Shown piece by piece: positions 1 through 64,000 of a DNA stretch of 64,000 nucleotides. Both the position numbers and the translations under genes were made by a program. Every line of letters starts with the position of its first letter. Positions within the stretch are counted from its first letter, which is position 1. Source of the DNA: a virus; the IMG/VR virus record IMGVR_UViG_3300000103_000003, positions 11,643 through 75,642 of that record; one strand, written 5' to 3'. The notes under the pieces are model-generated. The model had not been told where the DNA came from. It worked only from the letters and a program-made list of their open reading frames with translations, and did not search any database.

Positions 1-3000
1 ATTAGAACCAGTCCAAATTCTATCTGCTGTAATATTAAAACCACCTATTAACCCCGAACTGGCTTCTATATAACCTCTAAAATAAGCATTTCCACCTGAA
101 CTAAGTCTAAAATTTGGAGCCTGAATAGAACCATTAGAATTAAGTGTAATACCAGCCGTAGTGAATGATAAACCATCAAGAGTAATAGTTTCTTGTGATT
201 GAATAGAATTTTCTTTAATATACCAATTACCTATTCTACCTGCTGATGCTGTAATAGTGCCACTTATATTGGCATTTCGAGCATACATATTACCATTTGG
301 TTCAACTCTAAAATTCACAGAATTAATATATCCTTGTCCAGAAGAATTAACTCCAATAGTCATTCCAGATGATAGAAAAGTATTTGTAATGCCAGTCCAA
401 CTACTTAATGTAGATAACTGATATTGTGAACCACTATTGCGAATATACCAACCACCTATTGTGCCGGATGTTGCTGTTACACTTCCAGTAAAAGTTCCAT
501 CACTCGCAGTCATTTTACCATCAGCTTCAACCTTAAAGTATCTTGCTCTTATAACTCCAGCATTGCCAATTATCATTGCATTGCTTGTTGTGAATCCATT
601 TGCAGTTGGTGGGAAACTCGTTCCTGTATAAATCGCATTATCAGTAATAGTCCAACCACCGATTGTTCCTTCTGAAGTAATCAGCTTTCCTTCATAAGAT
701 AAATTCCCAATAACATCCCATGATATTTTACCAGAAGCTAAAAAGCCACTTCCATCTGGGCGTAAAATCCATTTAGTTGTTGCACCTACTACACAAGACA
801 ATGTTCCTGAAATTTCTGCTCCAGTAGCATACATCTTGCCATCAGTATCAACACGGAAATAACGAGCGCGAATTGCTCCAGTTGATGAAATAGTCATTGC
901 TCCGGCAGCAGTAGTAAAAGCGTTATTAGGCTGTTTGGCTCCTGAATAAATTGAATTACCATCAATATTCCAGCCACCTATTTTACCACCAGTTGCGTTT
1001 AATGCAGAATTAATAGTTAGTGTGCCATCTGCAAGCCAACTGATATTACCTCCAGCAAGAGAGCCAGTACCATCGTTATTTAACGACCAACCTTGTCCGC
1101 TAATACTTCCGTTACTATTAAGAATAGTATTCCCACCTACTATTTGGTTGGCATTTATTGTCCAACCTCCTATTGTACCGGTCTTAAAATTAGCATTTAC
1201 TGCTGTTACCTGTTCTGCTGTTAAAGTACCTGTGTAAATACCATTTCCATCTATATATGTTAATCGCTTTCCTAATGCGGAATCACCTGTAAAAGTAATA
1301 GATGTGTCATCGAAAATTAAATTTCCAGCACTATCCCATTTTAGACCACCTCCACCGACAGCACCAGAACCATCAACATCAAGTCTCCAAAATTTACCAC
1401 GTAAACCTTGTGTTCCCATTGTGATGTCATCTACATCATCAGTAAAAGTTCCAATAGTGTTCTTCTTAGTGCCAAAATATATTGCATCACTATCAATATT
1501 CCAGCCTCCGATTGTACCGGAGCCAGCCTCTAAATGACCTTTGAAATATGCTGTACCATCAGCGTTTATTCTAAAATTACCATTGCGACCAATTATATTT
1601 CCTGAAGCATCAAACCTTAACAATGGGTTCTGGATAGTTCCACCAACACCACCGCGATTCATCCATGCTCCAAAATCGCTATCTTCTGTTAGCACTTCAT
1701 CAGTTGGTTGATATAAAGTTGCTTTTGTGCCTAACTCAACCTGTGGTGCGCTAAATAGAAAATTACCAGATGACTGCAAAACAATTCTGGGAATAGGCAT
1801 ATTATTGATAACTTCAGTAAATGAATACCGAACCCATTCTGTTGTTAATGTAACTGGTGCTTCCGTCGCTGGTTTGTTTCCTATACTTACATTTACAATT
1901 TCACCTCCGACTAAGCCTTTCATATATACAGAAAAAGTTATTTCTTTTCCCACATTATCACTTAGCCATGTTGAAGTGTTGAAATCATAATTTGCAGGAC
2001 TGGAGGTATTTTGCCAAACATCGCCGATTCCCACCGGGGATACATCCGCTGTTACAACAGCCGACGTTCCAAAATCATAACCCAAACTGTTTACCGCCTT
2101 GTTTTTGCTAATTCTACCAGCATAAAACGTTGATGCAAAACCATTTGCGTCTCCAGCAGTTAATGTTCCGGCTACATTAACATCCTTTGTAGCATATAAA
2201 CGCTGGAAGTAACCACCGTAATCCTTTAATGTTCCAAATACATCATCATGTATTCCAGTAAGTTTGCCGAAACGCGCCTTTGTTGCTTGGCTCCAATGAG
2301 ATAACGCTTTTACTGGAATAATTGAAAACTCCCCTATTTCTAATGAATGGTTTAATTCCAGACCAGATAAATCTATTTGAAAATAACTATCTGTATGAAT
2401 GTCTGAAACCCTAAATTTATGTAAAAAAGTTTTCCAATTTACACCTACATCAATAGTTTCATTAAACAAACTACGACTACCATCTTGATTTGCTACACTT
2501 ACTGTAAAAGAACCAGCTCTTGATGCTTGTGCCTGATAAACAATAAGAAATTCATCATCATCATAATTCTTGCCTCTTAATGTAGGTATTAATATTCTGG
2601 TATCTGAAGGAGATAAAGATATTCTACCTGCGCGAAATGTTCTTGTTACATCAGGGTCTTTGAATATGCCAGCTATTGTTGTAGTACTGGGATAAACTGA
2701 AAACAAATGTTTGCTTATTGCAGTCGGCTCTCCAATACGAGTTGGAAAATTCAGTGCTTGTTCTGAACCAATTTTGTCAATAACATCAATATATGGAGAT
2801 TCATCATCAACAGCAGTAATATATACTGCACCCATTCTATCGTCATCATTTAAACTGGTTATCCTTGCAAAATCAAGAACTTCTCCAGTACGTGGTTCAT
2901 CACCATCAATTAATGCTCCAATAAACCATTTCTGTGTTTTATTTTCGCCATCAATAATGACAGTGTCTTCTCCAGTCTCTAACACATACATCAAAGTATA

Positions 3001-3120
3001 AAACAAATTCGGAGCATCAAAATATTGACGTAATACTACATCACCGAATTTTAAACCCTGTGTTACTCTGGAATCAGCTGCCAGTTTGACCTTAAATTTT
3101 CTATAAGCTATATTTGCCAT
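1..3120 (-). CDS. Large tail fibre / host-specificity protein, 3'-truncated by the window edge (at least 1040 aa)
   Basis: Absent from the ORF track. My hand translation from ATG 3120 (MANIAYRKFKVKL...) stays open to position 1. Repeated G(T/K)IGGW(N/T/Y)I and IRARYF(R/K)V..DGKM motifs, Gly/Ser/Thr-rich, downstream of baseplate genes. Confidence 0.85.
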   Translation of the reverse strand, partial: MANIAYRKFKVKLAADSRVTQGLKFGDVVLRQYFDAPNLFYTLMYVLETGEDTVIIDGENKTQKWFIGALIDGDEPRTGEVLDFARITSLNDDDRMGAVYITAVDDESPYIDVIDKIGSEQALNFPTRIGEPTAISKHLFSVYPSTTTIAGIFKDPDVTRTFRAGRISLSPSDTRILIPTLRGKNYDDDEFLIVYQAQASRAGSFTVSVANQDGSRSLFNETIDVGVNWKTFLHKFRVSDIHTDSYFQIDLSGLELNHSLEIGEFSIIPVKALSHWSQATKARFGKLTGIHDDVFGTLKDYGGYFQRLYATKDVNVAGTLTAGDANGFASTFYAGRISKNKAVNSLGYDFGTSAVVTADVSPVGIGDVWQNTSSPANYDFNTSTWLSDNVGKEITFSVYMKGLVGGEIVNVSIGNKPATEAPVTLTTEWVRYSFTEVINNMPIPRIVLQSSGNFLFSAPQVELGTKATLYQPTDEVLTEDSDFGAWMNRGGVGGTIQNPLLRFDASGNIIGRNGNFRINADGTAYFKGHLEAGSGTIGGWNIDSDAIYFGTKKNTIGTFTDDVDDITMGTQGLRGKFWRLDVDGSGAVGGGGLKWDSAGNLIFDDTSITFTGDSALGKRLTYIDGNGIYTGTLTAEQVTAVNANFKTGTIGGWTINANQIVGGNTILNSNGSISGQGWSLNNDGTGSLAGGNISWLADGTLTINSALNATGGKIGGWNIDGNSIYSGAKQPNNAFTTAAGAMTISSTGAIRARYFRVDTDGKMYATGAEISGTLSCVVGATTKWILRPDGSGFLASGKISWDVIGNLSYEGKLITSEGTIGGWTITDNAIYTGTSFPPTANGFTTSNAMIIGNAGVIRARYFKVEADGKMTASDGTFTGSVTATSGTIGGWYIRNSGSQYQLSTLSSWTGITNTFLSSGMTIGVNSSGQGYINSVNFRVEPNGNMYARNANISGTITASAGRIGNWYIKENSIQSQETITLDGLSFTTAGITLNSNGSIQAPNFRLSSGGNAYFRGYIEASSGLIGGFNITADRIWTGSN

Positions 3121-3124
3121 GTTG

Positions 3125-4798
3125 TTAAAATATTTCTTCTACTTCGTCGGCTGATGTTCCTGAAGAAACCCAAAGCGCACCATTTGTTGCCGATATTTTT
3201 TGTACCTCTAATTCATATACTCGCATCTTCCGACGTACTATCAATTCATCAAGTGTTAATTTAGCTTCGTCTTTATCTAATCTCCAGCCTTCACCAGAGA
3301 AACCAGACGAAAATACTTCAGAACCTAAATTACCATCGAAATAAGCATTACCAAAATGTTTGATTCCATCTTCAATATTCCTAAAGTAATGTGGAACACC
3401 CAAAGAACTAACGCCTACATGCACCTGACCGTCTTCCATTTTTGTCTGTACGGTTCCATCTGACCTCAATACACCAACCATTGGTACGCCCAATAATGGT
3501 TTCTTAAAAAGAAATTGGGTATCATCAGTGTCAAATTCCATTCCATCATCGCCATGCCCTATGGAAATATTCTTACCATTTATAAGAGCCTCCAAATGAG
3601 AACTGGGGTTTGTAAATAATTTGACTATTTTGTTCGGCTCTGTATCATTTGCCAGTTCTACAAAATTATAGAACCTTGTTCCTTTATTTGCAGAAGCAGC
3701 ACCGCGACTTATAGTTTCAAATGTTGTAACTTCATCAATACCTCCAGTAAAACCCCATTTAAACCATGCCTCTCCCAGATGATTGATTAACTTATTCCCA
3801 TTAGAACTTAATAATTCTGAATGAAGTTCAATATGTTTTGTATTTTCAAATCCCAGAACTAAAATATTACCAGAAGCATCCAAAAAAGTGTTTCCAGCAG
3901 CATTAGCCCGAAGAATATAATTTGTTTTTATTGAAGAAGGGTCGCTGTAATCAATTCCTACGGCTTTTATGCCACAATTAACTTCAAGTGAAGCATTACC
4001 ATTAATGTACACACCATCGTCGGTTGTAGCGAATCTCTGTACGCCCTGTGTACCTGCTTCAAATCCATATAGAAAACTTGCAGTTCCACCAGCTGTTACA
4101 TCACCTCCAATATGTAAGTCTTCATCAACATACCCATTCTTCATAGACCAATCAACAGTAAATAAATTACTGTTCCCGGCATGATATATGTTAAAATCCT
4201 TATAGGTAAATATATCATCAGCTGAATCAAGAGGGTCATTATAAACAAGTAACCCATCAGCTGAAGTTAATCCAATCTGAATTGCTCTGGTGGTTTGTAA
4301 AAATGATTCGTGAAAATCAACACCACCAGAAAAATCATTGTTTCCATTTATTGTAATTTTGCCACCAGAAAAATCAGCAAATAAATTATCCATACCATAA
4401 ATGGTAGAATCAAAATGTGCTGGTCGAACAAATCTGGTTTTTAAATCATCACCAGCAACTGTGCCTTCTGTCCAAAATGTAGGCTGATTGTCAGAACCTG
4501 CCCTTATTCCATGTAGTGCTGTAAAACTTCCCTGCATGACGGCATAAGCACCGCCACTCTTCTTTACATAATCACTTAAAACCCCACCAGAACTACCACC
4601 AGAGCCGTCTCCCAAAGCAGCCATAATAGCAGCAGCAAAATTCTCGAAGTAATCCTTAAATTTTGTAGCTACATCATGTTGAAGCACAGCATTAGCATCA
4701 GTAGGGTCAGCTGGTGGGTCTAAATTACTTAAACCCAAACCATTTACAGACAATGTAAAATTTAACAGGGTCTGAAATAATGTTTCTTCTGGTGTCAT
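3125..4798 (-). CDS. Tail fibre-like / baseplate-associated structural protein
   Basis: 557 aa; IYHAGNSN fibre-type motif; C-terminal GWRL...LIVRRKMRVYELEVQKISATNGALWVS segment typical of Bacteroidota phage tail proteins; synteny. Confidence 0.7.
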   Translation of the reverse strand: MTPEETLFQTLLNFTLSVNGLGLSNLDPPADPTDANAVLQHDVATKFKDYFENFAAAIMAALGDGSGGSSGGVLSDYVKKSGGAYAVMQGSFTALHGIRAGSDNQPTFWTEGTVAGDDLKTRFVRPAHFDSTIYGMDNLFADFSGGKITINGNNDFSGGVDFHESFLQTTRAIQIGLTSADGLLVYNDPLDSADDIFTYKDFNIYHAGNSNLFTVDWSMKNGYVDEDLHIGGDVTAGGTASFLYGFEAGTQGVQRFATTDDGVYINGNASLEVNCGIKAVGIDYSDPSSIKTNYILRANAAGNTFLDASGNILVLGFENTKHIELHSELLSSNGNKLINHLGEAWFKWGFTGGIDEVTTFETISRGAASANKGTRFYNFVELANDTEPNKIVKLFTNPSSHLEALINGKNISIGHGDDGMEFDTDDTQFLFKKPLLGVPMVGVLRSDGTVQTKMEDGQVHVGVSSLGVPHYFRNIEDGIKHFGNAYFDGNLGSEVFSSGFSGEGWRLDKDEAKLTLDELIVRRKMRVYELEVQKISATNGALWVSSGTSADEVEEIF

Positions 4799-5628
4799 TA
4801 TTCTATTTTTGTTTTAGTTGATAACAATGGCGATACAACTGGCAACAATTTTGCTGGTATCATCGCTATAAAGTTTGGAAGGTTTACAAACGGCATCGCT
4901 CCGGCAGGAGTAGGAGTTGTTACCATTGTCAGTTCTTTAACAAGGTCATTCAAGAATTTTATTAAGTCCTCTCCCTTTACTGTCCATTGAGCATTGCTGC
5001 CACCTAATACTATTTGTGTAGCGTCTAAATTCGCTTTGTTTTCCGTTAAATCAAGAAAAGTGTTATTACCTACCTCGGTCTTTACACTATTCTCTGTTTG
5101 TTCTACTTTAGTCTTATCGACTTCTGCAACAATTTTATCGCAGGTCTGAACGATTGATGATTCCTTATCCTTAGAAGCAGCAATCATTCGTATTTCTTCT
5201 GGTGTGAAATTTATAAAAGTTTTGTAGTCCGTAACTTCTGTTTCGTCATAGTCAGTATCGTCGTCTTGGTCTTTCACACCAGTCGCACCAATATACACCC
5301 TATCATTAACTTCTATTACTTTATCCGTTAAATGTGTGTAAGATACCACAAAAGACTGTGCCGTATTTAATATCAATACAGCCACTTCCGAACTCATTAC
5401 TGGATAACTCATGTCACCCTTTTTGTTGCCTAAAATCGCCCCCAATGTCGCCCCTAATATAATCCTTTCTCCAGTTGAACTAACCACATCAACCGTTCCA
5501 GCTTCTTTGTCGATTTTTTGAACAAACCCATTAACGACAGAGGCTCCCCCCATAGCTTCTAAGCCATAGAGGGAGACTATCTTAATTATTGAATCTCTAA
5601 TAGATTGATGTGTACTTTGCCCTGACAT
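4798..5628 (-). CDS. Baseplate spike (gpV/gp45-like)
   Basis: N-terminal OB-fold-like GTVDV...YPVMSSEVAV, beta-helix-like middle, C-terminal VTTPTPAG; follows the hub gene. Confidence 0.7.
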   Translation of the reverse strand: MSGQSTHQSIRDSIIKIVSLYGLEAMGGASVVNGFVQKIDKEAGTVDVVSSTGERIILGATLGAILGNKKGDMSYPVMSSEVAVLILNTAQSFVVSYTHLTDKVIEVNDRVYIGATGVKDQDDDTDYDETEVTDYKTFINFTPEEIRMIAASKDKESSIVQTCDKIVAEVDKTKVEQTENSVKTEVGNNTFLDLTENKANLDATQIVLGGSNAQWTVKGEDLIKFLNDLVKELTMVTTPTPAGAMPFVNLPNFIAMIPAKLLPVVSPLLSTKTKIE

Positions 5629-6902
5629 TAATTGCTTCTTTTAAAAGGTACTTTAATTGTTTGGCGATAACCATTAACGCCAAAATCAGTATCAACTTCA
5701 GATACCACAAAAACCCCATTTTTATCTGGGTTTCTTTCATCATAAAACCTAACTAATGTTGCTGGTTGAAGACCAAAATCTCCAAACACCGTAACAGTTC
5801 CTTCAATACCAGTCTGTGAAATAGTTGTAAATGCTGCTTTAGCGTTCTTTAATAATTCTTCTCGTGTAACATTATATTGATTAAAAGTCCTCACATTATA
5901 ACTACTTAAATCAAATTTACCCTCTTTATTGTTCTGGGTGTTTTTGTAATTTTCTTGTGCGTCTTTATATGTGTTTGCGGCATTATTTTTAACAGCCTTT
6001 TTGGACATCTTTGTCTCATTTATTACCTGAAATTCATCCGGGTTCTCTTTGCTTCTAATTATAGTAAATTGAACTTTGGTTTTATCAGGTCTAAGCGATA
6101 TGGCAGTTAGTGCTAATTCATTTGCTCCAAATTCTATAAATTTTAAATTATCATTTGCCACATTTTCTTGAAAATTAATTATTGGCATTGAATCTGAATC
6201 TCCAGCTAATAATGTTTCGCCATCCTGTGCATTAAACATATTTCTGGTAATTGCCAAATAAGGTTTGCCTTGATAATATTTAATAAAAGAAACTAAACCC
6301 GATGGTTTTAGCATCTCCAATATTTCAGCGGCACTAAGATTTTTATCTATTGTCATCGGATTAGCATGTATATCCATTCGCCTTGATAATGGATGCAACT
6401 CCAAATCAGTTCCCTTCAATATATCGTCAGCTAAAGCATTTATAGGAGTAGCCTTATTTCCTGTTGAAAAGGGAAGAACCGAATTATGACGCAATAAATA
6501 ACCCATGTCTTCGCAATAAATTGTGTATGGATTATTTGCGTCAATAGAAACAATAAAGCCCTCAAAAAGACGCTTGTTATTTCTATTATTGCCATTATCA
6601 TCATATCCCAATGAAATCATTACACGTTGCCCCTTAACAAACATTGAAGTCTGTCCATTACCCATTAAGTCCTTAGTTTTTACGCCCGGTCTTTTACTGG
6701 TGGCTGCCTCTATTAAAGTTGCTCGTGGCAATGTTATTTCAGCTGTTGATACTAAATTACTATATGAAGCATTAATTTTAACCTGATGAACTTCATTTAA
6801 AATATATTGAACATCCTTTAGCTCACCGCCCAATAATGGAGAATCATTACTAATAATAATCTGGCAAGTAAGCACATTAAAACCAAATAATCTTTGTGTC
6901 AT
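5628..6902 (-). CDS. Baseplate hub / late control D-like protein
   Basis: SLGYD...LFEGFI, CEDMGYLL and C-terminal GVFVVSEVDTDFGVNGYRQTI motifs; position after the tape measure module. Confidence 0.75.
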   Translation of the reverse strand: MTQRLFGFNVLTCQIIISNDSPLLGGELKDVQYILNEVHQVKINASYSNLVSTAEITLPRATLIEAATSKRPGVKTKDLMGNGQTSMFVKGQRVMISLGYDDNGNNRNNKRLFEGFIVSIDANNPYTIYCEDMGYLLRHNSVLPFSTGNKATPINALADDILKGTDLELHPLSRRMDIHANPMTIDKNLSAAEILEMLKPSGLVSFIKYYQGKPYLAITRNMFNAQDGETLLAGDSDSMPIINFQENVANDNLKFIEFGANELALTAISLRPDKTKVQFTIIRSKENPDEFQVINETKMSKKAVKNNAANTYKDAQENYKNTQNNKEGKFDLSSYNVRTFNQYNVTREELLKNAKAAFTTISQTGIEGTVTVFGDFGLQPATLVRFYDERNPDKNGVFVVSEVDTDFGVNGYRQTIKVPFKRSN

Positions 6903-7942
6903 TGTCCTATACCCATTAATACTTTGTCCACCTGTAATTTTTCAAGTACAGCATCCAAAGCAATCCACTTATTGGCTTTTGCTATTGTAGCTTCCATTAC
7001 TTCGCCATAACGAACCACTTCTTCCAAAGCCGCCGCTGTACTTTGTTCAAATACAGCACTAAAGCTATAATTCTGAACATTATGAAATCCTTCCTGTTGT
7101 GGAAGAGAATAATCCAGAACTATTAATCCATTAATGCCAAATATATTCAAGAAAGGACTTTGTACTGGGATAACGTCTTTAGTTTGCATTATCCTAACAA
7201 AATTACGAACATCTTGATATGGGTATAATTTAGGTATTCGACTAACAATTTTACCAGAAACATTAATTTTTAAATCTCCTCCAGAAATAAGTTCTTTGCG
7301 TGTCTTGTCACGACCCTGAACAACAGTAAGTAAAATATTTTTAGCTTCACTAACAGTGATAATAGCATGAGCATCAAAAAATTCGAGTTTTTGTTTTTTC
7401 TCGGTTTCTGATGTTTCTACTGTTGCTGATACCTCTGTATCAGTTTCTGGAAGGATTAATTTAATATAATCAGTCTGTGGTTGACCTAACCAGTCTGTAT
7501 ATGGAGACGCATCAGTTGTGCCAATCTCTCCATTACTAATCAACTGCCTTCTTGGTCTACCCTTAATGGTATAATTAATAAAATTCCCCACACCACCCTG
7601 AATTGTTTGAATAGCGGCGTTTTTAGCTCTACCAGCTAATGATAATGCCGCCATCTTAGCTTGTTTCTTAATCTGTGGAGCAATAGGGCGCGTCGGATTA
7701 ATTGACGGCAAATATCCAAAAATATTGGATGCTCCTTTAATTAATGTCATATTATTGAAACGCACACCAGTTTGAGGCTCCATTAACGAAAACTTCTTTG
7801 TGTTATAAGTTGTCGTTCTGGCTCCATTTTCTTCCGTTTGGAATTTAGTATCCAATCTGGAAGGCACAACTGGTGGGTGTAATACTGTCAGGGATGGCAC
7901 TTTTGTTGGCAATCCCTGACTATTTAATGTTTGTCCTGACAT
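6899..7942 (-). CDS. Tail/baseplate initiator-like protein (DUF6046-like)
   Basis: C-terminal KNILLTVVQGRDKTRKELISGGDLKINVSG...FLNIFGINGLIV; lies between tape measure and hub. Confidence 0.55.
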   Translation of the reverse strand: MSGQTLNSQGLPTKVPSLTVLHPPVVPSRLDTKFQTEENGARTTTYNTKKFSLMEPQTGVRFNNMTLIKGASNIFGYLPSINPTRPIAPQIKKQAKMAALSLAGRAKNAAIQTIQGGVGNFINYTIKGRPRRQLISNGEIGTTDASPYTDWLGQPQTDYIKLILPETDTEVSATVETSETEKKQKLEFFDAHAIITVSEAKNILLTVVQGRDKTRKELISGGDLKINVSGKIVSRIPKLYPYQDVRNFVRIMQTKDVIPVQSPFLNIFGINGLIVLDYSLPQQEGFHNVQNYSFSAVFEQSTAAALEEVVRYGEVMEATIAKANKWIALDAVLEKLQVDKVLMGIGQ

Positions 7943-7952
7943 AATTTAATTT

Positions 7953-10900
7953 TTAATGTTGTCCACTTCCGGCACTATAAGCATTAACTGTTCTTGATAA
8001 TACACCTTCAATCAACCCATCTGGGTCTTGTGCATTTGGCACAACAAGTTCTTGAATATTAAAAGTAGTATTATTACCAGTTTTAGTGCCTTGATAGTCA
8101 TTTGCTCCCAAATTTCTTAATCCACTAAAACCACCAACTGGATAAGATGTTGATGGTGATGATTGCTTATTCATTCTTGCATAATTTGCTTCATGGTGTT
8201 GTTTAAACATAGCGTCTCCAATAGCAGGGTCAAAATCTTCATCGTTCCCATGATTGCGCTTGTACTCTTCTCTCCACTTAGTTAAAGCATCTTTTGTAAT
8301 CGCCATCTTTGTGTACCAAGCATCAGTAAACTGGATGTTGTCTTGAAGTTTTAAAGCCCCAACATCTGCCCCACTTGCTGTTAAAAGTCTACTGGTTACA
8401 TCAGCATGAATACCGGCAGCAGTTAAGTTAGTCGCTGCACCTCGCACAATGGAATTATCTTGTTCACCATCACCTATTCTACTATAAGTGTTTGCACCTT
8501 TATAGTCAAACACTTTCTTTCCATTTTTTCCAAAAACATTAAAGAAAGCAGCCGCATTTTCTTGTGTTGGGTTATGTTCAAAATTATATAGGCTTTCCAT
8601 TATTTGTACTTGTTCCAACACTTTATCCGCTGCTGTTTGTAAAGCGTGTTTGCCTTCAGCTGGATTGGTAGTTTTACCCGGTGTACCAACAATAGTCATA
8701 AGTGGAGCAGCAGCAGCAGCAGCAGACAACTGACTATGTCTTTTATTTGCTTTATCCATTACCTGCCTTATCTTAAAAGTATCTGTACCAGCACTTTGAA
8801 TTTCTTTTTGCCATTCAGATATTTCGTCAGTTACACCAGCTATACCAGCTTGCTCCATTTGAGCATACATCAAATGATTATATAAGCCCTTGTTTTCACG
8901 ACTGGCATACATATTCTTTTCCATCCAAGCCCCAATGCCTAAATTTCGACCAGTTTGAGCTTCAATTTCTTCTTCTTTATTTTTCCACCACCCCACAAAC
9001 GCCTCTTGAATAGGATGTTGAACTTTATTTATTAAGAATCCCCCCAACCCCCAAGAATCTCTGCCTTGTGGAGATAACTCAACAGATTTTTTCGCTTCAT
9101 CAGAAGCCAACAACTGTTTCATTGCATCCATTTTGCTCAAAGCCTCTCCAAGAGCAGAAGAAGCGTTTTTTGCTTTTGCTCCCACATCATCTATAAAAGT
9201 CCAACCAACAGCATCATGGTTTGTCATCTCTTCATACCATTCTCGTGCTGCTTTTTGACTTGTGTAAATTTCAATTCCAACTAAAGCAACTGCTGTTGCT
9301 AAAGCAGCCCATCCTATCATTGCTGGTGAGGAAAACATACCACTCATAGCACCCGAAGCACCAGCCGCTGCTCCTCCCATTGGAATTAAAGCCGATGTTA
9401 CACCAGCTATCGCTGAAGCTATTCCACCAATTACAGCAGAAACACCTTTATAAACAATAGCTCCTCCAAGAAGCCATTTGAGCCAATCCCAATTACTATG
9501 AACAAGTTTTACAATAGTTGCAATACCTTCAACAAACCCCATTAAAGTTTGATAAATGTCGTCCATAAACTTAGCTGCATCTGGAGTGTTTAACCAATCC
9601 AGAAAAGTGTTTAATAAATTTTTTACACGACCTTCAATTTTATCAAAAGAATCCTGTGCTGTATCCTGAATTTTAGAAATTATTTTTTCCCATATACCGG
9701 GAAGCGTTTTCATTTTTTCCAGAGCTAAAAATTCAGCACCACCACCAAAATTTCTGGTGAAGTCTGCCAACTCTCTGACCTGTTCCAAATTATTAATAAG
9801 CATAGCAGCAGGAGTACCAGCAATTTTATCAAAAATTTGATAAAGTTCGGTAATTGTACCACCCTTATTTCTTATATCTTCCAATATATCAACAAAAGAC
9901 TTTAATTTTTGCTGCCCGTCTTCAAAATAAGTAACTTCAACGCCTAATTCCTTCAATGCTTTTGCGCTTCTTGCTGTTGGTTTTGCCAAACGCATCATAG
10001 CAGCACGTAATCCAGTACCAGCCAATGTGCCTTTAATACCAGCATTAGCTAACACCCCTAACATAGCTGACGATTCAGCAAAATCTTGACCTGCCAACTT
10101 CAAAGCACCACCAGCCATTTTGTAGGCTTCTGCCATTTCTGGTATCGTTGTATTAGAACTCATAGCAACACCAGCCAGTATATCACTAACTGCTTCAATA
10201 CTATCTGGAGAAATTTTCCAAGCTGCCATAATATTTGTAGCTAAATCAGCAATTTGTTCTAACGGAACATCACTAATAGCTGCTAAACTGGTGATTGGAC
10301 GCATTGATTTATCAATAGCTTCCAAATCTTGACCTGCCATAGCCAAATATTTCATGGCTCCAGCAATTTCTACATTTCTATATTTTGTATCAAGACCAAT
10401 TTGACGCATCCTTTTAGATACATTATCAAATCTATCTCCAAATGTTTCCGCTTCTTTATCGGTAGAACGTAGAATATTTCTAACATTTGTCATTTCTGCT
10501 TCAAAAATTGCAGAATTTTTAATTAATCCAATAGTTCCAGCAGTAACCATTGCTGTAATACCCATCGCTGCCATAGGAACACCAATACCAGCAAACAAAC
10601 CATTAGGCGCAACTCTTTTTCTGAAACCAGAAACTCCAGAATAACGTCCACCACGTCCACCACCGGGCATAGCACCACCACGTCCACGTCCAATTACTGG
10701 AGGAACTGCACCACCAGCTGCTCCAGCCATTTGTGCCTGAAGTGCAGCTATTTTAGCAGAGAGACGAGTGATTTTAGCTTCTGCTGCTTTAGTGTCAATA
10801 TTAATTCTACCTTGCCCTATTCCTTTTAATGCAGCATTTCTGGATAACTGCTTATTTAAACGTGACATAGCAGCAGTTAAATTATTAATATGTGCTATGG

Positions 10901-11000
10901 TTTTAGGCATTGATTGAGCAGCAGCCGTGCTTATTAGGCGCAGTTGATTTGCAGCAACTGTACCATTAACAAGAATATCAAATTTTACGCCATAATTCAT
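7953..11000 (-). CDS. Tail tape measure protein (TP901-like core)
   Basis: 1015 aa, Ala/Gly-rich helical; EIAGAMKYLAMAG and LANAGIKGTLAGTGLRAAM core; follows the chaperone. Confidence 0.95.
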   Translation of the reverse strand: MNYGVKFDILVNGTVAANQLRLISTAAAQSMPKTIAHINNLTAAMSRLNKQLSRNAALKGIGQGRINIDTKAAEAKITRLSAKIAALQAQMAGAAGGAVPPVIGRGRGGAMPGGGRGGRYSGVSGFRKRVAPNGLFAGIGVPMAAMGITAMVTAGTIGLIKNSAIFEAEMTNVRNILRSTDKEAETFGDRFDNVSKRMRQIGLDTKYRNVEIAGAMKYLAMAGQDLEAIDKSMRPITSLAAISDVPLEQIADLATNIMAAWKISPDSIEAVSDILAGVAMSSNTTIPEMAEAYKMAGGALKLAGQDFAESSAMLGVLANAGIKGTLAGTGLRAAMMRLAKPTARSAKALKELGVEVTYFEDGQQKLKSFVDILEDIRNKGGTITELYQIFDKIAGTPAAMLINNLEQVRELADFTRNFGGGAEFLALEKMKTLPGIWEKIISKIQDTAQDSFDKIEGRVKNLLNTFLDWLNTPDAAKFMDDIYQTLMGFVEGIATIVKLVHSNWDWLKWLLGGAIVYKGVSAVIGGIASAIAGVTSALIPMGGAAAGASGAMSGMFSSPAMIGWAALATAVALVGIEIYTSQKAAREWYEEMTNHDAVGWTFIDDVGAKAKNASSALGEALSKMDAMKQLLASDEAKKSVELSPQGRDSWGLGGFLINKVQHPIQEAFVGWWKNKEEEIEAQTGRNLGIGAWMEKNMYASRENKGLYNHLMYAQMEQAGIAGVTDEISEWQKEIQSAGTDTFKIRQVMDKANKRHSQLSAAAAAAPLMTIVGTPGKTTNPAEGKHALQTAADKVLEQVQIMESLYNFEHNPTQENAAAFFNVFGKNGKKVFDYKGANTYSRIGDGEQDNSIVRGAATNLTAAGIHADVTSRLLTASGADVGALKLQDNIQFTDAWYTKMAITKDALTKWREEYKRNHGNDEDFDPAIGDAMFKQHHEANYARMNKQSSPSTSYPVGGFSGLRNLGANDYQGTKTGNNTTFNIQELVVPNAQDPDGLIEGVLSRTVNAYSAGSGQH

Positions 11001-11023
11001 TGAAAAATACTATTAGTGTTCTT

Positions 11024-11057
11024 TTAAGAATAGTTATTTTTGAGCCTATACGGTTAT
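11024..11057 (-). promoter_or_regulatory. Putative phage late promoter for the tape measure operon
   Basis: TAACCGT-N16-CTATTCTTAA, about 24 nt upstream of the ATG and just downstream of a terminator; upstream box only partly matches. Confidence 0.65.
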
Positions 11058-11058
11058 T

Positions 11059-11105
11059 AAAAAGCCCCATATCAAACTTTATGTCCAATATGGGGCTTTT
11101 ATTTT
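11059..11105. terminator. Intrinsic terminator
   Basis: AAAAGCCCCATAT...ATATGGGGCTTTT stem with A/T tails. Confidence 0.85.
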
Positions 11106-11292
11106 ATTGCATTTTTTGAGCCATGCCAACGTTTATCATTTCTGCATGAAGCCAGTCAGCATCATTTATCATTCGTGCAAGTTCTTCATCGTCTAATTCG
11201 TTTATATTTATGGCTGGAAAATAATACCGGACTAAAATTAATTTTTTCCGTAATATTTCTGTTTCACTTATTCTCCAGCCTTTTATAAATTT
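11104..11292 (-). CDS. -1 frame extension of the tail assembly chaperone (gpGT-like C-terminus)
   Basis: Open frame FIKGWRISETEILRKKL...MAQKMQ with no start of its own; entered through the A_AAT_TTA slippery site. Confidence 0.75.
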   Translation of the reverse strand, partial: KFIKGWRISETEILRKKLILVRYYFPAININELDDEELARMINDADWLHAEMINVGMAQKMQ

Positions 11293-11633
11293 ACAAGAGT
11301 AGATTGACGAGAGCCGATAATAGCGTGTACTTGTGCCATTGTTCCATACAAAAATACAGAATCGTCGTCGATAAGTTCTTTGTCGCCATCCAAGAAACAT
11401 TCCTGTGCCAATACTTTCACAGCTTGCACCGCATCTTTTGCAGACATAGTCATATACTTAGAGAACGCCGGAAGTGCTGGTTGTGCAAAGTACCCTATGT
11501 ACAATTCTTTTTCGTCGCCTTCTTCTCCAAAAACTACAATAGGGAATACCCTACGGCATTTTTTCGCTTCTTTAATTTTCGCTGCTTTTGCTTTAATTTC
11601 TTCTAATTGCTTTAGACTTAATTCTTTTTCCAT
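11283..11633 (-). CDS. Tail assembly chaperone (gpG-like)
   Basis: 116 aa between tail tube and tape measure; ends in a slippery heptamer. Confidence 0.85.
   Translation of the reverse strand: MEKELSLKQLEEIKAKAAKIKEAKKCRRVFPIVVFGEEGDEKELYIGYFAQPALPAFSKYMTMSAKDAVQAVKVLAQECFLDGDKELIDDDSVFLYGTMAQVHAIIGSRQSTLVNL
11286..11292 (-). other. Programmed -1 ribosomal frameshift site A_AAT_TTA
   Basis: In-frame X_XXY_YYZ heptamer directly before the TAA stop. Confidence 0.75.
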
Positions 11634-11670
11634 GTCGTTTTGTGTTTAAAAATTATTAATAATTACTCAT

Positions 11671-11703
11671 TTAAGAATAGGTATTTCCCACATAAAAAGT
11701 TTA
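11671..11703 (-). promoter_or_regulatory. Putative phage late promoter for the chaperone
   Basis: TAAACTTT-N15-CTATTCTTAA downstream of the tube terminator. Confidence 0.7.
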
Positions 11704-11710
11704 TAAAAAT

Positions 11711-11742
11711 AAAAAAGGAGAAGCGTTTTAAACTTCTCCTTT
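11711..11742 (-). terminator. Intrinsic terminator after tail tube
   Basis: AAAGGAGAAG-loop-CTTCTCCTTTTTT on the minus strand. Confidence 0.8.
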
Positions 11743-11750
11743 ATATGATA

Positions 11751-12203
11751 TTAAAGTATCGAACTTGCATCAATCGGCTCAATAGCACCCGGATTCAATG
11801 GAATCTCGGATACAAGGTTTGTGTCGTCTTGATTAGCGTCCAACCCGTCTTCACTAAAAATACACCTACGAAGAGCCGTAGTGATAGTTTTACCATCTTC
11901 TGGGTGATTGTATGCTATAATCAAATCAAACTCACCTAAGCCCTCCAAAGTGCCATCAGGAGACAGCCTCTGTAAAGTAACCTGTGCATTATAATCTAAT
12001 GAGATAGAAGCAGTTGGAGTTATATTACCAAATCCACGTGATTGCGGATGTGCGCCTACACCATAATTCATTTCAATTTTTCTGGAACGGTTCCACTTAA
12101 TCGCTTGAATACCCATGATAGGTTCACCAACAATATTGGAGAACTGAAACTCAATCATAGACCAGTCATAAGCACGACCATTAATAAGAGTTGTATTTGC
12201 CAT
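11751..12203 (-). CDS. Tail tube protein
   Basis: 150 aa, LINGRAYDWSMIE start, RGFGNITPTASISL; follows the sheath. Confidence 0.85.
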   Translation of the reverse strand: MANTTLINGRAYDWSMIEFQFSNIVGEPIMGIQAIKWNRSRKIEMNYGVGAHPQSRGFGNITPTASISLDYNAQVTLQRLSPDGTLEGLGEFDLIIAYNHPEDGKTITTALRRCIFSEDGLDANQDDTNLVSEIPLNPGAIEPIDASSIL

Positions 12204-12216
12204 TTCGTATTAATTA

Positions 12217-13509
12217 TTATCTGGGTGAGCCTAATGCCGCTGTCGCTATTGAAACAGCAAAACCTTCTTCAACCTCAATAAAACTTGCAACCCCTTTAGG
12301 TATTAAGCGATACTGGATTTTCAAGGTGTCAGTTTCCAATAAGTTCTGGTTCGGCGGTATATTTACAACAAATCCTGAAATCTCACCGTTATTCTGCATC
12401 TGTTCCAAAATATTTGTAACAAGTGCTTTGAATACCTTCTGTGTAGCAGTTGACAGCTGACCGTTAGACGGGTCAACATCAATCGGGCTATTCAAACGTG
12501 GCAATAATACCTTACGGATTTCCCTACGAGATTTATCAATAGTACGATTACGATTAATCATTCTGAAGTCTCCAGTAGAACATGTTTGGTCTTTAGAAAC
12601 GAATGTACCATCATAATCAGTAAATTTGCGTGGGAATATATATCCTTTGTCTGATATTTCATCCAGCTGTGCTTCAGCAATAGATTCATAAGGCAAATTG
12701 GAAACAAATTCTCCAGCTGCTATTGTTAAATCACCAAATCCAAATGCAACAGAGTTCATTGCACCACCGATAAGGTTAAATTTACCAACCCATGCTATTG
12801 ATTCGCCTACACCTGCAATAGCAGTTGTTGCTAAAGCTGCTCCAACCCAGCCAACTGATTCATGGTCTGGACGCAATAATTGAATATCTCGAACCAAACG
12901 AGTGTTACCTTGTCCTATAAATACAGATACACGAGGATAATCACCCAACAGTATTGACGGCATTGCAGTCATAGAAGTTGTTACCATATCAGCTTCAATA
13001 CCAGCTGTATTAGCCGACAAGAAAATTGATAATGGCTGGTGTTTATCAGCCAGTGCCTTCCCAATGTTGTTAAGGTCAGGGATAAGGTTGATTGTATAAG
13101 GGTCTCCGGGGATTCCTGTGTCAGTCCACAATTTTTGTGGTGTCCACACAGCTACTTGCCTAATTGCGCCTTGTGCTACACGTTGTAACTGGTGTAATGC
13201 TTCAAAATTAGCAGAACAATCAGAAAACATGATATACAAAGAGCCACTTGGAAATAAACGGAAAAACTCTGAAATATGTAAATGCGGTAATCCTGATTCG
13301 TAAGGGTTATCCGCTGGGTCAGCACTATAAGGTGTAACCCCCAATTCTTCAGCTTGTCTTAATGAAAAAATCTGAAAGACATCATTTAATGACGTAGTTC
13401 CCGGTGCTACGGGAACATCAAATAACAAACCGGAGATATAATCCAGCCCTGCTATTGGTGTCCTTAAATTGCCATCAGTTCTAATAAACGAGACTTTTGG
13501 TAGTGGCAT
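12217..13509 (-). CDS. Contractile tail sheath protein (DUF2586-like)
   Basis: LPKVSFIRTDGNL start; C-terminal NRTIDKSRR...GEISGFVVNI...LIPKGVA...IEVEEGF sheath signature. Confidence 0.9.
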   Translation of the reverse strand: MPLPKVSFIRTDGNLRTPIAGLDYISGLLFDVPVAPGTTSLNDVFQIFSLRQAEELGVTPYSADPADNPYESGLPHLHISEFFRLFPSGSLYIMFSDCSANFEALHQLQRVAQGAIRQVAVWTPQKLWTDTGIPGDPYTINLIPDLNNIGKALADKHQPLSIFLSANTAGIEADMVTTSMTAMPSILLGDYPRVSVFIGQGNTRLVRDIQLLRPDHESVGWVGAALATTAIAGVGESIAWVGKFNLIGGAMNSVAFGFGDLTIAAGEFVSNLPYESIAEAQLDEISDKGYIFPRKFTDYDGTFVSKDQTCSTGDFRMINRNRTIDKSRREIRKVLLPRLNSPIDVDPSNGQLSTATQKVFKALVTNILEQMQNNGEISGFVVNIPPNQNLLETDTLKIQYRLIPKGVASFIEVEEGFAVSIATAALGSPR

Positions 13510-13515
13510 TGTTTT

Positions 13516-13908
13516 TTACTTTTTAAAATAAGGGTTTTTGAATTTTACGGCTTCTGGATTCAACTTGTATTCCTTAGTATAGGTACAACCTTTAGTTGAA
13601 ATCCATAAATATTCGTAATTTGGAAATCTCTTCAAAATAGCATCCGCAGTTTTATTTAATTCTGCTTCAGCTTTGGATACAGGAGTTTCTTCTTTCGGAG
13701 CCTCCGGTGTTTTTGCTTCCGGTTTCTCTTCTACCTTCACTTCCGGTTTCTCTTCGGGCTTAACTTCTTCTACCTTTTCAGGTGTTTCAGTGACAGGAGT
13801 TTCTTCTTTCGGAGCCTCCGGTGTTACTGGTGTTTCTACCTTAGTTTCTTCTTGTGTTGGTACTACTTTTTCTTCTCCTTCTGTTGCTGTTGCTTTTGTA
13901 CGTGCCAT
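13516..13908 (-). CDS. Low-complexity Glu/Pro/Lys/Thr-rich protein with a short folded C-terminus
   Basis: ORF between capsid and sheath; repeated TPEAPKEETPV. Confidence 0.8.
   Translation of the reverse strand: MARTKATATEGEEKVVPTQEETKVETPVTPEAPKEETPVTETPEKVEEVKPEEKPEVKVEEKPEAKTPEAPKEETPVSKAEAELNKTADAILKRFPNYEYLWISTKGCTYTKEYKLNPEAVKFKNPYFKK
13679..13825. repeat. 33-bp direct repeat inside the CDS
   Basis: ACAGGAGTTTCTTCTTTCGGAGCCTCCGGTGTT at 13679-13711 and 13793-13825. Confidence 0.9.
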
Positions 13909-13937
13909 ATTAATTTTTTATTGATGATTTTAATAAC

Positions 13938-13967
13938 AAAAAGGGTGAGGCGTCGCCCCACCCCTTT
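13938..13967 (-). terminator. Intrinsic terminator after the capsid gene
   Basis: GGGTGGGGC-GAC-GCCTCACCC followed by a T-tract. Confidence 0.75.
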
Positions 13968-13999
13968 CAAAAATATATTCTAAACAACAAAACAGGTTA

Positions 14000-15001
14000 T
14001 TAGCTGTAAGCTGTCCAAACGATAATATCTCCCGGCAATACGATATTTACGTCCATCTTCATTCTCATTTGGAAGAAGTACAACTCGGAGTTGTTCTGAA
14101 GTTGGTCGATACGTACTACGTTTTCATCGTTTGCATAGTCAACACCCATCCACAAGTTAGAATCACGACCAGTCGTGAAGTTACCAAGAACGATTGTTTG
14201 AGGAGGAACGCCTACTATCGGAATTACACGCTTACCTTTGAATTTGTAAGTGTTAATTTGTGTGTTATCGGTATATTTGAAACCCTGTGAGGTCAAATAC
14301 TTGTCATATAAATCCCACAATTCCCAATCCATTACATAAGTAATGTCGCGATTACGCAAACGAGCCGGAGTTGAGTGCCACATAGCATAAAGAGCAGATT
14401 CTACATCTGCACCAGTAGTCATCGGAGCAGTTCCAGCTACAATAGCTGTATCACCCGGAACAGCAGCGTTTATATTGTCAATAAGACGCTTCATAACACC
14501 ATCATAGTACTTAAATGTACCTGTACCCATTTGAGGTGCGCCAGCAGGAGGAGTAATACCTCCAGCACCACCACCCTTAGTGGACTGCCAGATAGCTGTA
14601 CCGATGTGTTCGTTTTTCTTTTCCATCAACTGACGAAGCATTTTCGCCTGAAGAGCAGGGTCTAATTCCCTGAATACCAAATTGCCTTCGGGTTGCCACT
14701 GTTTCCAATATACTTCAAAATCACGAGGATTAAATTCCAAGTAAACCATGAAGTCTTGTGGTTCCAGATAACGTTCTGTGAATGAATACTGACCTTTAGA
14801 ATCAGTCGGGCTAACCGGAGTAGGAATATTGTCCTGAATTATTTCATCCAGTTCAATACGAGGAATGACATACTTAAACTGAATACCAGATTTCACATAA
14901 ATCAATCCCTGACGATAAGTGTCATTACCTTGCACGGTATACGCTAACAGGTCATCAAGAACCTCACCGGCATAGGTATTTTGTAAAAATTGTACTGACA
15001 T
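14000..15001 (-). CDS. Major capsid protein
   Basis: 333 aa directly after protease/scaffold; NTYAGEVL start and ELYFFQMRMKMDVNIVLP end. Confidence 0.85.
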   Translation of the reverse strand: MSVQFLQNTYAGEVLDDLLAYTVQGNDTYRQGLIYVKSGIQFKYVIPRIELDEIIQDNIPTPVSPTDSKGQYSFTERYLEPQDFMVYLEFNPRDFEVYWKQWQPEGNLVFRELDPALQAKMLRQLMEKKNEHIGTAIWQSTKGGGAGGITPPAGAPQMGTGTFKYYDGVMKRLIDNINAAVPGDTAIVAGTAPMTTGADVESALYAMWHSTPARLRNRDITYVMDWELWDLYDKYLTSQGFKYTDNTQINTYKFKGKRVIPIVGVPPQTIVLGNFTTGRDSNLWMGVDYANDENVVRIDQLQNNSELYFFQMRMKMDVNIVLPGDIIVWTAYS

Positions 15002-15007
15002 TGTTTA

Positions 15008-15544
15008 TTAAATTTTATTGAATTTGAAATTATCACCAACAACCGCTTTCACTTTTGCAGCTGCTTCTTCGACTGAAGTCTCCTTTTTTGCCTGAAGGTT
15101 TGCAGGGTTGTTTTCAATCTTTGCAGAAATTTTTTCCGGGGCTGGGATAGATTCCAATGTAGCCTGTACATGTTCGTAGTTTGTACGTGCCATAGTTACC
15201 CACGATTCTTTACTTTCCGCTTTGATTTTCTTCGCATCAATCGCTCCCTGAACCAGAGTTTCGATTGCATTTTCTTTAGCAGATGCTTCCGCTGCTTCAA
15301 ACACACTAAGTTTTTCCTTAGCTGCATTTAATTCGGCAGTTGCATTTTCCAGTGCTGTAATGTTACCAGTGTTAGTGATAACCAGCGCATCATACTTCGC
15401 TGTTACTGCTGTGACTTCAGCCGAAACTCTTTCAAAGTCTCCCTTTACCTTGACTAATCCCGGCAAAGCAGCGATAACGTCCTCAATTTTAGCATCAGCT
15501 TTCAGCCCTAAGTGCGCTGAAATAATACCAAGTTCTTTTTCCAT
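15008..15544 (-). CDS. Putative nested in-frame scaffolding protein (MEKELG..., 178 aa)
   Basis: Internal ATG with an A-rich initiation region and a complete late-promoter motif about 62 nt upstream. Confidence 0.6.
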   Translation of the reverse strand: MEKELGIISAHLGLKADAKIEDVIAALPGLVKVKGDFERVSAEVTAVTAKYDALVITNTGNITALENATAELNAAKEKLSVFEAAEASAKENAIETLVQGAIDAKKIKAESKESWVTMARTNYEHVQATLESIPAPEKISAKIENNPANLQAKKETSVEEAAAKVKAVVGDNFKFNKI

Positions 15545-16315
15545 CGTTACTGTCTTTAAATTATTGTGATTATTATTAACTTCAGCTTTCGGCTGATTCT
15601 CTTGTTTAAGAATAGCGTTTTTACCAGATGATTGTTTAAATTCATCTATCTCGGCTAACACCTTATCAAATAAAATTCGAGTTTCTTTCGCATCCGCTGA
15701 TGCTTCAATCTCTACACCATTAGAAACAATAGCTGCTTCTTGCTTTTTAGTCTTGATTACATTTTTTGCAGGGATAATGTTTTTTGCAACAACATCATTC
15801 GCCTTCATATATGTACCATCAACACCCTCGGCTCCAGCCATAATCGCTTCAACTTCATCTTCTGTAAAACCCCAACGATTAGTATAAATCACTGACATCA
15901 TTGATTTAAACGCATCAATTTGCGCTTTCTCGTCTGCCGTTAATTCATCCTCAATTTTAGGATTAAATGGGTTATGTACCATTAATATGGAATAGTCGGT
16001 CATTTTGGATTCTTTACCAGCCGCCCATATAATGCTTCCCATAGATGCACACAAACCAACATTAACACAAGTCGTTGGAATAGGGCAATTCGCTATAACA
16101 GCGTATGTACTCATTCCATATAATACCGACCCACCTTCACTATTAATCTGTATTTCAATCGAAGAAGGTTGTATATAATCCTGAATGTACAAAAACTCAT
16201 AATTGAACTCTGCACAATTCCATTGATTTACACCTCCAAAAAATCGAACCACGGCTGGCTTACCTCTTTCGACTGAACCAACAACATGTTTAAAATTCTT
16301 AATTTCTTCCATCAT
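15008..16315 (-). CDS. ClpP-type prohead protease fused to a scaffolding domain
   Basis: INSEGGSV, CASMGS (catalytic Ser) and MVHNP (His) motifs; coiled-coil C-terminal half. Confidence 0.9.
   Translation of the reverse strand: MMEEIKNFKHVVGSVERGKPAVVRFFGGVNQWNCAEFNYEFLYIQDYIQPSSIEIQINSEGGSVLYGMSTYAVIANCPIPTTCVNVGLCASMGSIIWAAGKESKMTDYSILMVHNPFNPKIEDELTADEKAQIDAFKSMMSVIYTNRWGFTEDEVEAIMAGAEGVDGTYMKANDVVAKNIIPAKNVIKTKKQEAAIVSNGVEIEASADAKETRILFDKVLAEIDEFKQSSGKNAILKQENQPKAEVNNNHNNLKTVTMEKELGIISAHLGLKADAKIEDVIAALPGLVKVKGDFERVSAEVTAVTAKYDALVITNTGNITALENATAELNAAKEKLSVFEAAEASAKENAIETLVQGAIDAKKIKAESKESWVTMARTNYEHVQATLESIPAPEKISAKIENNPANLQAKKETSVEEAAAKVKAVVGDNFKFNKI
15606..15638 (-). promoter_or_regulatory. 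Putative internal late promoter (scaffold plus capsid)
   Basis: TAAACAAT-N15-CTATTCTTAA inside the protease gene. Confidence 0.65.
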
Positions 16316-16324
16316 ATATAATTA

Positions 16325-17089
16325 TTATTCGTCTCTCCATAATCCTTCTGGGTTCCACAAACCAACGATATTATAATATCCCCATTGCAATAATGGAGGC
16401 GCATAAAAACCTGAAACTTCCTCCCATGTGGGTTCTGTTACATCTGGCTTATTAAAATGCGGACTATCGCTATAATTTGTAAATTGCGGAAATATAATGT
16501 ACTTCCGAATCCAGTTCCTATACTGATAAGATTCATCCTCTCTAAAATATAATTCATAATCAATCCAGAATGGCTGAAGTTCCTCACATGATTGAGGCAT
16601 ATCCCAATACATCAGATTACATCTTTCAGACAAAGACTTTTCATAATCTCTTGCGTCTTGAATAGCATTATTGATTCTATGAAAAACCTCAAATGGTTCT
16701 ATTTCCATATCATCATCCTGATTATTGACATTATCGAGTATATAACGAATACGCATTTGCGCACGTCCTTCATTGGTTCTGTTCTGGTCTACCAAATATC
16801 GAACATTTATAAACCGAATAAAAACAGCCGGAAAAGCATATTGATATTCTGTATTACCTTGTTCTGATATAATTCTTTCGTATTGTCCGGTATCCATTTT
16901 CACCGTCTTAAATAACGGCTCGAATTTAGGGTCTCCATACAAAGCACCATTTGGATTCTTTGGTATCCTTCTTATAATTCTACGAATTGACTGATAGGCT
17001 TGTGATAAAGACATATCACCAAGAACACCGTTCTCGGCAATTAGTTTTTCAATCTTTGCTCTATCGACATAATTTTCAGCTACACTCAT
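16325..17089 (-). CDS. Neck / tail-completion protein (Mu gp37-like)
   Basis: VKMDTGQ...FPAVFIRF motif; position in a Mu-like head cluster. Confidence 0.6.
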   Translation of the reverse strand: MSVAENYVDRAKIEKLIAENGVLGDMSLSQAYQSIRRIIRRIPKNPNGALYGDPKFEPLFKTVKMDTGQYERIISEQGNTEYQYAFPAVFIRFINVRYLVDQNRTNEGRAQMRIRYILDNVNNQDDDMEIEPFEVFHRINNAIQDARDYEKSLSERCNLMYWDMPQSCEELQPFWIDYELYFREDESYQYRNWIRKYIIFPQFTNYSDSPHFNKPDVTEPTWEEVSGFYAPPLLQWGYYNIVGLWNPEGLWRDE

Positions 17090-17092
17090 TTC

Positions 17093-17596
17093 TTATTTCG
17101 TTACTCTGTATAATAGTTTTACCAATTCTCTTAATCTTCTATTTACAAACCGATTTATTTCCGACGAAGGTCTCATAAACGGTCTTGGAGTAATTAATAA
17201 ACTGGTGTTTTGATTTCGTTTCCACGGACGCTCCCAATCTGAATATGTAACATTGGGTGTGTCAGCTGGTTTAGAATTAGGGTCATTATGATATTTACCA
17301 TACCATACTGGATTTCTAATAATTACACTATCACCAACAATTTGTTTCCAGAATGATGATTTAAGCCTTCCAGTTTTATTCATCATCGCCCACGGATAAG
17401 CCTTTAAACGAGGTTTCCATGTTCTACCTCCAGAGCCAGATACTTTTTGTGCGTTAAATGAATTTTCAAATAACTTTATCGCCATGTCGCCAGCGTCTTC
17501 TTTAAGTTTGAACAGTCCAGCCTCAAATTTAAGAGGAGCCTGTTCACACATCTTTAAAAATTGTGCTGGTGTTATTATCCTAATTCCTGCTGCCAT
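17093..17596 (-). CDS. Virion morphogenesis protein (Mu gpG-like)
   Basis: Basic protein; WKPR...MNKTGRLKSSF...YHN...PRPFM motifs. Confidence 0.8.
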   Translation of the reverse strand: MAAGIRIITPAQFLKMCEQAPLKFEAGLFKLKEDAGDMAIKLFENSFNAQKVSGSGGRTWKPRLKAYPWAMMNKTGRLKSSFWKQIVGDSVIIRNPVWYGKYHNDPNSKPADTPNVTYSDWERPWKRNQNTSLLITPRPFMRPSSEINRFVNRRLRELVKLLYRVTK

Positions 17597-17597
17597 C

Positions 17598-18458
17598 TTA
17601 ATTTAATATTTGCAGTCCTGTATCTTTTTTAATCTGTGAAAAAATTCCACCGATTATTCCCCACATGTGTGCCGGAATATTAAAATAAGGATGTGTATTA
17701 CCAAAAATTTGACCGCCATTCCACGGCGACACAGTAAATATAGGATTCACCATTCTTTCAGCATACGATAAAGCGTCTGCCGGGGTTTGTGATAACAAAT
17801 AAGTATCATCAGAAACATCCAAATAACAGCGGCACGCCCAATCTATTGGAGGTATAAGCCATCTCGGAAACTCTGATTTAAGATATGATATACCATGCAA
17901 AGGACGATGTGATTCACGTACACGTTCGTCGCCTTGTGTATAGTATGTAATTACTGGGTTGTTAATAACACCTCCCCAGCCTAATGCCATTGCCATTGCA
18001 AAATACGCATCTGCGTCTTCTACATTAGCATAAACATTATTTTGTAAATTAATATTGCCTACAAATGCGTCTTCAAATTCTGCATCATCCAGTTCCGAAG
18101 CTATATCATCCAGTTTTTGAAATAACTGAAATTGTGAAGCTATTCCGAATGATAAAAGATTATCTAAAACACTGACTAACATTGCTCTTTCTTGCATTTC
18201 ATCGTATGTTAGCATAGCAACTTCTTGATTATTAAGGTATTTAATCGTTTCTTTTAACGACTTACCATAACCTTGAAAGCCAGCATTAGCCACACCAAAT
18301 GCACGAAGTTTCATAATTTCCATCCGAACCACATAAGGAACATCGCGTCTCTTGAAGTCTTCGAGTAATGTCATCAGCAAACTAAGAAGAATTGCATAAT
18401 TATCCTTAGTTTGCTCATTTATATTTGCTTCCTGTCTTGTGTCTGGCTGAATAAGCAT
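17598..18458 (-). CDS. Phage minor head protein (Mu gpF/gp30-like)
   Basis: YYTQGDERVRESH..LHG...PPIDWACRC motif. Confidence 0.9.
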   Translation of the reverse strand: MLIQPDTRQEANINEQTKDNYAILLSLLMTLLEDFKRRDVPYVVRMEIMKLRAFGVANAGFQGYGKSLKETIKYLNNQEVAMLTYDEMQERAMLVSVLDNLLSFGIASQFQLFQKLDDIASELDDAEFEDAFVGNINLQNNVYANVEDADAYFAMAMALGWGGVINNPVITYYTQGDERVRESHRPLHGISYLKSEFPRWLIPPIDWACRCYLDVSDDTYLLSQTPADALSYAERMVNPIFTVSPWNGGQIFGNTHPYFNIPAHMWGIIGGIFSQIKKDTGLQILN

Positions 18459-19825
18459 TATTCTTCTGTTTGAGTTGTTTTACCTTCTCCAGCATCTGCT
18501 TTTTCTGTTCTACTACCAGCACTTCCAGCTCCGGTTGAACCATCATTTACATATTGATTCCCCCAAGCCATGCCATCTTTATTAGACATAGCATCTGCCA
18601 TTGCTTTATTTTTCGCTACTTCAGATTTAGCTTTTGCAAAATTCATCTGGTCTCCAACTTGAATACCAAATGCTCTGTCTATTTCTTCTGGAGAAACCTC
18701 ATAGCTTTGAATCATTACATCGTACAGCTTAATCTTATTGTCTGGAGACATCTCCGCACGATTAGCGTACTTAAATTCAAGGTTTGATTTCGTGATAAAA
18801 CCCATTTGTTTTAGTCTGGGTAGTACTTGTTCATTCATCACGTCTTCAATAAAAGAGCGATAAACTTCTATACGGTCACGATATATTTCTTGATGTGCTG
18901 AAGTTGAACCAACATAACTTTGTGTTTCTCCAGCTAAAGATTCAGACCCTAAAATAAGATTTGAAACCTCTTTATTAGCCATTTCTACCAACGTCGTATA
19001 AATACGTTCCGAATTTGACGTTGTAATAGCCTTAATTTCGATTGAATCATCTGGAGGGGTTACAAGTACCCTGCGGCTTGCTGCGTCCGCTATTTGACGC
19101 GCTAATTTGTTTTTAGCGTCATTTGAATCATCATTAGTCTTCCCGTGTATAATAGGAACCGCATACGTGTGTGCGAAATTAATAAAATTAGCCCATGTAA
19201 ATTTCTTTGCCAGCACTAACGGTGTAGTTGCCGCAAATAAGCCAATATCCTCGCAGTTTATCAATATGTAATTGTCCTGATACGGAAATCTGGAAATATC
19301 CCAGTATTTTGATACATCTCCCTGACGCTCCAGAATGATTTCTTGGTCTGGGAGAATATTTCTACGCTCTATAACATTTATCTCCTTCAATCGACCAGTT
19401 ACCGGGTCAACCTCCGGGTTTAATTCAAATCCAGTATAACCAAAAAGTTTTGCTTCAGCAATACCTTTAATAAGTTTTCCGAACTGAATACCCTGAATTT
19501 TCTGGGATTCTTCAAAATCCTTTTTGTATATTCCTCCCTCAACAGGATAAGCAAGCATATACCGCTCTCCTACAATCTGGGAAAATAATGTCTCTAAACA
19601 TCCACGCAAATGTGCATCCTGTTGTAAGCACGCCTCATAAAGATTTATCAGTCCTGAACGGTCATCCAATATGGATAATTGTAAAGCCGTATCCGACCGC
19701 ATCGTTTTGTAGCGGTTATGACGCTCTATCTCCAAAATATAATTCTGGATAGTGCGTTTGCTTGTCCGAAAGATAGCATGTAGCATATCTACGGGGATTG
19801 TTCCATTTGTGATTTCTTTTGACAT
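18458..19825 (-). CDS. Portal protein (Mu gp29 / DUF935-like)
   Basis: DAHLRGCL, FAHTYAVPIIHGK, NKEVSNLILG and SAHQEI motifs. Confidence 0.9.
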   Translation of the reverse strand: MSKEITNGTIPVDMLHAIFRTSKRTIQNYILEIERHNRYKTMRSDTALQLSILDDRSGLINLYEACLQQDAHLRGCLETLFSQIVGERYMLAYPVEGGIYKKDFEESQKIQGIQFGKLIKGIAEAKLFGYTGFELNPEVDPVTGRLKEINVIERRNILPDQEIILERQGDVSKYWDISRFPYQDNYILINCEDIGLFAATTPLVLAKKFTWANFINFAHTYAVPIIHGKTNDDSNDAKNKLARQIADAASRRVLVTPPDDSIEIKAITTSNSERIYTTLVEMANKEVSNLILGSESLAGETQSYVGSTSAHQEIYRDRIEVYRSFIEDVMNEQVLPRLKQMGFITKSNLEFKYANRAEMSPDNKIKLYDVMIQSYEVSPEEIDRAFGIQVGDQMNFAKAKSEVAKNKAMADAMSNKDGMAWGNQYVNDGSTGAGSAGSRTEKADAGEGKTTQTEE

Positions 19826-19848
19826 GTCTGTTTTGAAATTGGGTACAT

Positions 19849-19882
19849 TGAAGAATAGCTATTTTCGACATACGAAAGTTTG
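19849..19882 (-). promoter_or_regulatory. Putative phage late promoter for the portal operon
   Basis: CAAACTTT-N16-CTATTCTTCA, about 24 nt upstream of the portal ATG. Confidence 0.7.
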
Positions 19883-20448
19883 ATTTTCGGTCGGCGGCGA
19901 GGTGTGAAGTTTTTCAAAAATCCCTCGCGTGTATATACATTATATTTATTAGAGATACTTTCCAGTAAAAAAAAGAAAAAATTTCCCTACTCGAAAGATA
20001 AGAAAAAGGAGAGAGGCTTCGCCTCGAAACTTTTTTGTTCTTTCGCTTTGAAAATAAACTCTTTTAAAAACGGAAAGGAAAAAGTCCAGAAAAAACGCAA
20101 GTTTTTTTTGGTATCTTTTTTCTTGGGGGTCAATAGGGGGTTTACCCCCTGTTTTAGAATTTTTAATCTTTATATTTATTAAACCTAAAATTATATTTAG
20201 ATAAACACGATAAGTGAGGGGGAGTACCCCCTTCACGAACCCCAAGACCCTCCTAAAAAGGTTCCCGTGACATCGGGGAAACCTCGTACAATACCTAATA
20301 GTCGATTTTAACAATTAGAAGTTTAAAAATATGTGTTAAACTTTGTTAAATCGCCCTTACAGATACCTGTGGAGCCGTTTTTTTGTGATTTTTGTCATTA
20401 ACATTTATTAACGCGTTCTGGGGCTTGTAGGGCACTTTTGCCTGTTTT

Positions 20449-20716
20449 TTGCACATTTTAGGGGGTCGGTGTGCAATTTAACATATTTTAACGGAACCTC
20501 GTTTAAAGGCTTCTGGAGGGGGTGCGTTTTTGGGAATTTTGATGAATTTGAGCAAAATTTGATGGATTTCGATAAAATTGCGCACACCTTATGCACATGT
20601 GTGCAATTTTTTATTGTCGCTTAAATTTTTTGCACATTTTTGCCTGAAGTGTGCAAGTTTTTTAATTTATTGCACAAATTATGAAAAAGTGTGCAAGTTT
20701 TCGCAAAATTTGCAAC
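20449..20716. repeat. Array of TTGCACA/TGTGCAA heptamers with 20-bp phasing
   Basis: Copies at 20449, 20470, 20591 (ATGCACA), 20600, 20630, 20650, 20670, 20690 and 20710 (TTGCAAC). Confidence 0.85.
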
Positions 20717-20777
20717 AATGACACTCCAGTATGTCAATAAGCATATTATATGTCATTATAAAAATAATATCAAAAAT

Positions 20778-20810
20778 ATTTGCGTATGTCGAATATTATT
20801 TGTATATTTG
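20778..20810 (+). promoter_or_regulatory. Bacteroidota primary-sigma promoter
   Basis: TTTG...TATATTTG matching the -33/-7 consensus. Confidence 0.8.
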
Positions 20811-20838
20811 CAGTCTAATTATAAAAAAGAATATATAT

Positions 20839-21168
20839 ATGAATGTGGAATTAAATCTGGTTTGTGAACTTTCTCCAGTTCAAAAGAAAAAGTTTAATAG
20901 TCTTAAAAAGGCTTACGCAGCTTGTAAGAAAGCTGGCATCCGGTTTGATAATGTTTATGGCAATCTATATGGTGTACCTTCGGAAATGGTAGCTGATTAT
21001 GGAGATTCTTCTATGCTACCAACTGGAGAATTAGCTATTCAATTAAACGGTTCTTATCCAAGTGGTAATCGTATTGAGATTCCGAATGAATGGACTGATG
21101 ATAACCATATTATGGGCTTAACAGCAAAAGGCGCAAAAGCATATCAGCAATTACTTAAACTTCAATAA
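20839..21168 (+). CDS. Hypothetical protein
   Basis: ORF track 20731..21168; start moved to the ATG downstream of the promoter. Confidence 0.8.
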   Translation: MNVELNLVCELSPVQKKKFNSLKKAYAACKKAGIRFDNVYGNLYGVPSEMVADYGDSSMLPTGELAIQLNGSYPSGNRIEIPNEWTDDNHIMGLTAKGAKAYQQLLKLQ

Positions 21169-21169
21169 T

Positions 21170-21319
21170 ATGACACAACAAGAATTTTTAAAAGAAATCG
21201 TTGAGTTTTTCAACGAAGACGGGTCTTATTGGCTGACCTGCAAATGTTTGGGCGCAAGACTGAACAAAACTGATGACGAGATAGATGAATTATTCACTAA
21301 ATTTTTAGAAGAAACATGA
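21170..21319 (+). CDS. Small acidic hypothetical protein (49 aa)
   Basis: Hand-translated MTQQEFLKE...; fills the operon gap and overlaps the next start (ATGA). Confidence 0.7.
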   Translation: MTQQEFLKEIVEFFNEDGSYWLTCKCLGARLNKTDDEIDELFTKFLEET

Positions 21320-21804
21320 TTTTTTTTAACAGCAAAGTAGCGGAATTTTTTCTTTATGCCAACAACTTCCGGGGCATAATGTTATTCGGTTTCGCTTTCT
21401 TTAAGAACCGGAAAGAGCAAATTCCACAAAAGTGGATTATGCACGAGAAGACCCACATCCAGCAATATTGGGAATCAATAATTATCTGGCTGGGTTTAAT
21501 GATGCTTACCACAGTTGTTTTGGCAGCTGGATTCTCAATCACTGTACCAATAGGATTGTTTATTGGAATAGTTTTGTGTGGCTACTACGTACATTACTAT
21601 ACTGAATGGCTTATTCGATTCGTTATTCAGTTACGTAAAGGATATGGCTTTAAAAAAGCATGGATGCGAGGTTATGAGCGCGTTATATTTGAGCAAGAGG
21701 CTATTGATGCTGAAAATTATCGAATGACGAATTTCTCAAAAATATTCAACGCTTATAATTATTGGAAACGAAAATCATTATTTGTACAGGATGAAAATAA
21801 ATGA
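21316..21804 (+). CDS. Membrane-associated HExxH zinc-peptidase-like protein
   Basis: HEKTHIQQY, two hydrophobic segments, distal FEQEA. Confidence 0.65.
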   Translation: MIFFNSKVAEFFLYANNFRGIMLFGFAFFKNRKEQIPQKWIMHEKTHIQQYWESIIIWLGLMMLTTVVLAAGFSITVPIGLFIGIVLCGYYVHYYTEWLIRFVIQLRKGYGFKKAWMRGYERVIFEQEAIDAENYRMTNFSKIFNAYNYWKRKSLFVQDENK

Positions 21805-22105
21805 TGTAGAATGTTTTAGAACAATGGATGTGGCTACAATCAACAGGCTACACGCTAAAACATTAACACGAATTTTATTGAAAAAAGGCGTTATTAAATG
21901 GGATAATGACAGTTCGGTTTATACTTTAACTGATGAATATAAACCCAGAACTGAAGAATTAACCAGAATGGCAGAATATACCGACAAAAGTCAATGTAAA
22001 AAACCTTATATGGTTTGGACAGAGGCTGGAAGGCAATTAATAAATTCTATTGTCGAAAGTATGACGCAGGAAGAGATTAAGAGTTATTGGTTCAAACAAT
22101 ATTAA
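21791..22105 (+). CDS. KilAC/ANT-like DNA-binding protein
   Basis: LTRILLKKGVI...PYMVWTEAGRQLI winged-helix signature. Confidence 0.7.
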   Translation: MKINDVECFRTMDVATINRLHAKTLTRILLKKGVIKWDNDSSVYTLTDEYKPRTEELTRMAEYTDKSQCKKPYMVWTEAGRQLINSIVESMTQEEIKSYWFKQY

Positions 22106-22122
22106 TTTTTAAAAACAACAAA

Positions 22123-22698
22123 ATGGAAAAGTGGTTTAGAGTAACCGCCAGTCTTCGCGTAGCGTTTGAAGACGGCAAAACAAAAGTGACGAAGAAATCA
22201 ATCTTGATACGTGCGGTATCGCTTACAGAGATTGAATCAGTGGCATTGGAAATTTTCAGAGGCTTTACGGTTTATCCTGAAAGTATTCTAATCGAAGAAG
22301 CTAAAGTACAGGGCATTGAAAAGGTATTGTGTAATCCGAGTTTTAATTGCGTTGAATCTCACGTTATTGGCAAAGCCAAATATATTGAGTTTACATTCAA
22401 TGAAGAATCTTATGATAATATATATGCTGCTAAAGTAGTTTTCTTTGCACTGGATGAAAAATCTGGTAATCTCAAACCAGCATCTAAGGTGGATTACATT
22501 ACTCCGTCGGAATCAATCAAAGACGCAACAGAAGACATCAGAAAGTCTTTGAGTGATTGCGTGACTGATTGGAAAATTCTGGGATGTAAAGAAGTAAATT
22601 ACAGCTCTATTGTGGTTGTTGATTCTTTTGGATTGATGATGCTGGAAGGAGCCGGAATGATTGAAGAAGCAACTTCTATTAAAAACGAAAAGAGATGA
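22123..22698 (+). CDS. DUF4494-like phage protein
   Basis: WFRVTASL..FEDGKTKVTKKSILIRAVSLTEIE and DEKSGNLK...DWKILGCKE; two-repeat architecture. Confidence 0.65.
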   Translation: MEKWFRVTASLRVAFEDGKTKVTKKSILIRAVSLTEIESVALEIFRGFTVYPESILIEEAKVQGIEKVLCNPSFNCVESHVIGKAKYIEFTFNEESYDNIYAAKVVFFALDEKSGNLKPASKVDYITPSESIKDATEDIRKSLSDCVTDWKILGCKEVNYSSIVVVDSFGLMMLEGAGMIEEATSIKNEKR

Positions 22699-23183
22699 CA
22701 CCTGAAGGTATTATTATTCATTGCGCCGCGACACGCGTGACATCTAATGTAGATGTAAAAACGATTGATAAATGGCATAAAGACCGGGGATTTAAACGTG
22801 CTGTCAGCCGTGTAAAAAATGGTGGGCTTGCTCACATTGGTTATCAATATTATGTAACCAAAGATGGAGAAATAGCTCATGGACGAGACGAAGACGAAGT
22901 TGGTGCGCACACCCTCGGTTTTAATGACAAAACTATAAGTATTTGTTACGAAGGTGGCTTGGACGCTAATGGTAAAGCAGCTGACACACGCACCCCGGAA
23001 CAGAAAGAAGCTATCCTTCATAAGATTAAGGATATTCAATCTCGCTGGAAAATCAAGTACATCAAAGGTCATAGAGACACCAGCCCTGATAAAAACGGAA
23101 ACGGAATTATTGAAAAGCATGAATGGTTGAAAGAGTGTCCATGTTTTGAATCAATTCCAGAATATAAACATCTAATCAATTAA
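22695..23183 (+). CDS. N-acetylmuramoyl-L-alanine amidase (T7 lysozyme-like)
   Basis: IIIHCAAT, IGYQYY, VGAH, SICYEGG, GHRD and KECPCF zinc-amidase motifs. Confidence 0.95.
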   Translation: MTPEGIIIHCAATRVTSNVDVKTIDKWHKDRGFKRAVSRVKNGGLAHIGYQYYVTKDGEIAHGRDEDEVGAHTLGFNDKTISICYEGGLDANGKAADTRTPEQKEAILHKIKDIQSRWKIKYIKGHRDTSPDKNGNGIIEKHEWLKECPCFESIPEYKHLIN

Positions 23184-23186
23184 ACA

Positions 23187-23672
23187 ATGGCAAAAGGAAA
23201 GAAAGAAGAATCTCCTGAAGTGGAATTAAAGCCGGAAGGTACAGTATGGACTACACAGCTAAAGAATATGCTGTTTACTGAAGTACTGGGTATTCCAGTA
23301 TTTAACGCATCATATTTCTTGTATAAAGAAGGTTTTGAGGATAAAACACAGGAACCAGCCATAGAGAAGTACAAAGTAATGCGAGCTGATTTTATTCAAA
23401 TTTACGCTAATATTATGAAACGTAAACCGGAAGACTTATTTGTAGTCACTAAAGAAGGTGAAACGATGATTCACAATTCTTTGGCAGTGGATTTTGGAAT
23501 ATTCTTCAATGCTCAATTTGCGGCTTATTGTTCACAGCGTATGTTTGAATTGTTCAATACCGGAGCCACATTCTCGGATGACGCGCTTGTCGATGCAATG
23601 TTTCAACGTTTCCCAGTAGATTCAATCAAGAACTTGCTGGATAAATTACAAGCAAAGCCGGACGCTAAATGA
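23187..23672 (+). CDS. KilA-N-like DNA-binding protein
   Basis: VFNASYFL...TMIHNSLAVDF...NAQFAAYC. Confidence 0.55.
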   Translation: MAKGKKEESPEVELKPEGTVWTTQLKNMLFTEVLGIPVFNASYFLYKEGFEDKTQEPAIEKYKVMRADFIQIYANIMKRKPEDLFVVTKEGETMIHNSLAVDFGIFFNAQFAAYCSQRMFELFNTGATFSDDALVDAMFQRFPVDSIKNLLDKLQAKPDAK

Positions 23673-24262
23673 CAACTTCTGACGAACAGAAAGTAAAGAA
23701 AACACCAAATCCTGCAAAACGGGTGCTGGTGTTTTCTACTACTTTAAGACTTGTCGCTGTTTGTTCGTCTGTTCGAGATACAGCGGCATTGCTGCAAAAT
23801 AATTCCGAAACAAATAAGGTTTCTCCAATGGCTGTAAATATCACTCTTAAAAAGAATGAAGCCTTAATGGAGATGCTTTATACCTGCAAAGGATATATTG
23901 TAAGGTACGAAAGCCCTATGGTAGAGTTAGACATTCCAGATATTGGTGTTATCAGTCTGGGTGAATATATGCACTTAGCGCAAGAACGCAGAGGTCGTAT
24001 TCCTATTGGTGTACAGACCCGGAAAATAAATTTATTCCGATGGCGTGCATTAATCGAAAAGAAAAGTGACCCCAGAGAAGAAGCAAAAGCTAAGAAAAAA
24101 GCACAAAAGGCTTATCGTAAAAAAAGAGCAAAAGAATTAAAGTCCAGACCTGATATTGCAGAAATGCAAATAAAACGTAAAGGTGGTCGAAAACCACACA
24201 GGTGCTGTACAATAGTTGAAGACAATTACAAAACAACAAACAAATACAACGATGAAGGTTAG
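23669..24262 (+). CDS. Basic hypothetical protein with a NUMOD1-like N-terminus
   Basis: [26 protein letters not shown]; Lys/Arg-rich C-terminus. Confidence 0.55.
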
Positions 24263-24689
24263 AATTTTTAATAACTCTGGGTTTCCATGCCCTAATTATG
24301 CTACCGTTCAATCAGCTGGAATGGACATCAGGTCAACGATTGATTTTACATTAGCACCGGGTGAACGTAAATGTATCCCGACAGGTTTATATCTTGCCCT
24401 AACACCCGGTTATGAAGCGCAACTGCGACCACGCAGCGGTTTGGCACTGAAACATGGAATTACACTTGTTAATACGCCGGGAACAATCGACGCTGATTAC
24501 CGTGGTGAGGTTGGTGTGATTCTTATTAATCTTAGTGGTGAACCATATTCGGCTGCACGCGGTGAGCGTATTGCTCAAATGGTAATCGCTGATTACAAAC
24601 AGGCTGAATGGCTTGAAATGGATTCCATTGAAGCACTCGGCGAAACAGAAAGAGGTGCTGGTGGATTCGGACACACAGGTAAAAATTAA
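24252..24689 (+). CDS. dut: Trimeric dUTPase
   Basis: [29 protein letters not shown] and [11 protein letters not shown] (motifs I-V). Confidence 0.97.
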
Positions 24690-24710
24690 GATTAAATGTT
24701 AAATATTTAT

Positions 24711-24759
24711 AAAAAGTGGGGTTGCCGTTTGGTAATTCCACTTTTTTGTTGTATGTTTG
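24711..24759 (+). promoter_or_regulatory. Terminator hairpin overlapping a primary-sigma promoter for ligA
   Basis: Stem AAAAAGTGGGGTTGCC/GGTAATTCCACTTTTT; TTTG 24728 - N20 - TATGTTTG 24752. Confidence 0.7.
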
Positions 24760-24783
24760 CGTAAATTTTTAAATTATAAATAT

Positions 24784-26724
24784 ATGATTCCAAGTATTAT
24801 CAAAAAACTAAAAGCGTATAATCACGCTTACAGAACAGGAGAAAGCATCGTTTCGGATGCCGAGTATGACGCGTTACTGGAAGAGTTACGCAAACTTAGT
24901 CCAGAACATCCGTATCTTACGCGTGTGGAGCCAACGCCGACCCCGGACGACCGCAAAGAAAAATTGCCTATGATTATGAGAAGTTTGAATAAACTGAAAA
25001 GTTTTGAAGAATTTCAAGCGTGGGTGAATAAGAATAGAATATCTGAAGACGCAGAAGTTTATACACTTCCAAAGCTGGATGGTATTTCTTTGCTGGAAGA
25101 CGAATTTAATGGTTGTGCGTGGACGCGTGGAAGTGAGGATAATATCGGCATGAGAAGCGACAAACACATCCAGTATATGAATAATGGCATTTGTACTAAA
25201 TTTCATTATTCTGGTGGGGAAGCCATTATTACCAATGAAAATTGGAAAGAGCATTTTGAAGGCAAACGCAACCCAGCTTCTGGGGAGATATTCAAAACAA
25301 AACGCGGAACAGTCGCCGGGATATTCGCATCAGATGCGGATAAATTCAAAGATTTTCTTCCTTTTGTAAGTTATATCCGATATAATGCGTTTGTCGGCGA
25401 AAGCGACGCGATGTACACGTATGATATATTTGAACTAAATAATATCAACCCGGTTCAGATTCCAGCTCATTGCTGCAAAATCAAAGATTTGACATCAGAC
25501 AAATTAAATGAGCTGTATTTCAGATGGAATAGTTTATTCGATTGTGACGGATTGGTAATATGCCTAAATGACAAACGCGAATGGAAACGCTTAGGTCGCC
25601 ACGCAACGTCTGGCAACCCGTTGTATTCTGTTGCTTACAAAGCAGATTTTGAACAACGTTTTCAGACTAAGTGTGTGGCTGTAAATGCGCGTGTGTCGAA
25701 GAATGGATATTTACGTCCGACTGTGGAGATTGAACCAGTAATGATTGATGGCGCAAAAATTGATAATCCAACTGGTAACAATTTCAAATTTGTTTATGAT
25801 AACAATATCGCGCCGGGAACAGAATTAACTGTCATCAGGTCTGGAAGTGTAATACCAAAGATTGTTGGGTTTGGTAATTTCAATGGTGATGCAGTTGTTA
25901 GCCTCATGGATAAATTTGCTTTATGTCCAGCATGTGAAAGTTCTACCAAATGGAATGAAACAATGACTGACCTTGTTTGTTGTCATCGTTATTGCCCCGG
26001 AAAAGAGCTGGCAAAAATTATTTATTTCTTTTCAGTTCTGGAATTTGAGGATTTTGGAGAAACAACAATCGAAACTGTTTATAATTATCTCAAAGAGACA
26101 AATTCAACAGCATTATTGACTGATTTCTTAAATTTGGAAACGCGTAAATTAACGCCTATCCCCGGAATTGGTAAATCAATAGCCAATAGCATCAACGACC
26201 AGCTGAATGGATTATACAATAATCCAACTTCGTTAGTAACGCTTATGAAGGCTCTGGATACATTTGAAGGCATTGGCGACAGCAAAGGACAACTTATTAT
26301 TGACAATTTTTCAGATGATATGATTGAAAAGTTAATTGCTCATACTGCTGATGTTCGTGATGTTTCTGACGAACTAAATTGTGTTAAAGGATTAGGAGAA
26401 AAAACCGTTCAGTCTTTCATAAATGGCTGGGGTTCATTTACATCACTATTAAAGAACACACAATTACCTTTTAAAATATGTAAAACAGAAACCTCTAAAA
26501 GTGTAAAGTACAAAGGTCTAAGTGTATGTTTCTCCGGCGTTCGTGATTCAGAACTGGAAAAAATTCTTTCCAGTAATGGAGGAGTAATTGTTTCCAATGT
26601 TTCTAAGAAAACAACTCATTTGGTTACTCTCGACCCAGAAGGCGCAAGCGGTAAGATTGTTAAAGCGAAAGAATTAGGTACAACCATTATTTCACTGGCA
26701 GATGCAAAAAATTTGTGGAACTAA
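24784..26724 (+). CDS. ligA: NAD-dependent DNA ligase
   Basis: YR.GESIVSDAEYD, KLDG adenylation motif, DGLVI, RSGSVIP, zinc finger, HhH repeats, BRCT (VSKKTTHLV). Confidence 0.95.
   Translation: MIPSIIKKLKAYNHAYRTGESIVSDAEYDALLEELRKLSPEHPYLTRVEPTPTPDDRKEKLPMIMRSLNKLKSFEEFQAWVNKNRISEDAEVYTLPKLDGISLLEDEFNGCAWTRGSEDNIGMRSDKHIQYMNNGICTKFHYSGGEAIITNENWKEHFEGKRNPASGEIFKTKRGTVAGIFASDADKFKDFLPFVSYIRYNAFVGESDAMYTYDIFELNNINPVQIPAHCCKIKDLTSDKLNELYFRWNSLFDCDGLVICLNDKREWKRLGRHATSGNPLYSVAYKADFEQRFQTKCVAVNARVSKNGYLRPTVEIEPVMIDGAKIDNPTGNNFKFVYDNNIAPGTELTVIRSGSVIPKIVGFGNFNGDAVVSLMDKFALCPACESSTKWNETMTDLVCCHRYCPGKELAKIIYFFSVLEFEDFGETTIETVYNYLKETNSTALLTDFLNLETRKLTPIPGIGKSIANSINDQLNGLYNNPTSLVTLMKALDTFEGIGDSKGQLIIDNFSDDMIEKLIAHTADVRDVSDELNCVKGLGEKTVQSFINGWGSFTSLLKNTQLPFKICKTETSKSVKYKGLSVCFSGVRDSELEKILSSNGGVIVSNVSKKTTHLVTLDPEGASGKIVKAKELGTTIISLADAKNLWN
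25029..25061 (-). promoter_or_regulatory. Late-promoter motif antisense within ligA
   Basis: TAAACTTC-N16-CTATTCTTA, a full bipartite match. Confidence 0.5.
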
Positions 26725-26751
26725 TATATTAACATTTAAAATTTAAAGACA

Positions 26752-27510
26752 ATGAGACAGATTCAAAAAATTGAACAGGTAGAACAAGTAATGACAAGTC
26801 GCGAAATCGCAGAACTAACAGAAAAAAGACACGACCATGTGTTAAGAGATTGCGAAGTGTTAAATGAAAATTATGTAAAAATGGGTCTCCCCAAAATTGG
26901 GGATACCCTTTACAAACACTCACAGAACGGACAACAGTATCGTGAGTTTCGTTTAACTCGTATGCAAACATTTGACCTTATGACGGGATATAATATTGAA
27001 TTGCGCATTAAAGTTAATCGTCGCTGGGAAGAGTTGGAGCAGACAGTTAAAAACAACCTTCCAGCTTTACCAACAACATTTGCCGAGGCTTTAAGGTTAG
27101 CCGCGAATCAGGCTGAACAAATAGAAAAACAACAAGCAGCTTTGAATGTTGCCGAAGGAGTTATTCAAGACAAGAATAAAGAACTCAAAGTAGCTGAACC
27201 AAAAATAATGTACTTCAATAAAGCGATGACTTCAAATGGCGTGTATGCGTTGGACATTGCACCTAAAGTTTTGAAAATGCCATTTGGTCGCACTAAGTTT
27301 GTTGAGTTCTTGAAAAGCCAGAACTTATTGATGAAGTACGGTAAACCAAGACCGCTTCAGCAATTCGTTAAGGCTGGATACTTTACCGTAGACCAGCGTG
27401 TAAGAACTAATCAGTTTGGCGCGACTATCAGCTATGACGTAACGTTGATTACAGCAAAAGGCTTAACTTATATCAGTGAACTTTGGGATAAGTACCAAGC
27501 TAAAAAGTAA
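26752..27510 (+). CDS. Rha family regulator fused to a KilAC (antirepressor) domain
   Basis: MTSREIAELTEKRHDHVLRD, LPTTFAEALRLAA, PKIMYF, PLQQFVKAGYF. Confidence 0.9.
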   Translation: MRQIQKIEQVEQVMTSREIAELTEKRHDHVLRDCEVLNENYVKMGLPKIGDTLYKHSQNGQQYREFRLTRMQTFDLMTGYNIELRIKVNRRWEELEQTVKNNLPALPTTFAEALRLAANQAEQIEKQQAALNVAEGVIQDKNKELKVAEPKIMYFNKAMTSNGVYALDIAPKVLKMPFGRTKFVEFLKSQNLLMKYGKPRPLQQFVKAGYFTVDQRVRTNQFGATISYDVTLITAKGLTYISELWDKYQAKK

Positions 27511-27531
27511 ACTTAATTGTTAAAAATATGT

Positions 27532-27579
27532 AAAAGTGATGCGTCCATTTGGATGTGTCACTTTTTTTATGTATATTTG
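27532..27579 (+). promoter_or_regulatory. Terminator hairpin overlapping a primary-sigma promoter for the recombinase operon
   Basis: AAAAGTGATGCGTCCA/TGGATGTGTCACTTTT; TTTG 27548 - N20 - TATATTTG 27572. Confidence 0.7.
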
Positions 27580-27604
27580 TGCCTTAATTATAAATTATTT
27601 AGAT

Positions 27605-28198
27605 ATGGCAGCAGTAGATGTATTTACCACAGCAGACTTTATCCCAATGGATGAATTAAAGCGTCTCATTAAGTGTTTGCGTGATGACGAGAACTATAAA
27701 TGGGAATTGTATTTTCGATTAGCTTTTTGTACTGGATTAAGATATTCGGATATAAAGAGAATCAAATGGAGCCACTTATTAAGTGGAGAATCATTTGACA
27801 TTCGAGAAAAGAAAACTGGCAAGCATAGGCATATAACTATTTCAGAAACGAACCAAAAGATTTTTGCAGAGCTACACCAGCTTTTAGGGGCATATCCAGA
27901 TTTCTGGTACGTTATGGCTCCGGAGGCTCGTAATCAGTCAGTTACGGTTCAATACGCGAACCAAAAGTGCAGAGCCTTCAAAAAACTCTATGATATTAAA
28001 ATTGAAAATTTTTCAACTCATAGTGTAAGAAAAGCATTTGCGCGTCATATTTGGGATAGTCGCGGACAAACCGACGCAGCACTGGTAATTATTTCTGAAA
28101 TATTGAATCATGCCAATATAGCAACTACTCGCAAATATCTCGGAATCACCAGTGAAGAGATAAAAGAGATTTACAACACTTTAAATATAGATATATGA
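27605..28198 (+). CDS. Short tyrosine recombinase (catalytic domain only, 197 aa)
   Basis: GLRYSD (R), EKKTGK (K), HSVRK (HxxR), LNH and TRKYL (Y) are all intact. Confidence 0.92.
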   Translation: MAAVDVFTTADFIPMDELKRLIKCLRDDENYKWELYFRLAFCTGLRYSDIKRIKWSHLLSGESFDIREKKTGKHRHITISETNQKIFAELHQLLGAYPDFWYVMAPEARNQSVTVQYANQKCRAFKKLYDIKIENFSTHSVRKAFARHIWDSRGQTDAALVIISEILNHANIATTRKYLGITSEEIKEIYNTLNIDI

Positions 28199-28716
28199 GA
28201 AAATTAAGAAAATTTCAACCTTTTCAAAAGGTTTTAGTAATCACACCAGACGACGAACAAGTTGAAGGTGTAGTCATTAAATCAATCACAATGCCTAATG
28301 ACCGCGATGGCATTGTTTTGTGTGAAGACGGCAGTAAAGTAACCGAACACCAGTATTTAGTAGCGTTACTATTTGAAGACGGTACAATTACTGAAAAACA
28401 CGTTCCTGTTTATGAAGGAGGAATGATTCCAAACGTAAAAACATTTGGAGATGCAATGGATGCTCTCAAATCTGGATATGCCGTTACGCGTTCAAACTGG
28501 ATACCCGGCAAATATTTGTTCCTGTTACCGGGCGCAAAGGTTCCGGCTGACAAATGTTTTACCGAACCTTTGATAAGTATTGCCAAAAAGCAGGGATTTG
28601 TTGAATGTCTCCCAGCCATACGTCTTGTTAGCGGTGTAGAAGTGATGACTGGATATACTCCAACACAAATCGAAATGCTTGATGCAAACTGGAAACTAAT
28701 TCAAAATGCCGTATGA
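28195..28716 (+). CDS. DUF2829 / Tad2-like protein with an extra N-terminal domain
   Basis: C-half TFGDAMDALKSGYAVTRSNW..KYLFL...GYTPTQIEMLDANW matches the family pattern FGxAxxxxKxGxxVxRxxW...WxPxQxDxLAxDW. Confidence 0.75.
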   Translation: MRKLRKFQPFQKVLVITPDDEQVEGVVIKSITMPNDRDGIVLCEDGSKVTEHQYLVALLFEDGTITEKHVPVYEGGMIPNVKTFGDAMDALKSGYAVTRSNWIPGKYLFLLPGAKVPADKCFTEPLISIAKKQGFVECLPAIRLVSGVEVMTGYTPTQIEMLDANWKLIQNAV

Positions 28717-29459
28717 AAATTCAAGGTATCAAATTTACAGAATTACTGACGGTTGATGAATGTCAGCTGTTAAGTCATGTTACTGAATGGCAAGAAGCTA
28801 ACTCGAATCATCAAGTAATAATAGGCGGTTCTCTTGCTTTAAAACTGCAAGGTATTTATTTGAAACGTGAATGTCACGATTTAGACCTGCAAATTCCGGG
28901 TGTTCAACCAAAAGAAATTGGTGAACCAAATGGTTTTAGACTAAAAAACCCAGACGAAGACCTGCCTTCTTGGAATGATAGTGTGTTGTTCTATAAGAAT
29001 GATGCTATAAGTGTCGATGTTCTTTACAATCAAATTCCTGACGAATTTATTAATTCTGTCAATGGTTTATTGGTTGTATCGCCAGCATGGATAGTCGCCA
29101 GCAAGAAATACTACATTATGAATTTCATTAATTACAATGAATTTCTAATGTATCAACTAATTGGTGCTGATAATATTGACTTGCGTTTGGAAATTTTGGC
29201 TAAAGCTGAAATTAATTTGACAGAAAGAGCCAAAAAAGCATTACTTAAACATGTTTTTGATTTACATGTGATGAATAGTATTGTATCGAACACAAACGGT
29301 AAAATATTTCAGTCACTACAATCAGCTGGCTGGAGCCGGGAGGAGCCGACAGGATTCTTATGTATGCCGTGGCAACAATTTGCTGCTTTAAAAGAAACAC
29401 AAGTCAACAATGTTTCTAAAAGAGTAGAAGACAAAGATGATGAATTTCTTCCATTCTAA
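28713..29459 (+). CDS. Pol-beta superfamily nucleotidyltransferase-like protein
   Basis: IIGGSLAL..QG...HDLDL and SVDVL motifs. Confidence 0.7.
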   Translation: MKIQGIKFTELLTVDECQLLSHVTEWQEANSNHQVIIGGSLALKLQGIYLKRECHDLDLQIPGVQPKEIGEPNGFRLKNPDEDLPSWNDSVLFYKNDAISVDVLYNQIPDEFINSVNGLLVVSPAWIVASKKYYIMNFINYNEFLMYQLIGADNIDLRLEILAKAEINLTERAKKALLKHVFDLHVMNSIVSNTNGKIFQSLQSAGWSREEPTGFLCMPWQQFAALKETQVNNVSKRVEDKDDEFLPF

Positions 29460-29692
29460 TGTTGGACGATAGATTAATGTGGCTGTGGGCTATTGAAAAA
29501 TGTCAGGAAAAAATTAATGCAGCTAATAAAATATTGGATGAAGCAGGAGCCTTCGATGTACCGTCAGCCCTGCAAACATTTTTAGAGGATTTCATTAACA
29601 GAATGGAATTACATATAAAAGATTGTCAAGAAAAAATTAAAGAATCAGAAAATGAACGCGACGAGCAACTTAAAAGAGGAATTAATCAATAA
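29459..29692 (+). CDS. Hypothetical coiled-coil protein
   Basis: ORF coupled to its neighbours. Confidence 0.75.
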   Translation: MLDDRLMWLWAIEKCQEKINAANKILDEAGAFDVPSALQTFLEDFINRMELHIKDCQEKIKESENERDEQLKRGINQ

Positions 29693-29693
29693 A

Positions 29694-30047
29694 ATGAGAA
29701 AGAACATGTTTAGCCAACTTTTACTGGATAAACGCTTTCAGTCTTTACATAGACAGTTAAATCATGTTATGAGCTGGGATATAGAGCCGGAATACGCCGC
29801 CATTATTCTTACAGACACCAATATCATTGGTTTGATTTTTCACGAACCTGTATTTGTTGCTCCCAATCAGCCAGATATGGTAGTTACTAAATCTACAATG
29901 GAGTGGCGAGTAGCACCGGATTACATGAACGCGCTTCGGAATATAGAGACTAATCAACAGGATATAAAAACCAAAATAATTAAATGGCTGACGGTTCAGG
30001 CTCCGGCTGTTAATTTAAAAACAATTTTTGAACATTATGACAAATAA
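29694..30047 (+). CDS. Hypothetical protein
   Basis: ORF track 29652..30047; start adjusted. Confidence 0.7.
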   Translation: MRKNMFSQLLLDKRFQSLHRQLNHVMSWDIEPEYAAIILTDTNIIGLIFHEPVFVAPNQPDMVVTKSTMEWRVAPDYMNALRNIETNQQDIKTKIIKWLTVQAPAVNLKTIFEHYDK

Positions 30048-30483
30048 AAATTCTAACATTGCTGTTGTAGACCCTACGAGGCATTTCTATGCAGAAAAAG
30101 ATTTGCTTATAGTAGCGGTTGACTTCGATGGTGTTTTAGTTGATTCGGCGTATCCTAAATTGGGGTTGCCGAAACACGCGTACCATGAGTTATTAAAGGA
30201 ACTCAAAAAAAACGGTTGGTATATTATTCTTTGGACTTGCAGGTCTGGGAATGAACTTGCAGCAGCGATAAATTACTGCTTAGAGTGTAAAATCCCTATT
30301 GACCGCGTAAACGACCACCACCCAGAAATGATGCAGAGATTCGATGGTAAATGCAGCCCTAAAATTCACGCGGATGTGTATATCGACGATAAAAATGCTA
30401 ATGGTTTAGCTTCGGCTGATGATATTTTGGCGTATTGTAATTCACTTCAAGACCAAATACAAAATGGATGCACTTCTAAATAA
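30037..30483 (+). CDS. HAD-superfamily phosphatase
   Basis: VDFDGVL, LWTCR, K..ADVYIDDK motifs. Confidence 0.9.
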   Translation: MTNKNSNIAVVDPTRHFYAEKDLLIVAVDFDGVLVDSAYPKLGLPKHAYHELLKELKKNGWYIILWTCRSGNELAAAINYCLECKIPIDRVNDHHPEMMQRFDGKCSPKIHADVYIDDKNANGLASADDILAYCNSLQDQIQNGCTSK

Positions 30484-30910
30484 GGCTATTGATAGAGTGA
30501 ATAGCTTTTGTAACTTAGTTCACATGTGGGCTAAGAATCAAGGATTCTGGAAGTTACATGATATTGCGGCTTCCAGTAATCAAAAAGGTGGTTTTAAAGC
30601 CATAAAACACGCGCTTATAGCGCAGAAATTGGCTTTAATTTCATCAGAGTGTGCCGAAGCATTGGAGGCTGACCGTAAGGGCTTGTATTGTACTAAGTAT
30701 GATTTAGAAAGTGTTGAACAGGCTCCTGACGCGAATAAAAAAGAAATGTTTGAGCAACATATTAAAAATTCTATTGGTGACGAACTGGCTGATATAATCA
30801 TCAGAACTGGTGACTTAGCCGGATACCTTGAAATAGACCTGCAAAAACATATTGCGCTCAAAATGGAATACAACAACTCTAAACCTCAATGGAATGGCAA
30901 ATCCTATTAA
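30464..30910 (+). CDS. MazG-like all-alpha NTP pyrophosphohydrolase
   Basis: LALISSECAEALEADRK...DELADIIIR..DL...IDL..HIALKMEYN. Confidence 0.85.
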   Translation: MDALLNKAIDRVNSFCNLVHMWAKNQGFWKLHDIAASSNQKGGFKAIKHALIAQKLALISSECAEALEADRKGLYCTKYDLESVEQAPDANKKEMFEQHIKNSIGDELADIIIRTGDLAGYLEIDLQKHIALKMEYNNSKPQWNGKSY

Positions 30911-31295
30911 AAACTTCAAAGACTGTAAGATTTCAGAACAACTCTATATGGTTGTAGGATTAGATATTATAACCGTAACCATTACAGGATTATACAGTCG
31001 TCCTTTTAATACGATAGGTGTTCAGTGTGGAAAGACCATACCAGAATTTGTAGTCAATAAAGACCTTAGTATTGCCAGACAAATAAAAACAGAACTTGGT
31101 GATGATATTTCTGTATGTGTATCAGCTTATGATGCGAAACAATTAAGAATTGAAAATCGTGATAAGTTGTTAAAAGAAATGGAAAGAAAGTTTATCTCCC
31201 AGTTCCGAACATACAAAAAATATACTCCAGAGAAATACGATGCCCTTAAAAGGCGCGTGGAGAAATTGTTTCAAATGGCAGACCGTAGTTTGTAA
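30894..31295 (+). CDS. Hypothetical protein
   Basis: ORF track 30852..31295; start adjusted. Confidence 0.7.
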   Translation: MANPIKNFKDCKISEQLYMVVGLDIITVTITGLYSRPFNTIGVQCGKTIPEFVVNKDLSIARQIKTELGDDISVCVSAYDAKQLRIENRDKLLKEMERKFISQFRTYKKYTPEKYDALKRRVEKLFQMADRSL

Positions 31296-31311
31296 CCTTA
31301 CAAACGAACAT

Positions 31312-31358
31312 AAAAATACCCCGGTAGGATTTTAATGTCTTACCGGGGTATTTTATTT
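31312..31358. terminator. Bidirectional intrinsic terminator
   Basis: TACCCCGGTAGGA/TCTTACCGGGGTA stem between convergent genes. Confidence 0.9.
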
Positions 31359-31674
31359 ATAATGGTATGTAATCTCCTATATTGGGGTCTTTAAAGTTTT
31401 TAATTAAATTATTTACAAGTCCAATCACATAAGTGTTTCCATTAGAACCTTTTAAACATACTGAATATCTAAACATACTAATTTCTTTAGGGCTGCCATT
31501 TTCAAGTATTTCAAATGTATAGCCGGGTTCATTAATATTGATAATTGTAAATTCTGTGTTATTAGGAATTGTTCCTACCATCATAATACCATCATATCCA
31601 GCAACATAACACGGAGTATCTGGAATGGCATTGTATTTACTTTTAATGTATTGTGATAATCCTTCCATAATCAA
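31357..31674 (-). CDS. Hypothetical protein
   Basis: ORF track; operon context. Confidence 0.75.
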   Translation of the reverse strand: MIMEGLSQYIKSKYNAIPDTPCYVAGYDGIMMVGTIPNNTEFTIININEPGYTFEILENGSPKEISMFRYSVCLKGSNGNTYVIGLVNNLIKNFKDPNIGDYIPL

Positions 31675-32165
31675 TTTTCATTTCTTATTTTCATGGCAGC
31701 AGCAAATCCGGCTTGGTAGCCTTCTTCGTATATTAGCCATTTTGCTTTGTTTGACATTTTTATATTTAACTCCGTTAGCTTTTCAATTTGCTCTTCTGCT
31801 TCACTGATGTCCAGCTTCATCTCAATGACAAGAGGTTTGGCAGCTTCTTTCCAGTTTCTTTTCTTTTGTTTGTTCATGCTTTTTGTAAATTTATTAAAAG
31901 ATTGTTCTAACTCATTTAGATTCCAGCCATTAACACTGATGTTCTCATAACACTCTAATAATTGTGGTGGAATTTCTTTGGTGGCTCGCACCATCGCTTC
32001 TTCATATTCTTTTGCAGCATTTACAGTAGCTTTGAAAAATGGGAATTTGCTGACTGTTGTACATGCTGTAAAAAAATTAGACGGAAGGGTTAGCCTTAAT
32101 GCGTTTTGTGGCAGATTTGTTGTATTTTCTGGCATTTGCTTTGCGTTGTTGTTTGAAAAAATCAT
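31671..32165 (-). CDS. Hypothetical protein (start uncertain)
   Basis: ORF track; the 5' end overlaps the upstream ORF. Confidence 0.65.
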   Translation of the reverse strand: MIFSNNNAKQMPENTTNLPQNALRLTLPSNFFTACTTVSKFPFFKATVNAAKEYEEAMVRATKEIPPQLLECYENISVNGWNLNELEQSFNKFTKSMNKQKKRNWKEAAKPLVIEMKLDISEAEEQIEKLTELNIKMSNKAKWLIYEEGYQAGFAAAMKIRNEN

Positions 32166-32307
32166 TCATAGCTTGAAAGCCGATTATCGCGCCTTCATAA
32201 ATAGGGTCTTCCACCGGAGTGGCAGTTTTACGTTTCTCCTGAAGGCTACCAAGTTGGTCGTCAACAAACTTCCAAGCCTCTTTTAATTGTTGTTCTGCTG
32301 TTTTCAT
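32077..32307 (-). CDS. Hypothetical protein
   Basis: ORF track. Confidence 0.7.
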   Translation of the reverse strand: MKTAEQQLKEAWKFVDDQLGSLQEKRKTATPVEDPIYEGAIIGFQAMNDFFKQQRKANARKYNKSATKRIKANPSV

Positions 32308-32320
32308 TTATTTCTGGGAT

Positions 32321-32602
32321 TTATATTTCACGACAATGCCCTATGTAAGAGATATTCTCTATTGATAGTCTACCATTAGATAACTCTCGGTCATTATTGT
32401 AAGTTTGTACAAACTCTTTAATAACTTTTGGTGATATACGATTTCTAATATTCCTAAAGTTAGTAAATGTCACCTGTTTCTTTGTTCCTAATATTGCAGA
32501 GAAATTGTAAACAGCTTTACCAGTTTTAGTAATATAAGCGTATTTCACATAATACCAATGTTCCTTATCCAGTCCGAATAAGCGTTTAAAGTAATTTTTC
32601 AT
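32321..32602 (-). CDS. Hypothetical protein
   Basis: ORF track. Confidence 0.7.
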   Translation of the reverse strand: MKNYFKRLFGLDKEHWYYVKYAYITKTGKAVYNFSAILGTKKQVTFTNFRNIRNRISPKVIKEFVQTYNNDRELSNGRLSIENISYIGHCREI

Positions 32603-32801
32603 TTAATTTGCGTTTTAATTGTAGAATATAATTTGCCACACTCTCAAATGCGCTTCCGGCTCCTATATTGTGACGTTTGATATTTTCATCATCAATATTG
32701 GCATTAATGCGGCTATTTGCCACACTTTGGCTGGAATAACAATAACTTAATAAATCATTTAATATTTCTCGTGGTGTCATTAAAGCGGCTGTTGCGTCCA
32801 T
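32586..32801 (-). CDS. Hypothetical protein
   Basis: ORF track. Confidence 0.65.
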   Translation of the reverse strand: MDATAALMTPREILNDLLSYCYSSQSVANSRINANIDDENIKRHNIGAGSAFESVANYILQLKRKLNEKLL

Positions 32802-33364
32802 GATTGTTGTTTTGTAAATATTTGTTCGTTAATAATGCCCTTTAACTCGAAATATGAAATAGGTCTGAAATTATTATTATCAACTCCAACATCATATTGA
32901 GTAGGGCGCATATTGCATGTATAACTAAGACGATTTTCTGGTGTTGTGTGAATATGACCGAACACTTGCCAGCTTCCTCGGAATGATTGGTTCCATGCTA
33001 TCATTGGATAATGGCAGCAGACGATTTTCTGGTGTTGTGTGACTGTACCTCTGGATTCAATCACATTTATCATCATTATCCGGTCTTCGCCTTTATCGTG
33101 GTTGCCGCCAACACATAATATCTGACCGTTTAATTTCTTAATCATGTTTTGATATTTCTCACTTTCTGGAGAGGCTTTCCATACAAAATCGCCACAATGA
33201 ACAACAAGAGCATTTTTAGGAACCGTTCGATTCCAGTTATCAATAAGAGCCTCGTCCATTTCTATTACATTCGCGAATGGTCTATTACAATGATTGATAA
33301 TGTTCGCGTGATGAAAGTGTGTGTCGGATGTGAAATATACATCCTCTGCTTTTACGTTTATCAT
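32780..33364 (-). CDS. Calcineurin-like metallophosphoesterase
   Basis: SDTHFHH, GDF, GNHD, CHYPM and FGHIH motifs. Confidence 0.92.
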   Translation of the reverse strand: MINVKAEDVYFTSDTHFHHANIINHCNRPFANVIEMDEALIDNWNRTVPKNALVVHCGDFVWKASPESEKYQNMIKKLNGQILCVGGNHDKGEDRIMMINVIESRGTVTQHQKIVCCHYPMIAWNQSFRGSWQVFGHIHTTPENRLSYTCNMRPTQYDVGVDNNNFRPISYFELKGIINEQIFTKQQSWTQQPL

Positions 33365-33612
33365 ACTTGTTCAAAAATATGGGGTGTAAAATTAGTTAAA
33401 AATGGAATCACATTCAGTATTCCTTCAGGAACACCGTCATATTTATTTGAGGAAGCAATCGTAAACCGGGTTACTTTTTCTGGTAGCTTGAATAACGCAC
33501 ACCAAGTATCTGGTTTATTTATCTTTTGAAAGATGCCTATAAATTCATATTCAACTTCATAGTCTTTGTGAATATGATATTTATGTCCGGGGATTAAGTC
33601 ATTTACTGTCAT
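33361..33612 (-). CDS. Hypothetical protein
   Basis: ORF track. Confidence 0.7.
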   Translation of the reverse strand: MTVNDLIPGHKYHIHKDYEVEYEFIGIFQKINKPDTWCALFKLPEKVTRFTIASSNKYDGVPEGILNVIPFLTNFTPHIFEQV

Positions 33613-33624
33613 AGTCCTGCAAAT

Positions 33625-33930
33625 TTAAAATCCAAGTTGTCTTAACCAATTCGATAGAGGCTGATAACTGTAATACCATTTTCCAGTACTTATGTAATGA
33701 AATGGTAAGAACGCCAATAAAGCTAATATCGTCAGAATACCTAATGGAAGAGTAAGCCTCACTAAGACCGGAGTAGTTTTCTGTTTTGTTTTTATTAGCT
33801 GGAGTTTGTTTTTTCTTAATACATCCTCAATCCACGAAGCAGAGATGTGTTTAAACTCTGGGAACGCATCCTTTAATGCACATGCAGAGCTAAAGTAACT
33901 CATTTTTCTTTCTTGCCAAAATTTTGCCAT
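33625..33930 (-). CDS. Hypothetical membrane protein
   Basis: One strong hydrophobic segment; first gene after the promoter. Confidence 0.75.
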   Translation of the reverse strand: MAKFWQERKMSYFSSACALKDAFPEFKHISASWIEDVLRKNKLQLIKTKQKTTPVLVRLTLPLGILTILALLAFLPFHYISTGKWYYSYQPLSNWLRQLGF

Positions 33931-33958
33931 AATATATAATTTAATAATTAATAAAGCA

Positions 33959-33990
33959 CAAATATACGGAATATTTCGGACATTACCAAA
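33959..33990 (-). promoter_or_regulatory. Bacteroidota primary-sigma promoter
   Basis: TTTG-N20-TATATTTG on the minus strand. Confidence 0.8.
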
Positions 33991-34298
33991 TGTTTTTGCA
34001 ATTATTTTTTGCAGGGCTGGAAAAAAATTATTTTTAAATAGCCCTGTGTCGTTTTGTGAAACTGGAGAATAAGGCTCCGATTATACGCGTATAATTTATT
34101 AGCCCTGCAAAATTATTTTTCAATTCATCAACAACTCCAGTGACAATATATCCTATACAAACAATAACAACACAAAACAATAGAGAAGGCACAACACCAA
34201 ATAATGTAAAGCCAACAAATAACCCTTCAGAATAAAACCGGGTGTCGGAACGTTTTCTCAAAAACGACCCAAAAATTTTTTGAGATACACTTTAAAAC

Positions 34299-36322
34299 TA
34301 ACTTTCTGTATATCAGCTTGCGGAAAACAAAATGGAGCCTTAAATCCAGCTGGCAAATTATCTATCGAAATATGGAGATACTTTGTGGACGTTTGAAAAT
34401 GCTATATCTCGCTAAAAGCATGTGTTATTAATACGTTATAGCGAGTTATAATTAGTTGTTTCAAAGTAAAGATAGAAACTTGCCAGCGTTTTAAGGCGAT
34501 TTAAGAGGCTCAAATTTAATATGGATATATACCTCGGAATTTTAATTACTTCTTTAAATTCGGATTCGTAACGTATATATTCTATATTTGTTACATGTTT
34601 GTCGCAAATAACACCAATAATTGCGACAGGCTTAGAACACCAGTTTAAATTAAGTGTTAAAATGCAAAATACATTCACAATTCACGAAATGCGAAATCGG
34701 GCTTACAGGTATCTCTTGTATCGGTCGCTCCGGGAGAGAATAAAAAAGTTTTTAAGAACTATATGGGTAGGAATATACCAGTCGCGCATATCGTCTTACA
34801 GAGCGTACAGAGGCACATCACCAGAACATCCACAGAACTTAGACAAGGTGTCCAAGAAAATGTCCGAGTATGGCGGCACGGTGGAATGAGTGTGTTTGGG
34901 GGGTTATTTTGTCAATTTACTGGAGGAAGACCCAGTGTAAGTACGGTACTCGCACCAGAAAAGAGGGGGTGGTCGGTTTTTTTATTTTTTAACATTAGCC
35001 CCCTCCAAACACCGATGAAATCGTCATAGTCTTCACATTCATTAAGTTAATTATTTTAACATTTTATTTTCTAATTTCATAACTCTTTGATTTACAATTA
35101 ATTAAAAAATAAGTTTCACTTTTATAAGTAGTAAAACCTTGATTTACAAACAGTTATCTAAAAAACGCTAAAAGACTGATTATCAAGTATTTAGCGTTTA
35201 GATAATCCCTTCTTTTTTTTTAACTACTTGACTATTAAACCTTTAAAAAACCACGAAAAACACTGCAAAACACACAAAAAACATTTATTTCTCCATTCGT
35301 TGAAAAACGTCATCTATTTTCTTTTAAACTATTCATTTTCAGTCAATTAAATTATTTTTAATTTTAAAAACACTTTTTAATTTTAAAAACACTTTTTAAT
35401 TTCAGATTAAAACTTTTTCATTCGTTTTTCTTTTAATTTATTATATTTATTCGTTCACAAACTTACAATTTATAAGTATATTTATATCTATCTTTATTTA
35501 AACCACTGAAATACAACCTTTTGTATTGTCTTCTCCGAAGACTGAAAAGAAAAGGACTTTTTGTACTACAAAATTTTATACTTTTATTGTGTATTCCTTC
35601 TCTATGTATATATATATTGTTTATTCTTTTTCCTTAAAAATATATTTCCAGACCTACGCACGCGCACGCGTATGTATGCGTATGCAATGAATGTTATATA
35701 TACTTTATCTTATTGTATGTTGTTTATCTTATTATTGTATCTCTTCTCTTATACTATTTATTCTTTGTTTTAAAAAATATTTTTTCAGGACTAAAAGCAT
35801 ATACACCGATGTACATTTATTCGTCCATTGTCGAAGTAAGAATAGATACAACACTATTATAGTGCGAAAATAGCAACCAGACAAGGCAAATTTGCACCCA
35901 TTTTTATTTAAAACGTTGAATATCTTTATTTTAAGTCAAACTATAAAATTTAGTTTATCGCGTTCCTGTTCGCAATTTTCATTTTTTATTGTATTTATTT
36001 CCTTAGGCGTATTTTGTTGCAAAATATATTTTCAGTCCTGAATGAAAAAGCATCTATATTCCACTGAACACCAGTATTTTATATATCAAAAAATAACAAA
36101 ATACTATGTTTTTATAGTCCTATTTTCTTAAAGCGTTTATTTTCAATGTTTTAAACAAATAAGAAAAAAGACCTTTATAAGTTGTTGTATTTCAGACTAT
36201 TAAAAACTAACTATCTATATATCAAGCTCTCCAGAAAAATACAAAAAACCGATTATTTCCATTTTATAAAACATTGATTATCAATATAGTTATTTTATAA
36301 GTGACTGAAAAACAGTTATTTA
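34299..36322. repeat. Dispersed cluster of a degenerate 25-bp dyad (TAA-N4-YTG-N5-CAR-N4-TTA-like)
   Basis: About 11 imperfect copies, e.g. 35080 TAACTCTTTGATTTACAATTAATTA, 35132 TAAAACCTTGATTTACAAACAGTTA, 35169 TAAAAGACTGATTATCAAGTATTTA, 36178 TAAGTTGTTGTATTTCAGACTATTA, 36298 TAAGTGACTGAAAAACAGTTATTTA. Confidence 0.7.
35355..35402. repeat. 19-bp tandem repeat, about 2.5 copies
   Basis: TTTTTAATTTTAAAAACAC twice plus a partial copy. Confidence 0.75.
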
Positions 36323-36425
36323 TATCATCAAAAAAGTTTATTTTCGGTTTCGTCCTTGAAACTGGGGGTTTCGTCCTCGAAAACGGCAGTTTTGTACAAT
36401 AAAAATTTTTATTTTAAAAAAAGTA

Positions 36426-36455
36426 GTTGAGATTTAAAAAGTCGCTATATCTTTG
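36426..36455 (+). promoter_or_regulatory. Primary-sigma promoter (early region P1)
   Basis: GTTG-N18-TATCTTTG. Confidence 0.55.
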
Positions 36456-36584
36456 CTTTCGGTTTCAAGAGAGAAACACTTTTTTAAACTTCTTTATTTG
36501 TTTATTATTAAAATACACTATGCGACGGTTTCCATGTTGAGATACAGCACTAAATAGAGTTTAATAATTTTTAACATTAAAAAT

Positions 36585-36615
36585 TTTGTAGTTTAAAATA
36601 TCGTTACTTACTTTG
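36585..36615 (+). promoter_or_regulatory. Primary-sigma promoter (early region P2)
   Basis: TTTG-N19-TTACTTTG followed by CA; one mismatch. Confidence 0.55.
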
Positions 36616-36860
36616 CAACCGCAAACGAATAACAAAGGTTATTCAATAAAACAAAATTCTTTATTCTCCATGCGAAAATAACACTATGCAGGAGTGAAAC
36701 AAAATACTAATAAGTAGCCGAGTGTTAAACGGTTTAGTTCATTGACGTACTGAAAGACTTATAAACGTGGAAATTTAAAAAAGCGTATCTTATAAGGACA
36801 AAAAACAAGTTATCAAAAATAATTTTCGTAGTTTAGACGAAACAATATAACGATAACAAA

Positions 36861-36920
36861 GCGGTTGTAAGCCTGAAAATAGGGTTTAACTTGTAGCGAT
36901 AACAACAACCGCACAATATT
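36861..36920 (+). ncRNA. tRNA-like mini-structure 1 in the early leader
   Basis: 7-bp stem GCGGTTG/CAACCGC enclosing a hairpin plus TTGT-AGCGATA-ACAA, followed by ACAATATT. Confidence 0.6.
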
Positions 36921-36946
36921 TATTAATCATTTTAATTTTAAAAATT

Positions 36947-37465
36947 ATGAAAACGAAAAATTTAGTACAAAACGAAGTATATTTATATTTCGCACCAGAT
37001 TACAAAACAGCGCAATATGTAGAATTTTTGGGCTATTGGGAAAACAACGATGTTTGCATATTTTGTTTAAAAAACAATGATATGCGACTAACAAAACAGC
37101 AAGTTCGCACCTGCATTTTTGATGCAAGTAACGAAATTTCAGAACTTTGTGAGGACGTTTTAAATGTTGCTCGCAATAACCCAAACGGGTTTACTTATAA
37201 CCTCTTAACGGAGGCTAAAGAAACAAGCGGTTACAGTGTTGCTTATGCTGCAACTCAAAACAATTCAAACGACTTTAAAAAGGCGGTTAAGCACGCTTTA
37301 TTGCATCGTGGTATTGTTGGCGGTTGGATAGATAGCGAAACCAATACTATTTATATCGACAGTGTTAAAATACTGCATGATAAAAATATGGCTATTGAGG
37401 TCGGCAAACATGAAAAACAAATTGCTATTTTTTGCTTAGACGAAATGACCGAAATAAGGCTATAA
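36947..37465 (+). CDS. First early gene; conserved phage hypothetical protein
   Basis: GFT...GYSVA...VGGWID...YIDSV...AIEVGK..KQIAIF pattern recognised from other phage proteins. Confidence 0.85.
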   Translation: MKTKNLVQNEVYLYFAPDYKTAQYVEFLGYWENNDVCIFCLKNNDMRLTKQQVRTCIFDASNEISELCEDVLNVARNNPNGFTYNLLTEAKETSGYSVAYAATQNNSNDFKKAVKHALLHRGIVGGWIDSETNTIYIDSVKILHDKNMAIEVGKHEKQIAIFCLDEMTEIRL

Positions 37466-37471
37466 GCCTAA

Positions 37472-37525
37472 GCCGTTGCAAACGTGGTTTGATAATGGGA
37501 GCAATACCCACAACGGCACAATATT
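37472..37525 (+). ncRNA. tRNA-like mini-structure 2
   Basis: GCCGTTG/CAACGGC stem, CAAAC-GTG-GTTTG hairpin, TGGG-AGCAATA-CCCA hairpin, then ACAATATT; covaries with structure 1. Confidence 0.65.
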
Positions 37526-37546
37526 AATTATTAAATTGAAAAAATT

Positions 37547-37780
37547 ATGTTACATTACGAAATTATTGCGGACGTTGTAAATTCGTCGCTTTCAGTGAAT
37601 GAAGTTGTAAACGCGCTTACTATGTTAGGGTATGTTTATTGCCCTTTAGGTAGCAAATATTTTGGTTATGCAAGCACAACGGGCTGCATACAGTCAATTT
37701 TTGATTTGCCTGAAACGGCAAAGGAATATTTGCCAGTAGAAAATGAAATTAACGGAATTATTGAATATTATAAAAATTAA
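37547..37780 (+). CDS. Small early hypothetical protein
   Basis: ORF track; A-rich initiation region. Confidence 0.75.
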   Translation: MLHYEIIADVVNSSLSVNEVVNALTMLGYVYCPLGSKYFGYASTTGCIQSIFDLPETAKEYLPVENEINGIIEYYKN

Positions 37781-38166
37781 TGATTATGAAAAATTTAAAA
37801 TTTAGTTTGCTTTGTGGCGCGGTTGCTTTATGCGCTATGTTTTTAGTGGTTGCTTGCTATCCAGCAAAACAAGCGGTAAATAGTTTAGAGGTTGCAAAAT
37901 GCCATATTCAGGATTATGACATATACGATATAAACGAAAAATCGTATATTATACCGTTTAACCTTGTCGATGGGTCGGACGGAGAGTGTGAACTGTACGC
38001 GGAATTGCTGGACTATCCAGCCTACACTAACCGAATTATAGCAGAGGCAAACGACGCTGTTATAGTTGCAGCAATAAAAGTCTGTCTTATGAAAAATGTT
38101 GAGGTAAACAATGTAAATGTAGCCTTTATAATAGAGGCGGCAATACTTTTTGATATGGATTTATAA
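37780..38166 (+). CDS. Putative lipoprotein
   Basis: MKNLKFSLL... signal-like segment ending LVVAC. Confidence 0.6.
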   Translation: MIMKNLKFSLLCGAVALCAMFLVVACYPAKQAVNSLEVAKCHIQDYDIYDINEKSYIIPFNLVDGSDGECELYAELLDYPAYTNRIIAEANDAVIVAAIKVCLMKNVEVNNVNVAFIIEAAILFDMDL

Positions 38167-38172
38167 ATAATA

Positions 38173-38192
38173 TTGCAGGGCTGGAACTTCAC
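38173..38192 (+). terminator. GC-rich hairpin (terminator or processing site); the 3' arm extends to about 38200
   Basis: GCAGGGCTGG-AACTTCA-CCAGCCTTGC. Confidence 0.5.
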
Positions 38193-38354
38193 CAGCCTTG
38201 CACCTTAAACGGGGCTTAATTGCTGGCGTGCTTTGTGGTCGGGTCACAAAATAAGGGCGTTTTAAGTTAGTAATAAAATTAGTTGGCGGCTGGGTGTTGT
38301 GAAAATAGTTAGCCGCTTTTTAAAGTGAATTATAAACCAAAAAAATATATAGTT

Positions 38355-38618
38355 ATGGAAATTAAAAATTATTTAGAGCTATTAAGCCATGCGCAAAAAG
38401 CAAACATATTGCAGTCGAATTGTGAATATGTTATTTTTGATGTAAGCGTTTTTAACACTGGGTCGGTTATTCGTGTAGAACTTACAGACAAACGGGCAAT
38501 TTTAGACGAAATTAAAGTATTTTCTTATTTGCCAAATGGCGGCAAAATAAATGTAGCTGGCGTTGCTTTAAAACGTAATAACAGCGCGAAATATGGCTTT
38601 ATTTTATTAAACGATTAA
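38355..38618 (+). CDS. Small early hypothetical protein
   Basis: ORF track; start adjusted. Confidence 0.75.
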   Translation: MEIKNYLELLSHAQKANILQSNCEYVIFDVSVFNTGSVIRVELTDKRAILDEIKVFSYLPNGGKINVAGVALKRNNSAKYGFILLND

Positions 38619-38629
38619 AAAGTACAATT

Positions 38630-38818
38630 ATGAAAAAAGTACGGGATATTAAAAAGGGTGAATTTATTCGCCTAAAAGATAACGATAAATCACCAGTTTG
38701 GGTAAAAGGTGAATATGTTCGCGAACTGAAAAAATATAGCCTTACAAAGTTTGACGATGTAAATGCAGAAAAACTTGTGAGCGGAGATAAGATAGTTTAT
38801 GTTGGTTTCACTTTTTAA
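38630..38818 (+). CDS. Small early hypothetical protein
   Basis: KKGEFIRLK...VWVKGEY...VYVGFTF pattern. Confidence 0.8.
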   Translation: MKKVRDIKKGEFIRLKDNDKSPVWVKGEYVRELKKYSLTKFDDVNAEKLVSGDKIVYVGFTF

Positions 38819-38828
38819 TTTTATAGAT

Positions 38829-39062
38829 ATGAAAAAATATTATTGTATATTAGTATGGTTGCCGACAATAACCGAGCAAATTATTTTGCAGGGCTACGGA
38901 CTTAAAGAAGTAGCAAAAGGTTATCAAGTAATTTTTGAGGACGAAACGGAACGCGACAAACATTTGTCGAAACTTAAAAAATTAATTACCGTAAAAACGC
39001 TGGTAATTGACGAAAAACAAGCGAACAAAAGTATTTATAATATTGCACTAATAAATAAATAA
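38829..39062 (+). CDS. Small early hypothetical protein
   Basis: ORF track; start adjusted. Confidence 0.7.
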   Translation: MKKYYCILVWLPTITEQIILQGYGLKEVAKGYQVIFEDETERDKHLSKLKKLITVKTLVIDEKQANKSIYNIALINK

Positions 39063-39070
39063 TTACAGTT

Positions 39071-39463
39071 ATGAAACAAATAATTTTAGATAAGGAACAA
39101 ACAAAACGCGCCAAAGAATGGGATGTAAATATAGAGGAATTAAATCGCCATGCAATACGCTTTTTAAAGGCTGTCAAGGCTGGTAAATTGGTTTACGTAA
39201 ATGTAGACATAACCCAGTCCAGAAGCACCATAAAAGTACGGGAAATTGCTCCGAAATGCGCGTTAAACTTTCATGCACTTATTTACGTGCTTGCAGGATA
39301 TAACATCAAAACAGTAAGCGGACGCGACTGTATTGTAATTGGTGGCGTGGGGCTTAATCGTATTGACTATTTTCATAACCAAATTATGATGCGTCGCTTA
39401 GTCAATGCTGGTTGCATAACTAAAAAAGCAGCGGCAAAATTAAACGAATATATAGAATTTTAA
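39071..39463 (+). CDS. Early hypothetical protein
   Basis: ORF track. Confidence 0.75.
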   Translation: MKQIILDKEQTKRAKEWDVNIEELNRHAIRFLKAVKAGKLVYVNVDITQSRSTIKVREIAPKCALNFHALIYVLAGYNIKTVSGRDCIVIGGVGLNRIDYFHNQIMMRRLVNAGCITKKAAAKLNEYIEF

Positions 39464-39474
39464 AACTTACAATT

Positions 39475-39699
39475 ATGGATAAAAAAACATACTTACAAGC
39501 TATTGAGATAATAAGTGAATACCACACCAGCAAAATAACAATAAACCAGCCTAAAGACGGTTTCGTAGGCAGTATGGGGATAGAAAAGTGGACAATACAT
39601 ATTACTAAATGCGTTCCGGGTTGTGTGGAAAAACTAATAAAGTCCGGCTTTCATTTGTCAATGAATGAAGACGGCTTACAAGTGGATAAACTGTATTAA
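39475..39699 (+). CDS. Small early hypothetical protein
   Basis: ORF track. Confidence 0.75.
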   Translation: MDKKTYLQAIEIISEYHTSKITINQPKDGFVGSMGIEKWTIHITKCVPGCVEKLIKSGFHLSMNEDGLQVDKLY

Positions 39700-39700
39700 T

Positions 39701-39868
39701 ATGGAACATTTAATGCTTAAATATAGTGGGGGGCTGGAATTGTTTCCAGTCTTCGCACTTGAAACGGATAAAATAAACGCGGCTTATAAATTTGCCGCTA
39801 AAGTAGAAAAACGAATAAATAATAAAAGTTATGATAAAAAAAGTTTGTGCAAAATGCGGCTCGGATAA
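39701..39868 (+). CDS. Small early hypothetical protein
   Basis: ORF track; start adjusted. Confidence 0.55.
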   Translation: MEHLMLKYSGGLELFPVFALETDKINAAYKFAAKVEKRINNKSYDKKSLCKMRLG

Positions 39869-40016
39869 AGTTCAGTCTTTAGCATGGGTAGAGATAAATA
39901 CCAAAAAATTAAAGGACTTGATAGATAGTGAATATTGGTGTCCAATTTGTGGCGGTATACCCACCATAGTGGACAAAAAAGATTTTAAAAACACAATAAA
40001 AAAAACAACATTATGA
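39831..40016 (+). CDS. Zinc-ribbon small protein
   Basis: CAKC...WCPIC. Confidence 0.75.
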   Translation: MIKKVCAKCGSDKVQSLAWVEINTKKLKDLIDSEYWCPICGGIPTIVDKKDFKNTIKKTTL

Positions 40017-40249
40017 AAATTAGATATATAAGTGCTGATAACTGGGCGTTCGGTATTATTCCGAGTTACGAAATAGCAGAGGCGTTTTTTAACGCTGGTA
40101 TTGAATTATTCGAGATTTCCTCTTTAGATGACGGGGAACATTCAGAATGTTTAATAGTATCGCTTTCAGGCGTAAAACATTGTTTTGACAATGGGCGGCT
40201 TGTAGGTGTGGAAATTGGGGATATTTTTAATCCTGAAAATATGATTTAA
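40013..40249 (+). CDS. Small early hypothetical protein
   Basis: ORF track. Confidence 0.75.
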   Translation: MKIRYISADNWAFGIIPSYEIAEAFFNAGIELFEISSLDDGEHSECLIVSLSGVKHCFDNGRLVGVEIGDIFNPENMI

Positions 40250-40277
40250 AAACAATAACTTACTAAAAATTTTAATT

Positions 40278-40829
40278 ATGGGTACAAGGAATTTTTGCAG
40301 TTATGAAGCAAGCGCGGTTTATGCTTTTTATGGAAACGATATAGATTTCGACGATATACAAAGCAGTGTAACGTGCGACATTGAGAATTTAAAGACCGAC
40401 AAATGTAAGGGCGGTTTTTATGAAGCGTACAAAAAGAATTGCCATAACAAAGGTAATTATCTGGGAACTGTTTATCATGCTTTTAAATTTGCTGGGCTGG
40501 ACTGCGAGGTAAATTTAATTGGCTTTATTTCGTCGGGATATTATGACGGTGCAAATTTGGATTATGTTTCCGAAATTAATATTAATACAATAGATTATGA
40601 TTTCGAGGAGTTTTCAAGCTATTTTGATATTACCGACCATGAATGTAACGACCTTAATAAAGGCTTTCTAAAAATGCAGCGAAACAACATTATCCGCAAA
40701 GTTAGTGCGGTTTATGCAGATTTACAAAAGGAAATTGAGAATATATACAAACAACATACAACGGCTTTACGTGTTATCGGTGGTTTCTCCGATGGTACAG
40801 CTATTTACGAAAAAATAAAGGAGGATTAA
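40278..40829 (+). CDS. Early hypothetical protein
   Basis: SGYYDGANLDY motif; C-terminal FSDGTAIYEK. Confidence 0.8.
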   Translation: MGTRNFCSYEASAVYAFYGNDIDFDDIQSSVTCDIENLKTDKCKGGFYEAYKKNCHNKGNYLGTVYHAFKFAGLDCEVNLIGFISSGYYDGANLDYVSEININTIDYDFEEFSSYFDITDHECNDLNKGFLKMQRNNIIRKVSAVYADLQKEIENIYKQHTTALRVIGGFSDGTAIYEKIKED

Positions 40830-40832
40830 ATT

Positions 40833-41195
40833 ATGAAACTAAAATTGTCAAAATATCATTTGCAGAGATTAGAGGATAATTATTATTACGGACGGGAACA
40901 ATTCGAGGAGGATATAAAGGGTTTCCTATCCAGTGCTGCAAAACGCAAATTAATTTTTGCCGAAAGAAAAGATAAAGGACTGGTTCAGGTTACAGAAATA
41001 ACATCATACGGATTACATTGGTTTTCACACTTCGTTTTTGTATTGTGTGGTAAACGCGCAAACGACTATTTAGAGTTGCGTTTTTCTGGCGCAAACGACG
41101 CGTATTATGATATTTTGTTATATCTCCAGCAAATCGGAGCAATAACCGAGAAAAGGCGAAATATTTTATTAAAATTAAAACTTAATGTCTTATAA
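40833..41195 (+). CDS. Early hypothetical protein
   Basis: ORF track. Confidence 0.75.
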   Translation: MKLKLSKYHLQRLEDNYYYGREQFEEDIKGFLSSAAKRKLIFAERKDKGLVQVTEITSYGLHWFSHFVFVLCGKRANDYLELRFSGANDAYYDILLYLQQIGAITEKRRNILLKLKLNVL

Positions 41196-41197
41196 TC

Positions 41198-41407
41198 ATG
41201 GCAAAGCAATATATTAAAGAAAATGACCGCGTTTATACTACTGGTGCGTATTTAGTACGTGACTTATCTGTTCAGGGCGGTTGGAGAGTAGACAGCATAG
41301 AAGAGGATACCTTTTTTTATAAAAGTGATGCCGACTTCGACGGTAATAGAATAGAGGCAACTGGTAACAGTAAGCCTGAAAAGGAATGGTTTATAGAAAA
41401 ACAATAA
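41198..41407 (+). CDS. Small protein, paralog A
   Basis: DRVYTTGAYLVRDLSVQGGWRVD. Confidence 0.8.
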   Translation: MAKQYIKENDRVYTTGAYLVRDLSVQGGWRVDSIEEDTFFYKSDADFDGNRIEATGNSKPEKEWFIEKQ

Positions 41408-41409
41408 TT

Positions 41410-41607
41410 ATGGCAGTAAAAAAGTTTATTGAACAAAAAGACAGAATATATGCAACTGGCGTATATTTAATTCGAGATAATTCTGTCGCTGGTGGATGGC
41501 GTGTAGATGTTTTTGAGGATGACAGTTATTTTGATGGAGAGTGTGTAAATAGTCAAGACCACGAAGACATAAACAAACGTTTTTTCATTGGTGGGGATGA
41601 CGAGTAA
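41410..41607 (+). CDS. Small protein, paralog B
   Basis: DRIYATGVYLIRDNSVAGGWRVD. Confidence 0.8.
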   Translation: MAVKKFIEQKDRIYATGVYLIRDNSVAGGWRVDVFEDDSYFDGECVNSQDHEDINKRFFIGGDDE

Positions 41608-41668
41608 ATAATATGGGGCTGAAAGCGATTTTAAGCCGTTTTCAGCCCTGCAAATAAAATTTAATAGT

Positions 41669-41791
41669 ATGGAATTTATAGTATATTTGGCGGTCGGTTT
41701 CTGGGCTTTAAAGTGGTTTTTAAGTTGCTTTATCCCGAAAGACCCAAACGAACAAAAATCATCATCAAGTTGGTTTTTTATTTGGTGGTAA
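41669..41791 (+). CDS. 40-aa membrane peptide
   Basis: Hand-translated MEFIVYLAVGFWALKWFLSCFIPK...WFFIWW. Confidence 0.55.
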   Translation: MEFIVYLAVGFWALKWFLSCFIPKDPNEQKSSSSWFFIWW

Positions 41792-41820
41792 ATAGTAATT
41801 AATTTTTAAACAACAAAGTT

Positions 41821-42192
41821 ATGAAAAACGATTTTAAAGTAGGAGATGTTGTGTATTGGAATGATACAGAAACAGGCGGTATATTTACGATAGCAGAATT
41901 ATATGAAGACTTTTGCTTAATCTGTAACGAACATAGCGAGGCGCAAGCGTATTACAATGAACTTTTTAAATCAGCGGAATACAAAAACGAATTATACGCA
42001 AATTGCACGATTAAAGACGAAGACGGGGAGGATATTGTCGAAATAAAATTATCTTTAGATATGGGAGAAAATGATGACGATACATATTTTTATGTAAACG
42101 GATATAACGCATTATTGAGTATGCACGAAGTAAATGCGTTACCGATGCAAAATTTCCAGATAGTTTCAATTAATAACTTTTATAACAAATAA
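41821..42192 (+). CDS. Acidic early protein
   Basis: FKVGDVVYW SH3-like start; very acidic. Confidence 0.8.
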   Translation: MKNDFKVGDVVYWNDTETGGIFTIAELYEDFCLICNEHSEAQAYYNELFKSAEYKNELYANCTIKDEDGEDIVEIKLSLDMGENDDDTYFYVNGYNALLSMHEVNALPMQNFQIVSINNFYNK

Positions 42193-42196
42193 CATC

Positions 42197-42427
42197 ATGT
42201 TTATATATGAATTGAATTTTAACCCAAAATATATGCAGAGTGTTCGCGGAATTTTGGAAAAAGAGGGAATAAAACGTCCGTTACTTGGGCGACGTGTTAT
42301 GGACAATATGGGTAAATGTATGTTTTCGTCGCTTGCCTCTTTGTCTTACTGGGAGGATATTTTTTACAAACAGAATGGTTTTATCGCGCTATCTTTAGAT
42401 ATAGCACAAATCAGGGAGGAAAAGTAA
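42197..42427 (+). CDS. Small early hypothetical protein
   Basis: ORF track. Confidence 0.7.
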   Translation: MFIYELNFNPKYMQSVRGILEKEGIKRPLLGRRVMDNMGKCMFSSLASLSYWEDIFYKQNGFIALSLDIAQIREEK

Positions 42428-42428
42428 C

Positions 42429-42908
42429 ATGAAAAGGATTACACAAAAACAAATTGCCGCGTGTATTGCTAATCAAGGCAGAATTAATCGCGAAATTTTA
42501 AACAGCGATATTCAGGGCTGGCAGGGTAAATTTGAGCTTAATAGAACACCTGAATTTTTAAAAGGCTGGGAATGTACCGACCGAGATAGTTTGCAGTTTC
42601 GCGAAAAAAATTGGTTAAACCCCAGCCGCAAAAATTGTGAAGCGGAGTACTGTTTTAAACAATGGAATAACGTTACAAATGAAAGTGTGCCGCCAATATT
42701 AGAGGATTTAACAGAGGAGCAATTCAATGATAGCAAAAACTGGATACAGGCAACTATCGACGTTAAAGAATATTCAGGCGAATTACATGACTATTTAAGC
42801 CCTTATGGATACTCTTATGGCAAAGTGATAGCGGATAATGGTTTCGCTAAAGGTATGGCTTTAATTGCCGAATGTATTTTTGAAACAGATATTTTTGATT
42901 TTATTTAA
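42429..42908 (+). CDS. Early hypothetical protein
   Basis: ORF track. Confidence 0.8.
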   Translation: MKRITQKQIAACIANQGRINREILNSDIQGWQGKFELNRTPEFLKGWECTDRDSLQFREKNWLNPSRKNCEAEYCFKQWNNVTNESVPPILEDLTEEQFNDSKNWIQATIDVKEYSGELHDYLSPYGYSYGKVIADNGFAKGMALIAECIFETDIFDFI

Positions 42909-42931
42909 TAACAATTTAAAAACTTACTAAA

Positions 42932-43519
42932 ATGAAAAATTTTGAAGTATTGGCAAACGAAGTTTTGCGCACAAAAAACGGAGAATTAAAAAATAACGCT
43001 TATGCAGTTTATAGCTTATTACTGCACGAACAAAAGTTACACAATGGACAGGCAATTTACCTAATTACGCCTAATGGATATAAAAATGGTGCGTCGGTGA
43101 ATTTACGCACTATTCAAGAGTATTTATGTAAATTGGGAGTATTTTACGGATTTAAAAATGATGCACCGCGAGGTGGCAAAAATGGTAATTATATAGAAAT
43201 TACAAAAGATGCACGTAATAAATTAGCACGTTGGAGCAATAAAGAGCGTGCAAAGATGTTACAAATACAAACAGAATACAACAACAAACAAATAGAAATT
43301 GCAGCCGCTAAAGAGCGCGAAATTAGTGCTTGTATTGGAGCAATTAAGTTACACAAAGATAAAGTAATGCAAATTGTAAACAAGCATGGAAACAACAATA
43401 AAGGTTTACGGACATCAGCATGGAAATTATCCTCTCGAAACGGAGAGCTGGCAACATTCCAGATATTTGACGTAAAAATAATATTTCTGGCACTTGATTT
43501 ATACATAAACAACAAATAA
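42932..43519 (+). CDS. Early hypothetical protein
   Basis: NDAPRGGKNG motif. Confidence 0.8.
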   Translation: MKNFEVLANEVLRTKNGELKNNAYAVYSLLLHEQKLHNGQAIYLITPNGYKNGASVNLRTIQEYLCKLGVFYGFKNDAPRGGKNGNYIEITKDARNKLARWSNKERAKMLQIQTEYNNKQIEIAAAKEREISACIGAIKLHKDKVMQIVNKHGNNNKGLRTSAWKLSSRNGELATFQIFDVKIIFLALDLYINNK

Positions 43520-43520
43520 T

Positions 43521-43913
43521 ATGAAAACAATTATATTAAGTTGGGAAAATGCGTATGAAAATAATTACATACGTAAATTTATGGAGGAAAATGATATTGA
43601 CGATGTACTTTCATTGTTTGAGGGCGACCCCGATATGATACGGGTAAATAATTCCAAAATTTGCTATGTAACATTCGAGAATGAAGACGAAACAATAATA
43701 GTTTATGCTGATTTCAGTTATTTATTGGAGGACAAAGATATTCCCAAACTTCAAAAAATGCTGGAAACATTTGTCGAAGACTGGGCTATTCTCCATGATA
43801 ATTATGTAAAAATAGATAATCAAACTTGGGAGGCGTTTGATGAACTGGAAAACGGCATCGCTTATCGTGGTGGCTCTGGTTATTCATATACAATTTGGAA
43901 GTATCTAAATTGA
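43521..43913 (+). CDS. Acidic early protein
   Basis: ORF track; Asp/Glu-rich. Confidence 0.8.
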   Translation: MKTIILSWENAYENNYIRKFMEENDIDDVLSLFEGDPDMIRVNNSKICYVTFENEDETIIVYADFSYLLEDKDIPKLQKMLETFVEDWAILHDNYVKIDNQTWEAFDELENGIAYRGGSGYSYTIWKYLN

Positions 43914-43938
43914 ATTAAGTATTTTTAACACAAATAAA

Positions 43939-43969
43939 TTTGCAGCACTGGTAATTAATTTTACCTTTG
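43939..43969 (+). promoter_or_regulatory. Primary-sigma promoter
   Basis: TTTG-N19-TACCTTTG. Confidence 0.8.
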
Positions 43970-43989
43970 CTGCTCAAAAATTAAATATT

Positions 43990-44178
43990 ATGGGAAATTA
44001 TTCGTCTTGGGGATATACAAATTATCCTATCACAAAAGAGCAACACGATTATTTACTGCCAGTATATGGAATTGTAAGCGGCAACAAAAGGATATTTGAG
44101 AAAAATGGGGTGTTTGTGTTTATGGGAAATAAAAGTGAACACGAAGAGATGTTACAACGAATTAAATACATGAATTGA
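43990..44178 (+). CDS. Small early hypothetical protein
   Basis: ORF track. Confidence 0.75.
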   Translation: MGNYSSWGYTNYPITKEQHDYLLPVYGIVSGNKRIFEKNGVFVFMGNKSEHEEMLQRIKYMN

Positions 44179-44180
44179 GT

Positions 44181-44786
44181 ATGAAAAGCATATACGGAAT
44201 TATCATAGCAATTTGTTTAGGTTTTTATATTATACACGAATTATTCTTTTTTGTAGTCGAAACACCTATTATTTTGGGTGGTTTAGGGCTTGTTTTAGGT
44301 AGTTATTGGAAGCGCATTAAGTCTTTCTTTACTGGTGTTCCAAATATCCAGAATGAGCCGCAAATAGACGTAAATGAGCCTCAAAATGGGGCTATATTTG
44401 AAGAGGAGTTTGAAGCTATATATGAAACGGCTATGAAAGAGGCTGCAAAGCTAATCGACTTTTGTGAATTGCGCAAACAAGGCTGGCACATAACCAACTC
44501 AATGACTTTACAGTTCTGCAAAAAAATTGACGAAAAAACATTTGAGTTCAAGCAGTGGGATAAAGAGTATTCTCCAATTCCACAGGAACTTACAATTTTG
44601 GACTGGGGTTGTGAAGACCTTTGGACAATAGGCGTAATCTATACAGAGGATTACGAAGGCTTAGAAAGTGACTATTTATTAAAACATGGTGCGACTTTTT
44701 GGGATAACTTCAAAACTACACCGAACGCCTACCAGCGTTTGGCAGGTTTTATATTTGATACAGAATATTTACAGTTTAAAGTTTAA
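44181..44786 (+). CDS. Membrane-anchored hypothetical protein
   Basis: Two N-terminal hydrophobic segments. Confidence 0.75.
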   Translation: MKSIYGIIIAICLGFYIIHELFFFVVETPIILGGLGLVLGSYWKRIKSFFTGVPNIQNEPQIDVNEPQNGAIFEEEFEAIYETAMKEAAKLIDFCELRKQGWHITNSMTLQFCKKIDEKTFEFKQWDKEYSPIPQELTILDWGCEDLWTIGVIYTEDYEGLESDYLLKHGATFWDNFKTTPNAYQRLAGFIFDTEYLQFKV

Positions 44787-44790
44787 AATT

Positions 44791-44991
44791 ATGGACTTAT
44801 ACAATTTATTAGAGGATTATTTGAACAACGATTTGCTTTCCAGTGATGTAAGCGTGGATAGCTTTAAAAGCGAGGGCAATACTTGTTTTGTAAATTACCA
44901 CCATAAGAATAGGGGAGGCTCGGAAAAACTTGTACACGAAGTAGATTTGTGGCAATTAATGGCGTTTGTTTATTCATCTAAAAACGATTAA
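44791..44991 (+). CDS. Small early hypothetical protein
   Basis: ORF track; start adjusted. Confidence 0.7.
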   Translation: MDLYNLLEDYLNNDLLSSDVSVDSFKSEGNTCFVNYHHKNRGGSEKLVHEVDLWQLMAFVYSSKND

Positions 44992-44992
44992 A

Positions 44993-45298
44993 ATGAAAGA
45001 ATTAATAAATAAACTTGCTGTAAGTGAAGACGTAATAATGCTACCTTACGGCTCGGCATTTGAAGTATCGGATAAAGATTTTTGCGCAATTAAAAACGCT
45101 TTTCCGCTGGGTTATGATATTGACCGATACTCTTGTAGAGGCAGCTATGAATTATATCGCCAAAGCAGACACGAAAACGGTTTTACCTGCCAAAAATTAC
45201 AAGGCTCGGTTATCGGCTATGTAAACATAAGAGAGAAAAAATTCTATATTGCTCAATGGGTAATAACTTACATGAAAAAGCACGAAAATAACTTGTAA
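44993..45298 (+). CDS. Early hypothetical protein
   Basis: ORF track; start adjusted. Confidence 0.75.
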   Translation: MKELINKLAVSEDVIMLPYGSAFEVSDKDFCAIKNAFPLGYDIDRYSCRGSYELYRQSRHENGFTCQKLQGSVIGYVNIREKKFYIAQWVITYMKKHENNL

Positions 45299-45302
45299 AG
45301 AT

Positions 45303-45548
45303 ATGAAGACGATAAAGGAATTTAAAGACAAAGCAAATAAAATTCCAGTCAATACTAATAATGGCTGGGGTTTTGGCGGTTGGACTGGACACGAATACAT
45401 ATTATCGACTAACGATTATTTATTTGCACTGGAAGACGGTAAAAATTGTTATCGTCATACTTCTGATAAACATTTAACGTATATTATAAATGGTTATTAT
45501 GTATCCAAAGAAGAGTTTTTGGAAAAATTACAACAACTTAATAAATAA
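45303..45548 (+). CDS. Small early hypothetical protein
   Basis: ORF track. Confidence 0.75.
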   Translation: MKTIKEFKDKANKIPVNTNNGWGFGGWTGHEYILSTNDYLFALEDGKNCYRHTSDKHLTYIINGYYVSKEEFLEKLQQLNK

Positions 45549-45553
45549 AAACA

Positions 45554-45802
45554 ATGGCATATTGTAGTGGAGGCTTTCCCGGAGTTATGAGCCGGGAAAC
45601 CTATTATAAAAGTAATTATAAAGCGTGCCTCAAAGATGGTTATGACCCAACAACAGGTAAACCTTTGGAGGAACTGGCAAAGAAAATGCAACAAACTTCA
45701 CAGCGTTCTTTTACTGAATGTATGGAGATTGTCCATGAATATCGGAGATTAAAATCTCTGAAAGATTACAGTGATTATGATTTTAGTGATATAATGTTTT
45801 AA
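45554..45802 (+). CDS. Small early hypothetical protein
   Basis: ORF track. Confidence 0.75.
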   Translation: MAYCSGGFPGVMSRETYYKSNYKACLKDGYDPTTGKPLEELAKKMQQTSQRSFTECMEIVHEYRRLKSLKDYSDYDFSDIMF

Positions 45803-45812
45803 AATAACAAAT

Positions 45813-46229
45813 ATGAAAAAGTACATTTTAATTTTAGGAATTATTATTGCAGGTCTAAATTCCTGCACTTACGAAGTGATAGACGAATTGCAGGAACAAG
45901 TTACATTTCCTGCAAATGTAGAAACAGCCGAAAGCAGGACAGAATATGCTTTTGATTATTATGAAGACGGACAGCCGAAATATGGACTTGATGTAACCTT
46001 CCAGTATCAAGTTCCATACAATAATCCTGATGAAGTTATTTTAACTGCATTAGAAACACTATTTATTCGTAATGGTAATCAGGTATCAGAGATGTCGGCA
46101 AAGTCTTTAGAAAATGCTTTAAATAGCCTTAATCTAAGCACAAAAGACATTAGAGTTATTCATACTGGTGTTATTGTGTATGGATATAGTACAAATTCGT
46201 ATATTGGGGGTTCAAAGCCAATAACATGA
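45813..46229 (+). CDS. Putative lipoprotein
   Basis: MKKYILILGIIIAGLNSC lipoprotein signal followed by an acidic stretch. Confidence 0.75.
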   Translation: MKKYILILGIIIAGLNSCTYEVIDELQEQVTFPANVETAESRTEYAFDYYEDGQPKYGLDVTFQYQVPYNNPDEVILTALETLFIRNGNQVSEMSAKSLENALNSLNLSTKDIRVIHTGVIVYGYSTNSYIGGSKPIT

Positions 46230-46354
46230 AAAATTCAGACAGGGCGCAATTTGGAATAATTGCAGGTGCTGCATTAATTGCAGCTGGTCTAACATTTTGT
46301 TGGATAATGAGTTATGTAACACCGTTTATTAATCACGTAATTTGGGGGATTTAA
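46226..46354 (+). CDS. 42-aa membrane peptide
   Basis: Hand-translated MKNSDRAQFGIIAGAALIAAGLTFCWIM...; ATGA overlap. Confidence 0.6.
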   Translation: MKNSDRAQFGIIAGAALIAAGLTFCWIMSYVTPFINHVIWGI

Positions 46355-46356
46355 TT

Positions 46357-46560
46357 ATGTCTGATAAAGAAAAAATTGAAGCAATAAAAGAGTTATTTGC
46401 AAAGAATGAGCCAAATTACACTATGATGAAACGTAGAATGTCGGAAGACCTTATTCCTGCACGTAAAAGTTGGGAGGAGATGAAAGATTATGCAGATGAA
46501 CAACATTATTTATTGCAGGATATTAGAAATATTTTAAAAAACGAAGAGGAGGATTTTTAA
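46357..46560 (+). CDS. Small early hypothetical protein
   Basis: ORF track; start adjusted. Confidence 0.7.
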   Translation: MSDKEKIEAIKELFAKNEPNYTMMKRRMSEDLIPARKSWEEMKDYADEQHYLLQDIRNILKNEEEDF

Positions 46561-46561
46561 T

Positions 46562-46798
46562 ATGGAAAACGCAGAATATAAAAGAGTAATGAAGTTTGTA
46601 AATACAGTCGAAAATGGTATTGAACAATCTATGGCTACTGCAAAACAGTTGGCAAAACCAATACTAAAGGCGTTGGAATGTAAATGTAAATTAAATTCAA
46701 GCCTCGAAAAAGACTTGGAGAAACTAAAAGGAATGGTTGAAATCATGCAGCTATTTAAAATGGACGTTTCGGAATTTAGCTGGATTTGGCTGGTGTAA
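46562..46798 (+). CDS. Small early hypothetical protein
   Basis: ORF track. Confidence 0.7.
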   Translation: MENAEYKRVMKFVNTVENGIEQSMATAKQLAKPILKALECKCKLNSSLEKDLEKLKGMVEIMQLFKMDVSEFSWIWLV

Positions 46799-46809
46799 AA
46801 ATTACGATT

Positions 46810-47052
46810 ATGGAAAGTAAGATAATAAAATTGCGCACTCAATGGTTGTTAAAAGATAAATTATCTGGAAAGAATTTTTTGATAAAAAGTTATTTCACAA
46901 ATGATATTGACACCTATGCGTATAAAGCATTTAATGAAACAGATACTTTAGAATTATCTAAAACCACTTTGTATTATAGTAGATGGGCTAAAAAAGAAGA
47001 CATTGAAAGACAATTACTAAATGTGGGCGTTTCGTATGAATTAAATAAATAA
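46810..47052 (+). CDS. Small early hypothetical protein
   Basis: ORF track; start adjusted. Confidence 0.7.
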   Translation: MESKIIKLRTQWLLKDKLSGKNFLIKSYFTNDIDTYAYKAFNETDTLELSKTTLYYSRWAKKEDIERQLLNVGVSYELNK

Positions 47053-47063
47053 ATTAGCTCAAA

Positions 47064-47294
47064 ATGGAAGTACGAATTAAGAATATGGGGCTTTTGGTAC
47101 GCTGGTTTAATCCACGTAAATGTAGTAATGATATGTTCCTTACGCCAGTAATAACAATTACCAACCCATTTCGGGGATATGGTCTTTATCACTTGTGTTT
47201 TGAATGGTTGTATTTTGCTGTCGGTATAAGTTGGCGACGAACATGTAAACAGAAACAAATATCGCATCATTATGCGTTTCCTATCAAATTATAA
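47064..47294 (+). CDS. Small early hypothetical protein
   Basis: ORF track. Confidence 0.65.
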   Translation: MEVRIKNMGLLVRWFNPRKCSNDMFLTPVITITNPFRGYGLYHLCFEWLYFAVGISWRRTCKQKQISHHYAFPIKL

Positions 47295-47311
47295 ATTTTT
47301 AACAAAATAAA

Positions 47312-47343
47312 TTTGCAGGTCTGGGAAATAATTCGTAGGTTTG
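47312..47343 (+). promoter_or_regulatory. Primary-sigma promoter
   Basis: TTTG-N20-TAGGTTTG. Confidence 0.8.
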
Positions 47344-47362
47344 CGGCTTAAAATTGAATATT

Positions 47363-47623
47363 ATGACACTATCGGATAAGATAAATTATTTAGCTTCTTT
47401 GGATATTACATTCACATTTGGGGCTGTAATGGATTTACCAGAAGACCAAAGAGGAGGTTTAGAAACGGCATATTATTACAAAATTGACGCTTCAAAGGCT
47501 TCGGAACATATAAGAGAGGAAAGACTTGGTTTTGATGTATTAGTTCAAGGTATATCCTCTTTAAAAAACGTCACAAATTCACGTTATACAGTTTTTAACG
47601 ATACAATAAAAACATTATTATGA
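47363..47623 (+). CDS. Small hypothetical protein
   Basis: ORF track; start adjusted. Confidence 0.75.
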   Translation: MTLSDKINYLASLDITFTFGAVMDLPEDQRGGLETAYYYKIDASKASEHIREERLGFDVLVQGISSLKNVTNSRYTVFNDTIKTLL

Positions 47624-47943
47624 AAACATTAATCATCAAAGGTATTGAAGTGGCGAATACAGACGAATTTTGGTCTGCGTATTATGAAGACCGAAGCCGC
47701 TTTTTTAAAGGCGCAATTCAAAGCATATTGCCAGCTGCAAGAGTGTATTATCCTGAACTTGATTGTGACAGAAATTATGTCGATGTAGATTTGGAAGGTT
47801 GTACTTTTTTTGCTTGTCATGCTGCAATTAAAGCAATTCAGGGTTTTGTTACTATGCTACATGGATTTAGTGAACATTTTGTTGCTAAAATAGAAACATC
47901 ATTTCACGATACGTGCATATTGAGAATTAGAGTTTTACAGTAA
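47620..47943 (+). CDS. Hypothetical protein
   Basis: ORF track. Confidence 0.75.
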   Translation: MKTLIIKGIEVANTDEFWSAYYEDRSRFFKGAIQSILPAARVYYPELDCDRNYVDVDLEGCTFFACHAAIKAIQGFVTMLHGFSEHFVAKIETSFHDTCILRIRVLQ

Positions 47944-47954
47944 AAAATAAAGTT

Positions 47955-48170
47955 ATGCAACATTGTGAAATTATTATTAAATACGAAAGTATACCGGAAT
48001 TAAAAAAGTTGTTACAGGCTTATTGCATTAAACCGCTGATAATTCCTGAATATAGTAATAAAAACGTAGTTTTTAATTTCCATATAAGTGGCGGTTTATT
48101 CGGCAGTACTTTAGGCAATGAAATATGTGAAAGATTTTCACACACACTCATAAAAATGGAGGTAATATGA
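47955..48170 (+). CDS. Small hypothetical protein
   Basis: ORF track. Confidence 0.7.
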   Translation: MQHCEIIIKYESIPELKKLLQAYCIKPLIIPEYSNKNVVFNFHISGGLFGSTLGNEICERFSHTLIKMEVI

Positions 48171-48406
48171 AATTTAAAATCGGAGATGAAGTAGTAAGAA
48201 GTAAAGGCGATTACGTTGTTGGGCGCATTGGTAACGTAATAGAAATTGACGCAGAGAAACAACGCGCAAGAGTACAATGGGTTGGTGTTAAAACTTGGTG
48301 CAAATTTGATGTACTGGAACTAACATCTATTCCCTATGAAATAATTGAGCCGATTTACCCCAATAATGGTGGTCGCGGACGCTTTCCAATTTACAGAAAG
48401 AAATAA
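48167..48406 (+). CDS. Small SH3-like hypothetical protein
   Basis: FKIGDEVVR...GNVIEID...ARVQW pattern. Confidence 0.75.
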   Translation: MKFKIGDEVVRSKGDYVVGRIGNVIEIDAEKQRARVQWVGVKTWCKFDVLELTSIPYEIIEPIYPNNGGRGRFPIYRKK

Positions 48407-48461
48407 TAAATAACATGGAAGGAGCGATTAAGTTCTCTCCTTCCAGCAAAAATAAATCATT

Positions 48462-48674
48462 ATGAAAGTAACAGTTAATAAAAACGGAACAACAACAATT
48501 TCAGGTATTTCGGATGCTGGAATGAAAATGCTATCAAAAATACTTTTTACAGCCAATTCTCGCTGTTTTAAAGAATATGACGAAGACTTAGGCTGGTATT
48601 CGGGAGATGACTTCGTATGCTGCTTAGAAGACGCTGAAAAGAAAGCATTATCTAAATTGGAGGCTATAATATGA
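48462..48674 (+). CDS. Small hypothetical protein
   Basis: ORF track. Confidence 0.7.
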   Translation: MKVTVNKNGTTTISGISDAGMKMLSKILFTANSRCFKEYDEDLGWYSGDDFVCCLEDAEKKALSKLEAII

Positions 48675-48898
48675 GAGCAGAAAACAGAGGTAGAATTACA
48701 GCCGCTTTTATGAGTTTGGCTGCGGCTTGTATGAATGGAGCGCAAAGTATGTATGAACTTACCAAAGAGCATACTAAATATAATAATGGTGCATTTGTTC
48801 CAAAATGTAAGAAATTGCGTAAACTGGATTATAAACATGCACACAAAGAGCGTATTGCTCGGAGAAAAAAGAATAAACAACATAAAACGCATAGATAA
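48671..48898 (+). CDS. Small basic hypothetical protein
   Basis: ORF track. Confidence 0.65.
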   Translation: MRAENRGRITAAFMSLAAACMNGAQSMYELTKEHTKYNNGAFVPKCKKLRKLDYKHAHKERIARRKKNKQHKTHR

Positions 48899-48900
48899 TT

Positions 48901-49194
48901 ATGAAAGTAAGAAAATTAATTGACGCAGTAGATTTGCTGCAAAGGCAATATATATTGTTTCTCCCGGAATTTAGCAGAGTAGAGCAATATATGCACAGTG
49001 AAGACGAAAGACAAGTGACACAAATAATGTTTGACTTAAACGCTCCTATTGGCGAAACAAATGACGCAGAATGGCTTTATGCGCTTGAAGAACGTGTAAA
49101 CGAACTAACCAAACTGGAAGTTAAAGAAACTATGTTTTTTAACTGCTGTCGAGATAACGAAACGGAAAAAGCAATCATAATGCGTGTAAAGTAA
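48901..49194 (+). CDS. Hypothetical protein
   Basis: ORF track. Confidence 0.75.
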   Translation: MKVRKLIDAVDLLQRQYILFLPEFSRVEQYMHSEDERQVTQIMFDLNAPIGETNDAEWLYALEERVNELTKLEVKETMFFNCCRDNETEKAIIMRVK

Positions 49195-49385
49195 TGGAAC
49201 AAGTAAGCTACTATGATTTGTCACCAGCACAAAAGGAAGAAGCAAAACGCTGGATTGTAAATAACCTTGATATTTGGGGAACAGTAGAGGATTTGGAAGA
49301 CGATTTGGAAACTGATATATTCGACATTGACAAAGATTTTGAATTTGCTATTGAAAACGAAAAGGTATTAATTTCAATGAATTAA
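49194..49385 (+). CDS. Small highly acidic protein
   Basis: ORF track; Asp/Glu-rich. Confidence 0.75.
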   Translation: MEQVSYYDLSPAQKEEAKRWIVNNLDIWGTVEDLEDDLETDIFDIDKDFEFAIENEKVLISMN

Positions 49386-49387
49386 TA

Positions 49388-49987
49388 ATGGAACGACAGG
49401 AAATAATAGAAAGAAGCCAATGTAAAGATTTGGAGTTTAATTATCCAGATATATTTACAGATGATTGCGGACTGGGCTATGAAGCCGAAACGGAACGAAA
49501 TGGCGTTATTCGTAAATTACGTGCTGTTCCTACTTGGGGCTATCGTAAACAGAACGAAAAAAGGCGCGTTACGCTTAAAATAAGCACTTATCGCGGACAA
49601 TGTGCGGATGCTATTCATTATTATGTTGAAATGTATATTCAAGGCGTAAATATGGAATTTGTAGACGAACCCGGACACTCTACAATGTCTGGAGGTTGGG
49701 AGAAAGATAACCCCCTCTCCAGTTATTCTTATAGTCTTACATTGACACGCGCTGTTACACAGGCTGATAAAGATGAAGACGAAAAGGCTTTTTGTGAAGC
49801 GGAGAAGCATTATGAATATTACAGAGTTGGACAACAAATACCAAAGTTTAATACCTTAAAAGATGTTCACGAATTGGCTATGGAAGTGTTTAAGGCGCGT
49901 TTTTCTGGTAATTGGGAATTATGGATAGATGCTCCGTTTAAAGATTCCAGAGAACGTAAAATAGCAGAATTAAATGGAAACAATTAA
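49388..49987 (+). CDS. Hypothetical protein
   Basis: ORF track. Confidence 0.8.
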   Translation: MERQEIIERSQCKDLEFNYPDIFTDDCGLGYEAETERNGVIRKLRAVPTWGYRKQNEKRRVTLKISTYRGQCADAIHYYVEMYIQGVNMEFVDEPGHSTMSGGWEKDNPLSSYSYSLTLTRAVTQADKDEDEKAFCEAEKHYEYYRVGQQIPKFNTLKDVHELAMEVFKARFSGNWELWIDAPFKDSRERKIAELNGNN

Positions 49988-50153
49988 TGCACGTATAAGA
50001 AATAAATTATCGCCAGTGAAAAATGTAATTGCGCTTATTGAAGCGTATGGATTAGCTACTTCTGGCGAACAGAAAAAGCACATACTGGATAAAATAATCC
50101 AGTCTAAAGGAGATTTAGAATATAGTTTGAATGAATTACTTAAAATTGAATAG
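49974..50153 (+). CDS. Small hypothetical protein (59 aa)
   Basis: Hand-translated METINARIRNKLSPVKN...; fills the gap. Confidence 0.65.
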   Translation: METINARIRNKLSPVKNVIALIEAYGLATSGEQKKHILDKIIQSKGDLEYSLNELLKIE

Positions 50154-50154
50154 T

Positions 50155-50607
50155 ATGAAAGAATTTTTTAAAAACTTCAAAAAGAAATGGCACATGTATT
50201 ATTTTGGCGTAATTGTTTGTTGTGTGCTGGTATTTACTGGTGCAGCAATAACGAATACACCAATATGGTCTTCCGAGCCAACGGGAACAGTGCTGGTAGC
50301 AGAATTTGACAACCAGCAATATGAAATGGATTACATTTTTACGGTTGAAACTTATTACAAACCGGAATTTACCATTAAGTATGTAAACCAGACTGTAAAT
50401 GATGCTCTTTGGGAGCTGTATATGGAACAAAATTCTTATAGGTGGGTACTGGATGCCATAAATAAACGAAACCTCCAAAAAGAGCTAAATAACGTCTTAA
50501 AACAATATCCCGGAGCTAAGATTAGGATACGAAAAATTAATAACATACAAAAAGTTATACCAGATGACAGCAATAGACCTTATTACCACCGAACGCCGAA
50601 ACCATAA
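50155..50607 (+). CDS. Membrane-anchored hypothetical protein
   Basis: N-terminal transmembrane segment. Confidence 0.7.
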   Translation: MKEFFKNFKKKWHMYYFGVIVCCVLVFTGAAITNTPIWSSEPTGTVLVAEFDNQQYEMDYIFTVETYYKPEFTIKYVNQTVNDALWELYMEQNSYRWVLDAINKRNLQKELNNVLKQYPGAKIRIRKINNIQKVIPDDSNRPYYHRTPKP

Positions 50608-50851
50608 ATACACTGTTCAGGAAGATGCGGAATATAATCCCAATGGACAATTACTGGAAGCAGCAACAGTCTTGTTAAGAAAAGACATCTTTGCTCCTAC
50701 TTCTGTTTGTCCGAGAGGCTGGGATATGAAATATTGGCATACATTGTGTGCTAAACCTTATAGCGAACGGCTAATTATAGCTGGTTCTTTGGTAGCGGCT
50801 GAAATAGACCGTCGTGAGTACAAAACAAATCAAATTATCCATAACCAATGA
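50564..50851 (+). CDS. Conserved phage hypothetical protein
   Basis: ITTERR...EDAEY..GQLLEAA...P.GW...ERLIIAGSLVAAEIDR pattern. Confidence 0.8.
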   Translation: MTAIDLITTERRNHKYTVQEDAEYNPNGQLLEAATVLLRKDIFAPTSVCPRGWDMKYWHTLCAKPYSERLIIAGSLVAAEIDRREYKTNQIIHNQ

Positions 50852-51276
50852 ATGGAATTGCAAATGCCGATTTAATGGCTGGCGTTAAAGCCAAAATACA
50901 AGAAACCTTTGTAAACCTGATTCCAGACGACCAGTGGACTATCATGGTTAAAGGTGTTATTGATGAATGGACACGTGACGGAACGGATTGTAGAGGAGAA
51001 AAAATTCATTCTCCATTTAAGAAACTTGTTGAAGAAGCACTCTCAAAGAAGTTTACTGAAACAATAAAAACCGTTTTGGATTCTAATGATTTCCATGTGC
51101 GTTATAACCAACAAACTGGTATAGTTGTTGGACAAGCACTGGAAAAATGTATTACCGAAAATTCTGGAGCAATATTAATGCAATTCGTTGCAACAATTAT
51201 TTCCTCCAGTATGGGGCAAATGAATTTTCAATTACAGCAAACATTACAAAATGCTGGAATACAAGTAAGATACTAA
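50848..51276 (+). CDS. Hypothetical protein
   Basis: ORF track. Confidence 0.8.
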   Translation: MNGIANADLMAGVKAKIQETFVNLIPDDQWTIMVKGVIDEWTRDGTDCRGEKIHSPFKKLVEEALSKKFTETIKTVLDSNDFHVRYNQQTGIVVGQALEKCITENSGAILMQFVATIISSSMGQMNFQLQQTLQNAGIQVRY

Positions 51277-51277
51277 C

Positions 51278-51520
51278 ATGAAAAAGTATATTTGGAGTAT
51301 TATATGGGCTATTACAGCCATATTGTGTACATCACATACAATCATTTGTTTGTTGTCTGGTGGTGTATTGGTTACTTTGCTGGCTATTGTGATTTTAATT
51401 ATAATGGCATTTGCAACTCTCAAATATGTAGAATATTACACTAAGGTTTATCAACGTTACTTAGAACAGAAAGGAGAAGAGCAATGTACGACATCGACAG
51501 AACAGAAGGAGCAGCAATAG
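51278..51520 (+). CDS. Small membrane protein (2 TM)
   Basis: Two hydrophobic segments. Confidence 0.7.
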   Translation: MKKYIWSIIWAITAILCTSHTIICLLSGGVLVTLLAIVILIIMAFATLKYVEYYTKVYQRYLEQKGEEQCTTSTEQKEQQ

Positions 51521-51813
51521 ATGAAGCTATGATGCAAAATGTTTACTGGGCTACATTAGAACGCCAGTATCGTTCAGACCCTAATATAATTGCCATAATG
51601 AAAGAAAAAACAAGCATTATGGAAACGGCTACTTGTCGTTATATTAAAGAGGGAGATATATTAGTTCCTCAAATGGATACAATAAGTAAGGATAAACTAC
51701 GTAAATGTGATAAAAGACTGGATGAATATACGCATAGTTATTATCCCGAAATATGGAACTCACATCAGGAATATAAGCGTTATTATGAAACTAAAAACAA
51801 AGTTAGCAAATGA
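51484..51813 (+). CDS. Hypothetical protein
   Basis: ORF track. Confidence 0.7.
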   Translation: MYDIDRTEGAAIDEAMMQNVYWATLERQYRSDPNIIAIMKEKTSIMETATCRYIKEGDILVPQMDTISKDKLRKCDKRLDEYTHSYYPEIWNSHQEYKRYYETKNKVSK

Positions 51814-51973
51814 TTACAGTAAAAGAAAGCACAAGAAAAAACAATGTGCATGATTGGATTAGAACTAATCGCTTCAATCGCAGTGATAAACATACTGAAA
51901 AGTATAAAATAGTATCTGTATATTTTCTGGGATTCAGACTATTCAGATTTATGAAAATACTAAGTACTGGAAT

Positions 51974-52249
51974 ATGAGCGGTATTGTGATAATTGGCGGT
52001 GGCGGTTGCGAAAAGTCTTTTGTGGAAGCTGCCAGTCTAAGAATTGCGTGTGAAAATGCTGATGTTCAAATTATTGACGGTAGAAAAATGGATACCGAAA
52101 CGTTAGAGGGAATTAAAAACCTTGAACGCACTTTTCCATTTCACGCCCGTCCTGAAATACCTATGCCAACATTTTACACAGATGCGAGGTTAAAGTCTGA
52201 ATCCCAGACATGGGCGAAGCGTAATAAGAACTCTCGCAAATCTTGGTAG
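51974..52249 (+). CDS. Hypothetical protein
   Basis: ORF track. Confidence 0.7.
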   Translation: MSGIVIIGGGGCEKSFVEAASLRIACENADVQIIDGRKMDTETLEGIKNLERTFPFHARPEIPMPTFYTDARLKSESQTWAKRNKNSRKSW

Positions 52250-52250
52250 T

Positions 52251-52433
52251 ATGAATGTATTACAAAGAGAAACCATATCTGATATATACAAACAGCATAT
52301 CAAATGTGGTTTCTCTTCTGACCCTGCTGGGTTCTATAATGATTTCCGGGATTTCATTGGAGATATTCGTAGAACTGATAAAAAATTAAATGAAAATCTA
52401 AAAGAAATTGAAGACGAGTTATATGACAAATAA
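52251..52433 (+). CDS. Small hypothetical protein
   Basis: ORF track. Confidence 0.65.
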   Translation: MNVLQRETISDIYKQHIKCGFSSDPAGFYNDFRDFIGDIRRTDKKLNENLKEIEDELYDK

Positions 52434-52887
52434 TGAATTTAAGACACTATACGACCTTGCATTAGGTTTAGCGACGACAGCACATACCAACCAGACAGAT
52501 AAGGCTGGAAAACCGTATTTACTGCATCCTGTGCAAGTATCTGAATATTGCGAATCAAATGAAGCAAAAATAGTAGCTTTATTACACGATGTTCTGGAAG
52601 ACAATAAAAACTTCACACCTAATATTTTGATTGGTGCTGGAATACCAAAGGGATTGGTAATGTATATTCAGCAACTTACCAGATTCAAACATGAGGACTA
52701 TTCTGGATACATATTCCGAATAGAGCATTGCCACCCAGTTGTAATTGAAGTAAAGCTGGCAGATATGCGACACAATATGGAAGTACATCGCCTTCCAGAA
52801 TTTACACTAAAAGATGTCGAAAGACTGATAAAGTACCATAAGTATTACACTAAACTATTAAAAATACAAAATGAGCAAAGAAAATGA
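52423..52887 (+). CDS. HD-domain protein of the RelA/SpoT hydrolase (small alarmone hydrolase / Mesh1-like) type
   Basis: AHTNQTDKAGKPYLLHP, ALLHDVLED and VKLADMRHN motifs. Confidence 0.85.
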   Translation: MTNNEFKTLYDLALGLATTAHTNQTDKAGKPYLLHPVQVSEYCESNEAKIVALLHDVLEDNKNFTPNILIGAGIPKGLVMYIQQLTRFKHEDYSGYIFRIEHCHPVVIEVKLADMRHNMEVHRLPEFTLKDVERLIKYHKYYTKLLKIQNEQRK

Positions 52888-53374
52888 GGGGGTTGAGCCT
52901 CAATGCGCTGAACAGACCCCTATTACAAAGTCTGTTAAAAATGTTCCAAAAATAAAGGCAGAAACCTTTATTAAGGTAAAAACTTTAACGGAACATCCTA
53001 CTGATATATGGAATTATGAAAGTTATCCTGAACCGGGATTGTATCTTTTGGATGATGGAGTGGCATTACAATTAGTGTCTGTTCCATCTGTTAAAAAGAC
53101 ATCTAATATGATGATGCCTTGTGGTATGCCATTGCCAATAGATATGACTATCGAAATGGCTGATTCAAATTACAAGACAAACACCAACAAGAGAATCGAC
53201 CAGTTGGATGATATGATTGAAACATTACAGGATGTAATTGAAAAATTCAAGAAACCTATGGAAGTCGCCACTTTAAAGCAGGTTAAAGGAGATTCTATCT
53301 CTGCAAAAGAAGTAAGCGACATTATATTGAAGACTATGGACAAAGCGAAAGAACTTATATCATTAAAGAGATGA
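52871..53374 (+). CDS. Hypothetical protein
   Basis: ORF track. Confidence 0.7.
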   Translation: MSKENEGVEPQCAEQTPITKSVKNVPKIKAETFIKVKTLTEHPTDIWNYESYPEPGLYLLDDGVALQLVSVPSVKKTSNMMMPCGMPLPIDMTIEMADSNYKTNTNKRIDQLDDMIETLQDVIEKFKKPMEVATLKQVKGDSISAKEVSDIILKTMDKAKELISLKR

Positions 53375-54342
53375 AGCAGTACCTTGAATTAGCACAGGAC
53401 ATCATTAATAATGGTGAGGTTAGAACCGATAGAACCGGAACAGGAACTAAGTCTATATTTGGCGCACAAATGCGTTTTGATTTACGTAAAGGTTTCCCAG
53501 CAATCACAACTAAGAAAATGTTTTTCAAAGGCATAATCGGAGAGCTGTTGTTCTTTTTGGCTGGTAATACGCATCTGAAAGATTTGTGGAAAAACAATAT
53601 TCATATCTGGGATTTGAACGCTTGGGATTACTTTAAACGTTCAGTCAAAAAGGATTGCCTTAATTCTGAATATGCCAATATATCTTTTGACGATTTCATT
53701 CAGTTAGTAAAAGACTGTGAGGAAGGCGAATTATGGATTTCAGCAGACGAAGGCACAAGGGATTTTGACTATGTTTATTATCCCGGTGATTTGGGTAATA
53801 TTTACTCTAAGCAATGGCGTGAATGGTCTGGCTTTAGTGACGACGATTGTTGCCCTATGTTGGTAGACCAAATTTCAGACCTGATAAAACAAATTAAGGA
53901 AACACCAGATTCAAGGAGATTACTTGTCACTGCATGGAATCCAGCTGAAATAAACTATATGGCTTTACCTCCATGTCACACGATGTTTCAGTTCTATTGT
54001 GGAGGAGATAATCTGGAATATTTAGATTGTCAGTTATACCAAAGGTCTGGAGATTTCTTTCTGGGTGTTCCGTTCAACATTACATCGTATGCTTTATTGC
54101 TGGCGATGGTTGCGCAGGTAACAGGGAAGACCCCCCGGTATTTTGTTCACACTTTGGGAGATGCTCACATTTATCTAAATCACATAGACCAAATGCAAGA
54201 ACAGATTCTAAGAAAAGAAATGGAATTACCGAAGTTATGGTTAAATCCAGAAGTGAATGATATATTCGCTTTTCAAATGCAAGACATCAAAATATTAGAC
54301 TACCAATCACATCCAGCTATTAAAGCGGATATGGCAGTTTAA
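53371..54342 (+). CDS. thyA: Thymidylate synthase
   Basis: DRTGTGT, LPPCH (catalytic Cys), YQRSGD, PFNITSY (Asn specifying dUMP), GDAHIY. Confidence 0.97.
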   Translation: MKQYLELAQDIINNGEVRTDRTGTGTKSIFGAQMRFDLRKGFPAITTKKMFFKGIIGELLFFLAGNTHLKDLWKNNIHIWDLNAWDYFKRSVKKDCLNSEYANISFDDFIQLVKDCEEGELWISADEGTRDFDYVYYPGDLGNIYSKQWREWSGFSDDDCCPMLVDQISDLIKQIKETPDSRRLLVTAWNPAEINYMALPPCHTMFQFYCGGDNLEYLDCQLYQRSGDFFLGVPFNITSYALLLAMVAQVTGKTPRYFVHTLGDAHIYLNHIDQMQEQILRKEMELPKLWLNPEVNDIFAFQMQDIKILDYQSHPAIKADMAV

Positions 54343-54343
54343 T

Positions 54344-54472
54344 TTGTCCCAAATATTGACAATAAATGGGACATTATAATCGACAAAATTCTACATTTTC
54401 AAGGTTATAATCGACAATTTTTGCATTTTGTCCGAAAAAAGTTGTTTATTTCGGAAATTTTTCGTATATTTG
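54344..54472 (+). promoter_or_regulatory. Primary-sigma promoter preceded by a GACAA/TTGTC repeat array
   Basis: TTATAATCGACAA at 54374 and 54405 (31-bp spacing), TGTCCCA...TGGGACA inverted repeat, GTTG-N20-TATATTTG. Confidence 0.7.
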
Positions 54473-54477
54473 CACTC

Positions 54478-54622
54478 TCTAAAACGTAAAAGAATTGAGT
54501 ATTTGAGCTACACTTGAAGTAGAATAGGCTGGATGAAGGGTTGCAAACCAATGCCAGTACTCCCCGGTTTAATTGGACATTAAGAACCGAAGGCGATACC
54601 AATGAATGTTCCTACGTTTATA
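54478..54622 (+). ncRNA. Putative structured 5' leader RNA
   Basis: Closing stem AAACGTA/TACGTTT; inner GAGTA/TACTC, CTAC/GTAG, CTGG/CCAG and CGGTT/AACCG pairings. Confidence 0.4.
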
Positions 54623-54645
54623 TTAATAATTAAAATGAATTTAAA

Positions 54646-55197
54646 ATGACAACAATTCAAGCACCAAAAGAGAAGAGAACGAGATTGAAGTTTTACGAAC
54701 AAGTAAATGCCGAAGGGCTAATTGGTTTTGTTCGAGAGATGGGTAGTACACTAATAGGTGTTCCAGAAACGGATAAACACCCTAAAAAAGTAGTGTTGCT
54801 TTCCCCGGAATTAAATGTTGATATTATTCCGAACGCTTTGTATGATTGTACAGTTCGACCTATGAAGTCTGGTAAGGGCTATGTAGTGGTTGAAGCTGAA
54901 TTACATACATTTCCGGCTGTAATTGAAACAATATATATTCCAAAGGTTGAATATAAGATTACTGTGAAATTCGGTAATAAGACAATTATTTACGACATTA
55001 TACGAGGCAGAAGTATTCATTCTGGCACGATTAATGGCGTTGGTGCGGTTCTTGCTAAACGATATGATATTTTAGACAGAGAAGAAGTTTGTCGTCAATT
55101 CATAGTCGCTGCTAAAACTCTACGTCAGCATTTCGATGCTGATAAGATGATTCAATCCATTAATGGTAAACTAATTACTGAAAATATCACATACTAA
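54646..55197 (+). CDS. Conserved hypothetical protein (possible OB-fold-like segment)
   Basis: LIGFVR...IIPNALYDCTVRPMKSGKGYVVVEA pattern. Confidence 0.75.
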   Translation: MTTIQAPKEKRTRLKFYEQVNAEGLIGFVREMGSTLIGVPETDKHPKKVVLLSPELNVDIIPNALYDCTVRPMKSGKGYVVVEAELHTFPAVIETIYIPKVEYKITVKFGNKTIIYDIIRGRSIHSGTINGVGAVLAKRYDILDREEVCRQFIVAAKTLRQHFDADKMIQSINGKLITENITY

Positions 55198-55475
55198 TGG
55201 AAGGAACAATCGTAAGGGTTAAACTACCCAGAAAACGCAAAAAAGCGTACATGTATGAAGGGCGTGAATCTATCAGTAAAAAAGACAAAAAGCACCGCGC
55301 ACATCTTTTGAAAATAAGTTTTGAAAGCCGTCGTAGAACTTATCATTCATTCCGGCACTACGCAAATGTAGCTACGGATTTAGGACGTAAGTTCTGGAAG
55401 ACTTGGACTATGGATATTGCATGTGCGCCAACTGGTGAGCAATTCCCAGTACAAACGCCCACTTCATTTTGGTAA
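55197..55475 (+). CDS. Basic hypothetical protein
   Basis: RVKLPRKRKKA...PTSFW. Confidence 0.7.
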   Translation: MEGTIVRVKLPRKRKKAYMYEGRESISKKDKKHRAHLLKISFESRRRTYHSFRHYANVATDLGRKFWKTWTMDIACAPTGEQFPVQTPTSFW

Positions 55476-55879
55476 TGACACGAACAACACGACCGCTCGA
55501 AGGAATCATGGTTGATGCAGCACACTCTGAAAAACACCAGAAAACGGAATATCAGGGTGTCTGCATTGAAACCAGAGAAAAGATTTTTTACAAAGACTTA
55601 GGTTATCAGACCGTGAATATTGGTGAATTTTTAGCTCTTGTACACGCCATTAAATGGGTGATAGAGAATAATTATAAAATAAACGCTATTTATTCGGATA
55701 GTCAGACCGCCATAAGTTGGGTAAAGAATAAACGAACGGCTTCAAAAAAGAAAAATAATGAGATAAGAAAAGCGGAAATCTTTTTACAAGTGTTTGCTGA
55801 TGAAGTAGATAATATTCAGATACAGCACTGGAATAATAATACGTGGGGTGAAAACCCAGCGGATTTTGGTAATAAATAA
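55475..55879 (+). CDS. Ribonuclease H (Bacteroides/viroplasmin-type catalytic domain)
   Basis: VDAAHS, TVNIGEFLALVHA, YSDSQTAISWV and WGENPADFG acidic catalytic motifs. Confidence 0.88.
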   Translation: MTRTTRPLEGIMVDAAHSEKHQKTEYQGVCIETREKIFYKDLGYQTVNIGEFLALVHAIKWVIENNYKINAIYSDSQTAISWVKNKRTASKKKNNEIRKAEIFLQVFADEVDNIQIQHWNNNTWGENPADFGNK

Positions 55880-55890
55880 ATTAATAAACG

Positions 55891-56154
55891 ATGAAGAAAT
55901 TATTTAAGAACATTATGGTCGGCTTAGGGCTGACGGGAGCCGGAGTATTTGGTATTGCTTTGGTGGTGTTTATTGTAGCTGTGATTTTCGGTGCAGGATT
56001 CGCGTTCAGCGGACTTGTTATCTGGGGAACATGCTCTGTTATTTGCTGGCTGATTCCGGCATTAATTCCGTACATAGGAATATCGTATGGAGTTAGCTGT
56101 GGAATATCAGTATGCTTATGGCTTATTAGGGGCTTAATTAGGTCTATTTTCTAA
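55891..56154 (+). CDS. Multi-pass small membrane protein
   Basis: Almost entirely hydrophobic. Confidence 0.7.
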   Translation: MKKLFKNIMVGLGLTGAGVFGIALVVFIVAVIFGAGFAFSGLVIWGTCSVICWLIPALIPYIGISYGVSCGISVCLWLIRGLIRSIF

Positions 56155-56180
56155 ATAGAATTATATCTAAACAACAAACA

Positions 56181-56224
56181 AAAAGGCGTAGACTTTTGCA
56201 ATTAAGCATCGGTCTACGCCTTTA
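56181..56224. terminator. Bidirectional intrinsic terminator
   Basis: AAAAGGCGTAGAC/GTCTACGCCTTT between convergent genes. Confidence 0.85.
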
Positions 56225-56229
56225 TTATT

Positions 56230-57321
56230 TTATACCATCCATGCGGAGTTGGTTTGACTTGCGTCTGATTCAAAATCAGCAAACGCCCAATCATTTACTT
56301 TATTTCCATCAGCATCAACATTCCGGGGAATACCTTGTGGAGATATTTGGCACTTGTTACAACTTTTCAGCCATTTACATGTTTCTTCGTAATCATTTAA
56401 GATTGACTGGGAGACATTACTTGGAGCAAGTTTCTTCGTTACATCATACCATGATAACTGGGTTAGATGTTTTATTAAGGTTGGATTCCGGGGGTCTTTC
56501 TTGATAACATTCCTTCCAGCCAATATCTCATGTGAATTTACCTCTCCTACGGCTTGGAATAGCTCATTGTTTAGAACTACAATATCTCCTACTGCATAAG
56601 CATTGTATAGTGTATTGTATGGCTCAATAGCAGTCCAGTTGTCAGGTGCTAAATTCGGTGGTGTTAAATAATTTATCAGGGCTAAATTGGTTAGCTGATA
56701 ATATCCACCTTCATATTCGACTATATCCAATAGATTCCAGACACTTGCAGTCCAGATTGAGGCTGTTGCTGGCATCCACGGATTTACCCAGTATGATGTT
56801 CTTGGAGGCTGTATGTTATTGAGTGAGAATCCATTTTGAATTAAGCACTTATAATATAGCTCTCCACTTTTAACGTAATTGTCTGGAGAATAGTCATTAA
56901 ACTGTGTATACAAAGGAATATCTTTTGTCACTGGGTCTAATTCAATGTGTTTTGGAATATCAGCCTTTAGGACTTCCAACCAGTAAACACTTGTTGTGGG
57001 GCGAATACGCGCTCGTATTGGAGCGATTGCCATGTAAGGTGTGTCATTGAACCGTTGGTCTTCATCACGTCCTAAAACCCAAAAAAACGACCTTTCTGGA
57101 TATGTGATAAAAGGACTGTAATCTCGCATGTTTTTACCTACCTGCAAAACACTTTCAATCTGGTAGTTCTCAATCATGTTTTCGATTATCTGTGTTTCAG
57201 ATGTAATTTCAGACATCGGAATGGTTTTTTCATACCTTCTTGTAGTCTGGTCGAAATGTTGTTGCGTGGTTATTCTAAGGTAATCCACATTCCGTAAAAA
57301 TCTTTGATAAATTTCTTCCAT
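56230..57321 (-). CDS. Head-tail connector (Mu gp36 / DUF1320-like) with inserted aromatic repeat domains
   Basis: C-terminal DPRNPTLIKHLTQLSWYDV...LNDYEETCKWL helical signature; internal repeats such as YAVGDIVVLNNELFQA. Confidence 0.6.
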   Translation of the reverse strand: MEEIYQRFLRNVDYLRITTQQHFDQTTRRYEKTIPMSEITSETQIIENMIENYQIESVLQVGKNMRDYSPFITYPERSFFWVLGRDEDQRFNDTPYMAIAPIRARIRPTTSVYWLEVLKADIPKHIELDPVTKDIPLYTQFNDYSPDNYVKSGELYYKCLIQNGFSLNNIQPPRTSYWVNPWMPATASIWTASVWNLLDIVEYEGGYYQLTNLALINYLTPPNLAPDNWTAIEPYNTLYNAYAVGDIVVLNNELFQAVGEVNSHEILAGRNVIKKDPRNPTLIKHLTQLSWYDVTKKLAPSNVSQSILNDYEETCKWLKSCNKCQISPQGIPRNVDADGNKVNDWAFADFESDASQTNSAWMV

Positions 57322-57327
57322 TGTTAT

Positions 57328-58914
57328 TTAATAATTTCCCCAAACTGGAGTAACATCAGCTGTAAATATCTGTACATTATCTGTATAAGAACGCTCGGTA
57401 AACTTCCTAAAACAATCCTTTAGTAAAGTACAACATGCCAGTTCTAAACAGTCATTCAAATGACCGAACTTCTCATACTTAACTTTAGCGTCGGCATCCC
57501 ATACCTTCTTCTTTTCCTTAGAACCATCCGGGTTCTTTTGTTGGTAAATCAAATCATCAATAAGTTTAAAGCACTTAGAATCTACCTCGATAGACCAACC
57601 TTCAAACTCATTCTCAAATATTTCATTTATCCATTCAACTCTGGTGGCTTGTGCTGGGGCTTTCTCCAGTAATTTTCTGGTAGGCATAAACCCAGCAAGG
57701 TTATTCAGAATAATCGAGTAATTCGTAACGTCTTCGGCTACCAGTGTGGATTTTTGATTTCCTGCTGGGTCTCCAGTAATGATTACGCTTCCTTCGTGTT
57801 CCATTTTTAAAAGAGCCTTATTAATCATCGCTGAATGTGCTGGCGTGTTTGCCTGTTTATTCTTTGGTGTTCCTAATAGTTCTTTCAAGACGTATAGTCT
57901 TCTCTTCTCCCAGTCTATCTGAATAAGTAAACAACTCATATATGGATATGTATTGAAGTCGAAAGATAATATTGCAGGTCTGTAATTATCATAAATACTC
58001 TCAAACAAATCATCTTTAAGATGTTTGGTATTGTCGAATCCTTTATAACAAACTAAATCAGACGCTTCAACATACCTCCAGTCTCCATACAATAAACGAC
58101 GCTTTTCTTTTTTATTCATTCGATTTAACGAACTTTCATACGTCGCTCTAAATGTCGGGTCTGGATTATCAAACAAACTAAACGGAACATAATAATCTCC
58201 GGTTTTACATACCTTATCCTGTCCATGTTCATCCAGAACAAACCTATCACGTACCCATGTGAGATTAGGGTTACAAGTCAATAACATTTTAGGAACTTTC
58301 AGTGTTTCCCATGTCATCCAACGAATACGAGAAAATAACGTTTCCACTGCGGTTTCGTCCAACTCGTCACACTCGTCACAGAACACTGCACCAATTTCCA
58401 AACCTCCTAAACGCGACCATGTGGGGTCTTGGGGGCTGGGTGATAATTCCTTCAATAGTACTTCCGAACCATTCCAGAAAGTTATCAGTCCTAATATGTC
58501 ATTGTGTGTATAATGTACGTCACGTTCTAAGCCCATCTGTTTGATGATTTTCCAGAACGTAACCATTGTACTCTCCCGGAGTACTTTGAGTGTCTTACGT
58601 GCGATTACAGACCTAAATCCAGACCACCGTAAAGAACATTCAATAATCCAGTTACAACCGATATAAGATTTTCCTCCTCCGGCTGAACCTCCACCCAATA
58701 TCATTTGAGGGATATTCTCGCTCTCACAACTGCTACACTGAAATTTGTATAGCTCTTCACCATTCTTATCGTAACCACGAATTACTTTAATTACTTCTCC
58801 ACCACAAAAAGGACAATTCTCATGCAATGCTTGCCAAAGTTCGTATTGTTTTTCTGATGGCTTGAAGGTGTAATTAAACTGCTTCGGTGGCTGTAACTGT
58901 ATCCGTTTCCCCAT
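57328..58914 (-). CDS. Terminase large subunit
   Basis: Walker A GGSAGGGKS, Walker B FCDECDE, LTCNP coupling motif, nuclease SFDFN, GDPAG, GHLND. Confidence 0.95.
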   Translation of the reverse strand: MGKRIQLQPPKQFNYTFKPSEKQYELWQALHENCPFCGGEVIKVIRGYDKNGEELYKFQCSSCESENIPQMILGGGSAGGGKSYIGCNWIIECSLRWSGFRSVIARKTLKVLRESTMVTFWKIIKQMGLERDVHYTHNDILGLITFWNGSEVLLKELSPSPQDPTWSRLGGLEIGAVFCDECDELDETAVETLFSRIRWMTWETLKVPKMLLTCNPNLTWVRDRFVLDEHGQDKVCKTGDYYVPFSLFDNPDPTFRATYESSLNRMNKKEKRRLLYGDWRYVEASDLVCYKGFDNTKHLKDDLFESIYDNYRPAILSFDFNTYPYMSCLLIQIDWEKRRLYVLKELLGTPKNKQANTPAHSAMINKALLKMEHEGSVIITGDPAGNQKSTLVAEDVTNYSIILNNLAGFMPTRKLLEKAPAQATRVEWINEIFENEFEGWSIEVDSKCFKLIDDLIYQQKNPDGSKEKKKVWDADAKVKYEKFGHLNDCLELACCTLLKDCFRKFTERSYTDNVQIFTADVTPVWGNY

Positions 58915-59350
58915 TATAAATATATCCTTCTGGCAGTTTAGCCTTTAAATTTTCAATTCTGGATTTCAGTCTTTTAATTGTGTGAATGATGTTATTAATA
59001 TGTTGCTCTTGTGTAACAACTTTTTCTACATCATCAGCCCCAAATTCAACACCTTCTTTCTTAGCCCATTTTTTTAACAGAGCCATATAATTCCTTCCCG
59101 GAACATGCTCTTCTAACGGTACAAATTCCCGTTTATAATCCAACTCAAAACCTTTGACGGTTTTATGACTTACCTTTTTAGCTAAAACCTTAGCTACGGT
59201 ACTGCGGTCATATCTACATGCTTTACACATGAAGTATATTGAAGCCCAGACCCTTATAATCCTTCCGTTCTTAATCTGAACGATTGCTTTTCTTGGTTTT
59301 CTCCCTTTACCTGTATATTCGGGAACACCTTTGTTGTCTTTTCTTTTCAT
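58874..59350 (-). CDS. NUMOD1/HTH-like basic DNA-binding protein (candidate small terminase)
   Basis: KAIVQIKNGRIIRVWASI...DRSTVAKVL...KGFEL; directly upstream of the large terminase. Confidence 0.55.
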   Translation of the reverse strand: MKRKDNKGVPEYTGKGRKPRKAIVQIKNGRIIRVWASIYFMCKACRYDRSTVAKVLAKKVSHKTVKGFELDYKREFVPLEEHVPGRNYMALLKKWAKKEGVEFGADDVEKVVTQEQHINNIIHTIKRLKSRIENLKAKLPEGYIYNGETDTVTATEAV

Positions 59351-59373
59351 CTTTTTAATATTAAGTTTTACCT

Positions 59374-59407
59374 TTAAGAATAGATGAAAATATGTGGTAA
59401 ATGTTTA
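59374..59407 (-). promoter_or_regulatory. Putative phage late promoter for the terminase operon
   Basis: TAAACATT-N16-CTATTCTTAA, about 24 nt upstream of the ATG. Confidence 0.7.
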
Positions 59408-59451
59408 AACGTTCATCAATCTGGTGTGTTCATTTGAACTGAACATAACAA

Positions 59452-59488
59452 AAAAGTGAACAGAGAATTGCTCCCCTGCTCACTTCAA
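59452..59488 (-). terminator. Intrinsic terminator
   Basis: AAGTGAGCAGGG...CTCTGTTCACTTTTTT on the minus strand. Confidence 0.7.
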
Positions 59489-59507
59489 AATTTAAAACTA
59501 TGATATG

Positions 59508-59732
59508 TTATTCCTGAAATAATTGTTCCCAAAGTTTAACGCCAATCAAAAATGGCATAAACACCCCAGCTACAAAGCCATTCAATATTGCTTCTTTTTT
59601 CAATATCCCTTTTTTGCACAATACTGTGTCAAATTCCGCATAACCAAACCCGGTTGCAATACAGATATAAATTCCTATAAAAAATCCCATAATAATTATT
59701 GTTTTTAATGAATAATTTGTGTCATAATTCAT
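59508..59732 (-). CDS. Small membrane protein
   Basis: Two hydrophobic segments. Confidence 0.65.
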   Translation of the reverse strand: MNYDTNYSLKTIIIMGFFIGIYICIATGFGYAEFDTVLCKKGILKKEAILNGFVAGVFMPFLIGVKLWEQLFQE

Positions 59733-60030
59733 ATTTACTGTTTAATTCGCTTTCGTATATACTTTCAAATTCACTTTCGTCATCTCTTTGTGATGTTCTT
59801 TTAGATGATTCTTCAAGTTCATTTGCGATTTCAGCCATCCAGTCATAAAACCCTAATGCTAATTTCCTCCAAGTGTTAGGAGGAGTATTTGAATTTTCTA
59901 ATTCTTTTCTGGAAAGAGCATGAAACACTTCCTGTGCTTTATTGATATTATCATCTTTAAAGACAATGTCTCGGATGGCTTCAAGAGTACTTTGGTCGTA
60001 ATATAGCTGTAAAACTGAATCTTTAGTCAT
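59722..60030 (-). CDS. Acidic hypothetical protein
   Basis: ORF track; downstream of a promoter. Confidence 0.75.
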   Translation of the reverse strand: MTKDSVLQLYYDQSTLEAIRDIVFKDDNINKAQEVFHALSRKELENSNTPPNTWRKLALGFYDWMAEIANELEESSKRTSQRDDESEFESIYESELNSKYEL

Positions 60031-60058
60031 AATTTTCTTTTTTAATTAATACTGGCTG

Positions 60059-60090
60059 CAAATATACAAAAAATATATGATATAGCCAAA
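60059..60090 (-). promoter_or_regulatory. Primary-sigma promoter
   Basis: TTTG-N20-TATATTTG. Confidence 0.8.
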
Positions 60091-60243
60091 TATAATTGAA
60101 GAAAAAATACAAAAAATAACCGCGCATCTCTCGACGGGCGGTTATCACATTATTAAACTTTTAAATTAAATTTTATAATAAAACAAAAAAACATCCCGTC
60201 TCACGACGATATTAAACAACCTTTTTTATGAAAAACTCTTTAG

Positions 60244-60315
60244 TTGCGAGCTGGGGAATCGAACCCCATACCATAAGATAATGAGCCTTACATGCAACCG
60301 GTACACCTGCTCGCG
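60244..60315 (-). tRNA. tRNA-Met (CAT), initiator-like C1:A72 mismatch, atypical anticodon arm
   Basis: CGCGAGC/GCTCGCA acceptor, TGGGG-TTCGATT-CCCCA T arm, TAAGG-CTCATTA-TCTTA anticodon arm; CCA not encoded. Confidence 0.88.
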
Positions 60316-60318
60316 ATA

Positions 60319-60519
60319 TTATTCTTTTATATACAATCGACAATGACAAACATCATTTTCACGATAATCTGAACATGGACAATTTTTATCTTTAGAGTTA
60401 TTATGACATGGACATTCACCTTTACATCGTGCAATACCTCTAAGGATGCCATTGACAACCTTATCATTAGGGTTCAACACCCAGCCGGGTTTACGATAAA
60501 TGTAGAACATATCTGTCAT
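60319..60519 (-). CDS. Ferredoxin-thioredoxin reductase catalytic-subunit-like protein
   Basis: LNPND..V..I...CPC...CPC...CHC..Y, complete motif set. Confidence 0.85.
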   Translation of the reverse strand: MTDMFYIYRKPGWVLNPNDKVVNGILRGIARCKGECPCHNNSKDKNCPCSDYRENDVCHCRLYIKE

Positions 60520-60650
60520 AATTTTATATTAGTTTCGATAAGCCCCCAGCAGTTTCTAATGTTACTTACTGGAGGCGAGGGTCACAGGCTCCACGCCTAT
60601 GAGGGGTTTCTTAACCTTAGACTTTGAATCAGGGAGAATAAGGTATTGGG

Positions 60651-60722
60651 TTGGTTTAGAGGGATTTGAACCCACAGCCTCCACCGTATCAGGGTGTTGC
60701 TCCACCGTTGAGCTATAAACCA
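60651..60722 (-). tRNA. tRNA-Ile (GAT)
   Basis: TGGTTTA/TAAACCA acceptor, GCTC/GAGC D stem, CTGATAC loop, GGTTCAAATCC T arm. Confidence 0.92.
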
Positions 60723-60793
60723 GTCGCAGAGCGCGAGTACATTCGCCGTGTGTCGCGTTCCGAACCCAGTTCTCTTTGGAGAATGGGAGATAT

Positions 60794-60836
60794 AAAAAAC
60801 CCAGTTATTTGAGCATTGTTAAGAGGCTTTCCGGGT
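60794..60836 (-). terminator. Terminator-like stem enclosing a boxA-like sequence
   Basis: ACCCGG-AAAGCCTCTTAACAATGCTCAAATAA-CTGGGT-TTTTT. Confidence 0.45.
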
Positions 60837-60842
60837 ATGTTG

Positions 60843-60910
60843 TGGGGAAGGAGATTACAACATCTCTCCCAGCGACTTAGGTATTCTAATCGTAATTAGA
60901 CCATTTCCCA
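60843..60910 (-). ncRNA. Cloverleaf-like non-tRNA element
   Basis: GGGAA/TTCCC closing stem with three hairpins (TCTAAT/ATTAGA, CCTA/TGGG, GAGAT/ATCTC); no canonical T or anticodon loop. Confidence 0.45.
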
Positions 60911-61005
60911 ATTTAAAATGACTAATACACAGTTCTTCGGGATGTATATTAGTTCTATACTCGAAGTTCCTTACTGGTGTGCTATTTGAGCGTTAAGGAA
61001 CATAT

Positions 61006-61079
61006 TGGGGAGGATAACGGATTCAAACCGCTATTTGTGCCGAAATCCAGCACCGTCCTATCAATTAGACGAATCCCCC
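61006..61079 (-). tRNA. tRNA-like gene with an aberrant anticodon loop (undetermined or pseudo)
   Basis: GGGGGAT/ATCCTCC acceptor, GTC-TAATTGATAG-GAC D arm, AGCGG-TTTGAAT-CCGTT T arm; anticodon loop GGATTTC lacks U33 and purine 37. Confidence 0.7.
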
Positions 61080-61082
61080 AAA

Positions 61083-61137
61083 TAGGGGCAGAACGCCCCC
61101 TAATCTCCGTCTCGGAGAAAAACCGATGACATCGGTT
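61083..61137 (-). ncRNA. Three adjacent short hairpins
   Basis: TAGGGG..CCCCTA, TCTCCG/CGGAGA and AACCGAT/ATCGGTT back to back. Confidence 0.5.
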
Positions 61138-61196
61138 ATGTAAGCTGGCACTGGAAAGGGATGTGACCCCACTATGCTCTTATGCTTTCATCGTAT

Positions 61197-61230
61197 CTAA
61201 GAATAGAGATATTTAATACTGAAAAGTTTA
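61197..61230 (-). promoter_or_regulatory. Putative phage late promoter for the RNA cluster
   Basis: TAAACTTT-N16-CTATTCTTAG. Confidence 0.65.
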
Positions 61231-61911
61231 AACTTGTTCTGGAATCGCAAACACTTTATTGTTTTCAAGAATACTCTGAATATTCTCATGTGTCACTAAT
61301 TTAGACAAAAATTCAGAGGCTTTTTGAAACTGGGTTTGTACATCCTGTAAGTTCTTATGTGCTGCTTCGGAATAATCTATCAAAGTGGCTTTACTATAAG
61401 CACTATGATGACTTAATTTCGCCCATCCAGAATAATTATCATACTTAATTCCGTATTGACCTCTTGGTACGTGTACGTCTTCGTTCCATTTTTCGGCATT
61501 ATAATGCGTTATGCGACCATCAATATTGATTTCAATAAGAACCTTAAACGAGAACCCAATCGCGTCAATATCGCCAGACATTCGGCTTAAATGAAGAGGG
61601 TTGTGTGTTCCCGTTAATAACGGATTCCATTCTCCATCTGGTAACTTGCAATATGCTCCGTTTGCCTTGAAGTCTATCCACAGTTTTATACAATGTGATG
61701 TTTTGGCATTTTTATAAGCTATGAAAGCATCCGTAACTACTTTTTCCAGTGCTGGAAGTGTAGTTGTTTCTAATGTTTTAGGGTCTACTCCCATTTTTTG
61801 AGCAATCGCAAAAGGCATAGAGCAAGTAAATACTCCTCCAGTAGAACACTTAAAGTCTATTGGATATTCCGTGCCTTCAAACTCATACTTAACTGTTTTT
61901 ATTTTTGCCAT
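61228..61911 (-). CDS. Hypothetical protein
   Basis: ORF track, 227 aa. Confidence 0.8.
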   Translation of the reverse strand: MAKIKTVKYEFEGTEYPIDFKCSTGGVFTCSMPFAIAQKMGVDPKTLETTTLPALEKVVTDAFIAYKNAKTSHCIKLWIDFKANGAYCKLPDGEWNPLLTGTHNPLHLSRMSGDIDAIGFSFKVLIEINIDGRITHYNAEKWNEDVHVPRGQYGIKYDNYSGWAKLSHHSAYSKATLIDYSEAAHKNLQDVQTQFQKASEFLSKLVTHENIQSILENNKVFAIPEQV

Positions 61912-62150
61912 ATTATTGTATCTAATTGTTTAACTACTTTTGTGCCATCTGGGTAATGGTAGTGATAATAATGTGTCTCTTTTGATGTATGTTTGTAAAG
62001 TTCTCTTTCTCTATGAATAGAAGTCACAAACATTGCAAATAACAGGCTTGCAAAACAAGCAAATATCATATACGCCATGAATTTACTTGTTTGCGAAGAG
62101 CCTATTTTGTGAGACATATAGTTATTAATTTTAGGACTTAATCCTTCCAT
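61899..62150 (-). CDS. Small membrane protein
   Basis: Start adjusted to the TAATG overlap at 62150; one TM segment. Confidence 0.65.
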   Translation of the reverse strand: MEGLSPKINNYMSHKIGSSQTSKFMAYMIFACFASLLFAMFVTSIHRERELYKHTSKETHYYHYHYPDGTKVVKQLDTIIWQK

Positions 62151-62629
62151 TACCAACTTTTTGTTGTTTGGCGAATCTCTTCTGCGATTGGTAATTGCAT
62201 AGATTGAACCGGAATAAACCATTCAGTTTCGCCTTGATAAGCACCACCGATAAGATTACACCATGCACCAACAACCCAGCCTTTGTCATTTTTAACTTCC
62301 GTATTTACATACGCCTGTCTGTTTATCAAATCATTTAATTTCAGGTCTGATAACTCATGGCTCGGCATGATTGTAATGGTTTTCTTTTCGTACTTGATTA
62401 CCGGGCGTTCTTTTGGTTTGCGAGGCTGGATGTAAAGTTTACAACCACACTTAGAAGTTTCACGATATACCTTACATGGACATCTGTGGTCTTCTGGAGA
62501 ACCGTCTTTTCTAATGTCCGATATTCGCGGACAAAAGCCGTAATTAGCCTTGATTTTAAATCTTAACTCTTCAACAAAGAATTTATCAGGGTTAAGAAAT
62601 GTTCCTTTTACTGGAATTGTCTGTGTCAT
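62150..62629 (-). CDS. Divergent FTR-catalytic-like domain fused to an SH3-like domain
   Basis: LNPD...CPR...CPC...CGC..Y, then LKLNDLINRQAYV...GETEWFIP. Confidence 0.7.
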   Translation of the reverse strand: MTQTIPVKGTFLNPDKFFVEELRFKIKANYGFCPRISDIRKDGSPEDHRCPCKVYRETSKCGCKLYIQPRKPKERPVIKYEKKTITIMPSHELSDLKLNDLINRQAYVNTEVKNDKGWVVGAWCNLIGGAYQGETEWFIPVQSMQLPIAEEIRQTTKSW

Positions 62630-62659
62630 AATAATGTTTTTTAATGTTTGAATAAAGTG

Positions 62660-62691
62660 CAAATATATACATAATATTTGACACCGCCAAA
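62660..62691 (-). promoter_or_regulatory. Primary-sigma promoter
   Basis: TTTG-N20-TATATTTG. Confidence 0.8.
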
Positions 62692-62711
62692 TTATTTGAG
62701 TTAAATTTTAT

Positions 62712-63623
62712 TTAAACTCCAAATATCATTGGCATGTGACGTTTTACCGTAGCGTCACATAGATATTTTAAACGCTTGAAATCAATCTTTGGGTTCTTAT
62801 GCTCCTTTACAAAGTTCCATGCTTCTTCGGCAACCAAACAATGGAATATTGTATTGAGTAATCTCGGAATGTACTGTTGTCTCCAGCCTTCACATTCTGT
62901 TACAATCTTACTGTGTTCCTTTTCACACAGGGCTTGTGTAACATATTTTTCGGCAATCTTTTCTTCAACTGTAATTGCATCCTGAATTTCTTGTGGCATA
63001 GCCTTAGCGTGCTTTGTTTTAAATTCAGCAGTAACAATTTTAGCCCATGTTTGACGACCGTATTTGTTTCGGAACTCGTAGTTCTTAATTACAATTCCTT
63101 CACCGATTCCAGAACCTTCTTTGATAAGATATTGGTTATGTTCTATACAAGCAAGAATCTTTTCATAACTGGGGTTCTTGATGATTGCTACTGGAGGAAT
63201 AAATTCAATGCCGTATTTATCCAGTATTTTTGAATAAATCTCGTATGATGCAAGACATGGGATTTTAACTTCGTTAAGAGCTACGTCGAACACATAGAAC
63301 TGTCTCCATGCACTGTCATTATAGGTCTTTAAGCTATGTGGAACTAACCATTCTCCATAAAGCCTTGCATACGGATAATCCTTAAAGAACTCTTTGAACT
63401 GGGGTTGTGTAGCTACCCACTCCCGGAATCCGGCATTATCGTCTTGTCCGGGTTCTGATAAGTCACGTTTACGACTTCCTGTTGATACATTACCATCTTC
63501 CCCCTCCCAGATTGAACCATTAGTTCCGTCTATTTTAGGGAAAATATAACAAGTGCCTATGTCGATACCCTCTACTTCATCAGTACCGAATCTCTCCACA
63601 TGTTGATACTTTTTAAATTCCAT
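62712..63623 (-). CDS. RNA ligase, Rnl2 family
   Basis: PKIDGTN (motif I), LYGEW (III), FYVFDV (IIIa), GEGIVIKN (IV), WAKIV (V). Confidence 0.88.
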   Translation of the reverse strand: MEFKKYQHVERFGTDEVEGIDIGTCYIFPKIDGTNGSIWEGEDGNVSTGSRKRDLSEPGQDDNAGFREWVATQPQFKEFFKDYPYARLYGEWLVPHSLKTYNDSAWRQFYVFDVALNEVKIPCLASYEIYSKILDKYGIEFIPPVAIIKNPSYEKILACIEHNQYLIKEGSGIGEGIVIKNYEFRNKYGRQTWAKIVTAEFKTKHAKAMPQEIQDAITVEEKIAEKYVTQALCEKEHSKIVTECEGWRQQYIPRLLNTIFHCLVAEEAWNFVKEHKNPKIDFKRLKYLCDATVKRHMPMIFGV

Positions 63624-63625
63624 TT

Positions 63626-63829
63626 TTAAACATTGTTTATTTCGTTAATGACTGTGTCTGCGGTTGTTATTGCTGTTTTGGTTATTTCGCCATAAGACAT
63701 ACCTTCGTATGCTGAATTTGCCAGTACGCCTTGCATAGCCATAGCAATAAAGTATTCTCGTTTAGTTAATCCATTTGCTCCAAAAGCAAGCATATCTGGA
63801 TTAATTTTGTTGTTACATTTGTTTGCCAT
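63626..63829 (-). CDS. Conserved small phage protein
   Basis: GLTKREYFIAMAMQG...ADTVI family pattern. Confidence 0.8.
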   Translation of the reverse strand: MANKCNNKINPDMLAFGANGLTKREYFIAMAMQGVLANSAYEGMSYGEITKTAITTADTVINEINNV

Positions 63830-63835
63830 AATATA

Positions 63836-64000
63836 TTAATGATTATATAATAGTTCAAACTCTTCTTTTCGCCTGTTTTTAATTGATTTGACAGGTCTTT
63901 GTTTGTAATAGTGATATTGTATATATTGTTGGTAAATGTCGCGATTTCCGGCTTTTAAACGCTTATATAATTCACTTTTTAATATTTTGGTAGACCCTAC
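63836..64000 (-). CDS. C-terminal fragment of a GH24-like phage lysozyme (5' part outside the window)
   Basis: Hand-translated ...LYKRLKAGNRDIYQQYIQYHYYKQRPVKSIKNRRKEEFELLYNH*; the RRxxE..L end is typical of lysozymes. Confidence 0.7.
   Translation of the reverse strand, partial: VGSTKILKSELYKRLKAGNRDIYQQYIQYHYYKQRPVKSIKNRRKEEFELLYNH

Follow-up and report, generated by a model that had tools for sequence, protein, structure and literature searches.

How are the structural and packaging genes of this phage switched on, when promoters of the host type are nearly absent from its structural blocks? The window (the whole stretch of 64,000 nucleotides that was analysed) belongs to a phage genome of 106,694 bp. 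A first-pass annotation of the window had proposed that a two-box motif on the minus strand marks a late regulon read by a phage-encoded factor, and that all early and middle genes use host promoters with TTTG and TAnnTTTG boxes. Host-type promoters are encountered at 24728-24759 (plus strand; TTTG-N20-TAnnTTTG, 24 nt before ligA), 33959-33990 (minus), 43939-43969 (plus), 47312-47343 (plus), 60059-60090 (minus) and 62660-62691 (minus). Where host-type -7 boxes occur close to start codons, it is chiefly in the early and replication modules, and the claim about early and middle genes largely stands in this form, as a concentration in those modules and a near-absence from the structural blocks.

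The two-box motif

In its refined form the motif reads AAC-N18/19-CTAYTCTT. The genome contains nine matches, all nine on the minus strand; 100 Markov simulations gave 0.24 by chance on average and never more than 2. The bipartite motif is thus real, and the possibility that it is equally frequent at random positions and strands does not hold. At a tenth genome site CAC replaces AAC. The octamer CTATTCTT occurs ten times in the window, always on the minus strand, where 3.4 copies are expected; a count of at least 10 was reached in just 2 of 100 shuffles, so that the octamer alone is modestly enriched. The upstream box had been written as YAAACWWT; such a box exists, yet its core, judged from relatives, is AAC. 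Among 75 boxes from five genomes, AAC lies at a spacing of 18 nt in 16 and of 19 nt in 14, and each of the other spacings from 8 to 30 nt is represented by 0 to 4 boxes.

Although about 90% of the genome is coding, seven of the ten genome sites fall between genes. The portal, tape measure, chaperone, pre-TerL, TerS-like and baseplate-J-like genes have the box 23-47 nt 5′ of their start codons. The -10 box lacks TTTG at all ten late sites and therefore departs from the TAnnTTTG element of Bacteroidetes primary-sigma promoters. An AAC -35 core, a fixed distance and a short -10 element are the features of an ECF-type promoter. The sequence (A/C)AC-N18/19-CTAYTCTT is most likely what this phage and its clade use as a late promoter.

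Sites and genes in the window

All six sites listed by the first-pass annotation are found in place, and its gene identities (Mu-like portal, TerL, tape measure, and a ClpP-type protease fused to a scaffold domain) hold. Every late site and late gene described here is on the minus strand. Three promoters share the form AAC-N19-CTATTCTT: those at 19851-19880, before the Mu-like portal gene (18458-19825), at 11026-11055, before the tape measure gene (7953-11000), and at 59376-59405, before a 158-aa gene (58874-59350) and TerL (57328-58914). The distance to the ATG, given earlier as about 24 nt for three copies, is exactly 25 nt past the box at each of them, and the tape-measure upstream box, earlier called weaker, is an AAC at the canonical 19-nt spacing and is not weak. 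A fourth promoter (11673-11701; AAC-N18-CTATTCTT) has its ATG 39 nt past the box and serves a 116-aa DUF6848 gene (11283-11633) that occupies the tail-chaperone position. The promoter facing the noncoding RNA cluster (61199-61228) has a -35 box that abuts the stop codon of a 227-aa gene; members of the cluster include tRNA-Ile (60649-60722) and an abiF-RNA match (60799-60835).

Three sites were said to follow intrinsic terminators. Terminator-like hairpins on the minus strand do lie upstream of three promoters: one of 11 pairs with a T run (11714-11742) adjoins the 11673 promoter and one of 15 pairs with a T run (59453-59486) is about 45 nt from the 59376 promoter, but the one upstream of the portal promoter (20013-20025) is weak and about 130 nt away.

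The sixth site (15608-15636) is internal to the protease-scaffold gene (15008-16315), where it spans codons 227-237, past the end of the Clp protease domain (aa 36-160) and short of the scaffold-like part, which covers aa 244-426. An in-frame ATG at codon 258, 63 nt past the box, opens a putative nested scaffold ORF of 178 aa (15008-15544). Nested scaffold genes are known from phages Mu (I/Z) and lambda (C/Nu3), and it is by analogy with these that a nested scaffold product is proposed here.

Two further full matches are located within genes. The match at 1120-1149, inside a 1318-aa tail gene, could serve the distal tail genes as an internal promoter or have arisen by chance; no ortholog of this internal site was seen in relatives, where sites precede the homologous distal tail genes. 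The match at 25030-25059 is antisense within the NAD-dependent ligase gene ligA (24784-26724, plus strand) and is not kept at that position in the related genomes G017, G033 and G015. Its function is uncertain and, given the 0.24 matches expected, one of the nine could be fortuitous. Outside the window, motif sites are present at genome positions 78561-78589 and 105459.

A phage-encoded sigma factor

No candidate factor had been recognised in the window, and this is borne out, as the gene lies elsewhere. A search of the rest of the genome for a sigma-like gene located one at genome 90262-90864 on the minus strand, within the replication module, so that the genome as a whole does encode a candidate for the proposed phage-encoded reader, a 200-aa ECF-like sigma. 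Pfam matches cover Sigma70_r2 (aa 26-83) and r4_2 (from aa 131), with no r3 match for region 3; a protein of about 200 aa with sigma2 and sigma4 only, lacking regions 1.1 and 3, has the domain content of ECF group 4. It scores 41.3 bits against TIGR02937 (sigma70-ECF), slightly below the cut-off of 42.9, and its NCBIfam matches are ECF-type sigmas in 21 of 21 cases, all under their equivalog cut-offs. The best sequence match in the PDB is M. tuberculosis SigH. The AlphaFold model consists of two helical domains joined by a disordered linker (residues 92-117), and the best 29 among the Foldseek PDB matches listed are all ECF sigmas. Segments of the r2 and r4 domains are invariant in 34 homologs at an overall identity of about 40-50%.

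The gene order of the replication module is SbcD-SbcC-RuvC-110aa-sigma-195aa-DnaB-primase-split DnaE. The 195-aa gene lies downstream of the sigma gene and the 110-aa gene upstream; both are conserved and overlap it. Neither has a Pfam or PHROG match, both belong only to unnamed viral clusters in Atlas, and no cognate anti-sigma is recognisable beside the sigma gene. Either neighbour may nevertheless be a novel anti-sigma or cofactor. No autoregulatory motif is present upstream of the sigma gene near genome 90.3-97 kb, so that two usual ECF hallmarks, an anti-sigma and a motif of its own, are absent at this locus. The nearest upstream promoters on the same strand, at genome 97033 and 101265, are of the host type and not of the late type, which fits a cascade and not a feedback loop.

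About 30 proteins were annotated, comprising the large replication-module and late proteins. Annotations in the replication module include helicase, primase, split DnaE, SbcCD, RuvC, exonuclease and RNR. No RNA polymerase gene is found among these 30 or so proteins, and the sigma is the sole transcription-factor match in that scan, which took in a minority of the small genes.

Conservation of the proposed promoter

The arrangement is common to a large clade of gut phages and prophages, whose hosts are Bacteroidaceae, Rikenellaceae, Tannerellaceae and Dysgonomonadaceae and whose genomes range from 35 to 56% GC. A -10 box is present at 77 of 80 related portal loci, representing 34 distinct sequences, in which information peaks at AAC and CTAYTCTT only. 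Orthologous motif sites are found in genomes of 35, 48 and 56% GC; the C or T at box position 4 follows genome GC, and hence there is no sigma-motif covariation to exploit. In BS-TP1, a cultured Bacteroides phage, sites precede the endolysin, pre-TerL, portal, protease and tape measure genes. The -35 box is less strict in this phage, being AAC at some sites, CAC at others and not obvious at the rest; specificity may therefore reside mainly in the -10 box.

Individual sites are also conserved. The tape-measure site has orthologs in G033 and BS-TP1, the 11673 site in G017, and the 59376 site in G017, with a BS-TP1 site before the gene upstream of TerL. The protease-internal site is at the same position in G033 and G015, where homologous in-frame starts follow the box by 18 and 27 nt, respectively. 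At this position BS-TP1 has a box with one mismatch, CTATTCGT, followed by an in-frame start with a homologous N-terminus, and in G017 the in-frame nested start is present without a recognisable box.

The looseness of the BS-TP1 -35 box would also suit a composite site, in which a non-sigma late activator binds AAC and recruits the primary-sigma holoenzyme to a poor -7 element. Phage late promoters often depend on activators, the RinA/ArpU families being one example (PMC3753634); TATTCTTA matches TAnnTTTG at four of the six fixed positions (consensus: PMC7366714), and on sequence inspection part of CTATTCTTA resembles the Bacteroidetes -7 consensus (PMC7366714). Such an arrangement is nonetheless unlikely. 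Across the 34 distinct portal promoters the box stays CTAYTCTT with no drift to TTTG, which argues for selection for a distinct specificity; the AAC core at a fixed 18/19-nt spacing suits the geometry of sigma2 and sigma4, and the only transcription-factor match among the annotated proteins is a sigma factor.

Co-occurrence of sigma and motif

All five relatives of about 95-113 kb carry both the sigma gene and the motif, and in a second set of 34 records the sigma is found in 19, every one of which has the motif. The sigma gene is syntenic in relatives and is present wherever a record is long enough to hold its region, and records without it end before its syntenic position. Five large records have the motif and no detected sigma; judged from synteny, this probably reflects record truncation. 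A degraded prophage of P. coprophilus has kept the motif and apparently lost the sigma region. In a complete Alistipes genome, 15 of 17 motif matches fall within two prophages, each with a sigma of its own, and the other two are not above the control pattern. Co-occurrence and promoter architecture together suggest that the phage sigma reads the motif.

The records that keep the motif without the sigma, some truncated and one the P. coprophilus prophage, could instead mean that a host alternative (ECF) sigma reads it and that the phage sigma acts elsewhere, for example on middle genes or in host takeover. An AAC -35 core is generic to ECF promoters. Bacteroidales encode dozens of ECF sigmas (PMC7366714). 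This explanation is quite improbable: one identical host specificity would be needed in four host families over the whole GC range, the Alistipes matches outside prophages are at control level, the phage sigma shares only 26-31% identity with its closest host matches, and the phage sigma occurs in every sufficiently long relative. A function of the motif in RNA, whether in processing, as a translation enhancer or as a leader, is scarcely credible: the near-constant 23-25 nt before several ATGs widens to 14-63 nt when all sites and genomes are compared, a noncoding RNA cluster follows one copy, several copies come directly after terminators, and two boxes around a sequence-free spacer of fixed length are typical of DNA recognition by a two-domain protein. 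A T4-type gp55 late promoter, consisting of a single -10 octamer, was rejected on the conserved -35 AAC box and the r4_2 domain of the sigma.

Proposed mechanism

The preferred reading, to which we assign a probability of about 0.8, is that middle expression of the phage sigma from host-type promoters redirects the host RNA polymerase core to the late promoters. Early and middle genes, including the replication module, would rely on TTTG/TAnnTTTG promoters and the host primary-sigma holoenzyme, and the replication module would yield the 200-aa sigma. This would join the host core, with sigma4 reading AAC and sigma2 reading and opening CTAYTCTT. The predicted start sites are a few nucleotides past the box, which would leave the transcripts with A-rich leaders of some 15-25 nt. 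The late units would comprise packaging (the TerS-like gene; the 158-aa gene with TerL), the RNA cluster, portal and head genes, the tail chaperone, the tape measure, and baseplate and tail genes. The internal unit in the protease-scaffold gene would boost the nested scaffold product and the major capsid gene, and terminator hairpins before several promoters would insulate the units.

No description of this late-promoter system was found in the literature searched. A wider proposal is tentative and rather doubtful: that sigma and promoter form a self-contained, host-orthogonal pair across several Bacteroidales families, that the 110-aa and 195-aa proteins are its helpers, and that the internal promoter sets the ratio of scaffold to protease. 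If it is true, the products of the two neighbouring genes may, like phiEco32 gp79, act as cofactors or inhibit the host sigma, and the scaffold-to-protease ratio would be set transcriptionally and not by translation alone.

Comparison with known systems

The gp36 protein of phage phiEco32 is a phage sigma through which the host core polymerase recognises middle and late promoters (PMC12276001). Like the sigma described here, it has two domains (sigma2-like and sigma4-like); it works with the host core and serves a few highly conserved phage-specific promoters, as is proposed for the present sigma, and the early genes of phiEco32 are likewise under host-type promoters (PMC12276001, PMC4331800). 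The gp36 promoters carry AATGTA at about -11.5 and need gp79, which displaces the host sigma, whereas the motif here is AAC-N18/19-CTAYTCTT and no gp79-like factor was identified among the proteins annotated, the 110-aa and 195-aa neighbours being candidates. The likeness is one of domains and promoter use; phiEco32 is an E. coli podophage, and the host of the present phage is Bacteroidales, with -33/-7 primary promoters.

Cellular ECF sigmas, such as E. coli RpoE and M. tuberculosis SigH, share the sigma2-linker-sigma4 layout and provide the best sequence and fold matches. The AAC -35 core is separated from the -10 element by about 18 nt, a spacing that matches RpoE and SigH promoters. The -10 elements of ECF promoters are typically boxes of the CGT or GTC type, and CTAYTCTT is unlike them. 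The phage gene also differs in its place in a replication module, in lacking a recognisable anti-sigma or autoregulatory promoter, and in its score slightly under the TIGR02937 cut-off.

In T4 (gp55/gp33/gp45) and SPO1 (gp33/gp34), as is proposed here, the host core is turned to late promoters by a phage sigma that is produced along with the replication genes, and an octamer resembling a -10 element dominates recognition (PMC2988020, PMC13401047). T4 late promoters have no -35 element, gp55 lacks sigma4 and the sliding clamp is needed, whereas in the phage described here the -35 AAC box is clear and the sigma4 domain complete. With Bacteroidetes primary-sigma promoters (TTTG at -33, TAnnTTTG at -7) the late promoters share the host organisms and would share short A-rich leaders without a Shine-Dalgarno sequence; they differ in their boxes, and the genome positions of the two are near mutually exclusive. 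The promoter system described here is probably an addition to a known kind, that of phiEco32 gp36, SPO1 and T4.

Genome layout and distribution of the motif

The virus record, of which the window covers bases 11643-75642, comprises 106,694 bp at 36% GC, has a CheckV completeness of 96% and is about 90% coding; gene calls that do not come from tool outputs were made with a simple in-house ORF picker. The minus strand carries the structural genes, among them those for a Mu-like portal, a ClpP-type protease with a scaffold-like part fused at its C-terminus, a probable capsid protein, a DUF2586 protein, the tape measure, TerL, and baseplate and tail-fibre proteins, and, beyond the right end of the window, a long replication module. 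Early genes and some middle genes lie on the plus strand. At the DNA level, 8 kb searched by megablast against a phage collection gave no match to known phages, and relatives were recovered through protein-level searches. DNA polymerase III alpha (DnaE) is encoded in two ORFs (genome 81600-86119, or window coordinates 69958-74477, beyond the window; locus L005:6600-11119), one of 586 aa with the PHP domain and the start of the NTPase domain, and one of 724 aa with the rest of the NTPase domain, the finger and HHH. The gap of about 340 nt between them holds an 86-aa ORF. The related phage genome G017 shares this two-ORF layout, which may reflect the remnant of an intein or intron or else a true two-part polymerase.

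The octamer CTATTCTT, the putative -10 box, occurs 10 times in the window, always on the minus strand; the genome as a whole has 13 copies, 12 on that strand. Taken alone it is modestly enriched in the window (10 versus 3.4 expected, with 2 of 100 shuffles reaching 10). The two-box pattern AAC-N18/19-CTAYTCTT matches the genome nine times, never on the plus strand, whereas 100 first-order Markov simulations yielded 0.24 matches on average and no more than 2 in any one. One further site, the tenth, lies at genome 105459 and reads CAC-N18-CTATTCTT. Among 75 boxes pooled from five genomes, AAC lies 18 or 19 nt upstream in 30, and at any other spacing between 8 and 30 nt in 0-4. A chance or compositional artefact is ruled out by the simulation, the spacing histogram and the conservation across genomes. 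All six sites named in the first-pass annotation were recovered where it had placed them, and the one before the tape measure, to which it had ascribed a weaker upstream box, proves canonical, with AAC at 19 nt. Its -35 consensus, YAAACWWT, holds within this genome only; clade-wide, the predicted -35 core is AAC.

Sites and their targets

Seven of the ten sites are intergenic and three intragenic. The box ends 25 nt ahead of the ATG of the portal gene (window 19851), of the tape measure gene (window 11026) and of a 158-aa gene before TerL (window 59376). The distance is 39 nt for a DUF6848 gene in the tail-chaperone position (window 11673), 47 nt for a 201-aa gene whose homologue in the cultured Bacteroides phage BS-TP1 is annotated as the small terminase (genome 78561), and 23 nt at genome 105459 for a homologue of BS-TP1 gp20, a protein linked to baseplate J by a structure-alignment note in that phage's record. 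The site at window 61199 precedes an RNA cluster, where a distance to an ATG does not apply. Terminator-like hairpins are found on the same strand upstream of the chaperone and terminase promoters, and that of the portal promoter is weak. The RNA cluster contains tRNA-Ile (60649-60722) and, adjoining it, a match to abiF RNA (Rfam RF03085) at window 60799-60835 on the minus strand, with 39.8 bits against a gathering score of 37.

Two of the intragenic matches lie in a 1318-aa tail gene (window 1120) and antisense within ligA (window 25030), and one or both of these may be fortuitous. The third occupies codons 227-237 of the protease-scaffold gene, precisely in the interval that separates the Clp domain (aa 36-160) from the scaffold-like part (aa 244-426), with an in-frame ATG 63 nt past the box. 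This internal site is kept in two related genomes, G033 and G015, at codons 217-229, with in-frame ATGs 18 and 27 nt past the box, respectively, and the resulting N-termini are homologous to that of this phage; in BS-TP1 (PQ571274.1) the site is present too, with a box that deviates at a single position. A predicted promoter conserved inside the gene points to transcription as a possible means of producing a nested scaffold protein.

Host-type promoters, of the form TTTG-N17-23-TAnnTTTG, stand ahead of ligA and of a number of early and middle genes, with 19-30 nt from the -7 box to the ATG. Seventeen -7 boxes sit 8-60 nt ahead of a same-strand start codon; the 26-kb structural block has just one of them, and the terminal tail block has none. 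Late and host-type promoters are therefore almost mutually exclusive by module, which largely bears out the contrast with host-type early and middle promoters first drawn from the sequence. Recognition of the late motif by an activator working with the host primary sigma factor is much less likely than its recognition by a phage sigma factor. Host-type promoters of the phage, among them those of middle genes, share an extended, phage-specific form, approximately TTTGG-N2-(T/A)(G/A)TC...T-rich...GTATRTTTG, which goes beyond the generic -33/-7 consensus (window 24728-24759, 33959-33990, 60059-60090 and 62660-62691; genome 97033-97064 and 101265-101296) and may represent a distinct middle class or the binding site of a phage factor.

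Conservation in related phages

Portal relatives were found at 80 IMG/VR loci (54-61% identity), and CTAYYCTT lies within 200 nt upstream of the portal gene in 77 of them. Across 34 distinct portal-upstream sequences, information peaks at AAC and the box only, and the spacer and flanks are free to vary. That the motif is an RNA-level element is much less likely than that it is a promoter. In the three relatives compared as whole genomes, G017, G033 and G015 (35, 48 and 56% GC), the sites are orthologous: the pre-portal site is present in all three, the one ahead of the protease in G033 and G015, the tape measure site in G033, those of distal tail genes in G017 and G033, and those before the chaperone, pre-TerL and TerS-like genes in G017. 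In BS-TP1, CTATTCTT lies 22-25 nt ahead of the starts of the endolysin, pre-TerL, portal, protease and tape measure genes, with a looser -35 box (AAC, CAC or unclear).

The clade spans 35-56% GC with portals that are 54-61% identical. Position 4 of the box is T at 36% GC and C at 48-56% GC; since it tracks genome GC and not sigma subclade, covariation of sigma factor and motif was dropped as evidence. In many relatives a late-type site is also found at a constant position about 2.72 kb upstream of the portal, on the opposite strand (G033:85972-86000, locus L122, with equivalents in G019, G025, G031, G034 and G035), followed after 27 nt by a small ORF resembling a helix-turn-helix protein. This opposite-strand site is absent from the genome of this phage.

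A phage-encoded sigma factor

The first-pass annotation had postulated a phage-encoded late factor and recognised none in the window. Searching the whole genome with Pfam sigma models identified one candidate outside it, a 200-aa ORF (genome 90262-90864, minus strand) with Sigma70_r2 and r4_2 domains. It matches PHROG 1740, 'RNA polymerase sigma factor', its NCBIfam matches are all of the ECF type (TIGR02937, 41.3 bits versus a cut-off of 42.9), and its best PDB sequence match is M. tuberculosis SigH. An AlphaFold model built with 34 homologs (mean pLDDT 78) consists of two helical domains and a disordered linker, and all 29 top Foldseek matches listed are ECF sigma factors. The 34 homologs are about 40-50% identical overall with invariant segments in the r2 and r4 domains, a pattern that fits an unchanging promoter. 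BS-TP1 gp7 is annotated as a sigma factor in its GenBank record. No RNA polymerase was matched among about 30 proteins scanned (large replication-module and late proteins).

The gene order SbcD-SbcC-RuvC-110aa-sigma-195aa-DnaB-primase-split DnaE is largely kept in G017, G033 and BS-TP1. No late motif was found upstream of the sigma gene, where the same-strand promoters are of the host type. The 110-aa gene upstream (genome 90831-91163; locus L005:15831-16163) and the 195-aa gene downstream (genome 89694-90281; L005:14694-15281), both conserved and on the minus strand, overlap the sigma gene, one at each end; homologs of the 195-aa gene, which encodes a C-terminal Cys cluster, adjoin sigma in G017, G033 and BS-TP1 (gp6), and a homolog of the 110-aa gene occurs in G017. 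Both neighbours are candidate sigma cofactors or anti-sigmas. No family match was found for the 110-aa gene. No support was found for reading the 195-aa gene as a helicase domain or a recognisable anti-sigma: the longer DnaB of G015 does not contain it, and it has no family match.

Co-occurrence of sigma factor and motif

In a first set of relatives of about 95-113 kb, sigma factor and motif occur together in five of five, with 5-9 strand-biased motif matches against 0-2 for a control pattern. In a second set, 19 of 34 records encode the sigma factor and all 19 have the motif. Five large records have the motif with no sigma factor detected; in each case the closest longer relative has its sigma gene 40-69 kb away from the portal, in the direction in which the shorter record breaks off. 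Because synteny places sigma beyond the record end, these five are read as incomplete.

Prophages of the clade are found in genomes of Bacteroides, Phocaeicola, Alistipes, Tannerella and Dysgonomonas, and in Rikenellaceae and Dysgonomonadaceae MAGs. In a complete Alistipes sp. genome, two regions, at 1.30-1.41 Mb and at 2.47-2.55 Mb, account for 15 of 17 motif matches, and a sigma homologue is present in each (47% and 43% identity), which argues that the motif belongs to phages and not to the host chromosome; the control pattern has 8 matches in the whole genome. In two other host genomes, host ECF sigma factors are only 26-31% identical to the phage sigma, and recognition of the motif by a host ECF sigma is much less likely than recognition by the phage-encoded one. 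In Bacteroides phage DAC19, whose sigma-like gene shares about 27% identity with the sigma gene described here, the motif is not enriched (5 versus 2 for the control, with wider spacing allowed), a result that bears on the link neither way. Letter-identical late promoters, such as that of the portal, occur in prophages of genomes assigned to different families, Rikenellaceae and Bacteroidaceae: Alistipes sp. i18-0019-D1 (L138/L143), Bacteroides ndongoniae (L140) and Phocaeicola coprophilus (L141), the last apparently without about 60 kb in which the sigma region would lie. The pattern points to a very broad host range, to recent transfer or to mis-binning.

Significance and comparison with known systems

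Transcription in Bacteroidota phages outside the crAss-like ones is essentially uncharted. In the literature searched, neither the motif nor late transcription that depends on a sigma factor is described for Bacteroides phages, and the BS-TP1 paper makes no mention of sigma or promoters (PMC12694917). For the alternative ECF sigma factors of B. thetaiotaomicron, no recognition motif was known for any as of 2020 (PMC7366714). The principle that phage sigma factors direct late promoters is already well known; the finding made here has solid support at the sequence level. What is offered is a concrete candidate pair of sigma factor and promoter, open to testing, for a widespread clade of gut Bacteroidales phages that are large and often temperate; its cultured member BS-TP1 (host B. 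salyersiae) makes a direct test possible. The motif allows late operons to be annotated from sequence alone in hundreds of metagenomic contigs, marks prophage-specific DNA within host genomes and, if the pair is orthogonal to host promoters, could be used in Bacteroides engineering to switch expression tightly.

These observations are most economically read as a sigma cascade, with start sites and timing as predictions. The early and middle genes, that for sigma included, would be transcribed by the host holoenzyme, after which sigma would steer the host core polymerase to about ten late promoters. An AAC core about 18 nt from the -10 element is like RpoE and SigH promoters. Relative to the textbook ECF arrangement, a recognisable anti-sigma and autoregulation are missing, the -10 box is unusual and the superfamily score falls below threshold. 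The closest experimentally defined analogue is gp36 of phiEco32, a two-domain phage sigma factor for middle and late promoters; it acts with the cofactor gp79 (PMC12276001), and its promoters were inferred (PMC4331800). T4 gp55 and the SPO1 sigma factors are further precedents (PMC2988020, PMC13401047).

Follow-up and report, generated by a model that had tools for sequence, protein, structure and literature searches.

The locus described here is a string of three genes on the plus strand of a phage genome: a mini tyrosine recombinase, a gene for a Tad2-like protein of 173 aa and orf248 (Table 1). It lies within a window of 64,000 nucleotides, i.e. the whole stretch of DNA that was analysed, which corresponds to positions 11,643 to 75,642 of the IMG/VR virus record IMGVR_UViG_3300000103_000003. 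The Tad2-like open reading frame was confirmed exactly. Its ATG overlaps the stop codon (TGA) of the upstream recombinase gene as ATGA and its own stop codon overlaps the ATG of the downstream gene in the same manner, making it the middle member of a tightly packed gene string. For orf248, an assignment as a nucleotidyltransferase was considered and dropped, as neither Pfam, NCBIfam nor PDB supported it and the gene yielded only a weak XepA-like stretch.

Ahead of the string stands a match to the promoter consensus of Bacteroides. Sites of this type occur 14 times in the window as against 4.66 expected, a number that none of 100 shuffles reached. Judged by its sequence, the site upstream of the recombinase may well be used as a promoter, and the Tad2-like gene would then appear to be co-transcribed with the mini-recombinase from a host-type promoter. 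Early transcription by the host polymerase would fit a role in counter-defence.

Table 1. Features of the Tad2-like gene and its immediate surroundings, in window coordinates; residue numbers refer to the 173-aa product
Feature	Position	Strand	Basis and remarks
Candidate Bacteroides-type promoter, consensus TTTG-N-TAnnTTTG	27548–27579	+	Pattern search; ahead of the recombinase/Tad2-like/orf248 string
Mini tyrosine recombinase (catalytic domain only)	27605–28198	+	PF00589, E 2e-17; NCBIfam Xer-like matches
Whole Tad2-like gene, 173 aa: N-terminal beta-rich domain, linker and Tad2/DUF2829 domain	28195–28716	+	
N-terminal domain, aa 1–76, five predicted beta strands, sequence orphan	28195–28422	+	Coding statistics; AF2
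Linker, aa 77–82 (MIPNVK), contains in-frame Met77	28423–28440	+	Sequence; pLDDT low between domains
Tad2/DUF2829 domain, aa 83–168: helix α1, beta sheet, inserted helix/strand region	28441–28698	+	PF11195; AF2; Foldseek; VIA
Lid loop W102-I103-P104-G105-K106 (family equivalent W-N-G-K-G)	28498–28512	+	HMMER alignment to 8kbi; column counts
Pocket segment Y154-T-P-T157-Q-I159-E160 (family equivalent W-L-A-S-Q-T-D)	28654–28674	+	HMMER alignment; column counts
Downstream gene orf248, 248 aa, start overlaps the Tad2-like stop	28713–29459	+	ORF

The complete record measures 106,694 bp, is ~96% complete according to CheckV and encodes a tail sheath, tape measure, portal, prohead protease and terminase, together with an NAD-dependent ligase, a dUTPase and a thymidylate synthase. 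Its capsid protein has homologs of 57–63% identity in genomes of Alistipes, Bacteroides, Phocaeicola, Segatella, Tannerella and other Bacteroidales, which points to a gut-type Bacteroidales bacterium as the host, and homologs of 59–66% identity in many IMG/VR contigs of ~100–120 kb. The phage is a Bacteroidales myovirus.

Within this group of phages, the Tad2-like gene stands out as an accessory one. Across 20 related phage records, 11 of which are at least 90% complete, PF11195, the Pfam model of the Tad2 family, was not found above its cutoff; a weak match in one related phage (13.6 bits, in a frame of ~175 aa) fell on the frame of a RuvC-like resolvase and does not represent an ortholog. 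The gene order portal ... dUTPase, ligase and mini-recombinase recurs in three relatives, with the recombinase (38% identity) placed directly after the ligase, and downstream of it nothing in these three matches positions 28195–31295 of the window. In one of them, the recombinase is followed by an unrelated 81-aa ORF, a PIF1-like helicase and YopX; this 81-aa ORF was also considered as a stand-alone version of the N-terminal domain of the Tad2-like protein and gave no alignment. The absence of the gene from relatives and the loss of synteny past the conserved recombinase together indicate that it marks the start of a variable region. A pattern search of viral_contigs returned no relative of the Tad2-like protein, of its 248-aa neighbour or of the recombinase, the region had no near DNA match in phage records, and tblastn produced one match of 34% in a Vibrio phage, which covers the Tad2 part only.

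An initial annotation, made from the sequence alone, had assigned the C-terminal ~90 aa of the product to DUF2829. This assignment holds. PF11195 (Tad2-like, formerly DUF2829) matches aa 83–168 with an E-value of 1.1e-9 and 39.1 bits, well above its gathering cutoff of 25 bits, and the match spans profile positions 2–72 of 73; when the search was repeated on the whole genome, the score was 40.2 bits. Two unnamed PHROGs families likewise match the Tad2 part of the protein. Using an alignment of 116 relatives as input, AF2 modelled aa 81–170 as a monomer with a pLDDT of 95–98. The elements of the model include helices at residues 84–92 and 158–162 and strands at 96–99, 106–111 and 166–169, and they build the expected Tad2 fold, with helix α1, an antiparallel sheet, an insertion after β2 and a short helix before the last strand. 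This insertion is long, as in HgmTad2 and SptTad2, whereas SPO1 Tad2 lacks it.

Comparisons with solved structures agree with this picture. Foldseek retrieved HgmTad2/AcrIIA7, SptTad2, ModTad2 and SPO1 Tad2 at E-values of 1.6e-7 to 1.9e-4 and no non-Tad2 structure below an E-value of 0.1, and VIA-align gave Z-scores of 10.2–12.2 to ten Tad2 entries (71–93 aligned residues, rmsd 1.3–4.3 Å), the best unrelated chain reaching 5.5. The matching PDB entries include 8kbi/8kbj, 8wjd, 9eib, 8v3e and 8sme, the matches in BFVD form a list of phage ‘Thoeris anti-defense 2-like’ proteins, and a profile built from the 116 nearest relatives finds every solved Tad2 in the PDB at E-values of 2e-30 to 6e-21. 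The initial annotation had named a lack of HMM or structural matches among the observations that would speak against it; as both kinds of match were found, membership of the Tad2 family is solid. Ten positions are near-invariant in the family, that is, conserved in at least 90% of the 116 relatives (F84, A87, G94, R99, W102, G153, W154, D160, D165 and W166). Seven of them are kept (F84, A87, G94, R99, W102, G153 and W166), and each of the three changes (W154 to Y, D160 to E and D165 to N) recurs in at most four of 115 relatives.

Within its family, the protein is nonetheless remote. HMMER searches over 1.84 billion representatives recovered 152 proteins at E < 1e-3, all of them through aa ~83–170, and even the closest relatives do not exceed 46% identity over the matched part; a word-based protein search returned the query itself as the sole match. 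The Pfam score of 39 bits compares with 56–84 bits for five relatives. How far the divergence extends into the binding sites can be judged from HgmTad2, whose ligand contacts were established by crystal structures and mutagenesis (Li et al.) and were mapped here through the HMMER alignment, with the chain numbering running one above that of the paper.

Nine residues of the gcADPR pocket of HgmTad2 were compared (W21, N22, G23, T82, V84, W87, S90, T92 and D93), a set that defines the gcADPR-binding members rather than the whole multi-ligand family, and W21 alone is identical (W102). Four contacts are replaced non-conservatively, namely N22 by I103, T82 by E149, T92 by I159 and G23, which is either deleted or replaced by P104, and three conservatively, W87 by Y154, S90 by T157 and D93 by E160, with M151 in place of V84. 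The lid loop occupies the site of the diphosphate-binding N22/G23 in HgmTad2; it has lost one residue and carries Ile-Pro for Asn-Gly, and the second remodelled stretch, Y154–E160, stands where HgmTad2 has W87, L88, S90, T92 and D93. The cyclic-dinucleotide pocket has fared little better: P32 is kept as P112, while R31, D34, L36 and N85 have become L111, A114, V116 and T152, S47 and F70 falling in the insertion, where the mapping is unreliable.

These changes are rare across the family as well. An isoleucine at the position of I103 occurs in 0 of 115 relatives (Asn in 87), Y154 in one (Trp in 114), I159 in four, E160 in four (Asp in 111) and N165 in three (Asp in 112). Each of the 115 relatives has at most two of the eight unusual residues, such that their combination is unique among the 116 sequences. 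All solved Tad2 members, including the His-ADPR binder ModTad2, keep the GWNGKG and W..S..D motifs. In our reading, the scaffold is intact and the pocket has been remodelled. The step of the initial annotation to an anti-Thoeris or anti-CBASS protein is thus not secured by the pocket comparison that it proposed: with a single gcADPR contact identical and R31, D34 and N85 of the cyclic-dinucleotide pocket changed, a specificity for gcADPR or cGAMP is not transferable by homology, even though the family itself is borne out by HMM and fold. The ligand is not readable from the sequence.

Characterised members of the Tad2 family act as tetrameric sponges, and the signals that they take up, of at least five classes, comprise gcADPR, His-ADPR, N7-cADPR, cyclic dinucleotides and cUMP/cCMP; the ligands (3′cADPR, His-ADPR, N7-cADPR, cGG/cGAMP and cUMP/cCMP) are bound in two different pockets. 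HgmTad2/AcrIIA7 (8KBI–8KBM; long form 9KZR) and SptTad2 (8WJD) resemble the present protein in fold and in the long β2–β5 insertion (Z 11.1–12.2 over 90–93 residues) but share ~22% identity with it, and most of the ligand contacts of HgmTad2 are replaced here. The long form of AcrIIA7 is also extended at its N-terminus, although its extension is helical and the one described here is beta-rich and unrelated.

The best per-residue fit (rmsd 1.3–2.1, Z 11.0–11.2, 27–30% identity) is to ModTad2/MoTad2 from a Myroides odoratus prophage (9EIB, 8V3E), which likewise comes from a Bacteroidota host and, like the present protein, carries ‘TP’ after the pocket aromatic. ModTad2 is a Tad2 with shifted specificity, to His-ADPR and cUMP, yet it differs in keeping the GWNGKG lid, the pocket Trp and the SxSD motif, in its short insertion and in having no N-terminal domain. 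SPO1 Tad2 (gp34.65; 8SME/8SMF/8SMG, 8WJE), the founding member and a tetrameric gcADPR sponge, shares the core fold (Z 10.2–10.9) but is a protein of 89 aa with a short insertion, no N-terminal domain and conserved pocket residues.

What precedes the Tad2 domain is genuinely coding. The first 76 codons score a codon log-likelihood of 0.317 per codon, as compared with 0.341 ± 0.154 for 76-codon windows of the phage's secure genes, the other five frames have negative codon scores and 3–9 stops each, and the stretch stays stop-free in only 47 of 20,000 shuffles. AF2, run on the full-length protein and on the domain by itself, predicted five beta strands (aa 10–16, 28–32, 40–43, 52–60 and 65–74) at low confidence: the pLDDT of the domain was 40–67 in the full-length run, and the best stand-alone model reached 67.8 with the other four at 40–48. 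An extra beta-rich domain of ~80 aa, as the initial annotation had described it, is therefore real, albeit with strands predicted at low confidence.

Searches for a relative of this domain led nowhere in particular. Pfam and PHROGs searches with aa 1–82 and E-values of up to 10 gave chance rows only (CIDE-N at 0.1, phrog_11836 at 0.19). Apart from one artefact, phmmer with the N-terminal domain found no relative among the 1.84 billion representatives; the exception, a giant Ig-repeat protein of 3,875 aa (matched by aa 17–78, E 2.5e-10), owes its score to repeat summing, because each of its 13 near-identical repeats scores only 2.4–9 bits. At the level of structure, where Dec-like OB (‘6E3C’), Tudor/SH3-like and PilZ-like barrels were considered, Foldseek with the model of pLDDT 67.8 had a best E-value of 0.13, and VIA-align of the low-confidence model against 48,161 chains had a best Z of 3.8, below the usual noise level; PilZ or split-barrel rows appeared at Z 2.5–2.9 for this poor model, and the PilZ HMM matched neither the domain nor the phage genome. 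An ESM Atlas model of the domain was Tudor/SH3-like at TM 0.59–0.65 with feature scores of 0.80–0.84, which is the leads-only range of the tool. Given a sequence orphan, strands at low confidence and fold matches in the noise, we describe the domain as small and all-beta, with its fold left unassigned. The initial annotation had suggested that the domain may extend the ligand range or localise the protein, and nothing in these searches pointed to a role in ligand binding or localisation.

Nor is an N-terminal extension special as an architecture of Tad2 proteins: in 76 of the 116 relatives, helix α1 is preceded by 40 or more residues. These extensions are very diverse, forming one cluster of 17 and a few of two or three, the rest being singletons. 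Extended and fused forms of Tad2 are known to be active. AcrIIA7 proteins of 150–158 aa with a helical extension were active in screens (9KZR; Hadary et al., Table S2), and fusions of Tad2 with Acb4 and with PF21825 are frequent and led to the discovery of Sequestin, a sponge (Tal et al.). Tad2 proteins with PF21825 or ‘6E3C’ partner domains were excluded by Hadary et al. Among the sequences of that study that were searched, neither the present protein nor a tested homolog with the ‘(A/E/S)EWC’ insertion motif was found. The published fusions (Acb4-Tad2 of Pasteurella phage Pm86, Sequestin/PF21825-Tad2 and the ‘6E3C’ type) follow a like principle, a second small domain on Tad2, but the N-terminal domain described here matches none of these partners by HMM and is predicted to be all-beta.

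Several candidates for the identity of the domain could be set aside in this context. Sequestin (PF21825) has no match in aa 1–82 at E-values of up to 10 or in the genome at E-values of up to 1, and it is an alpha-helical protein of 60–80 aa as opposed to the all-beta prediction here. Acb4 (PF13876) gave no HMM match either, and its dsRBM-like alpha/beta structure contrasts with a domain for which no helices are predicted. The commonest class of extension among the relatives (GY.V.Y.DGY.SWSP..VFE, 17 of 116) scored −2.2 bits in hmmsearch, below shuffles, and when hhalign was run with the N-terminus alone the probability was 0.3%, equalled by 48 of 200 shuffles. The apparent alignment of YLVALLFEDG...VYE with GYxVxYxDG...VFE (aa 50–82) in the full-length comparison is an over-extension from the Tad2 match.

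We favour, with a probability of roughly 55%, the view that the gene encodes a divergent, tetrameric sponge of the Tad2 family for a nucleotide-derived immune signal. By analogy with the family, the Tad2 domain would assemble into a homotetramer built around helix α1, with ligand pockets between protomers, and would sequester a small nucleotide-derived alarm molecule of a host signalling defence such that the effector is never switched on. The substitutions suggest that the ADPR-type pocket binds differently from those of the solved members; given this remodelling, the ligand is probably not bound in the way that HgmTad2 and SPO1 Tad2 bind gcADPR and may be a different signal. The N-terminal domain, on the short linker MIPNVK at the start of α1, would sit outside or at the periphery of the tetramer and is most likely an accessory or stabilising appendage. 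As to the defences concerned, a sample of 201 genomes from the host order includes 66 with TIR_2 and 17 with SMODS cyclase domains. These numbers refer to domains rather than to full Thoeris or CBASS systems, and they show no more than that signalling defences, above all those based on TIR, are plausible targets.

The rarity of I103, Y154, E160 and N165 among the relatives also admits a different explanation, in which the protein has the Tad2 fold but no longer acts, or never acted, as an immune-signal sponge: the scaffold may serve another purpose, for instance the binding of a metabolite or of some protein of the host, or the gene may be drifting. Such a loss would agree with the low Pfam score compared with the relatives, with the singleton status of a protein that has no close homolog among the 1.84 billion representatives and with published screens, in which, of 84 homologs from the sponge families Acb2, Tad1 and Tad2 taken together, 19 were inactive against all seven systems. 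The largely changed ligand contacts, their unique combination, the low Pfam score and these inactive homologs likewise weigh against the favoured view. It is harder to reconcile with a fold and structural core that are intact at very high model confidence, with the normal coding statistics of the ORF and with substitutions that are chemically largely conservative (W to Y, D to E and S to T), all the more so as the family stays functional despite much variation in the pocket (ModTad2, Tad2_71). We consider a non-sponge function unlikely, if still a contender to be taken seriously.

Two further readings centre on the N-terminal part. Were the orphan domain to bind ligands itself, as a second module, and so broaden the set of signals captured in the manner of the Tad2-Acb4 and Tad2-Sequestin fusions, it would follow the published principle of guilt by fusion, under which PF21825, a fusion partner of Tad2, proved to be a sponge; the coding constraint on the domain fits this idea, and its weakest structural rows include PilZ or split barrels that bind c-di-GMP. 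Yet PF21825, PF13876 and PilZ are all without a match, the alpha-helical Sequestin and the dsRBM-like Acb4 are poor templates for an all-beta domain, stand-alone homologs were not found, the extensions of the family are extremely diverse and mostly singletons, and the fold matches lie within noise, with one of five models reaching a pLDDT of 68, which leaves a second module a doubtful proposition. Still less probable is translation from Met77, which would yield a stand-alone Tad2 of 97 aa and place the upstream 76 codons outside the active protein. Met77 lies five residues before helix α1, would give a product of canonical Tad2 length and is preceded by GGAGGA, but with a spacing of 0–1 nt this motif stands too close to act as a Shine-Dalgarno site, and Shine-Dalgarno pairing is not generally relied upon in Bacteroidales. 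In addition, codons 1–76 are stop-free and score as ordinary coding sequence, the ATGA shared with the preceding gene is what one would expect if translation were coupled at Met1, and two-thirds of the relatives are N-extended. A more far-reaching variant of the sponge view, that the remodelled pocket, the orphan domain or both capture a Bacteroidales immune signal not yet known, is one that we regard as a long shot.

Tad2 sponges constitute a main route by which phages silence signalling immunity such as Thoeris, CBASS and Pycsar, and new immune signals have repeatedly come to light through divergent members. The protein described here is a rather divergent addition to a family that counts thousands of sequences and in which fusions are well known; what modest interest it has comes from its unique pocket and from the Bacteroidales host. 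Its source is a large and so far little explored group of gut Bacteroidales myoviruses, with hosts in which TIR-domain proteins abound, and its pocket is unlike that of every solved Tad2 and of all 115 nearest relatives. If it binds nothing, it shows how far a DUF2829 annotation can be read. If it does bind a signal, the ligand would show an alarm molecule of these gut bacteria, and should that signal be a new one, the protein could be used as a bait, as was the case with Tad1 for 3′cADPR and ModTad2 for His-ADPR.

A tyrosine recombinase reduced to its catalytic domain is kept directly 3′ of the DNA ligase gene in three related phages (38% identity), while the content 3′ of it is all different between the window and these relatives. 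The recombinase marks the boundary of a variable region, and it might have been involved in creating it. The Rha/KilAC antirepressor gene, which in the window lies between ligase and recombinase, is a further accessory insertion, since it has no match across the 18-kb stretches that surround the ligase gene in these three phages. A MazG-like match and a metallophosphoesterase gene both lie 3′ of the Tad2-like gene, within the same variable region; elsewhere, the gene for a DUF4494 protein adjoins that of the amidase endolysin.

Coordinates of features in the window (extended promoter-type sites from a pattern search of the window)
Feature	Position	Strand	Remark
DUF4494 protein	22087-22698	+	PF14902, E 1.1e-15
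Rha/KilAC antirepressor	26752-27510	+	PF09669 + PF03374
Tyrosine recombinase	27605-28198	+	197 aa, catalytic domain only; counterpart 11252-11797 (-) in compared stretch L123
248-aa gene	28713-29459	+	translationally coupled to Tad2-like gene
MazG-like match	30419-30910	+	sub-threshold, 17.6 bits vs cutoff 27
Calcineurin-like metallophosphoesterase	32780-33364	-	PF00149, E 4.4e-9
Extended site	20779-20810	+	
Extended site	24728-24759	+	
Extended site	27548-27579	+	
Extended site	33959-33990	-	
Extended site	60059-60090	-	
Extended site	62660-62691	-	

Matches to the Bacteroides-type promoter consensus number 14 in the window vs 4.66 expected, and six of them have in common the extended form TTTGG..nTGTC....T.TGTATATTTG. 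Located 5′ of the ligase, the mini-recombinase and further gene blocks, these six sites look like a single phage promoter class used by the host polymerase.

For the 248-aa product, a profile search returned no Pfam family and no relatives were found in viral_contigs; its one similarity is a weak XepA-like stretch at residues 113-172 (NCBIfam, 21.9 bits vs a cutoff of 400; PDB 6i56, E 1e-3). Its assignment as a nucleotidyltransferase, the sole basis of which was a GGS...DLD motif, was rejected.

Among the 116 relatives of the Tad2-like protein, an N-terminal extension of ~60 aa is common to 17 in alignment A2—P0081, P0037, P0072, P0089 and P0109 included—with the pattern M..YIGTK.V.A.PM ... 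GY.V.Y.DGY.SWSP..VFE..Y. Searches with this extension gave no family in Pfam and no sequence match in the PDB. Following published guilt-by-fusion logic, it is a candidate anti-defence module.

Follow-up and report, generated by a model that had tools for sequence, protein, structure and literature searches.

The first two early genes of an uncultured phage are each preceded by a small, Y-shaped RNA element of 55-60 bases and common design, and this locus raises the question of what the two elements are, whether they mimic tRNAs and how they might act on the early mRNA. The DNA analysed (the window, 64,000 nt) corresponds to positions 11643-75642 of an IMG/VR virus record of 106,694 bp, whose completeness is estimated at 96%. 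The phage encodes structural genes (tape-measure tail, portal and terminase), replication and nucleotide genes (split PolIII-alpha, DnaB, primase, SbcCD, RNR, ThyA and NAD ligase), as well as an RNA ligase and tRNAs. Its terminase shares 47.6% identity with that of Bacteroides phage BS-TP1, and the closest terminase (64% identical) was located on a 3.5-kb contig. No close relative emerged when gene 1, gene 3 and the terminase were used as protein queries. On the sequence evidence, the virus is classed as an uncultured Bacteroidota-type phage of a singleton lineage. To our knowledge, little is known about how Bacteroidota phages shape their early messages. A repeat-rich, 3-kb non-coding island (33931-36946) precedes a long run of small + strand ORFs, the early array, which spans 16 kb and contains approximately 50 genes. 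Within the island, a repeat of approximately 28-44 nt ending in AAAATAT(A/T)TTT(C/T)CAG(A/G/T)(C/A)CT was observed at 35613-35656, 35750-35793 and 36012-36039, and similar strings with TTTCAGA were located near 35402 and 36190; the repeat (35613-36039) may represent a promoter class other than host sigma-A or, alternatively, replication-origin repeats. The two genes in question were as follows:

36947..37465, + strand: gene 1, 172 aa, the first ORF after the island, with an element on either side (ORF list)
37547..37780, + strand: gene 2, 77 aa, an orphan and the first cistron after element 2 (ORF list)

Searches of Pfam and PHROG did not assign gene 1 or gene 2 to any family. The C-terminal part of the gene 1 product (approximately 105 aa) belongs to a widespread, mostly viral, unnamed domain with no assigned function. 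Among 15 billion proteins, 313 distant homologues were found; fusions to other domains occur in some of these, and none is more than 50% identical. An Atlas structure search returned, with weak similarity (TM 0.62), a cluster whose members carry PF23780 (S-AdoMet lyase family) in 24% of cases; we treat it as a lead that the first early gene might encode a T3-like anti-restriction SAM lyase.

The elements and their parts were assigned as follows:

36861..36920, + strand: element 1 (sequence, minimum-energy and centroid fold, covariance model, pair counts)
36861-67 / 36906-12, + strand: element 1 outer stem GCGGTTG/CAACCGC, 7 bp
36868-88, + strand: element 1 hairpin 1, 7 bp including two G-U pairs, 7-nt loop GAAAAUA, followed by the linker AC
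36891-36905, + strand: element 1 hairpin 2, UUGU / AGCGAUA (36895-36901) / ACAA, 4 bp
36913-20, + strand: element 1 single-stranded tail ACAAUAUU (DNA ACAATATT)
37472..37525, + strand: element 2 (sequence, fold, pair counts)
37472-78 / 37511-17, + strand: element 2 outer stem GCCGTTG/CAACGGC, 7 bp
37479-91, + strand: element 2 hairpin 1, 5 bp, loop GUG, followed by the linker AUAA
37496-37510, + strand: element 2 hairpin 2, UGGG / AGCAAUA (37500-06) / CCCA, 4 bp
37518-25, + strand: element 2 tail ACAAUAUU, identical to the element 1 tail

The first-pass annotation had described these two elements as sharing one architecture, and every item that it listed was present in the sequence: the compensatory swap in the outer stem (GCGGTTG/CAACCGC versus GCCGTTG/CAACGGC), the 4-bp stems (TTGT/ACAA versus TGGG/CCCA) stacked on the outer 3' strand and closing AGC(G/A)ATA, and the identical tail ACAATATT, whose distance to the ATG, given there as 20-26 nt, was 26 nt in element 1 and 21 nt in element 2. 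The distance from the end of the junction to the ATG was 34 and 29 nt, respectively. In both elements, hairpin 2 abuts the outer 3' strand with 0 nt between them. For both elements, the minimum-energy structure and the centroid from RNAfold were one and the same three-way junction (-16.3 and -16.4 kcal/mol), and the junction was retained when the elements were folded in 130-nt contexts, in which the start regions were unpaired. Energies and z-scores were better on the + (mRNA) strand, with z-scores of -2.76 (element 1) and -2.66 (element 2) as compared to -0.74 and -1.24 on the - strand, and hairpin 1 of element 1 contains two G-U pairs. Exactly two copies of the element were found in the 106.7-kb genome; a covariance model built from element 2 alone (R1) recovered element 1 (39.9 bits, E 6e-9) as its sole match in the genome. 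The only difference between the two AGC(G/A)AUA loops falls on the R of GNRA, and a simpler reading of the AGCRAUA loop would be a GNRA tetraloop (GCGA/GCAA) that is closed by an A-U pair and leaves one A bulged. A pseudoknot between loop and tail (RAUA with UAUU) was rejected on geometric grounds, as 4 nt would be too short to span the 11-bp stack.

The selection acting on this structure was evaluated by counting pairs in a structure-guided alignment of the two copies, with controls in which the 3' partners were slid by 1-3 columns. Standard base pairs were found in both copies at 16/16 positions, among them the outer-stem swap; the changes included four two-sided compensatory ones and one A-U to G-U change. 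In the slid-partner controls, pairing fell to 33-48%. When the same number of stem bases was mutated at random in simulations, all pairs of the outer stem and hairpin 2 were kept in a fraction of 9.4e-4 of the trials, and every pair of all stems in 4e-5. The copies differed at 9/32 stem bases, 1/7 heptaloop bases and 0/8 tail bases. Because the stems vary and yet pair, while the heptaloop and tail are conserved, the structure is under selection, and the loop and tail are, judging from their conservation, probably recognised by something. The elements are thus two copies of one structured RNA, selected for pairing, on the mRNA strand. As only two sequences are available, without a homologue, the covariation rests on four events.

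Alignment of the flanking context indicated that the repeat unit is longer than previously described. A common 10-mer, TTAGACGAAA, is located 18 nt (copy 1) and 26 nt (copy 2) upstream of the outer stems:

36833..36842, + strand: upstream box TTAGACGAAA, copy 1, the 3' half of the hairpin UUUCGU-AGUUUAG-ACGAAA (centroid fold)
37436..37445, + strand: upstream box TTAGACGAAA, copy 2, inside the last gene 1 codons (L-D-E), able to pair with UUUUG at 37430-34

On the downstream side, ACAATATT(T/A)ATTA is common to both copies, as is AAAAATTATG at the start codons. The region upstream of element 1 was considered as a remnant of a duplicated gene 1; this was rejected, as no homology was found beyond the 10-mer TTAGACGAAA. 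A hairpin without a counterpart in copy 1, AGGCU-AUA-AGCCU (37457-37467), spans the gene 1 stop codon just before element 2.

The clear promoters of this phage follow the Bacteroidota sigma-A pattern TTTG-N20-TAnnTTTG, and host-type promoters were scanned for as TTG-N17-22-TAnnTTTG with one mismatch allowed in the second box. In and next to the elements, the motif scan identified no host-type promoter accompanying both copies, even with one mismatch, and TTTG-N19-21-TAnnTTTG was absent in or beside either element. The nearest + strand candidates were located 250-400 nt upstream:

36586..36615, + strand: nearest upstream host-type promoter candidate, TTG, 19 nt, TTACTTTG, second box at 36608 (motif scan)
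36427..36455, + strand: second upstream host-type promoter candidate, TTG, 18 nt, TATCTTTG, second box at 36448

The candidate at 36586..36615 would yield a leader of approximately 320 nt containing element 1. Since no promoter was found in or beside the elements and the nearest candidates lie 250-400 nt upstream, both elements are situated inside the early mRNA, and element 1 is predicted to form the end of a leader of at least 320 nt within the early transcript. Element 2 fills the 81-nt gap after gene 1, starting 6 nt past the gene 1 stop codon. With element 1 before gene 1 and element 2 beginning 6 nt behind it, gene 1 is bracketed.

Several simpler identities were rejected. The negative motif scan in and beside both copies spoke against a host promoter within the element. 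An intrinsic terminator was dismissed since no U-run follows the stem (the tail is ACAAUAUU) and the terminator scan was empty at both elements. An N4-hairpin-type promoter for a phage RNA polymerase was discarded as well, as no gene for such a polymerase was seen in the genome.

The region upstream of element 1 contains further small features. At 36427-36500, the promoter candidate (TATCTTTG) runs directly into the hairpin GGUUUC-AAGAGA-GAAAC(A)C, with UUUUUU behind it. This stretch has the appearance of a short, self-contained RNA (about 35-40 nt), and the Rfam models assigned it only a weak, ctRNA_pND324-like score (19.5 bits, E 8). The GUUUC...GAAAC hairpin was present three times (36346-36387 and 36466-36482): two copies lie in a 21-nt tandem repeat (GGTTTCGTCCTTGAAACTGGG / GGTTTCGTCCTCGAAAACGGC), and the third (36466-36482) is the terminator-like hairpin after the 36448 promoter. 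The 8-mer CAACCGCA at 36616-36623, directly after the 36608 promoter box, equals the 3' outer strand of element 1 plus the first tail base, and the perfect hairpin GAATAAC-AAAG-GTTATTC lies 3' of it. The 8-mer could be due to chance (about 1% in 500 nt) or could serve as an alternative partner for 36861-67.

The first-pass annotation had interpreted the elements as anticodon-less tRNA mimics. As such, they would be top-half substrates of RNase P, RNase Z or the CCA-adding enzyme, excised as mini-RNAs of approximately 52 nt and possibly acting as decoys. In favour of this proposal, the 7-bp outer stem is contiguous with the 3' strand of hairpin 2 in both copies and thus adjoins a stem with a 7-nt loop, and loop positions 3-5 (C-R-A) match C56-R57-A58 of the T-loop. 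However, these are the only matches of the loop (A-G-C-R-A-U-A) to the signature U54-U55-C56-R57-A58, with A-G in place of T54-Psi55, and the loop may be read instead as a GNRA tetraloop (GCGA/GCAA) closed by A-U. The stem of hairpin 2 comprises 4 bp in both copies instead of the 5 bp of a T-stem, and since the flanking bases (C and C) are unable to pair, the stack amounts to 11 bp and not 12. The motif GGTTCRANYCC, the conserved T-arm sequence by which plant t-elements are defined (PMC1920247), was absent from both elements. ARAGORN and the Rfam tRNA and tmRNA models returned no match, even at E<=10 on 65-71 nt of each element, and no canonical mini-tRNA was found elsewhere in the genome. The T-loops of the phage tRNAs are canonical (TTCGATT, TTCAAAT and TTTGAAT). 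Three tRNA-shaped genes were observed on the - strand (60244-60315, 60649-60722 and 61004-61079), all with canonical T-arms and none with an encoded CCA (0/3); ARAGORN reported one of the three and the Rfam model two.

Where CCA is not encoded, tRNA precursors usually obtain their 3' end through an RNase Z-type cut just past the discriminator. The absence of CCA from the phage tRNA genes would lead one to expect 3' cleavage of this type in the present system, and the CCA-less tail (A-CAA) after the acceptor-like stem is therefore permissive. The eight conserved bases of the tail exceed what RNase Z requires. Warfare at the RNA level is also plausible in a phage that carries tRNAs, an RNA ligase and an abiF-type RNA. 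Taken together, what stood of the earlier interpretation is a paired, structured element in the early mRNA before the first two start codons, for which a part in processing or stabilising that message would be reasonable; the tRNA mimicry did not hold up with respect to the loop, the stem length and the models, and this reading, unsupported in its defining features, is possible yet unlikely.

The first-pass annotation could not match the elements to a family, which agreed with our results, since no Rfam covariance model (ribozymes, riboswitches or leaders) matched them. A hammerhead, another ribozyme or a riboswitch was rejected on the same basis, and no ribozyme was detected in the phage genome. 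Among the matches listed for exact-pattern scans of IMG/VR, only chance ones were present (script-screened); a further pattern gave no match, and another gave 16 matches, none of which (0/16) folded like the element. Matches were inspected by reading, by script and by covariance model. The pattern scan of JGI metagenomes returned two chance matches in coding DNA, and that of GTDB genomes the same chance match. Homologues across phages, which the first-pass annotation had hoped to reach by covariance model, did not appear: model R2 found nothing in Bacteroides phage BS-TP1, in six IMG/VR relatives (43-48% terminase identity) or in contigs with distant gene 1 homologues. Upstream of gp56-gp60 and gp65 of BS-TP1, no analogous repeated fold was observed. 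In the gp112-gp113 gap of BS-TP1 (record about 97970-98009, + strand), a fold with an acceptor-like 7-bp stem (TACTCAC/GTGGGTA), a 5-bp stem and the loop TTTGATT was noticed. It is a possible canonical mini-tRNA-like minihelix, but since the descriptor finds approximately one chance match per 100 kb, it may well be without meaning. With two copies only and no homologue, the function is not readable from synteny, and as a two-copy orphan motif in one uncultured phage the element has a limited reach.

The best explanation, to which we assign a probability of about 0.4, is that the elements are paralogous copies of a cis-acting RNA signal for the processing or stability of the early polycistronic mRNA, an orphan matching no described family. 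The early mRNA would be made by the host RNA polymerase from the host-type promoters 250-400 nt upstream. Each copy forms a compact three-way junction, followed by single-stranded ACAAUAUU(U/A)AUUA and then by an A-rich, unstructured start region devoid of a Shine-Dalgarno sequence; Bacteroidota translate without Shine-Dalgarno pairing. A host endonuclease would cleave the transcript in or beside the junction, the conserved tail being the probable site, and candidate nucleases would be RNase Z or RNase P, with the acceptor-like stem as their target, or an RNase E/G-type enzyme that cuts AU|AUU. Such a cut would free the message of its long leader and split gene 1 off from gene 2 and the genes behind it; every upstream fragment would end in a stable fold at its 3' terminus, and each downstream cistron would gain a short, open leader of about 28-33 nt. 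Two observations speak against processing: the element is present at only the first two of approximately 50 early genes, whereas general punctuation would be expected at more junctions, and no tRNA-specific signature is available to recruit RNase P or RNase Z. A bolder version would make the elements an undescribed class of phage mRNA punctuation, in which the host tRNA-maturation enzymes recognise and excise a minimal three-way junction that has a GNRA heptaloop but no T-loop, so that gene 1 (possibly anti-restriction) becomes a stabilised monocistronic message within seconds of infection, with the 52-nt RNA maybe serving as a decoy. We regard it as decidedly unlikely; if true, it would widen the substrate range of those enzymes. 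A compact, selected fold that brackets the first early gene offers a testable handle on mRNA processing, stability or translational control in Bacteroidota.

The main rival to a processing or stability signal is a protein-binding translational operator, in which a phage or host RNA-binding protein would bind the junction and switch genes 1 and 2 together, either as early-gene shut-off of the kind exerted by T4 RegA or as autoregulation by gene 1 or gene 2. Such an operator would account equally well for the conservation of loop and tail: a constant heptaloop and single-stranded tail, combined with stems free to covary, are what protein-RNA operators typically show. In both copies, the element borders the ribosome-binding region on its 5' side with almost constant spacing, and its presence at two genes only suits a small regulon. 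Nevertheless, no RNA-binding protein was recognised among the neighbouring genes, and occlusion would have to be indirect, given that the junction lies 29-34 nt from the ATG and the start region is open; on balance, we consider an operator somewhat unlikely. A boundary at the DNA level appears quite improbable. The elements would then be recombination or shuffling sites around a mobile early gene, or single-stranded DNA replication hairpins beside the 3-kb island. The repeat occurs on both sides of gene 1, as PeSLs border ORFans (PMC2839356), its unit extends into the flanks, and the elements adjoin the repeat-rich non-coding island. The unit, however, has no host-type promoter, a defining part of PeSLs, and exists in two copies only. 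Its fold is asymmetric between the strands, and recombination sites require neither compensatory stems nor a conserved loop and tail.

We consider it very improbable that the fold acts as a processive antitermination RNA (put/nut type), modifying the host polymerase on the nascent transcript to read through terminators or Rho along the 16-kb array. Two matched copies early in the early operon, after a long untranslated leader exposed to Rho, would suit this role; HK022 also has a covarying pair of copies, putL and putR, and the loops of boxB resemble GNRA. Both copies are nonetheless located in one operon, 611 nt apart, where one would suffice, with no terminator-like site nearby downstream and no sequence likeness to boxA. 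It is scarcely credible that the elements imitate the CRISPR repeats of Bacteroidota type II-C or VI-B systems as an RNA anti-CRISPR, even though their GTTG...CAAC cores (46 and 40 nt) have termini and lengths typical of Bacteroidota repeats (PMC6390457, PMC5395568) and the early region may hold anti-defence genes. Eight published Bacteroidota repeats, which are maybe not those of the host, aligned with the elements no better than with shuffled interiors (p 0.36 and 0.61), no Rfam CRISPR-DR model matched, and the conserved tail and the GC clamp fall outside the would-be repeat.

Among known systems, the PeSL cassettes of T4-type phages (Arbiol et al. 2010, PMC2839356; Comeau et al. 2014, PMC4122927) combine a strong host-type promoter with terminator action, and each genome contains dozens of them. 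The phage elements resemble them as repeated intergenic units with a variable stem-loop that flank small orphan early genes, but differ in having no promoter motif, no U-run and only two copies in 106.7 kb. The t-elements were found via the T-arm motif GGTTCRANYCC as tRNA punctuation of organelle transcripts (Forner et al. 2007, PMC1920247). Like the elements studied here, they are short folds with an acceptor-like stem next to mRNA ends in a polycistronic transcript, proposed to direct endonucleolytic cuts and to define 5' and 3' ends. The phage fold, in contrast, is known from sequence alone, carries the loop AGCRAUA on a 4-bp stem and is not scored by any tRNA model. As in HK022 put and lambda nut, two matched, small folded RNAs that combine a conserved loop with a single-stranded box lie near the beginning of early transcription. 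The HK022 and lambda copies serve two divergent operons, whereas both phage copies lie in one operon, with no boxA-like sequence and no terminator nearby. In the T7 early operon, the RNase III sites R0.3 and R0.5 bracket the first early gene, and the fold, once cleaved, stays attached to the upstream mRNA at its 3' end, with a stabilising effect. The T7 hairpins are long and irregular and extend over about two helical turns; the three-way junction of the phage stacks only 11-14 pairs and thus falls short of what RNase III typically cleaves. The likeness to T7 lies in the placement, with one structured element before the first early gene and another between the first and the second.

What the first reader, a model, noticed from the sequence alone, without database searches (positions are those of the whole stretch)
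60244..61230. Dense late-expressed RNA cassette: two tRNAs, tRNA look-alikes and orphan hairpin modules, bracketed by FTR-like genes and an RNA ligase
Seen: downstream of a late promoter, about 950 nt hold a hairpin triplet, an aberrant tRNA, a non-tRNA cloverleaf, a boxA-containing terminator, more hairpins (60723-60784), tRNA-Ile, a multi-hairpin leader (60541-60650), an FTR-like gene and tRNA-Met. Almost all noncoding bases can pair. Established: phage tRNA arrays offset tRNA-cleaving defences, and large structured RNAs (GOLLD, ROOL) occur beside phage tRNAs. Inference: a translation-protection system combining replacement tRNAs, decoys and repair, or a processed larger ncRNA. This is my best candidate for an undescribed system.
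Basis: partly seen in the sequence, partly recalled or inferred. Interest (0 to 1): 0.8.

Follow-up and report, generated by a model that had tools for sequence, protein, structure and literature searches.

The report
Phage tRNA cassette with AbiF-antitoxin RNA
A gut-type bacteriophage carries, among its few tRNA genes, a lone copy of the small RNA that bacteria use to hold their AbiF suicide RNase in check, so the phage probably uses it as a decoy; the other hairpins in the stretch show no sign of being a new system.

Summary
The stretch is a minus-strand RNA cassette in a 106.7-kb phage of Bacteroidales type. Two tRNAs are real: Ile-GAU (63.6 bits) and an odd CAU tRNA (36.5 bits). A tRNA-shaped element with a dead anticodon loop is also there.

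This RNA is the antitoxin of the AbiF HEPN RNase. The 96%-complete phage has no AbiF gene.

In viral contigs the same 23-nt core is mostly orphan: 8 of 67 copies have an AbiF-like gene downstream, against 55 of 83 in bacteria, mostly Bacteroidales. It sits next to co-oriented tRNA genes far more often than chance.

Best reading: a phage-borne antitoxin mimic against AbiF abortive infection, made with the tRNAs. This is inferred, not shown.

The remaining hairpins have no homologues anywhere, and only some fold better than shuffled sequence. No GOLLD or ROOL match and no end-healing kinase was found.

This scan had already found orphan abiF RNAs in phages, including in tRNA clusters, on other DNA (e1-954510, e1-2903486, e1-371681). 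This is therefore another instance of a recurring, apparently unpublished pattern.

The parts
61121..61137 (-). Hairpin 1 of the 'triplet': 7-8-bp stem (AACCGAUG/CAUCGGUU) followed by UUUUC. Terminator-like, about 90 nt after the stop of the 227-aa gene.
   Evidence: Fold. Segment 61227-61080 has z = -2.0 (5 of 200 shuffles fold as well). No homologue found.
61084..61118 (-). Hairpins 2 and 3 of the 'triplet' (CUCCGAGACGGAG; GGGGGCGUUCUGCCCCU), abutting the tRNA-like element. Role unknown.
   Evidence: No recurrence in other loci.
61007..61079 (-). tRNA-shaped element. All four stems are intact (with G-U pairs), but it has G33 and U37 in the loop GGAUUUC, no G18 G19, and U56. It is unlikely to decode. 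It may be a processing (RNase P/Z) signal, a mimic or a pseudogene.
   Evidence: ARAGORN calls it only at -ps95, as 'Asn(att)'. Relaxed ARAGORN makes only one other extra call in the whole 106.7-kb genome. The minimum-energy fold is a cloverleaf, z = -2.8. No Rfam tRNA hit at E<=10.
60857..61006 (-). An 8-bp hairpin at 61001-60966 and a long AU-rich hairpin. Not more structured than chance.
   Evidence: z = -0.43, with 68 of 200 shuffles folding as well. No homologues. The second GCTCAAAT word here is not significant: there are 13 copies in the genome.
60792..60841 (-). Orphan abiF-motif RNA (AbiF antitoxin type). The motif is at 60835-60799, with a 6-bp P1 stem (ACCCGG/CUGGGU), the invariant core AAGCCUCUUAACAAUGCUCAAAU and a U-tract (UUUUUUAU).
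   Evidence: RF03085 at 39.8 bits (cut-off 37), model positions 1-37 of 37. The core is identical to 209 other instances. P1 covaries across the family. U-tract as in 118 of 123 bacterial copies. No Abi_2 or AbiF-like gene in the genome.
60727..60787 (-). Two hairpins between the abiF RNA and tRNA-Ile. Modest structure, role unknown (possibly a 5' leader of the tRNA precursor).
   Evidence: z = -1.9 (7 of 200 shuffles fold as well).
60649..60722 (-). tRNA-Ile(GAU), canonical.
   Evidence: ARAGORN. Rfam 63.6 bits, E 4e-13.
60520..60648 (-). 129-nt leader with three hairpins in front of the FTR-like gene.
   Evidence: z = -2.77, 1 of 200 shuffles. The equivalent leader in Kehishuvirus is neither similar nor structured (z = -0.53).
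60319..60519 (-). 66-aa gene like the ferredoxin-thioredoxin-reductase catalytic chain. It is the same small gene that sits inside the tRNA arrays of crAss001-type phages.
   Evidence: PF02943 at E 3.1e-6, 27.6 bits (cut-off 22). phrog_38239. 68-75% DNA identity to Kehishuvirus and crAss001 gp5, which lie within tRNA arrays.
60244..60315 (-). tRNA(CAU) with a C1xA72 mismatch, a weak D stem and U37 (loop CUCAUUA).
   Evidence: Rfam 36.5 bits (cut-off 29). ARAGORN finds it only at -ps95. The same loop CUCAUUA and a 1:72 mismatch occur in the tRNA-Met of relative L287, but in none of 30 other phage tRNA(CAU).
60105..60209 (-). Two intrinsic terminator hairpins that close the transcription unit (60209-60196, and 60146-60115 plus a U-run).
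   Evidence: A weak BTnc231/FopS-like match below the cut-off reflects only the terminator shape.

Best explanation
The stretch is the small tRNA cassette of a virulent-type Bacteroidales phage. It holds tRNA-Ile(GAU), an unusual tRNA(CAU), a tRNA-shaped non-decoding element and the small FTR-like gene typical of Bacteroides-phage tRNA arrays.

One passenger has a recognisable identity: an orphan copy of the abiF-motif RNA (AbiFr). In bacteria this RNA binds the AbiF HEPN RNase and blocks its active site, as the antitoxin of a type III toxin-antitoxin abortive-infection system.

Proposed mechanism:
- The phage transcribes the cassette.
- The 3' end of the abiF hairpin is set by its own P1 stem plus U-tract, as in the bacterial RNA.
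- Its 5' end is set by processing. In many other phages flanking tRNAs would give RNase P/Z cuts, and AbiF itself processes its cognate RNA.
- The resulting RNA of about 45-50 nt keeps host AbiF dimers inhibited when the host's own short-lived antitoxin is no longer replenished. Abortive infection is therefore not triggered.

Shown: the motif, its orphan state, the family-wide orphan bias in viruses, and the tRNA association. Inferred: expression, processing, binding to AbiF and protection. The remaining hairpins are best read as terminator, leader and processing structures or decayed tRNA material, with no evidence of a further system.
For: - Motif: RF03085 at 39.8 bits (cut-off 37), full length, E 3.6e-7 per genome. 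The 23-nt core is identical to 86 viral and 123 bacterial instances. P1 is supported by covariation: 74 distinct flank pairs, mean helix 5.3 bp against 2.6 with shuffled partners (maximum 3.2).
- Orphan state: no Abi_2 hit in six frames of the 96%-complete genome. An HMM built here from Bacteroidales AbiF-like ORFs gives only noise (best E 0.27). The adjacent 227-aa protein is beta-rich and not HEPN-like.
- Family pattern: only 7 of 79 viral records with the core hold Abi_2, 4 of them proviruses. An AbiF-like ORF lies directly downstream in 8 of 67 viral copies against 55 of 83 bacterial copies.
- Bacterial holders are mostly Bacteroidales (Prevotella, Segatella, Bacteroidaceae, Alistipes). 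This is the likely host group: TerL is 48% identical to Bacteroides phage BS-TP1, and the FTR gene is 75% identical in DNA to a Bacteroides crAss-like phage.
- tRNA link: in 65 de-replicated viral clusters a tRNA lies within 100 nt of the motif in 13, against a random-in-locus mean of 3.6 (maximum 11 in 2000 trials). All 64 tRNAs within 1 kb are co-oriented with the motif.
- Function of the RNA: abiF-motif RNA neutralises AbiF by direct binding, in cis and in trans (PMC12373285; PbAbiF-AbiFr structure as summarised in PMC12737573).
- Precedent: a phage sk1 hairpin protects against AbiF, reported as confirmed experimentally (PMC12184496, PMC13064643).
Against: - No expression data: no sequencing run was listed for this DNA.
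- No promoter was found just upstream of the motif, unlike bacterial loci, which have a TAnnTTTG box there.
- The host is unknown, so it is not shown to carry AbiF.
- The phage has no close relatives. The one distant relative with a tRNA cassette (L287) lacks the motif. Conservation within the lineage therefore cannot be shown.
- The hairpin alone is thermodynamically unremarkable (z = -0.19).
- The viral and bacterial counts rest on an exact 23-nt pattern, not on a full covariance-model census, and on fragmentary contigs.
Confidence: 0.6

Rival explanations
1. The abiF hairpin is used by the phage only as a transcription terminator or 3'-end stabiliser, or it is a neutral leftover of a captured AbiF locus. 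It has no interaction with host AbiF.
For: It carries a U-tract and sits where a terminator could separate the upstream RNA from tRNA-Ile. In Roseobacter phage CRP-143 it lies between the scaffold and capsid genes, a classic terminator or processing position. The relative L287 lacks it.
Against: A plain terminator does not need 23 invariant loop and bulge nucleotides kept identical across unrelated phage families (T4-like, T7-like, Bacteroidales phages, a cyanophage) while only the stem covaries. 56 of 86 viral copies have no U-tract at all. Orphan copies predominate in near-complete viral genomes.
Confidence: 0.17
2. One reading: replacement tRNAs, tRNA-shaped decoys for anticodon nucleases, orphan hairpin modules and RNA-ligase repair act together as one translation-protection island.
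For: An Rnl2-type RNA ligase lies 1.9 kb upstream. The tRNA-like element keeps all stems while losing its decoding features. The tRNA(CAU) has a rare U37 that is conserved in a distant relative. An antitoxin-type RNA is in the same cassette.
Against: No end-healing kinase or phosphatase domain (AAA_33, PNK3P) was found in the genome. RNA-ligase relatives in 33 other phages are not syntenic with tRNAs or abiF. None of the hairpin modules recurs anywhere. AbiF is described as a non-specific ssRNA nuclease, not an anticodon nuclease (PMC12737573).
Confidence: 0.1
3. The phage runs its own toxin-antitoxin pair. The abiF RNA neutralises a phage-encoded, highly divergent HEPN toxin that Pfam does not recognise, for example for superinfection exclusion.
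For: Seven viral records, mostly proviruses, do carry complete AbiF systems. 4% of the genome may be missing.
Against: There is no Abi_2 or AbiF-like signal in six frames. PADLOC has no hit for neighbouring ORFs. The adjacent 227-aa protein is a beta-rich fold without conserved catalytic residues. Downstream of the RNA lie a tRNA and a 66-aa FTR-like gene.
Confidence: 0.06
4. The roughly 500-nt spacer is one large structured ncRNA, processed or not, of the kind found beside phage tRNAs (GOLLD or ROOL-like).
For: The overall fold has z = -2.4, and the spacer lies next to tRNAs.
Against: No Rfam hit to GOLLD, ROOL or any large RNA, even at E<=10. The central 150 nt fold no better than shuffles. 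No homologous sequence was found in viral, metagenome or phage collections.
Confidence: 0.03

Closest known systems
abiF RNA motif (Rfam RF03085), also called AbiFr or RCd22: the RNA antitoxin of the AbiF/Abi_2 HEPN RNase (type III toxin-antitoxin system; PMC12373285; PbAbiF-AbiFr, PDB 8VZ6, as summarised in PMC12737573)
   Same: Full-length match above the curated cut-off. Identical invariant loop and bulge core, a P1 stem, and a terminal U-tract as in 96% of bacterial copies.
   Different: There is no abiF gene downstream or anywhere in the phage, and no promoter box directly upstream. It lies in a phage tRNA cassette. It is a single motif, not the tandem pair of RCd22.
Pseudo-ToxI of Pectobacterium phage PhiTE: phage-encoded mimic of the ToxI RNA antitoxin that defeats ToxIN abortive infection (Blower et al. 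2012, from my own knowledge; ToxIN is described in PMC13064643)
   Same: A phage-borne copy of the host's RNA antitoxin without the toxin. The predicted effect is to keep the toxin inhibited during infection.
   Different: A different toxin family (HEPN AbiF, not ToxN) and a different RNA. It is a natural full motif rather than an expanded partial repeat. It is untested.
Hairpin in the cos region of lactococcal phage sk1 that protects against AbiF (Rince et al. 2000; reported as confirmed in 2025 in PMC12184496 and PMC13064643)
   Same: A phage-encoded RNA hairpin that counteracts AbiF.
   Different: The sk1 hairpin is said not to resemble the AbiF ncRNA (PMC13064643). The element here is a bona fide abiF motif.
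abiF sRNA annotated in cyanophage S-CREM1 (PMC9964418); copies in Acinetobacter phage Acj61 and Roseobacter phage CRP-143
   Same: The same motif in virulent phages without an abiF gene nearby.
   Different: Those records only list or contain the motif. No antitoxin-mimic reading or test is given in the papers I could read.
tRNA arrays of crAss001 and Kehishuvirus with embedded gp5 'putative ferredoxin-thioredoxin reductase'
   Same: The same small FTR-like gene (68-75% DNA identity) lies between co-oriented tRNA genes.
   Different: Those arrays hold 18-25 tRNAs and have no match to the abiF core. This cassette has two tRNAs plus a tRNA-like element.

Membership tests
abiF RNA motif (RF03085) | Covariance-model score at or above Rfam's gathering cut-off over the full model | tested here: met
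   39.8 bits against 37, model positions 1-37 of 37, E 3.6e-7 per genome.
abiF RNA motif (RF03085) | Invariant loop and bulge sequence enclosed by a variable, covarying outer stem | tested here: met
   The core AAGCCUCUUAACAAUGCUCAAAU is identical to 209 other instances. The window has a 6-bp P1. Family helix mean 5.3 bp against 2.6 for shuffled partners.
abiF RNA motif (RF03085) | Location just upstream of an abiF (Abi_2) gene | tested here: not met
   tRNA-Ile and a 66-aa FTR-like gene lie downstream. There is no Abi_2 anywhere in the genome. This is an association, not part of the RNA model: about a third of the bacterial copies tested and 88% of the viral copies tested also lack an AbiF-like gene directly downstream.
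AbiF-AbiFr type III toxin-antitoxin system | HEPN (Abi_2) toxin gene paired with the RNA | tested here: not met
   So this is not a complete system, only its RNA half.
AbiF-AbiFr type III toxin-antitoxin system | The RNA binds AbiF and blocks its RNase site | not testable with these tools
   Needs co-expression, EMSA or a structure. Known for RCd22 and PbAbiFr (PMC12373285, PMC12737573).
Phage antitoxin mimic (pseudo-ToxI type) | The phage carries an RNA matching a host antitoxin and lacks the toxin | tested here: met
Phage antitoxin mimic (pseudo-ToxI type) | The host of this phage carries the cognate toxin, and the RNA protects the phage | not testable with these tools
   The host is unknown. 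Bacteroidales often carry AbiF with the identical core. No cultured phage or host is available.
tRNA (RF00005) | Passes tRNA models with a canonical anticodon loop | tested here: met
   Ile-GAU at 63.6 bits and by ARAGORN. CAU at 36.5 bits (cut-off 29) but with U37 and a weak D stem, and missed by ARAGORN at default settings.
tRNA (RF00005), for the element at 61079-61007 | Passes tRNA models with a canonical anticodon loop | tested here: not met
   No Rfam hit at E<=10. ARAGORN finds it only at -ps95. It has G33, U37, no G18 G19, and U56. It is tRNA-shaped, not a tRNA.
GOLLD / ROOL large RNAs | Match to the Rfam covariance models | tested here: not met
   No hit at the gathering cut-off over the 64-kb window, and none at E<=10 in 59900-61400.
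T4-type tRNA repair (polynucleotide kinase/phosphatase plus RNA ligase) | Both an end-healing enzyme and an RNA ligase are present | tested here: not met
   An RNA ligase of PF09414 (Rnl2) type is present. There is no AAA_33 or PNK3P domain in the genome. Other healing enzymes were not excluded.
Ferredoxin-thioredoxin reductase catalytic chain-like (PF02943) | Pfam score above the cut-off | tested here: met
   The 66-aa protein scores 27.6 bits against 22. The 170-aa paralogue scores only 19 bits, below the cut-off.

The most novel reading that the evidence does not exclude
Phage tRNA arrays double as anti-RNase islands. In this reading the AbiF-antitoxin mimic, a lineage-conserved initiator-like tRNA(CAU) with U37 that resists anticodon-loop cleavage, a tRNA-shaped non-decoding decoy or processing handle, and the nearby RNA ligase are co-selected to keep translation running when HEPN-type abortive-infection nucleases fire. 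AbiF would then have tRNAs, perhaps initiator tRNA, among its relevant targets.
Probability: 0.1. Interest if true: 0.8.

Novelty: new variant of a known kind. Interest (0 to 1): 0.5.

Why it matters
AbiF was recently shown to be an RNA-neutralised toxin and the ancestor of Cas13. If phages of many families carry lone copies of its antitoxin RNA, often inside tRNA arrays, that would be a widespread RNA-based counter-defence. It would parallel pseudo-ToxI and can be tested directly with cultured phages (Acj61, CRP-143, S-CREM1). It would also give a second reason, besides codon supply and replacement of cleaved tRNAs, why phages keep tRNA clusters: as expression and processing platforms for small anti-defence RNAs. 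For this window, the practical point is that the "undescribed system" reduces to one identifiable RNA plus ordinary tRNA-cassette material.

Tried and rejected
- Close relatives for comparative analysis of the whole cassette: none. Megablast and blastn against 50,697 phage records hit only the FTR gene. The TerL and 227-aa patterns found nothing in IMG/VR. The word-based protein search returned only the protein itself.
- RNA-ligase relatives (40-57% identity, 33 loci) are not syntenic with the cassette.
- An exact 18-mer from the anticodon arm of the tRNA-like element hit only an unrelated coding sequence. That scan was wasted.
- Homologues of the 227-aa gene (127 representatives) are followed directly by other genes, with no cassette.
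- I tested whether that protein is a HEPN toxin or a 2H phosphoesterase. It has no conserved His or catalytic residues and a beta-rich fold (pLDDT 91) with no named structural match. Rejected.
- A second GCUCAAAU word in hairpin 61001-60966 suggested a second, degenerate abiF motif. There is no Rfam hit at E<=10, and the word occurs 13 times in the genome. Rejected.
- No sequencing runs were listed for expression evidence.
- No repeated promoter-like motif links the cassette to other intergenic regions.
- The weak BTnc231, FopS and PrrF matches at 60100-60240 are far below their cut-offs and reflect only terminator shape.
Full report
WHAT IS THERE

The window is part of a 106,694-bp IMG/VR virus record estimated 96% complete. 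All genes between 57 and 64 kb run on the minus strand.

In the direction of transcription the order is:
- RNA ligase (PF09414, phrog_548), at 63623-62712.
- A weak FTR-like 170-aa ORF.
- A 107-aa ORF.
- A 227-aa ORF, at 61911-61228.
- About 505 nt of non-coding sequence.
- tRNA-Ile(GAU), at 60722-60649.
- A 129-nt leader.
- A 66-aa FeThRed_B-like gene, at 60519-60319.
- tRNA(CAU), at 60315-60244.
- Two terminators.
- Small ORFs, then the large terminase.

The phage is of Bacteroidales type. TerL is 48% identical to that of Bacteroides phage BS-TP1, and the FTR-like gene is 68-75% identical in DNA to crAss001 and Kehishuvirus.

CHECK OF THE OBSERVATION

The two tRNAs, the tRNA-shaped element at 61079-61007, the three hairpins before it, the FTR-like genes and the RNA ligase are all real.

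Relaxed ARAGORN makes only one further call in the whole genome. The cloverleaf beside real tRNAs is therefore unlikely to be chance.

The claim that nearly everything pairs is overstated:
- The whole 518-nt spacer folds with z = -2.4.
- The triplet segment has z = -2.0.
- The pre-tRNA-Ile segment has z = -1.9.
- The leader has z = -2.8.
- The "non-tRNA cloverleaf" part has z = -0.43.

No host-type promoter box lies on the minus strand between 62667 and 60094, so the "late promoter" is unverified.

THE KEY IDENTIFICATION

The "boxA-containing terminator" is a full-length match to the abiF RNA motif, RF03085, at 60835-60799 (39.8 bits, cut-off 37). The boxA look is the invariant loop CUCUUAACAA. 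The resemblance to the E. coli boxA consensus is recalled from memory and is not a functional claim.

abiF-motif RNA is the antitoxin of the AbiF (Abi_2, HEPN) RNase. It binds the toxin directly and neutralises it, in cis and in trans (PMC12373285). The PbAbiF-AbiFr structure shows the RNA blocking the active site (summarised in PMC12737573).

The phage has no AbiF:
- No Abi_2 hit in six frames.
- Only noise with an HMM I built from 75 AbiF-like ORFs found next to the motif.
- No PADLOC hits for neighbouring ORFs.

THE FAMILY PICTURE

An exact scan for the 23-nt core found 86 viral stretches and at least 120 bacterial ones, mostly Bacteroidales.

- Covariation. The outer stem varies freely but stays complementary. 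There are 47 distinct 5' strands, and the mean helix is 5.3 bp against 2.6 for shuffled partners.
- Orphan bias. Only 7 of 79 viral records hold an Abi_2 gene, and 4 of those are proviruses. Among copies with enough downstream sequence, an AbiF-like ORF follows in 55 of 83 bacterial copies but only 8 of 67 viral ones.
- 3' ends. Bacterial copies nearly always end in a U-tract (118 of 123). Only 30 of 86 viral copies do, and the window copy does.
- tRNA association. In 65 de-replicated viral clusters a tRNA boundary lies within 100 nt of the motif in 13 and within 300 nt in 19. Placing the motif at random within the same loci gives means of 3.6 and 6.3 (maxima 11 and 13 in 2000 trials). All 64 tRNAs within 1 kb are co-oriented with the motif. 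In several arrays a tRNA ends 9-17 nt before the core, or begins 36-82 nt after it.
- Cultured carriers. These include Acinetobacter phage Acj61, Roseobacter phage CRP-143 and cyanophage S-CREM1, where the motif was listed without interpretation (PMC9964418).

MECHANISM

I read the element as a phage-borne antitoxin mimic. It would be transcribed with the tRNAs. Its 3' end would be set by its own stem and U-tract, and its 5' end by processing. It would hold host AbiF in the inhibited state during infection.

Precedents are pseudo-ToxI (own knowledge) and the sk1 hairpin that protects against AbiF (PMC12184496, PMC13064643).

Expression, processing, binding and protection are all inferred. No sequencing run was listed for this DNA.

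THE REST OF THE CASSETTE

Nothing other than the abiF core recurs in about 1.5 Mb of fetched phage loci.

The tRNA-like element keeps all four stems but lacks U33, a purine at position 37, G18 G19 and C56. That fits a shape kept for processing or mimicry better than simple decay, but one sequence without relatives cannot settle it.

One distant relative (L287, TerL 46%) has tRNA-Met, tRNA-Ile and tRNA-Lys at the equivalent place upstream of its terminase gene, plus a 97-nt aberrant tRNA-like element. It has no abiF motif. The tRNA cassette is therefore a lineage feature, and the abiF RNA is an add-on.

The repair idea lacks an end-healing enzyme. There is no GOLLD or ROOL match.

The 227-aa upstream gene belongs to an uncharacterised phage family. 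It gives a confident model with no named fold match and has no conserved catalytic residues.

NOVELTY

The RNA family and its function are known. RNA-antitoxin mimicry by phages is known for ToxIN, and a non-homologous hairpin is known to counter AbiF.

In the papers I could read, I did not find genuine abiF motifs in phages interpreted as decoys, nor their link to tRNA arrays. The 2025 Cell paper is not held, so I could not check it.

Within this scan the same pattern was already reported on other DNA (e1-954510, e1-2903486, e1-371681, e1-2001660). I reached the reading before seeing those notes and re-tested it here. This window is a further instance, not a first sighting.

Noticed in passing
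window 60244-60315 (-); L287:3691-3763: The tRNA(CAU) has the anticodon loop CUCAUUA (U37) and a 1:72 mismatch (C1xA72). The tRNA-Met of the only distant relative (TerL 46%) has the same loop, a C1xC72 mismatch and compensatory changes in the anticodon stem. None of 30 other distinct phage tRNA(CAU) in my loci has U37, and only 2 of 221 distinct tRNAs have T at position 37. This is a lineage-conserved, initiator-like tRNA with an unusual position 37.
   Followed up: partly
window 60319-60519 (-); L158, L159, L284: The small FTR-like gene is embedded in the 18-25-gene tRNA arrays of crAss001 and Kehishuvirus (gp5). It shares 68-75% DNA identity with the window copy although the phages are otherwise unrelated. 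Lak megaphages have a 73% identical copy with no tRNA within 2.5 kb. This suggests a mobile gene functionally tied to phage tRNA cassettes.
   Followed up: partly
L287:4003-4099: A 97-nt tRNA-like element lies between tRNA-Ile and tRNA-Lys in the relative. It has good acceptor, D and T arms. ARAGORN calls it only as Arg(ccg) with a 23-nt 'intron', or at a relaxed threshold as Phe with a long extra arm. Rfam misses it. It is a second aberrant tRNA-shaped RNA in this phage lineage, not homologous to the window's.
   Followed up: partly
abiF core positions 9 and 13 (window 60821 and 60817, minus strand): Two 'loop' positions of the motif covary almost perfectly across 209 instances: U..A in 101, C..G in 104, A..U in 1 and C..A in 3. 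This implies a base pair closing an AAC triloop, which the Rfam consensus structure shows as unpaired.
   Followed up: partly
L005-L090 against L161-L280: Bacterial abiF RNAs almost always end in a U-tract (118 of 123), but most viral copies do not (30 of 86). Many tRNA-abutting viral copies also have shortened P1 stems. This suggests that viral copies are released by processing rather than by termination.
   Followed up: partly
window 61228-61911 (-): The 227-aa protein belongs to a family of about 127 representatives at 50% clustering, each about 220 aa. AlphaFold gives pLDDT 91 with an 83-sequence alignment. It has a beta-rich core with a long C-terminal helix. There is no PDB match and only unnamed AFDB clusters. 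It is an uncharacterised, mobile phage gene with changing neighbours.
   Followed up: partly
genome C1:102251-102339 (+), outside the window: Relaxed ARAGORN (-ps95) calls a sub-threshold 'tRNA-Leu(taa)' far from the cassette.
   Followed up: no
window 62150-62662 (-): The ORF list gives the 170-aa FTR-like paralogue a TTG start that falls within a TATATTTG box (62660-62667). That box is the only host-type promoter box upstream of the cassette on this strand. The true start is probably further downstream, and this may be the promoter of the whole unit.
   Followed up: no
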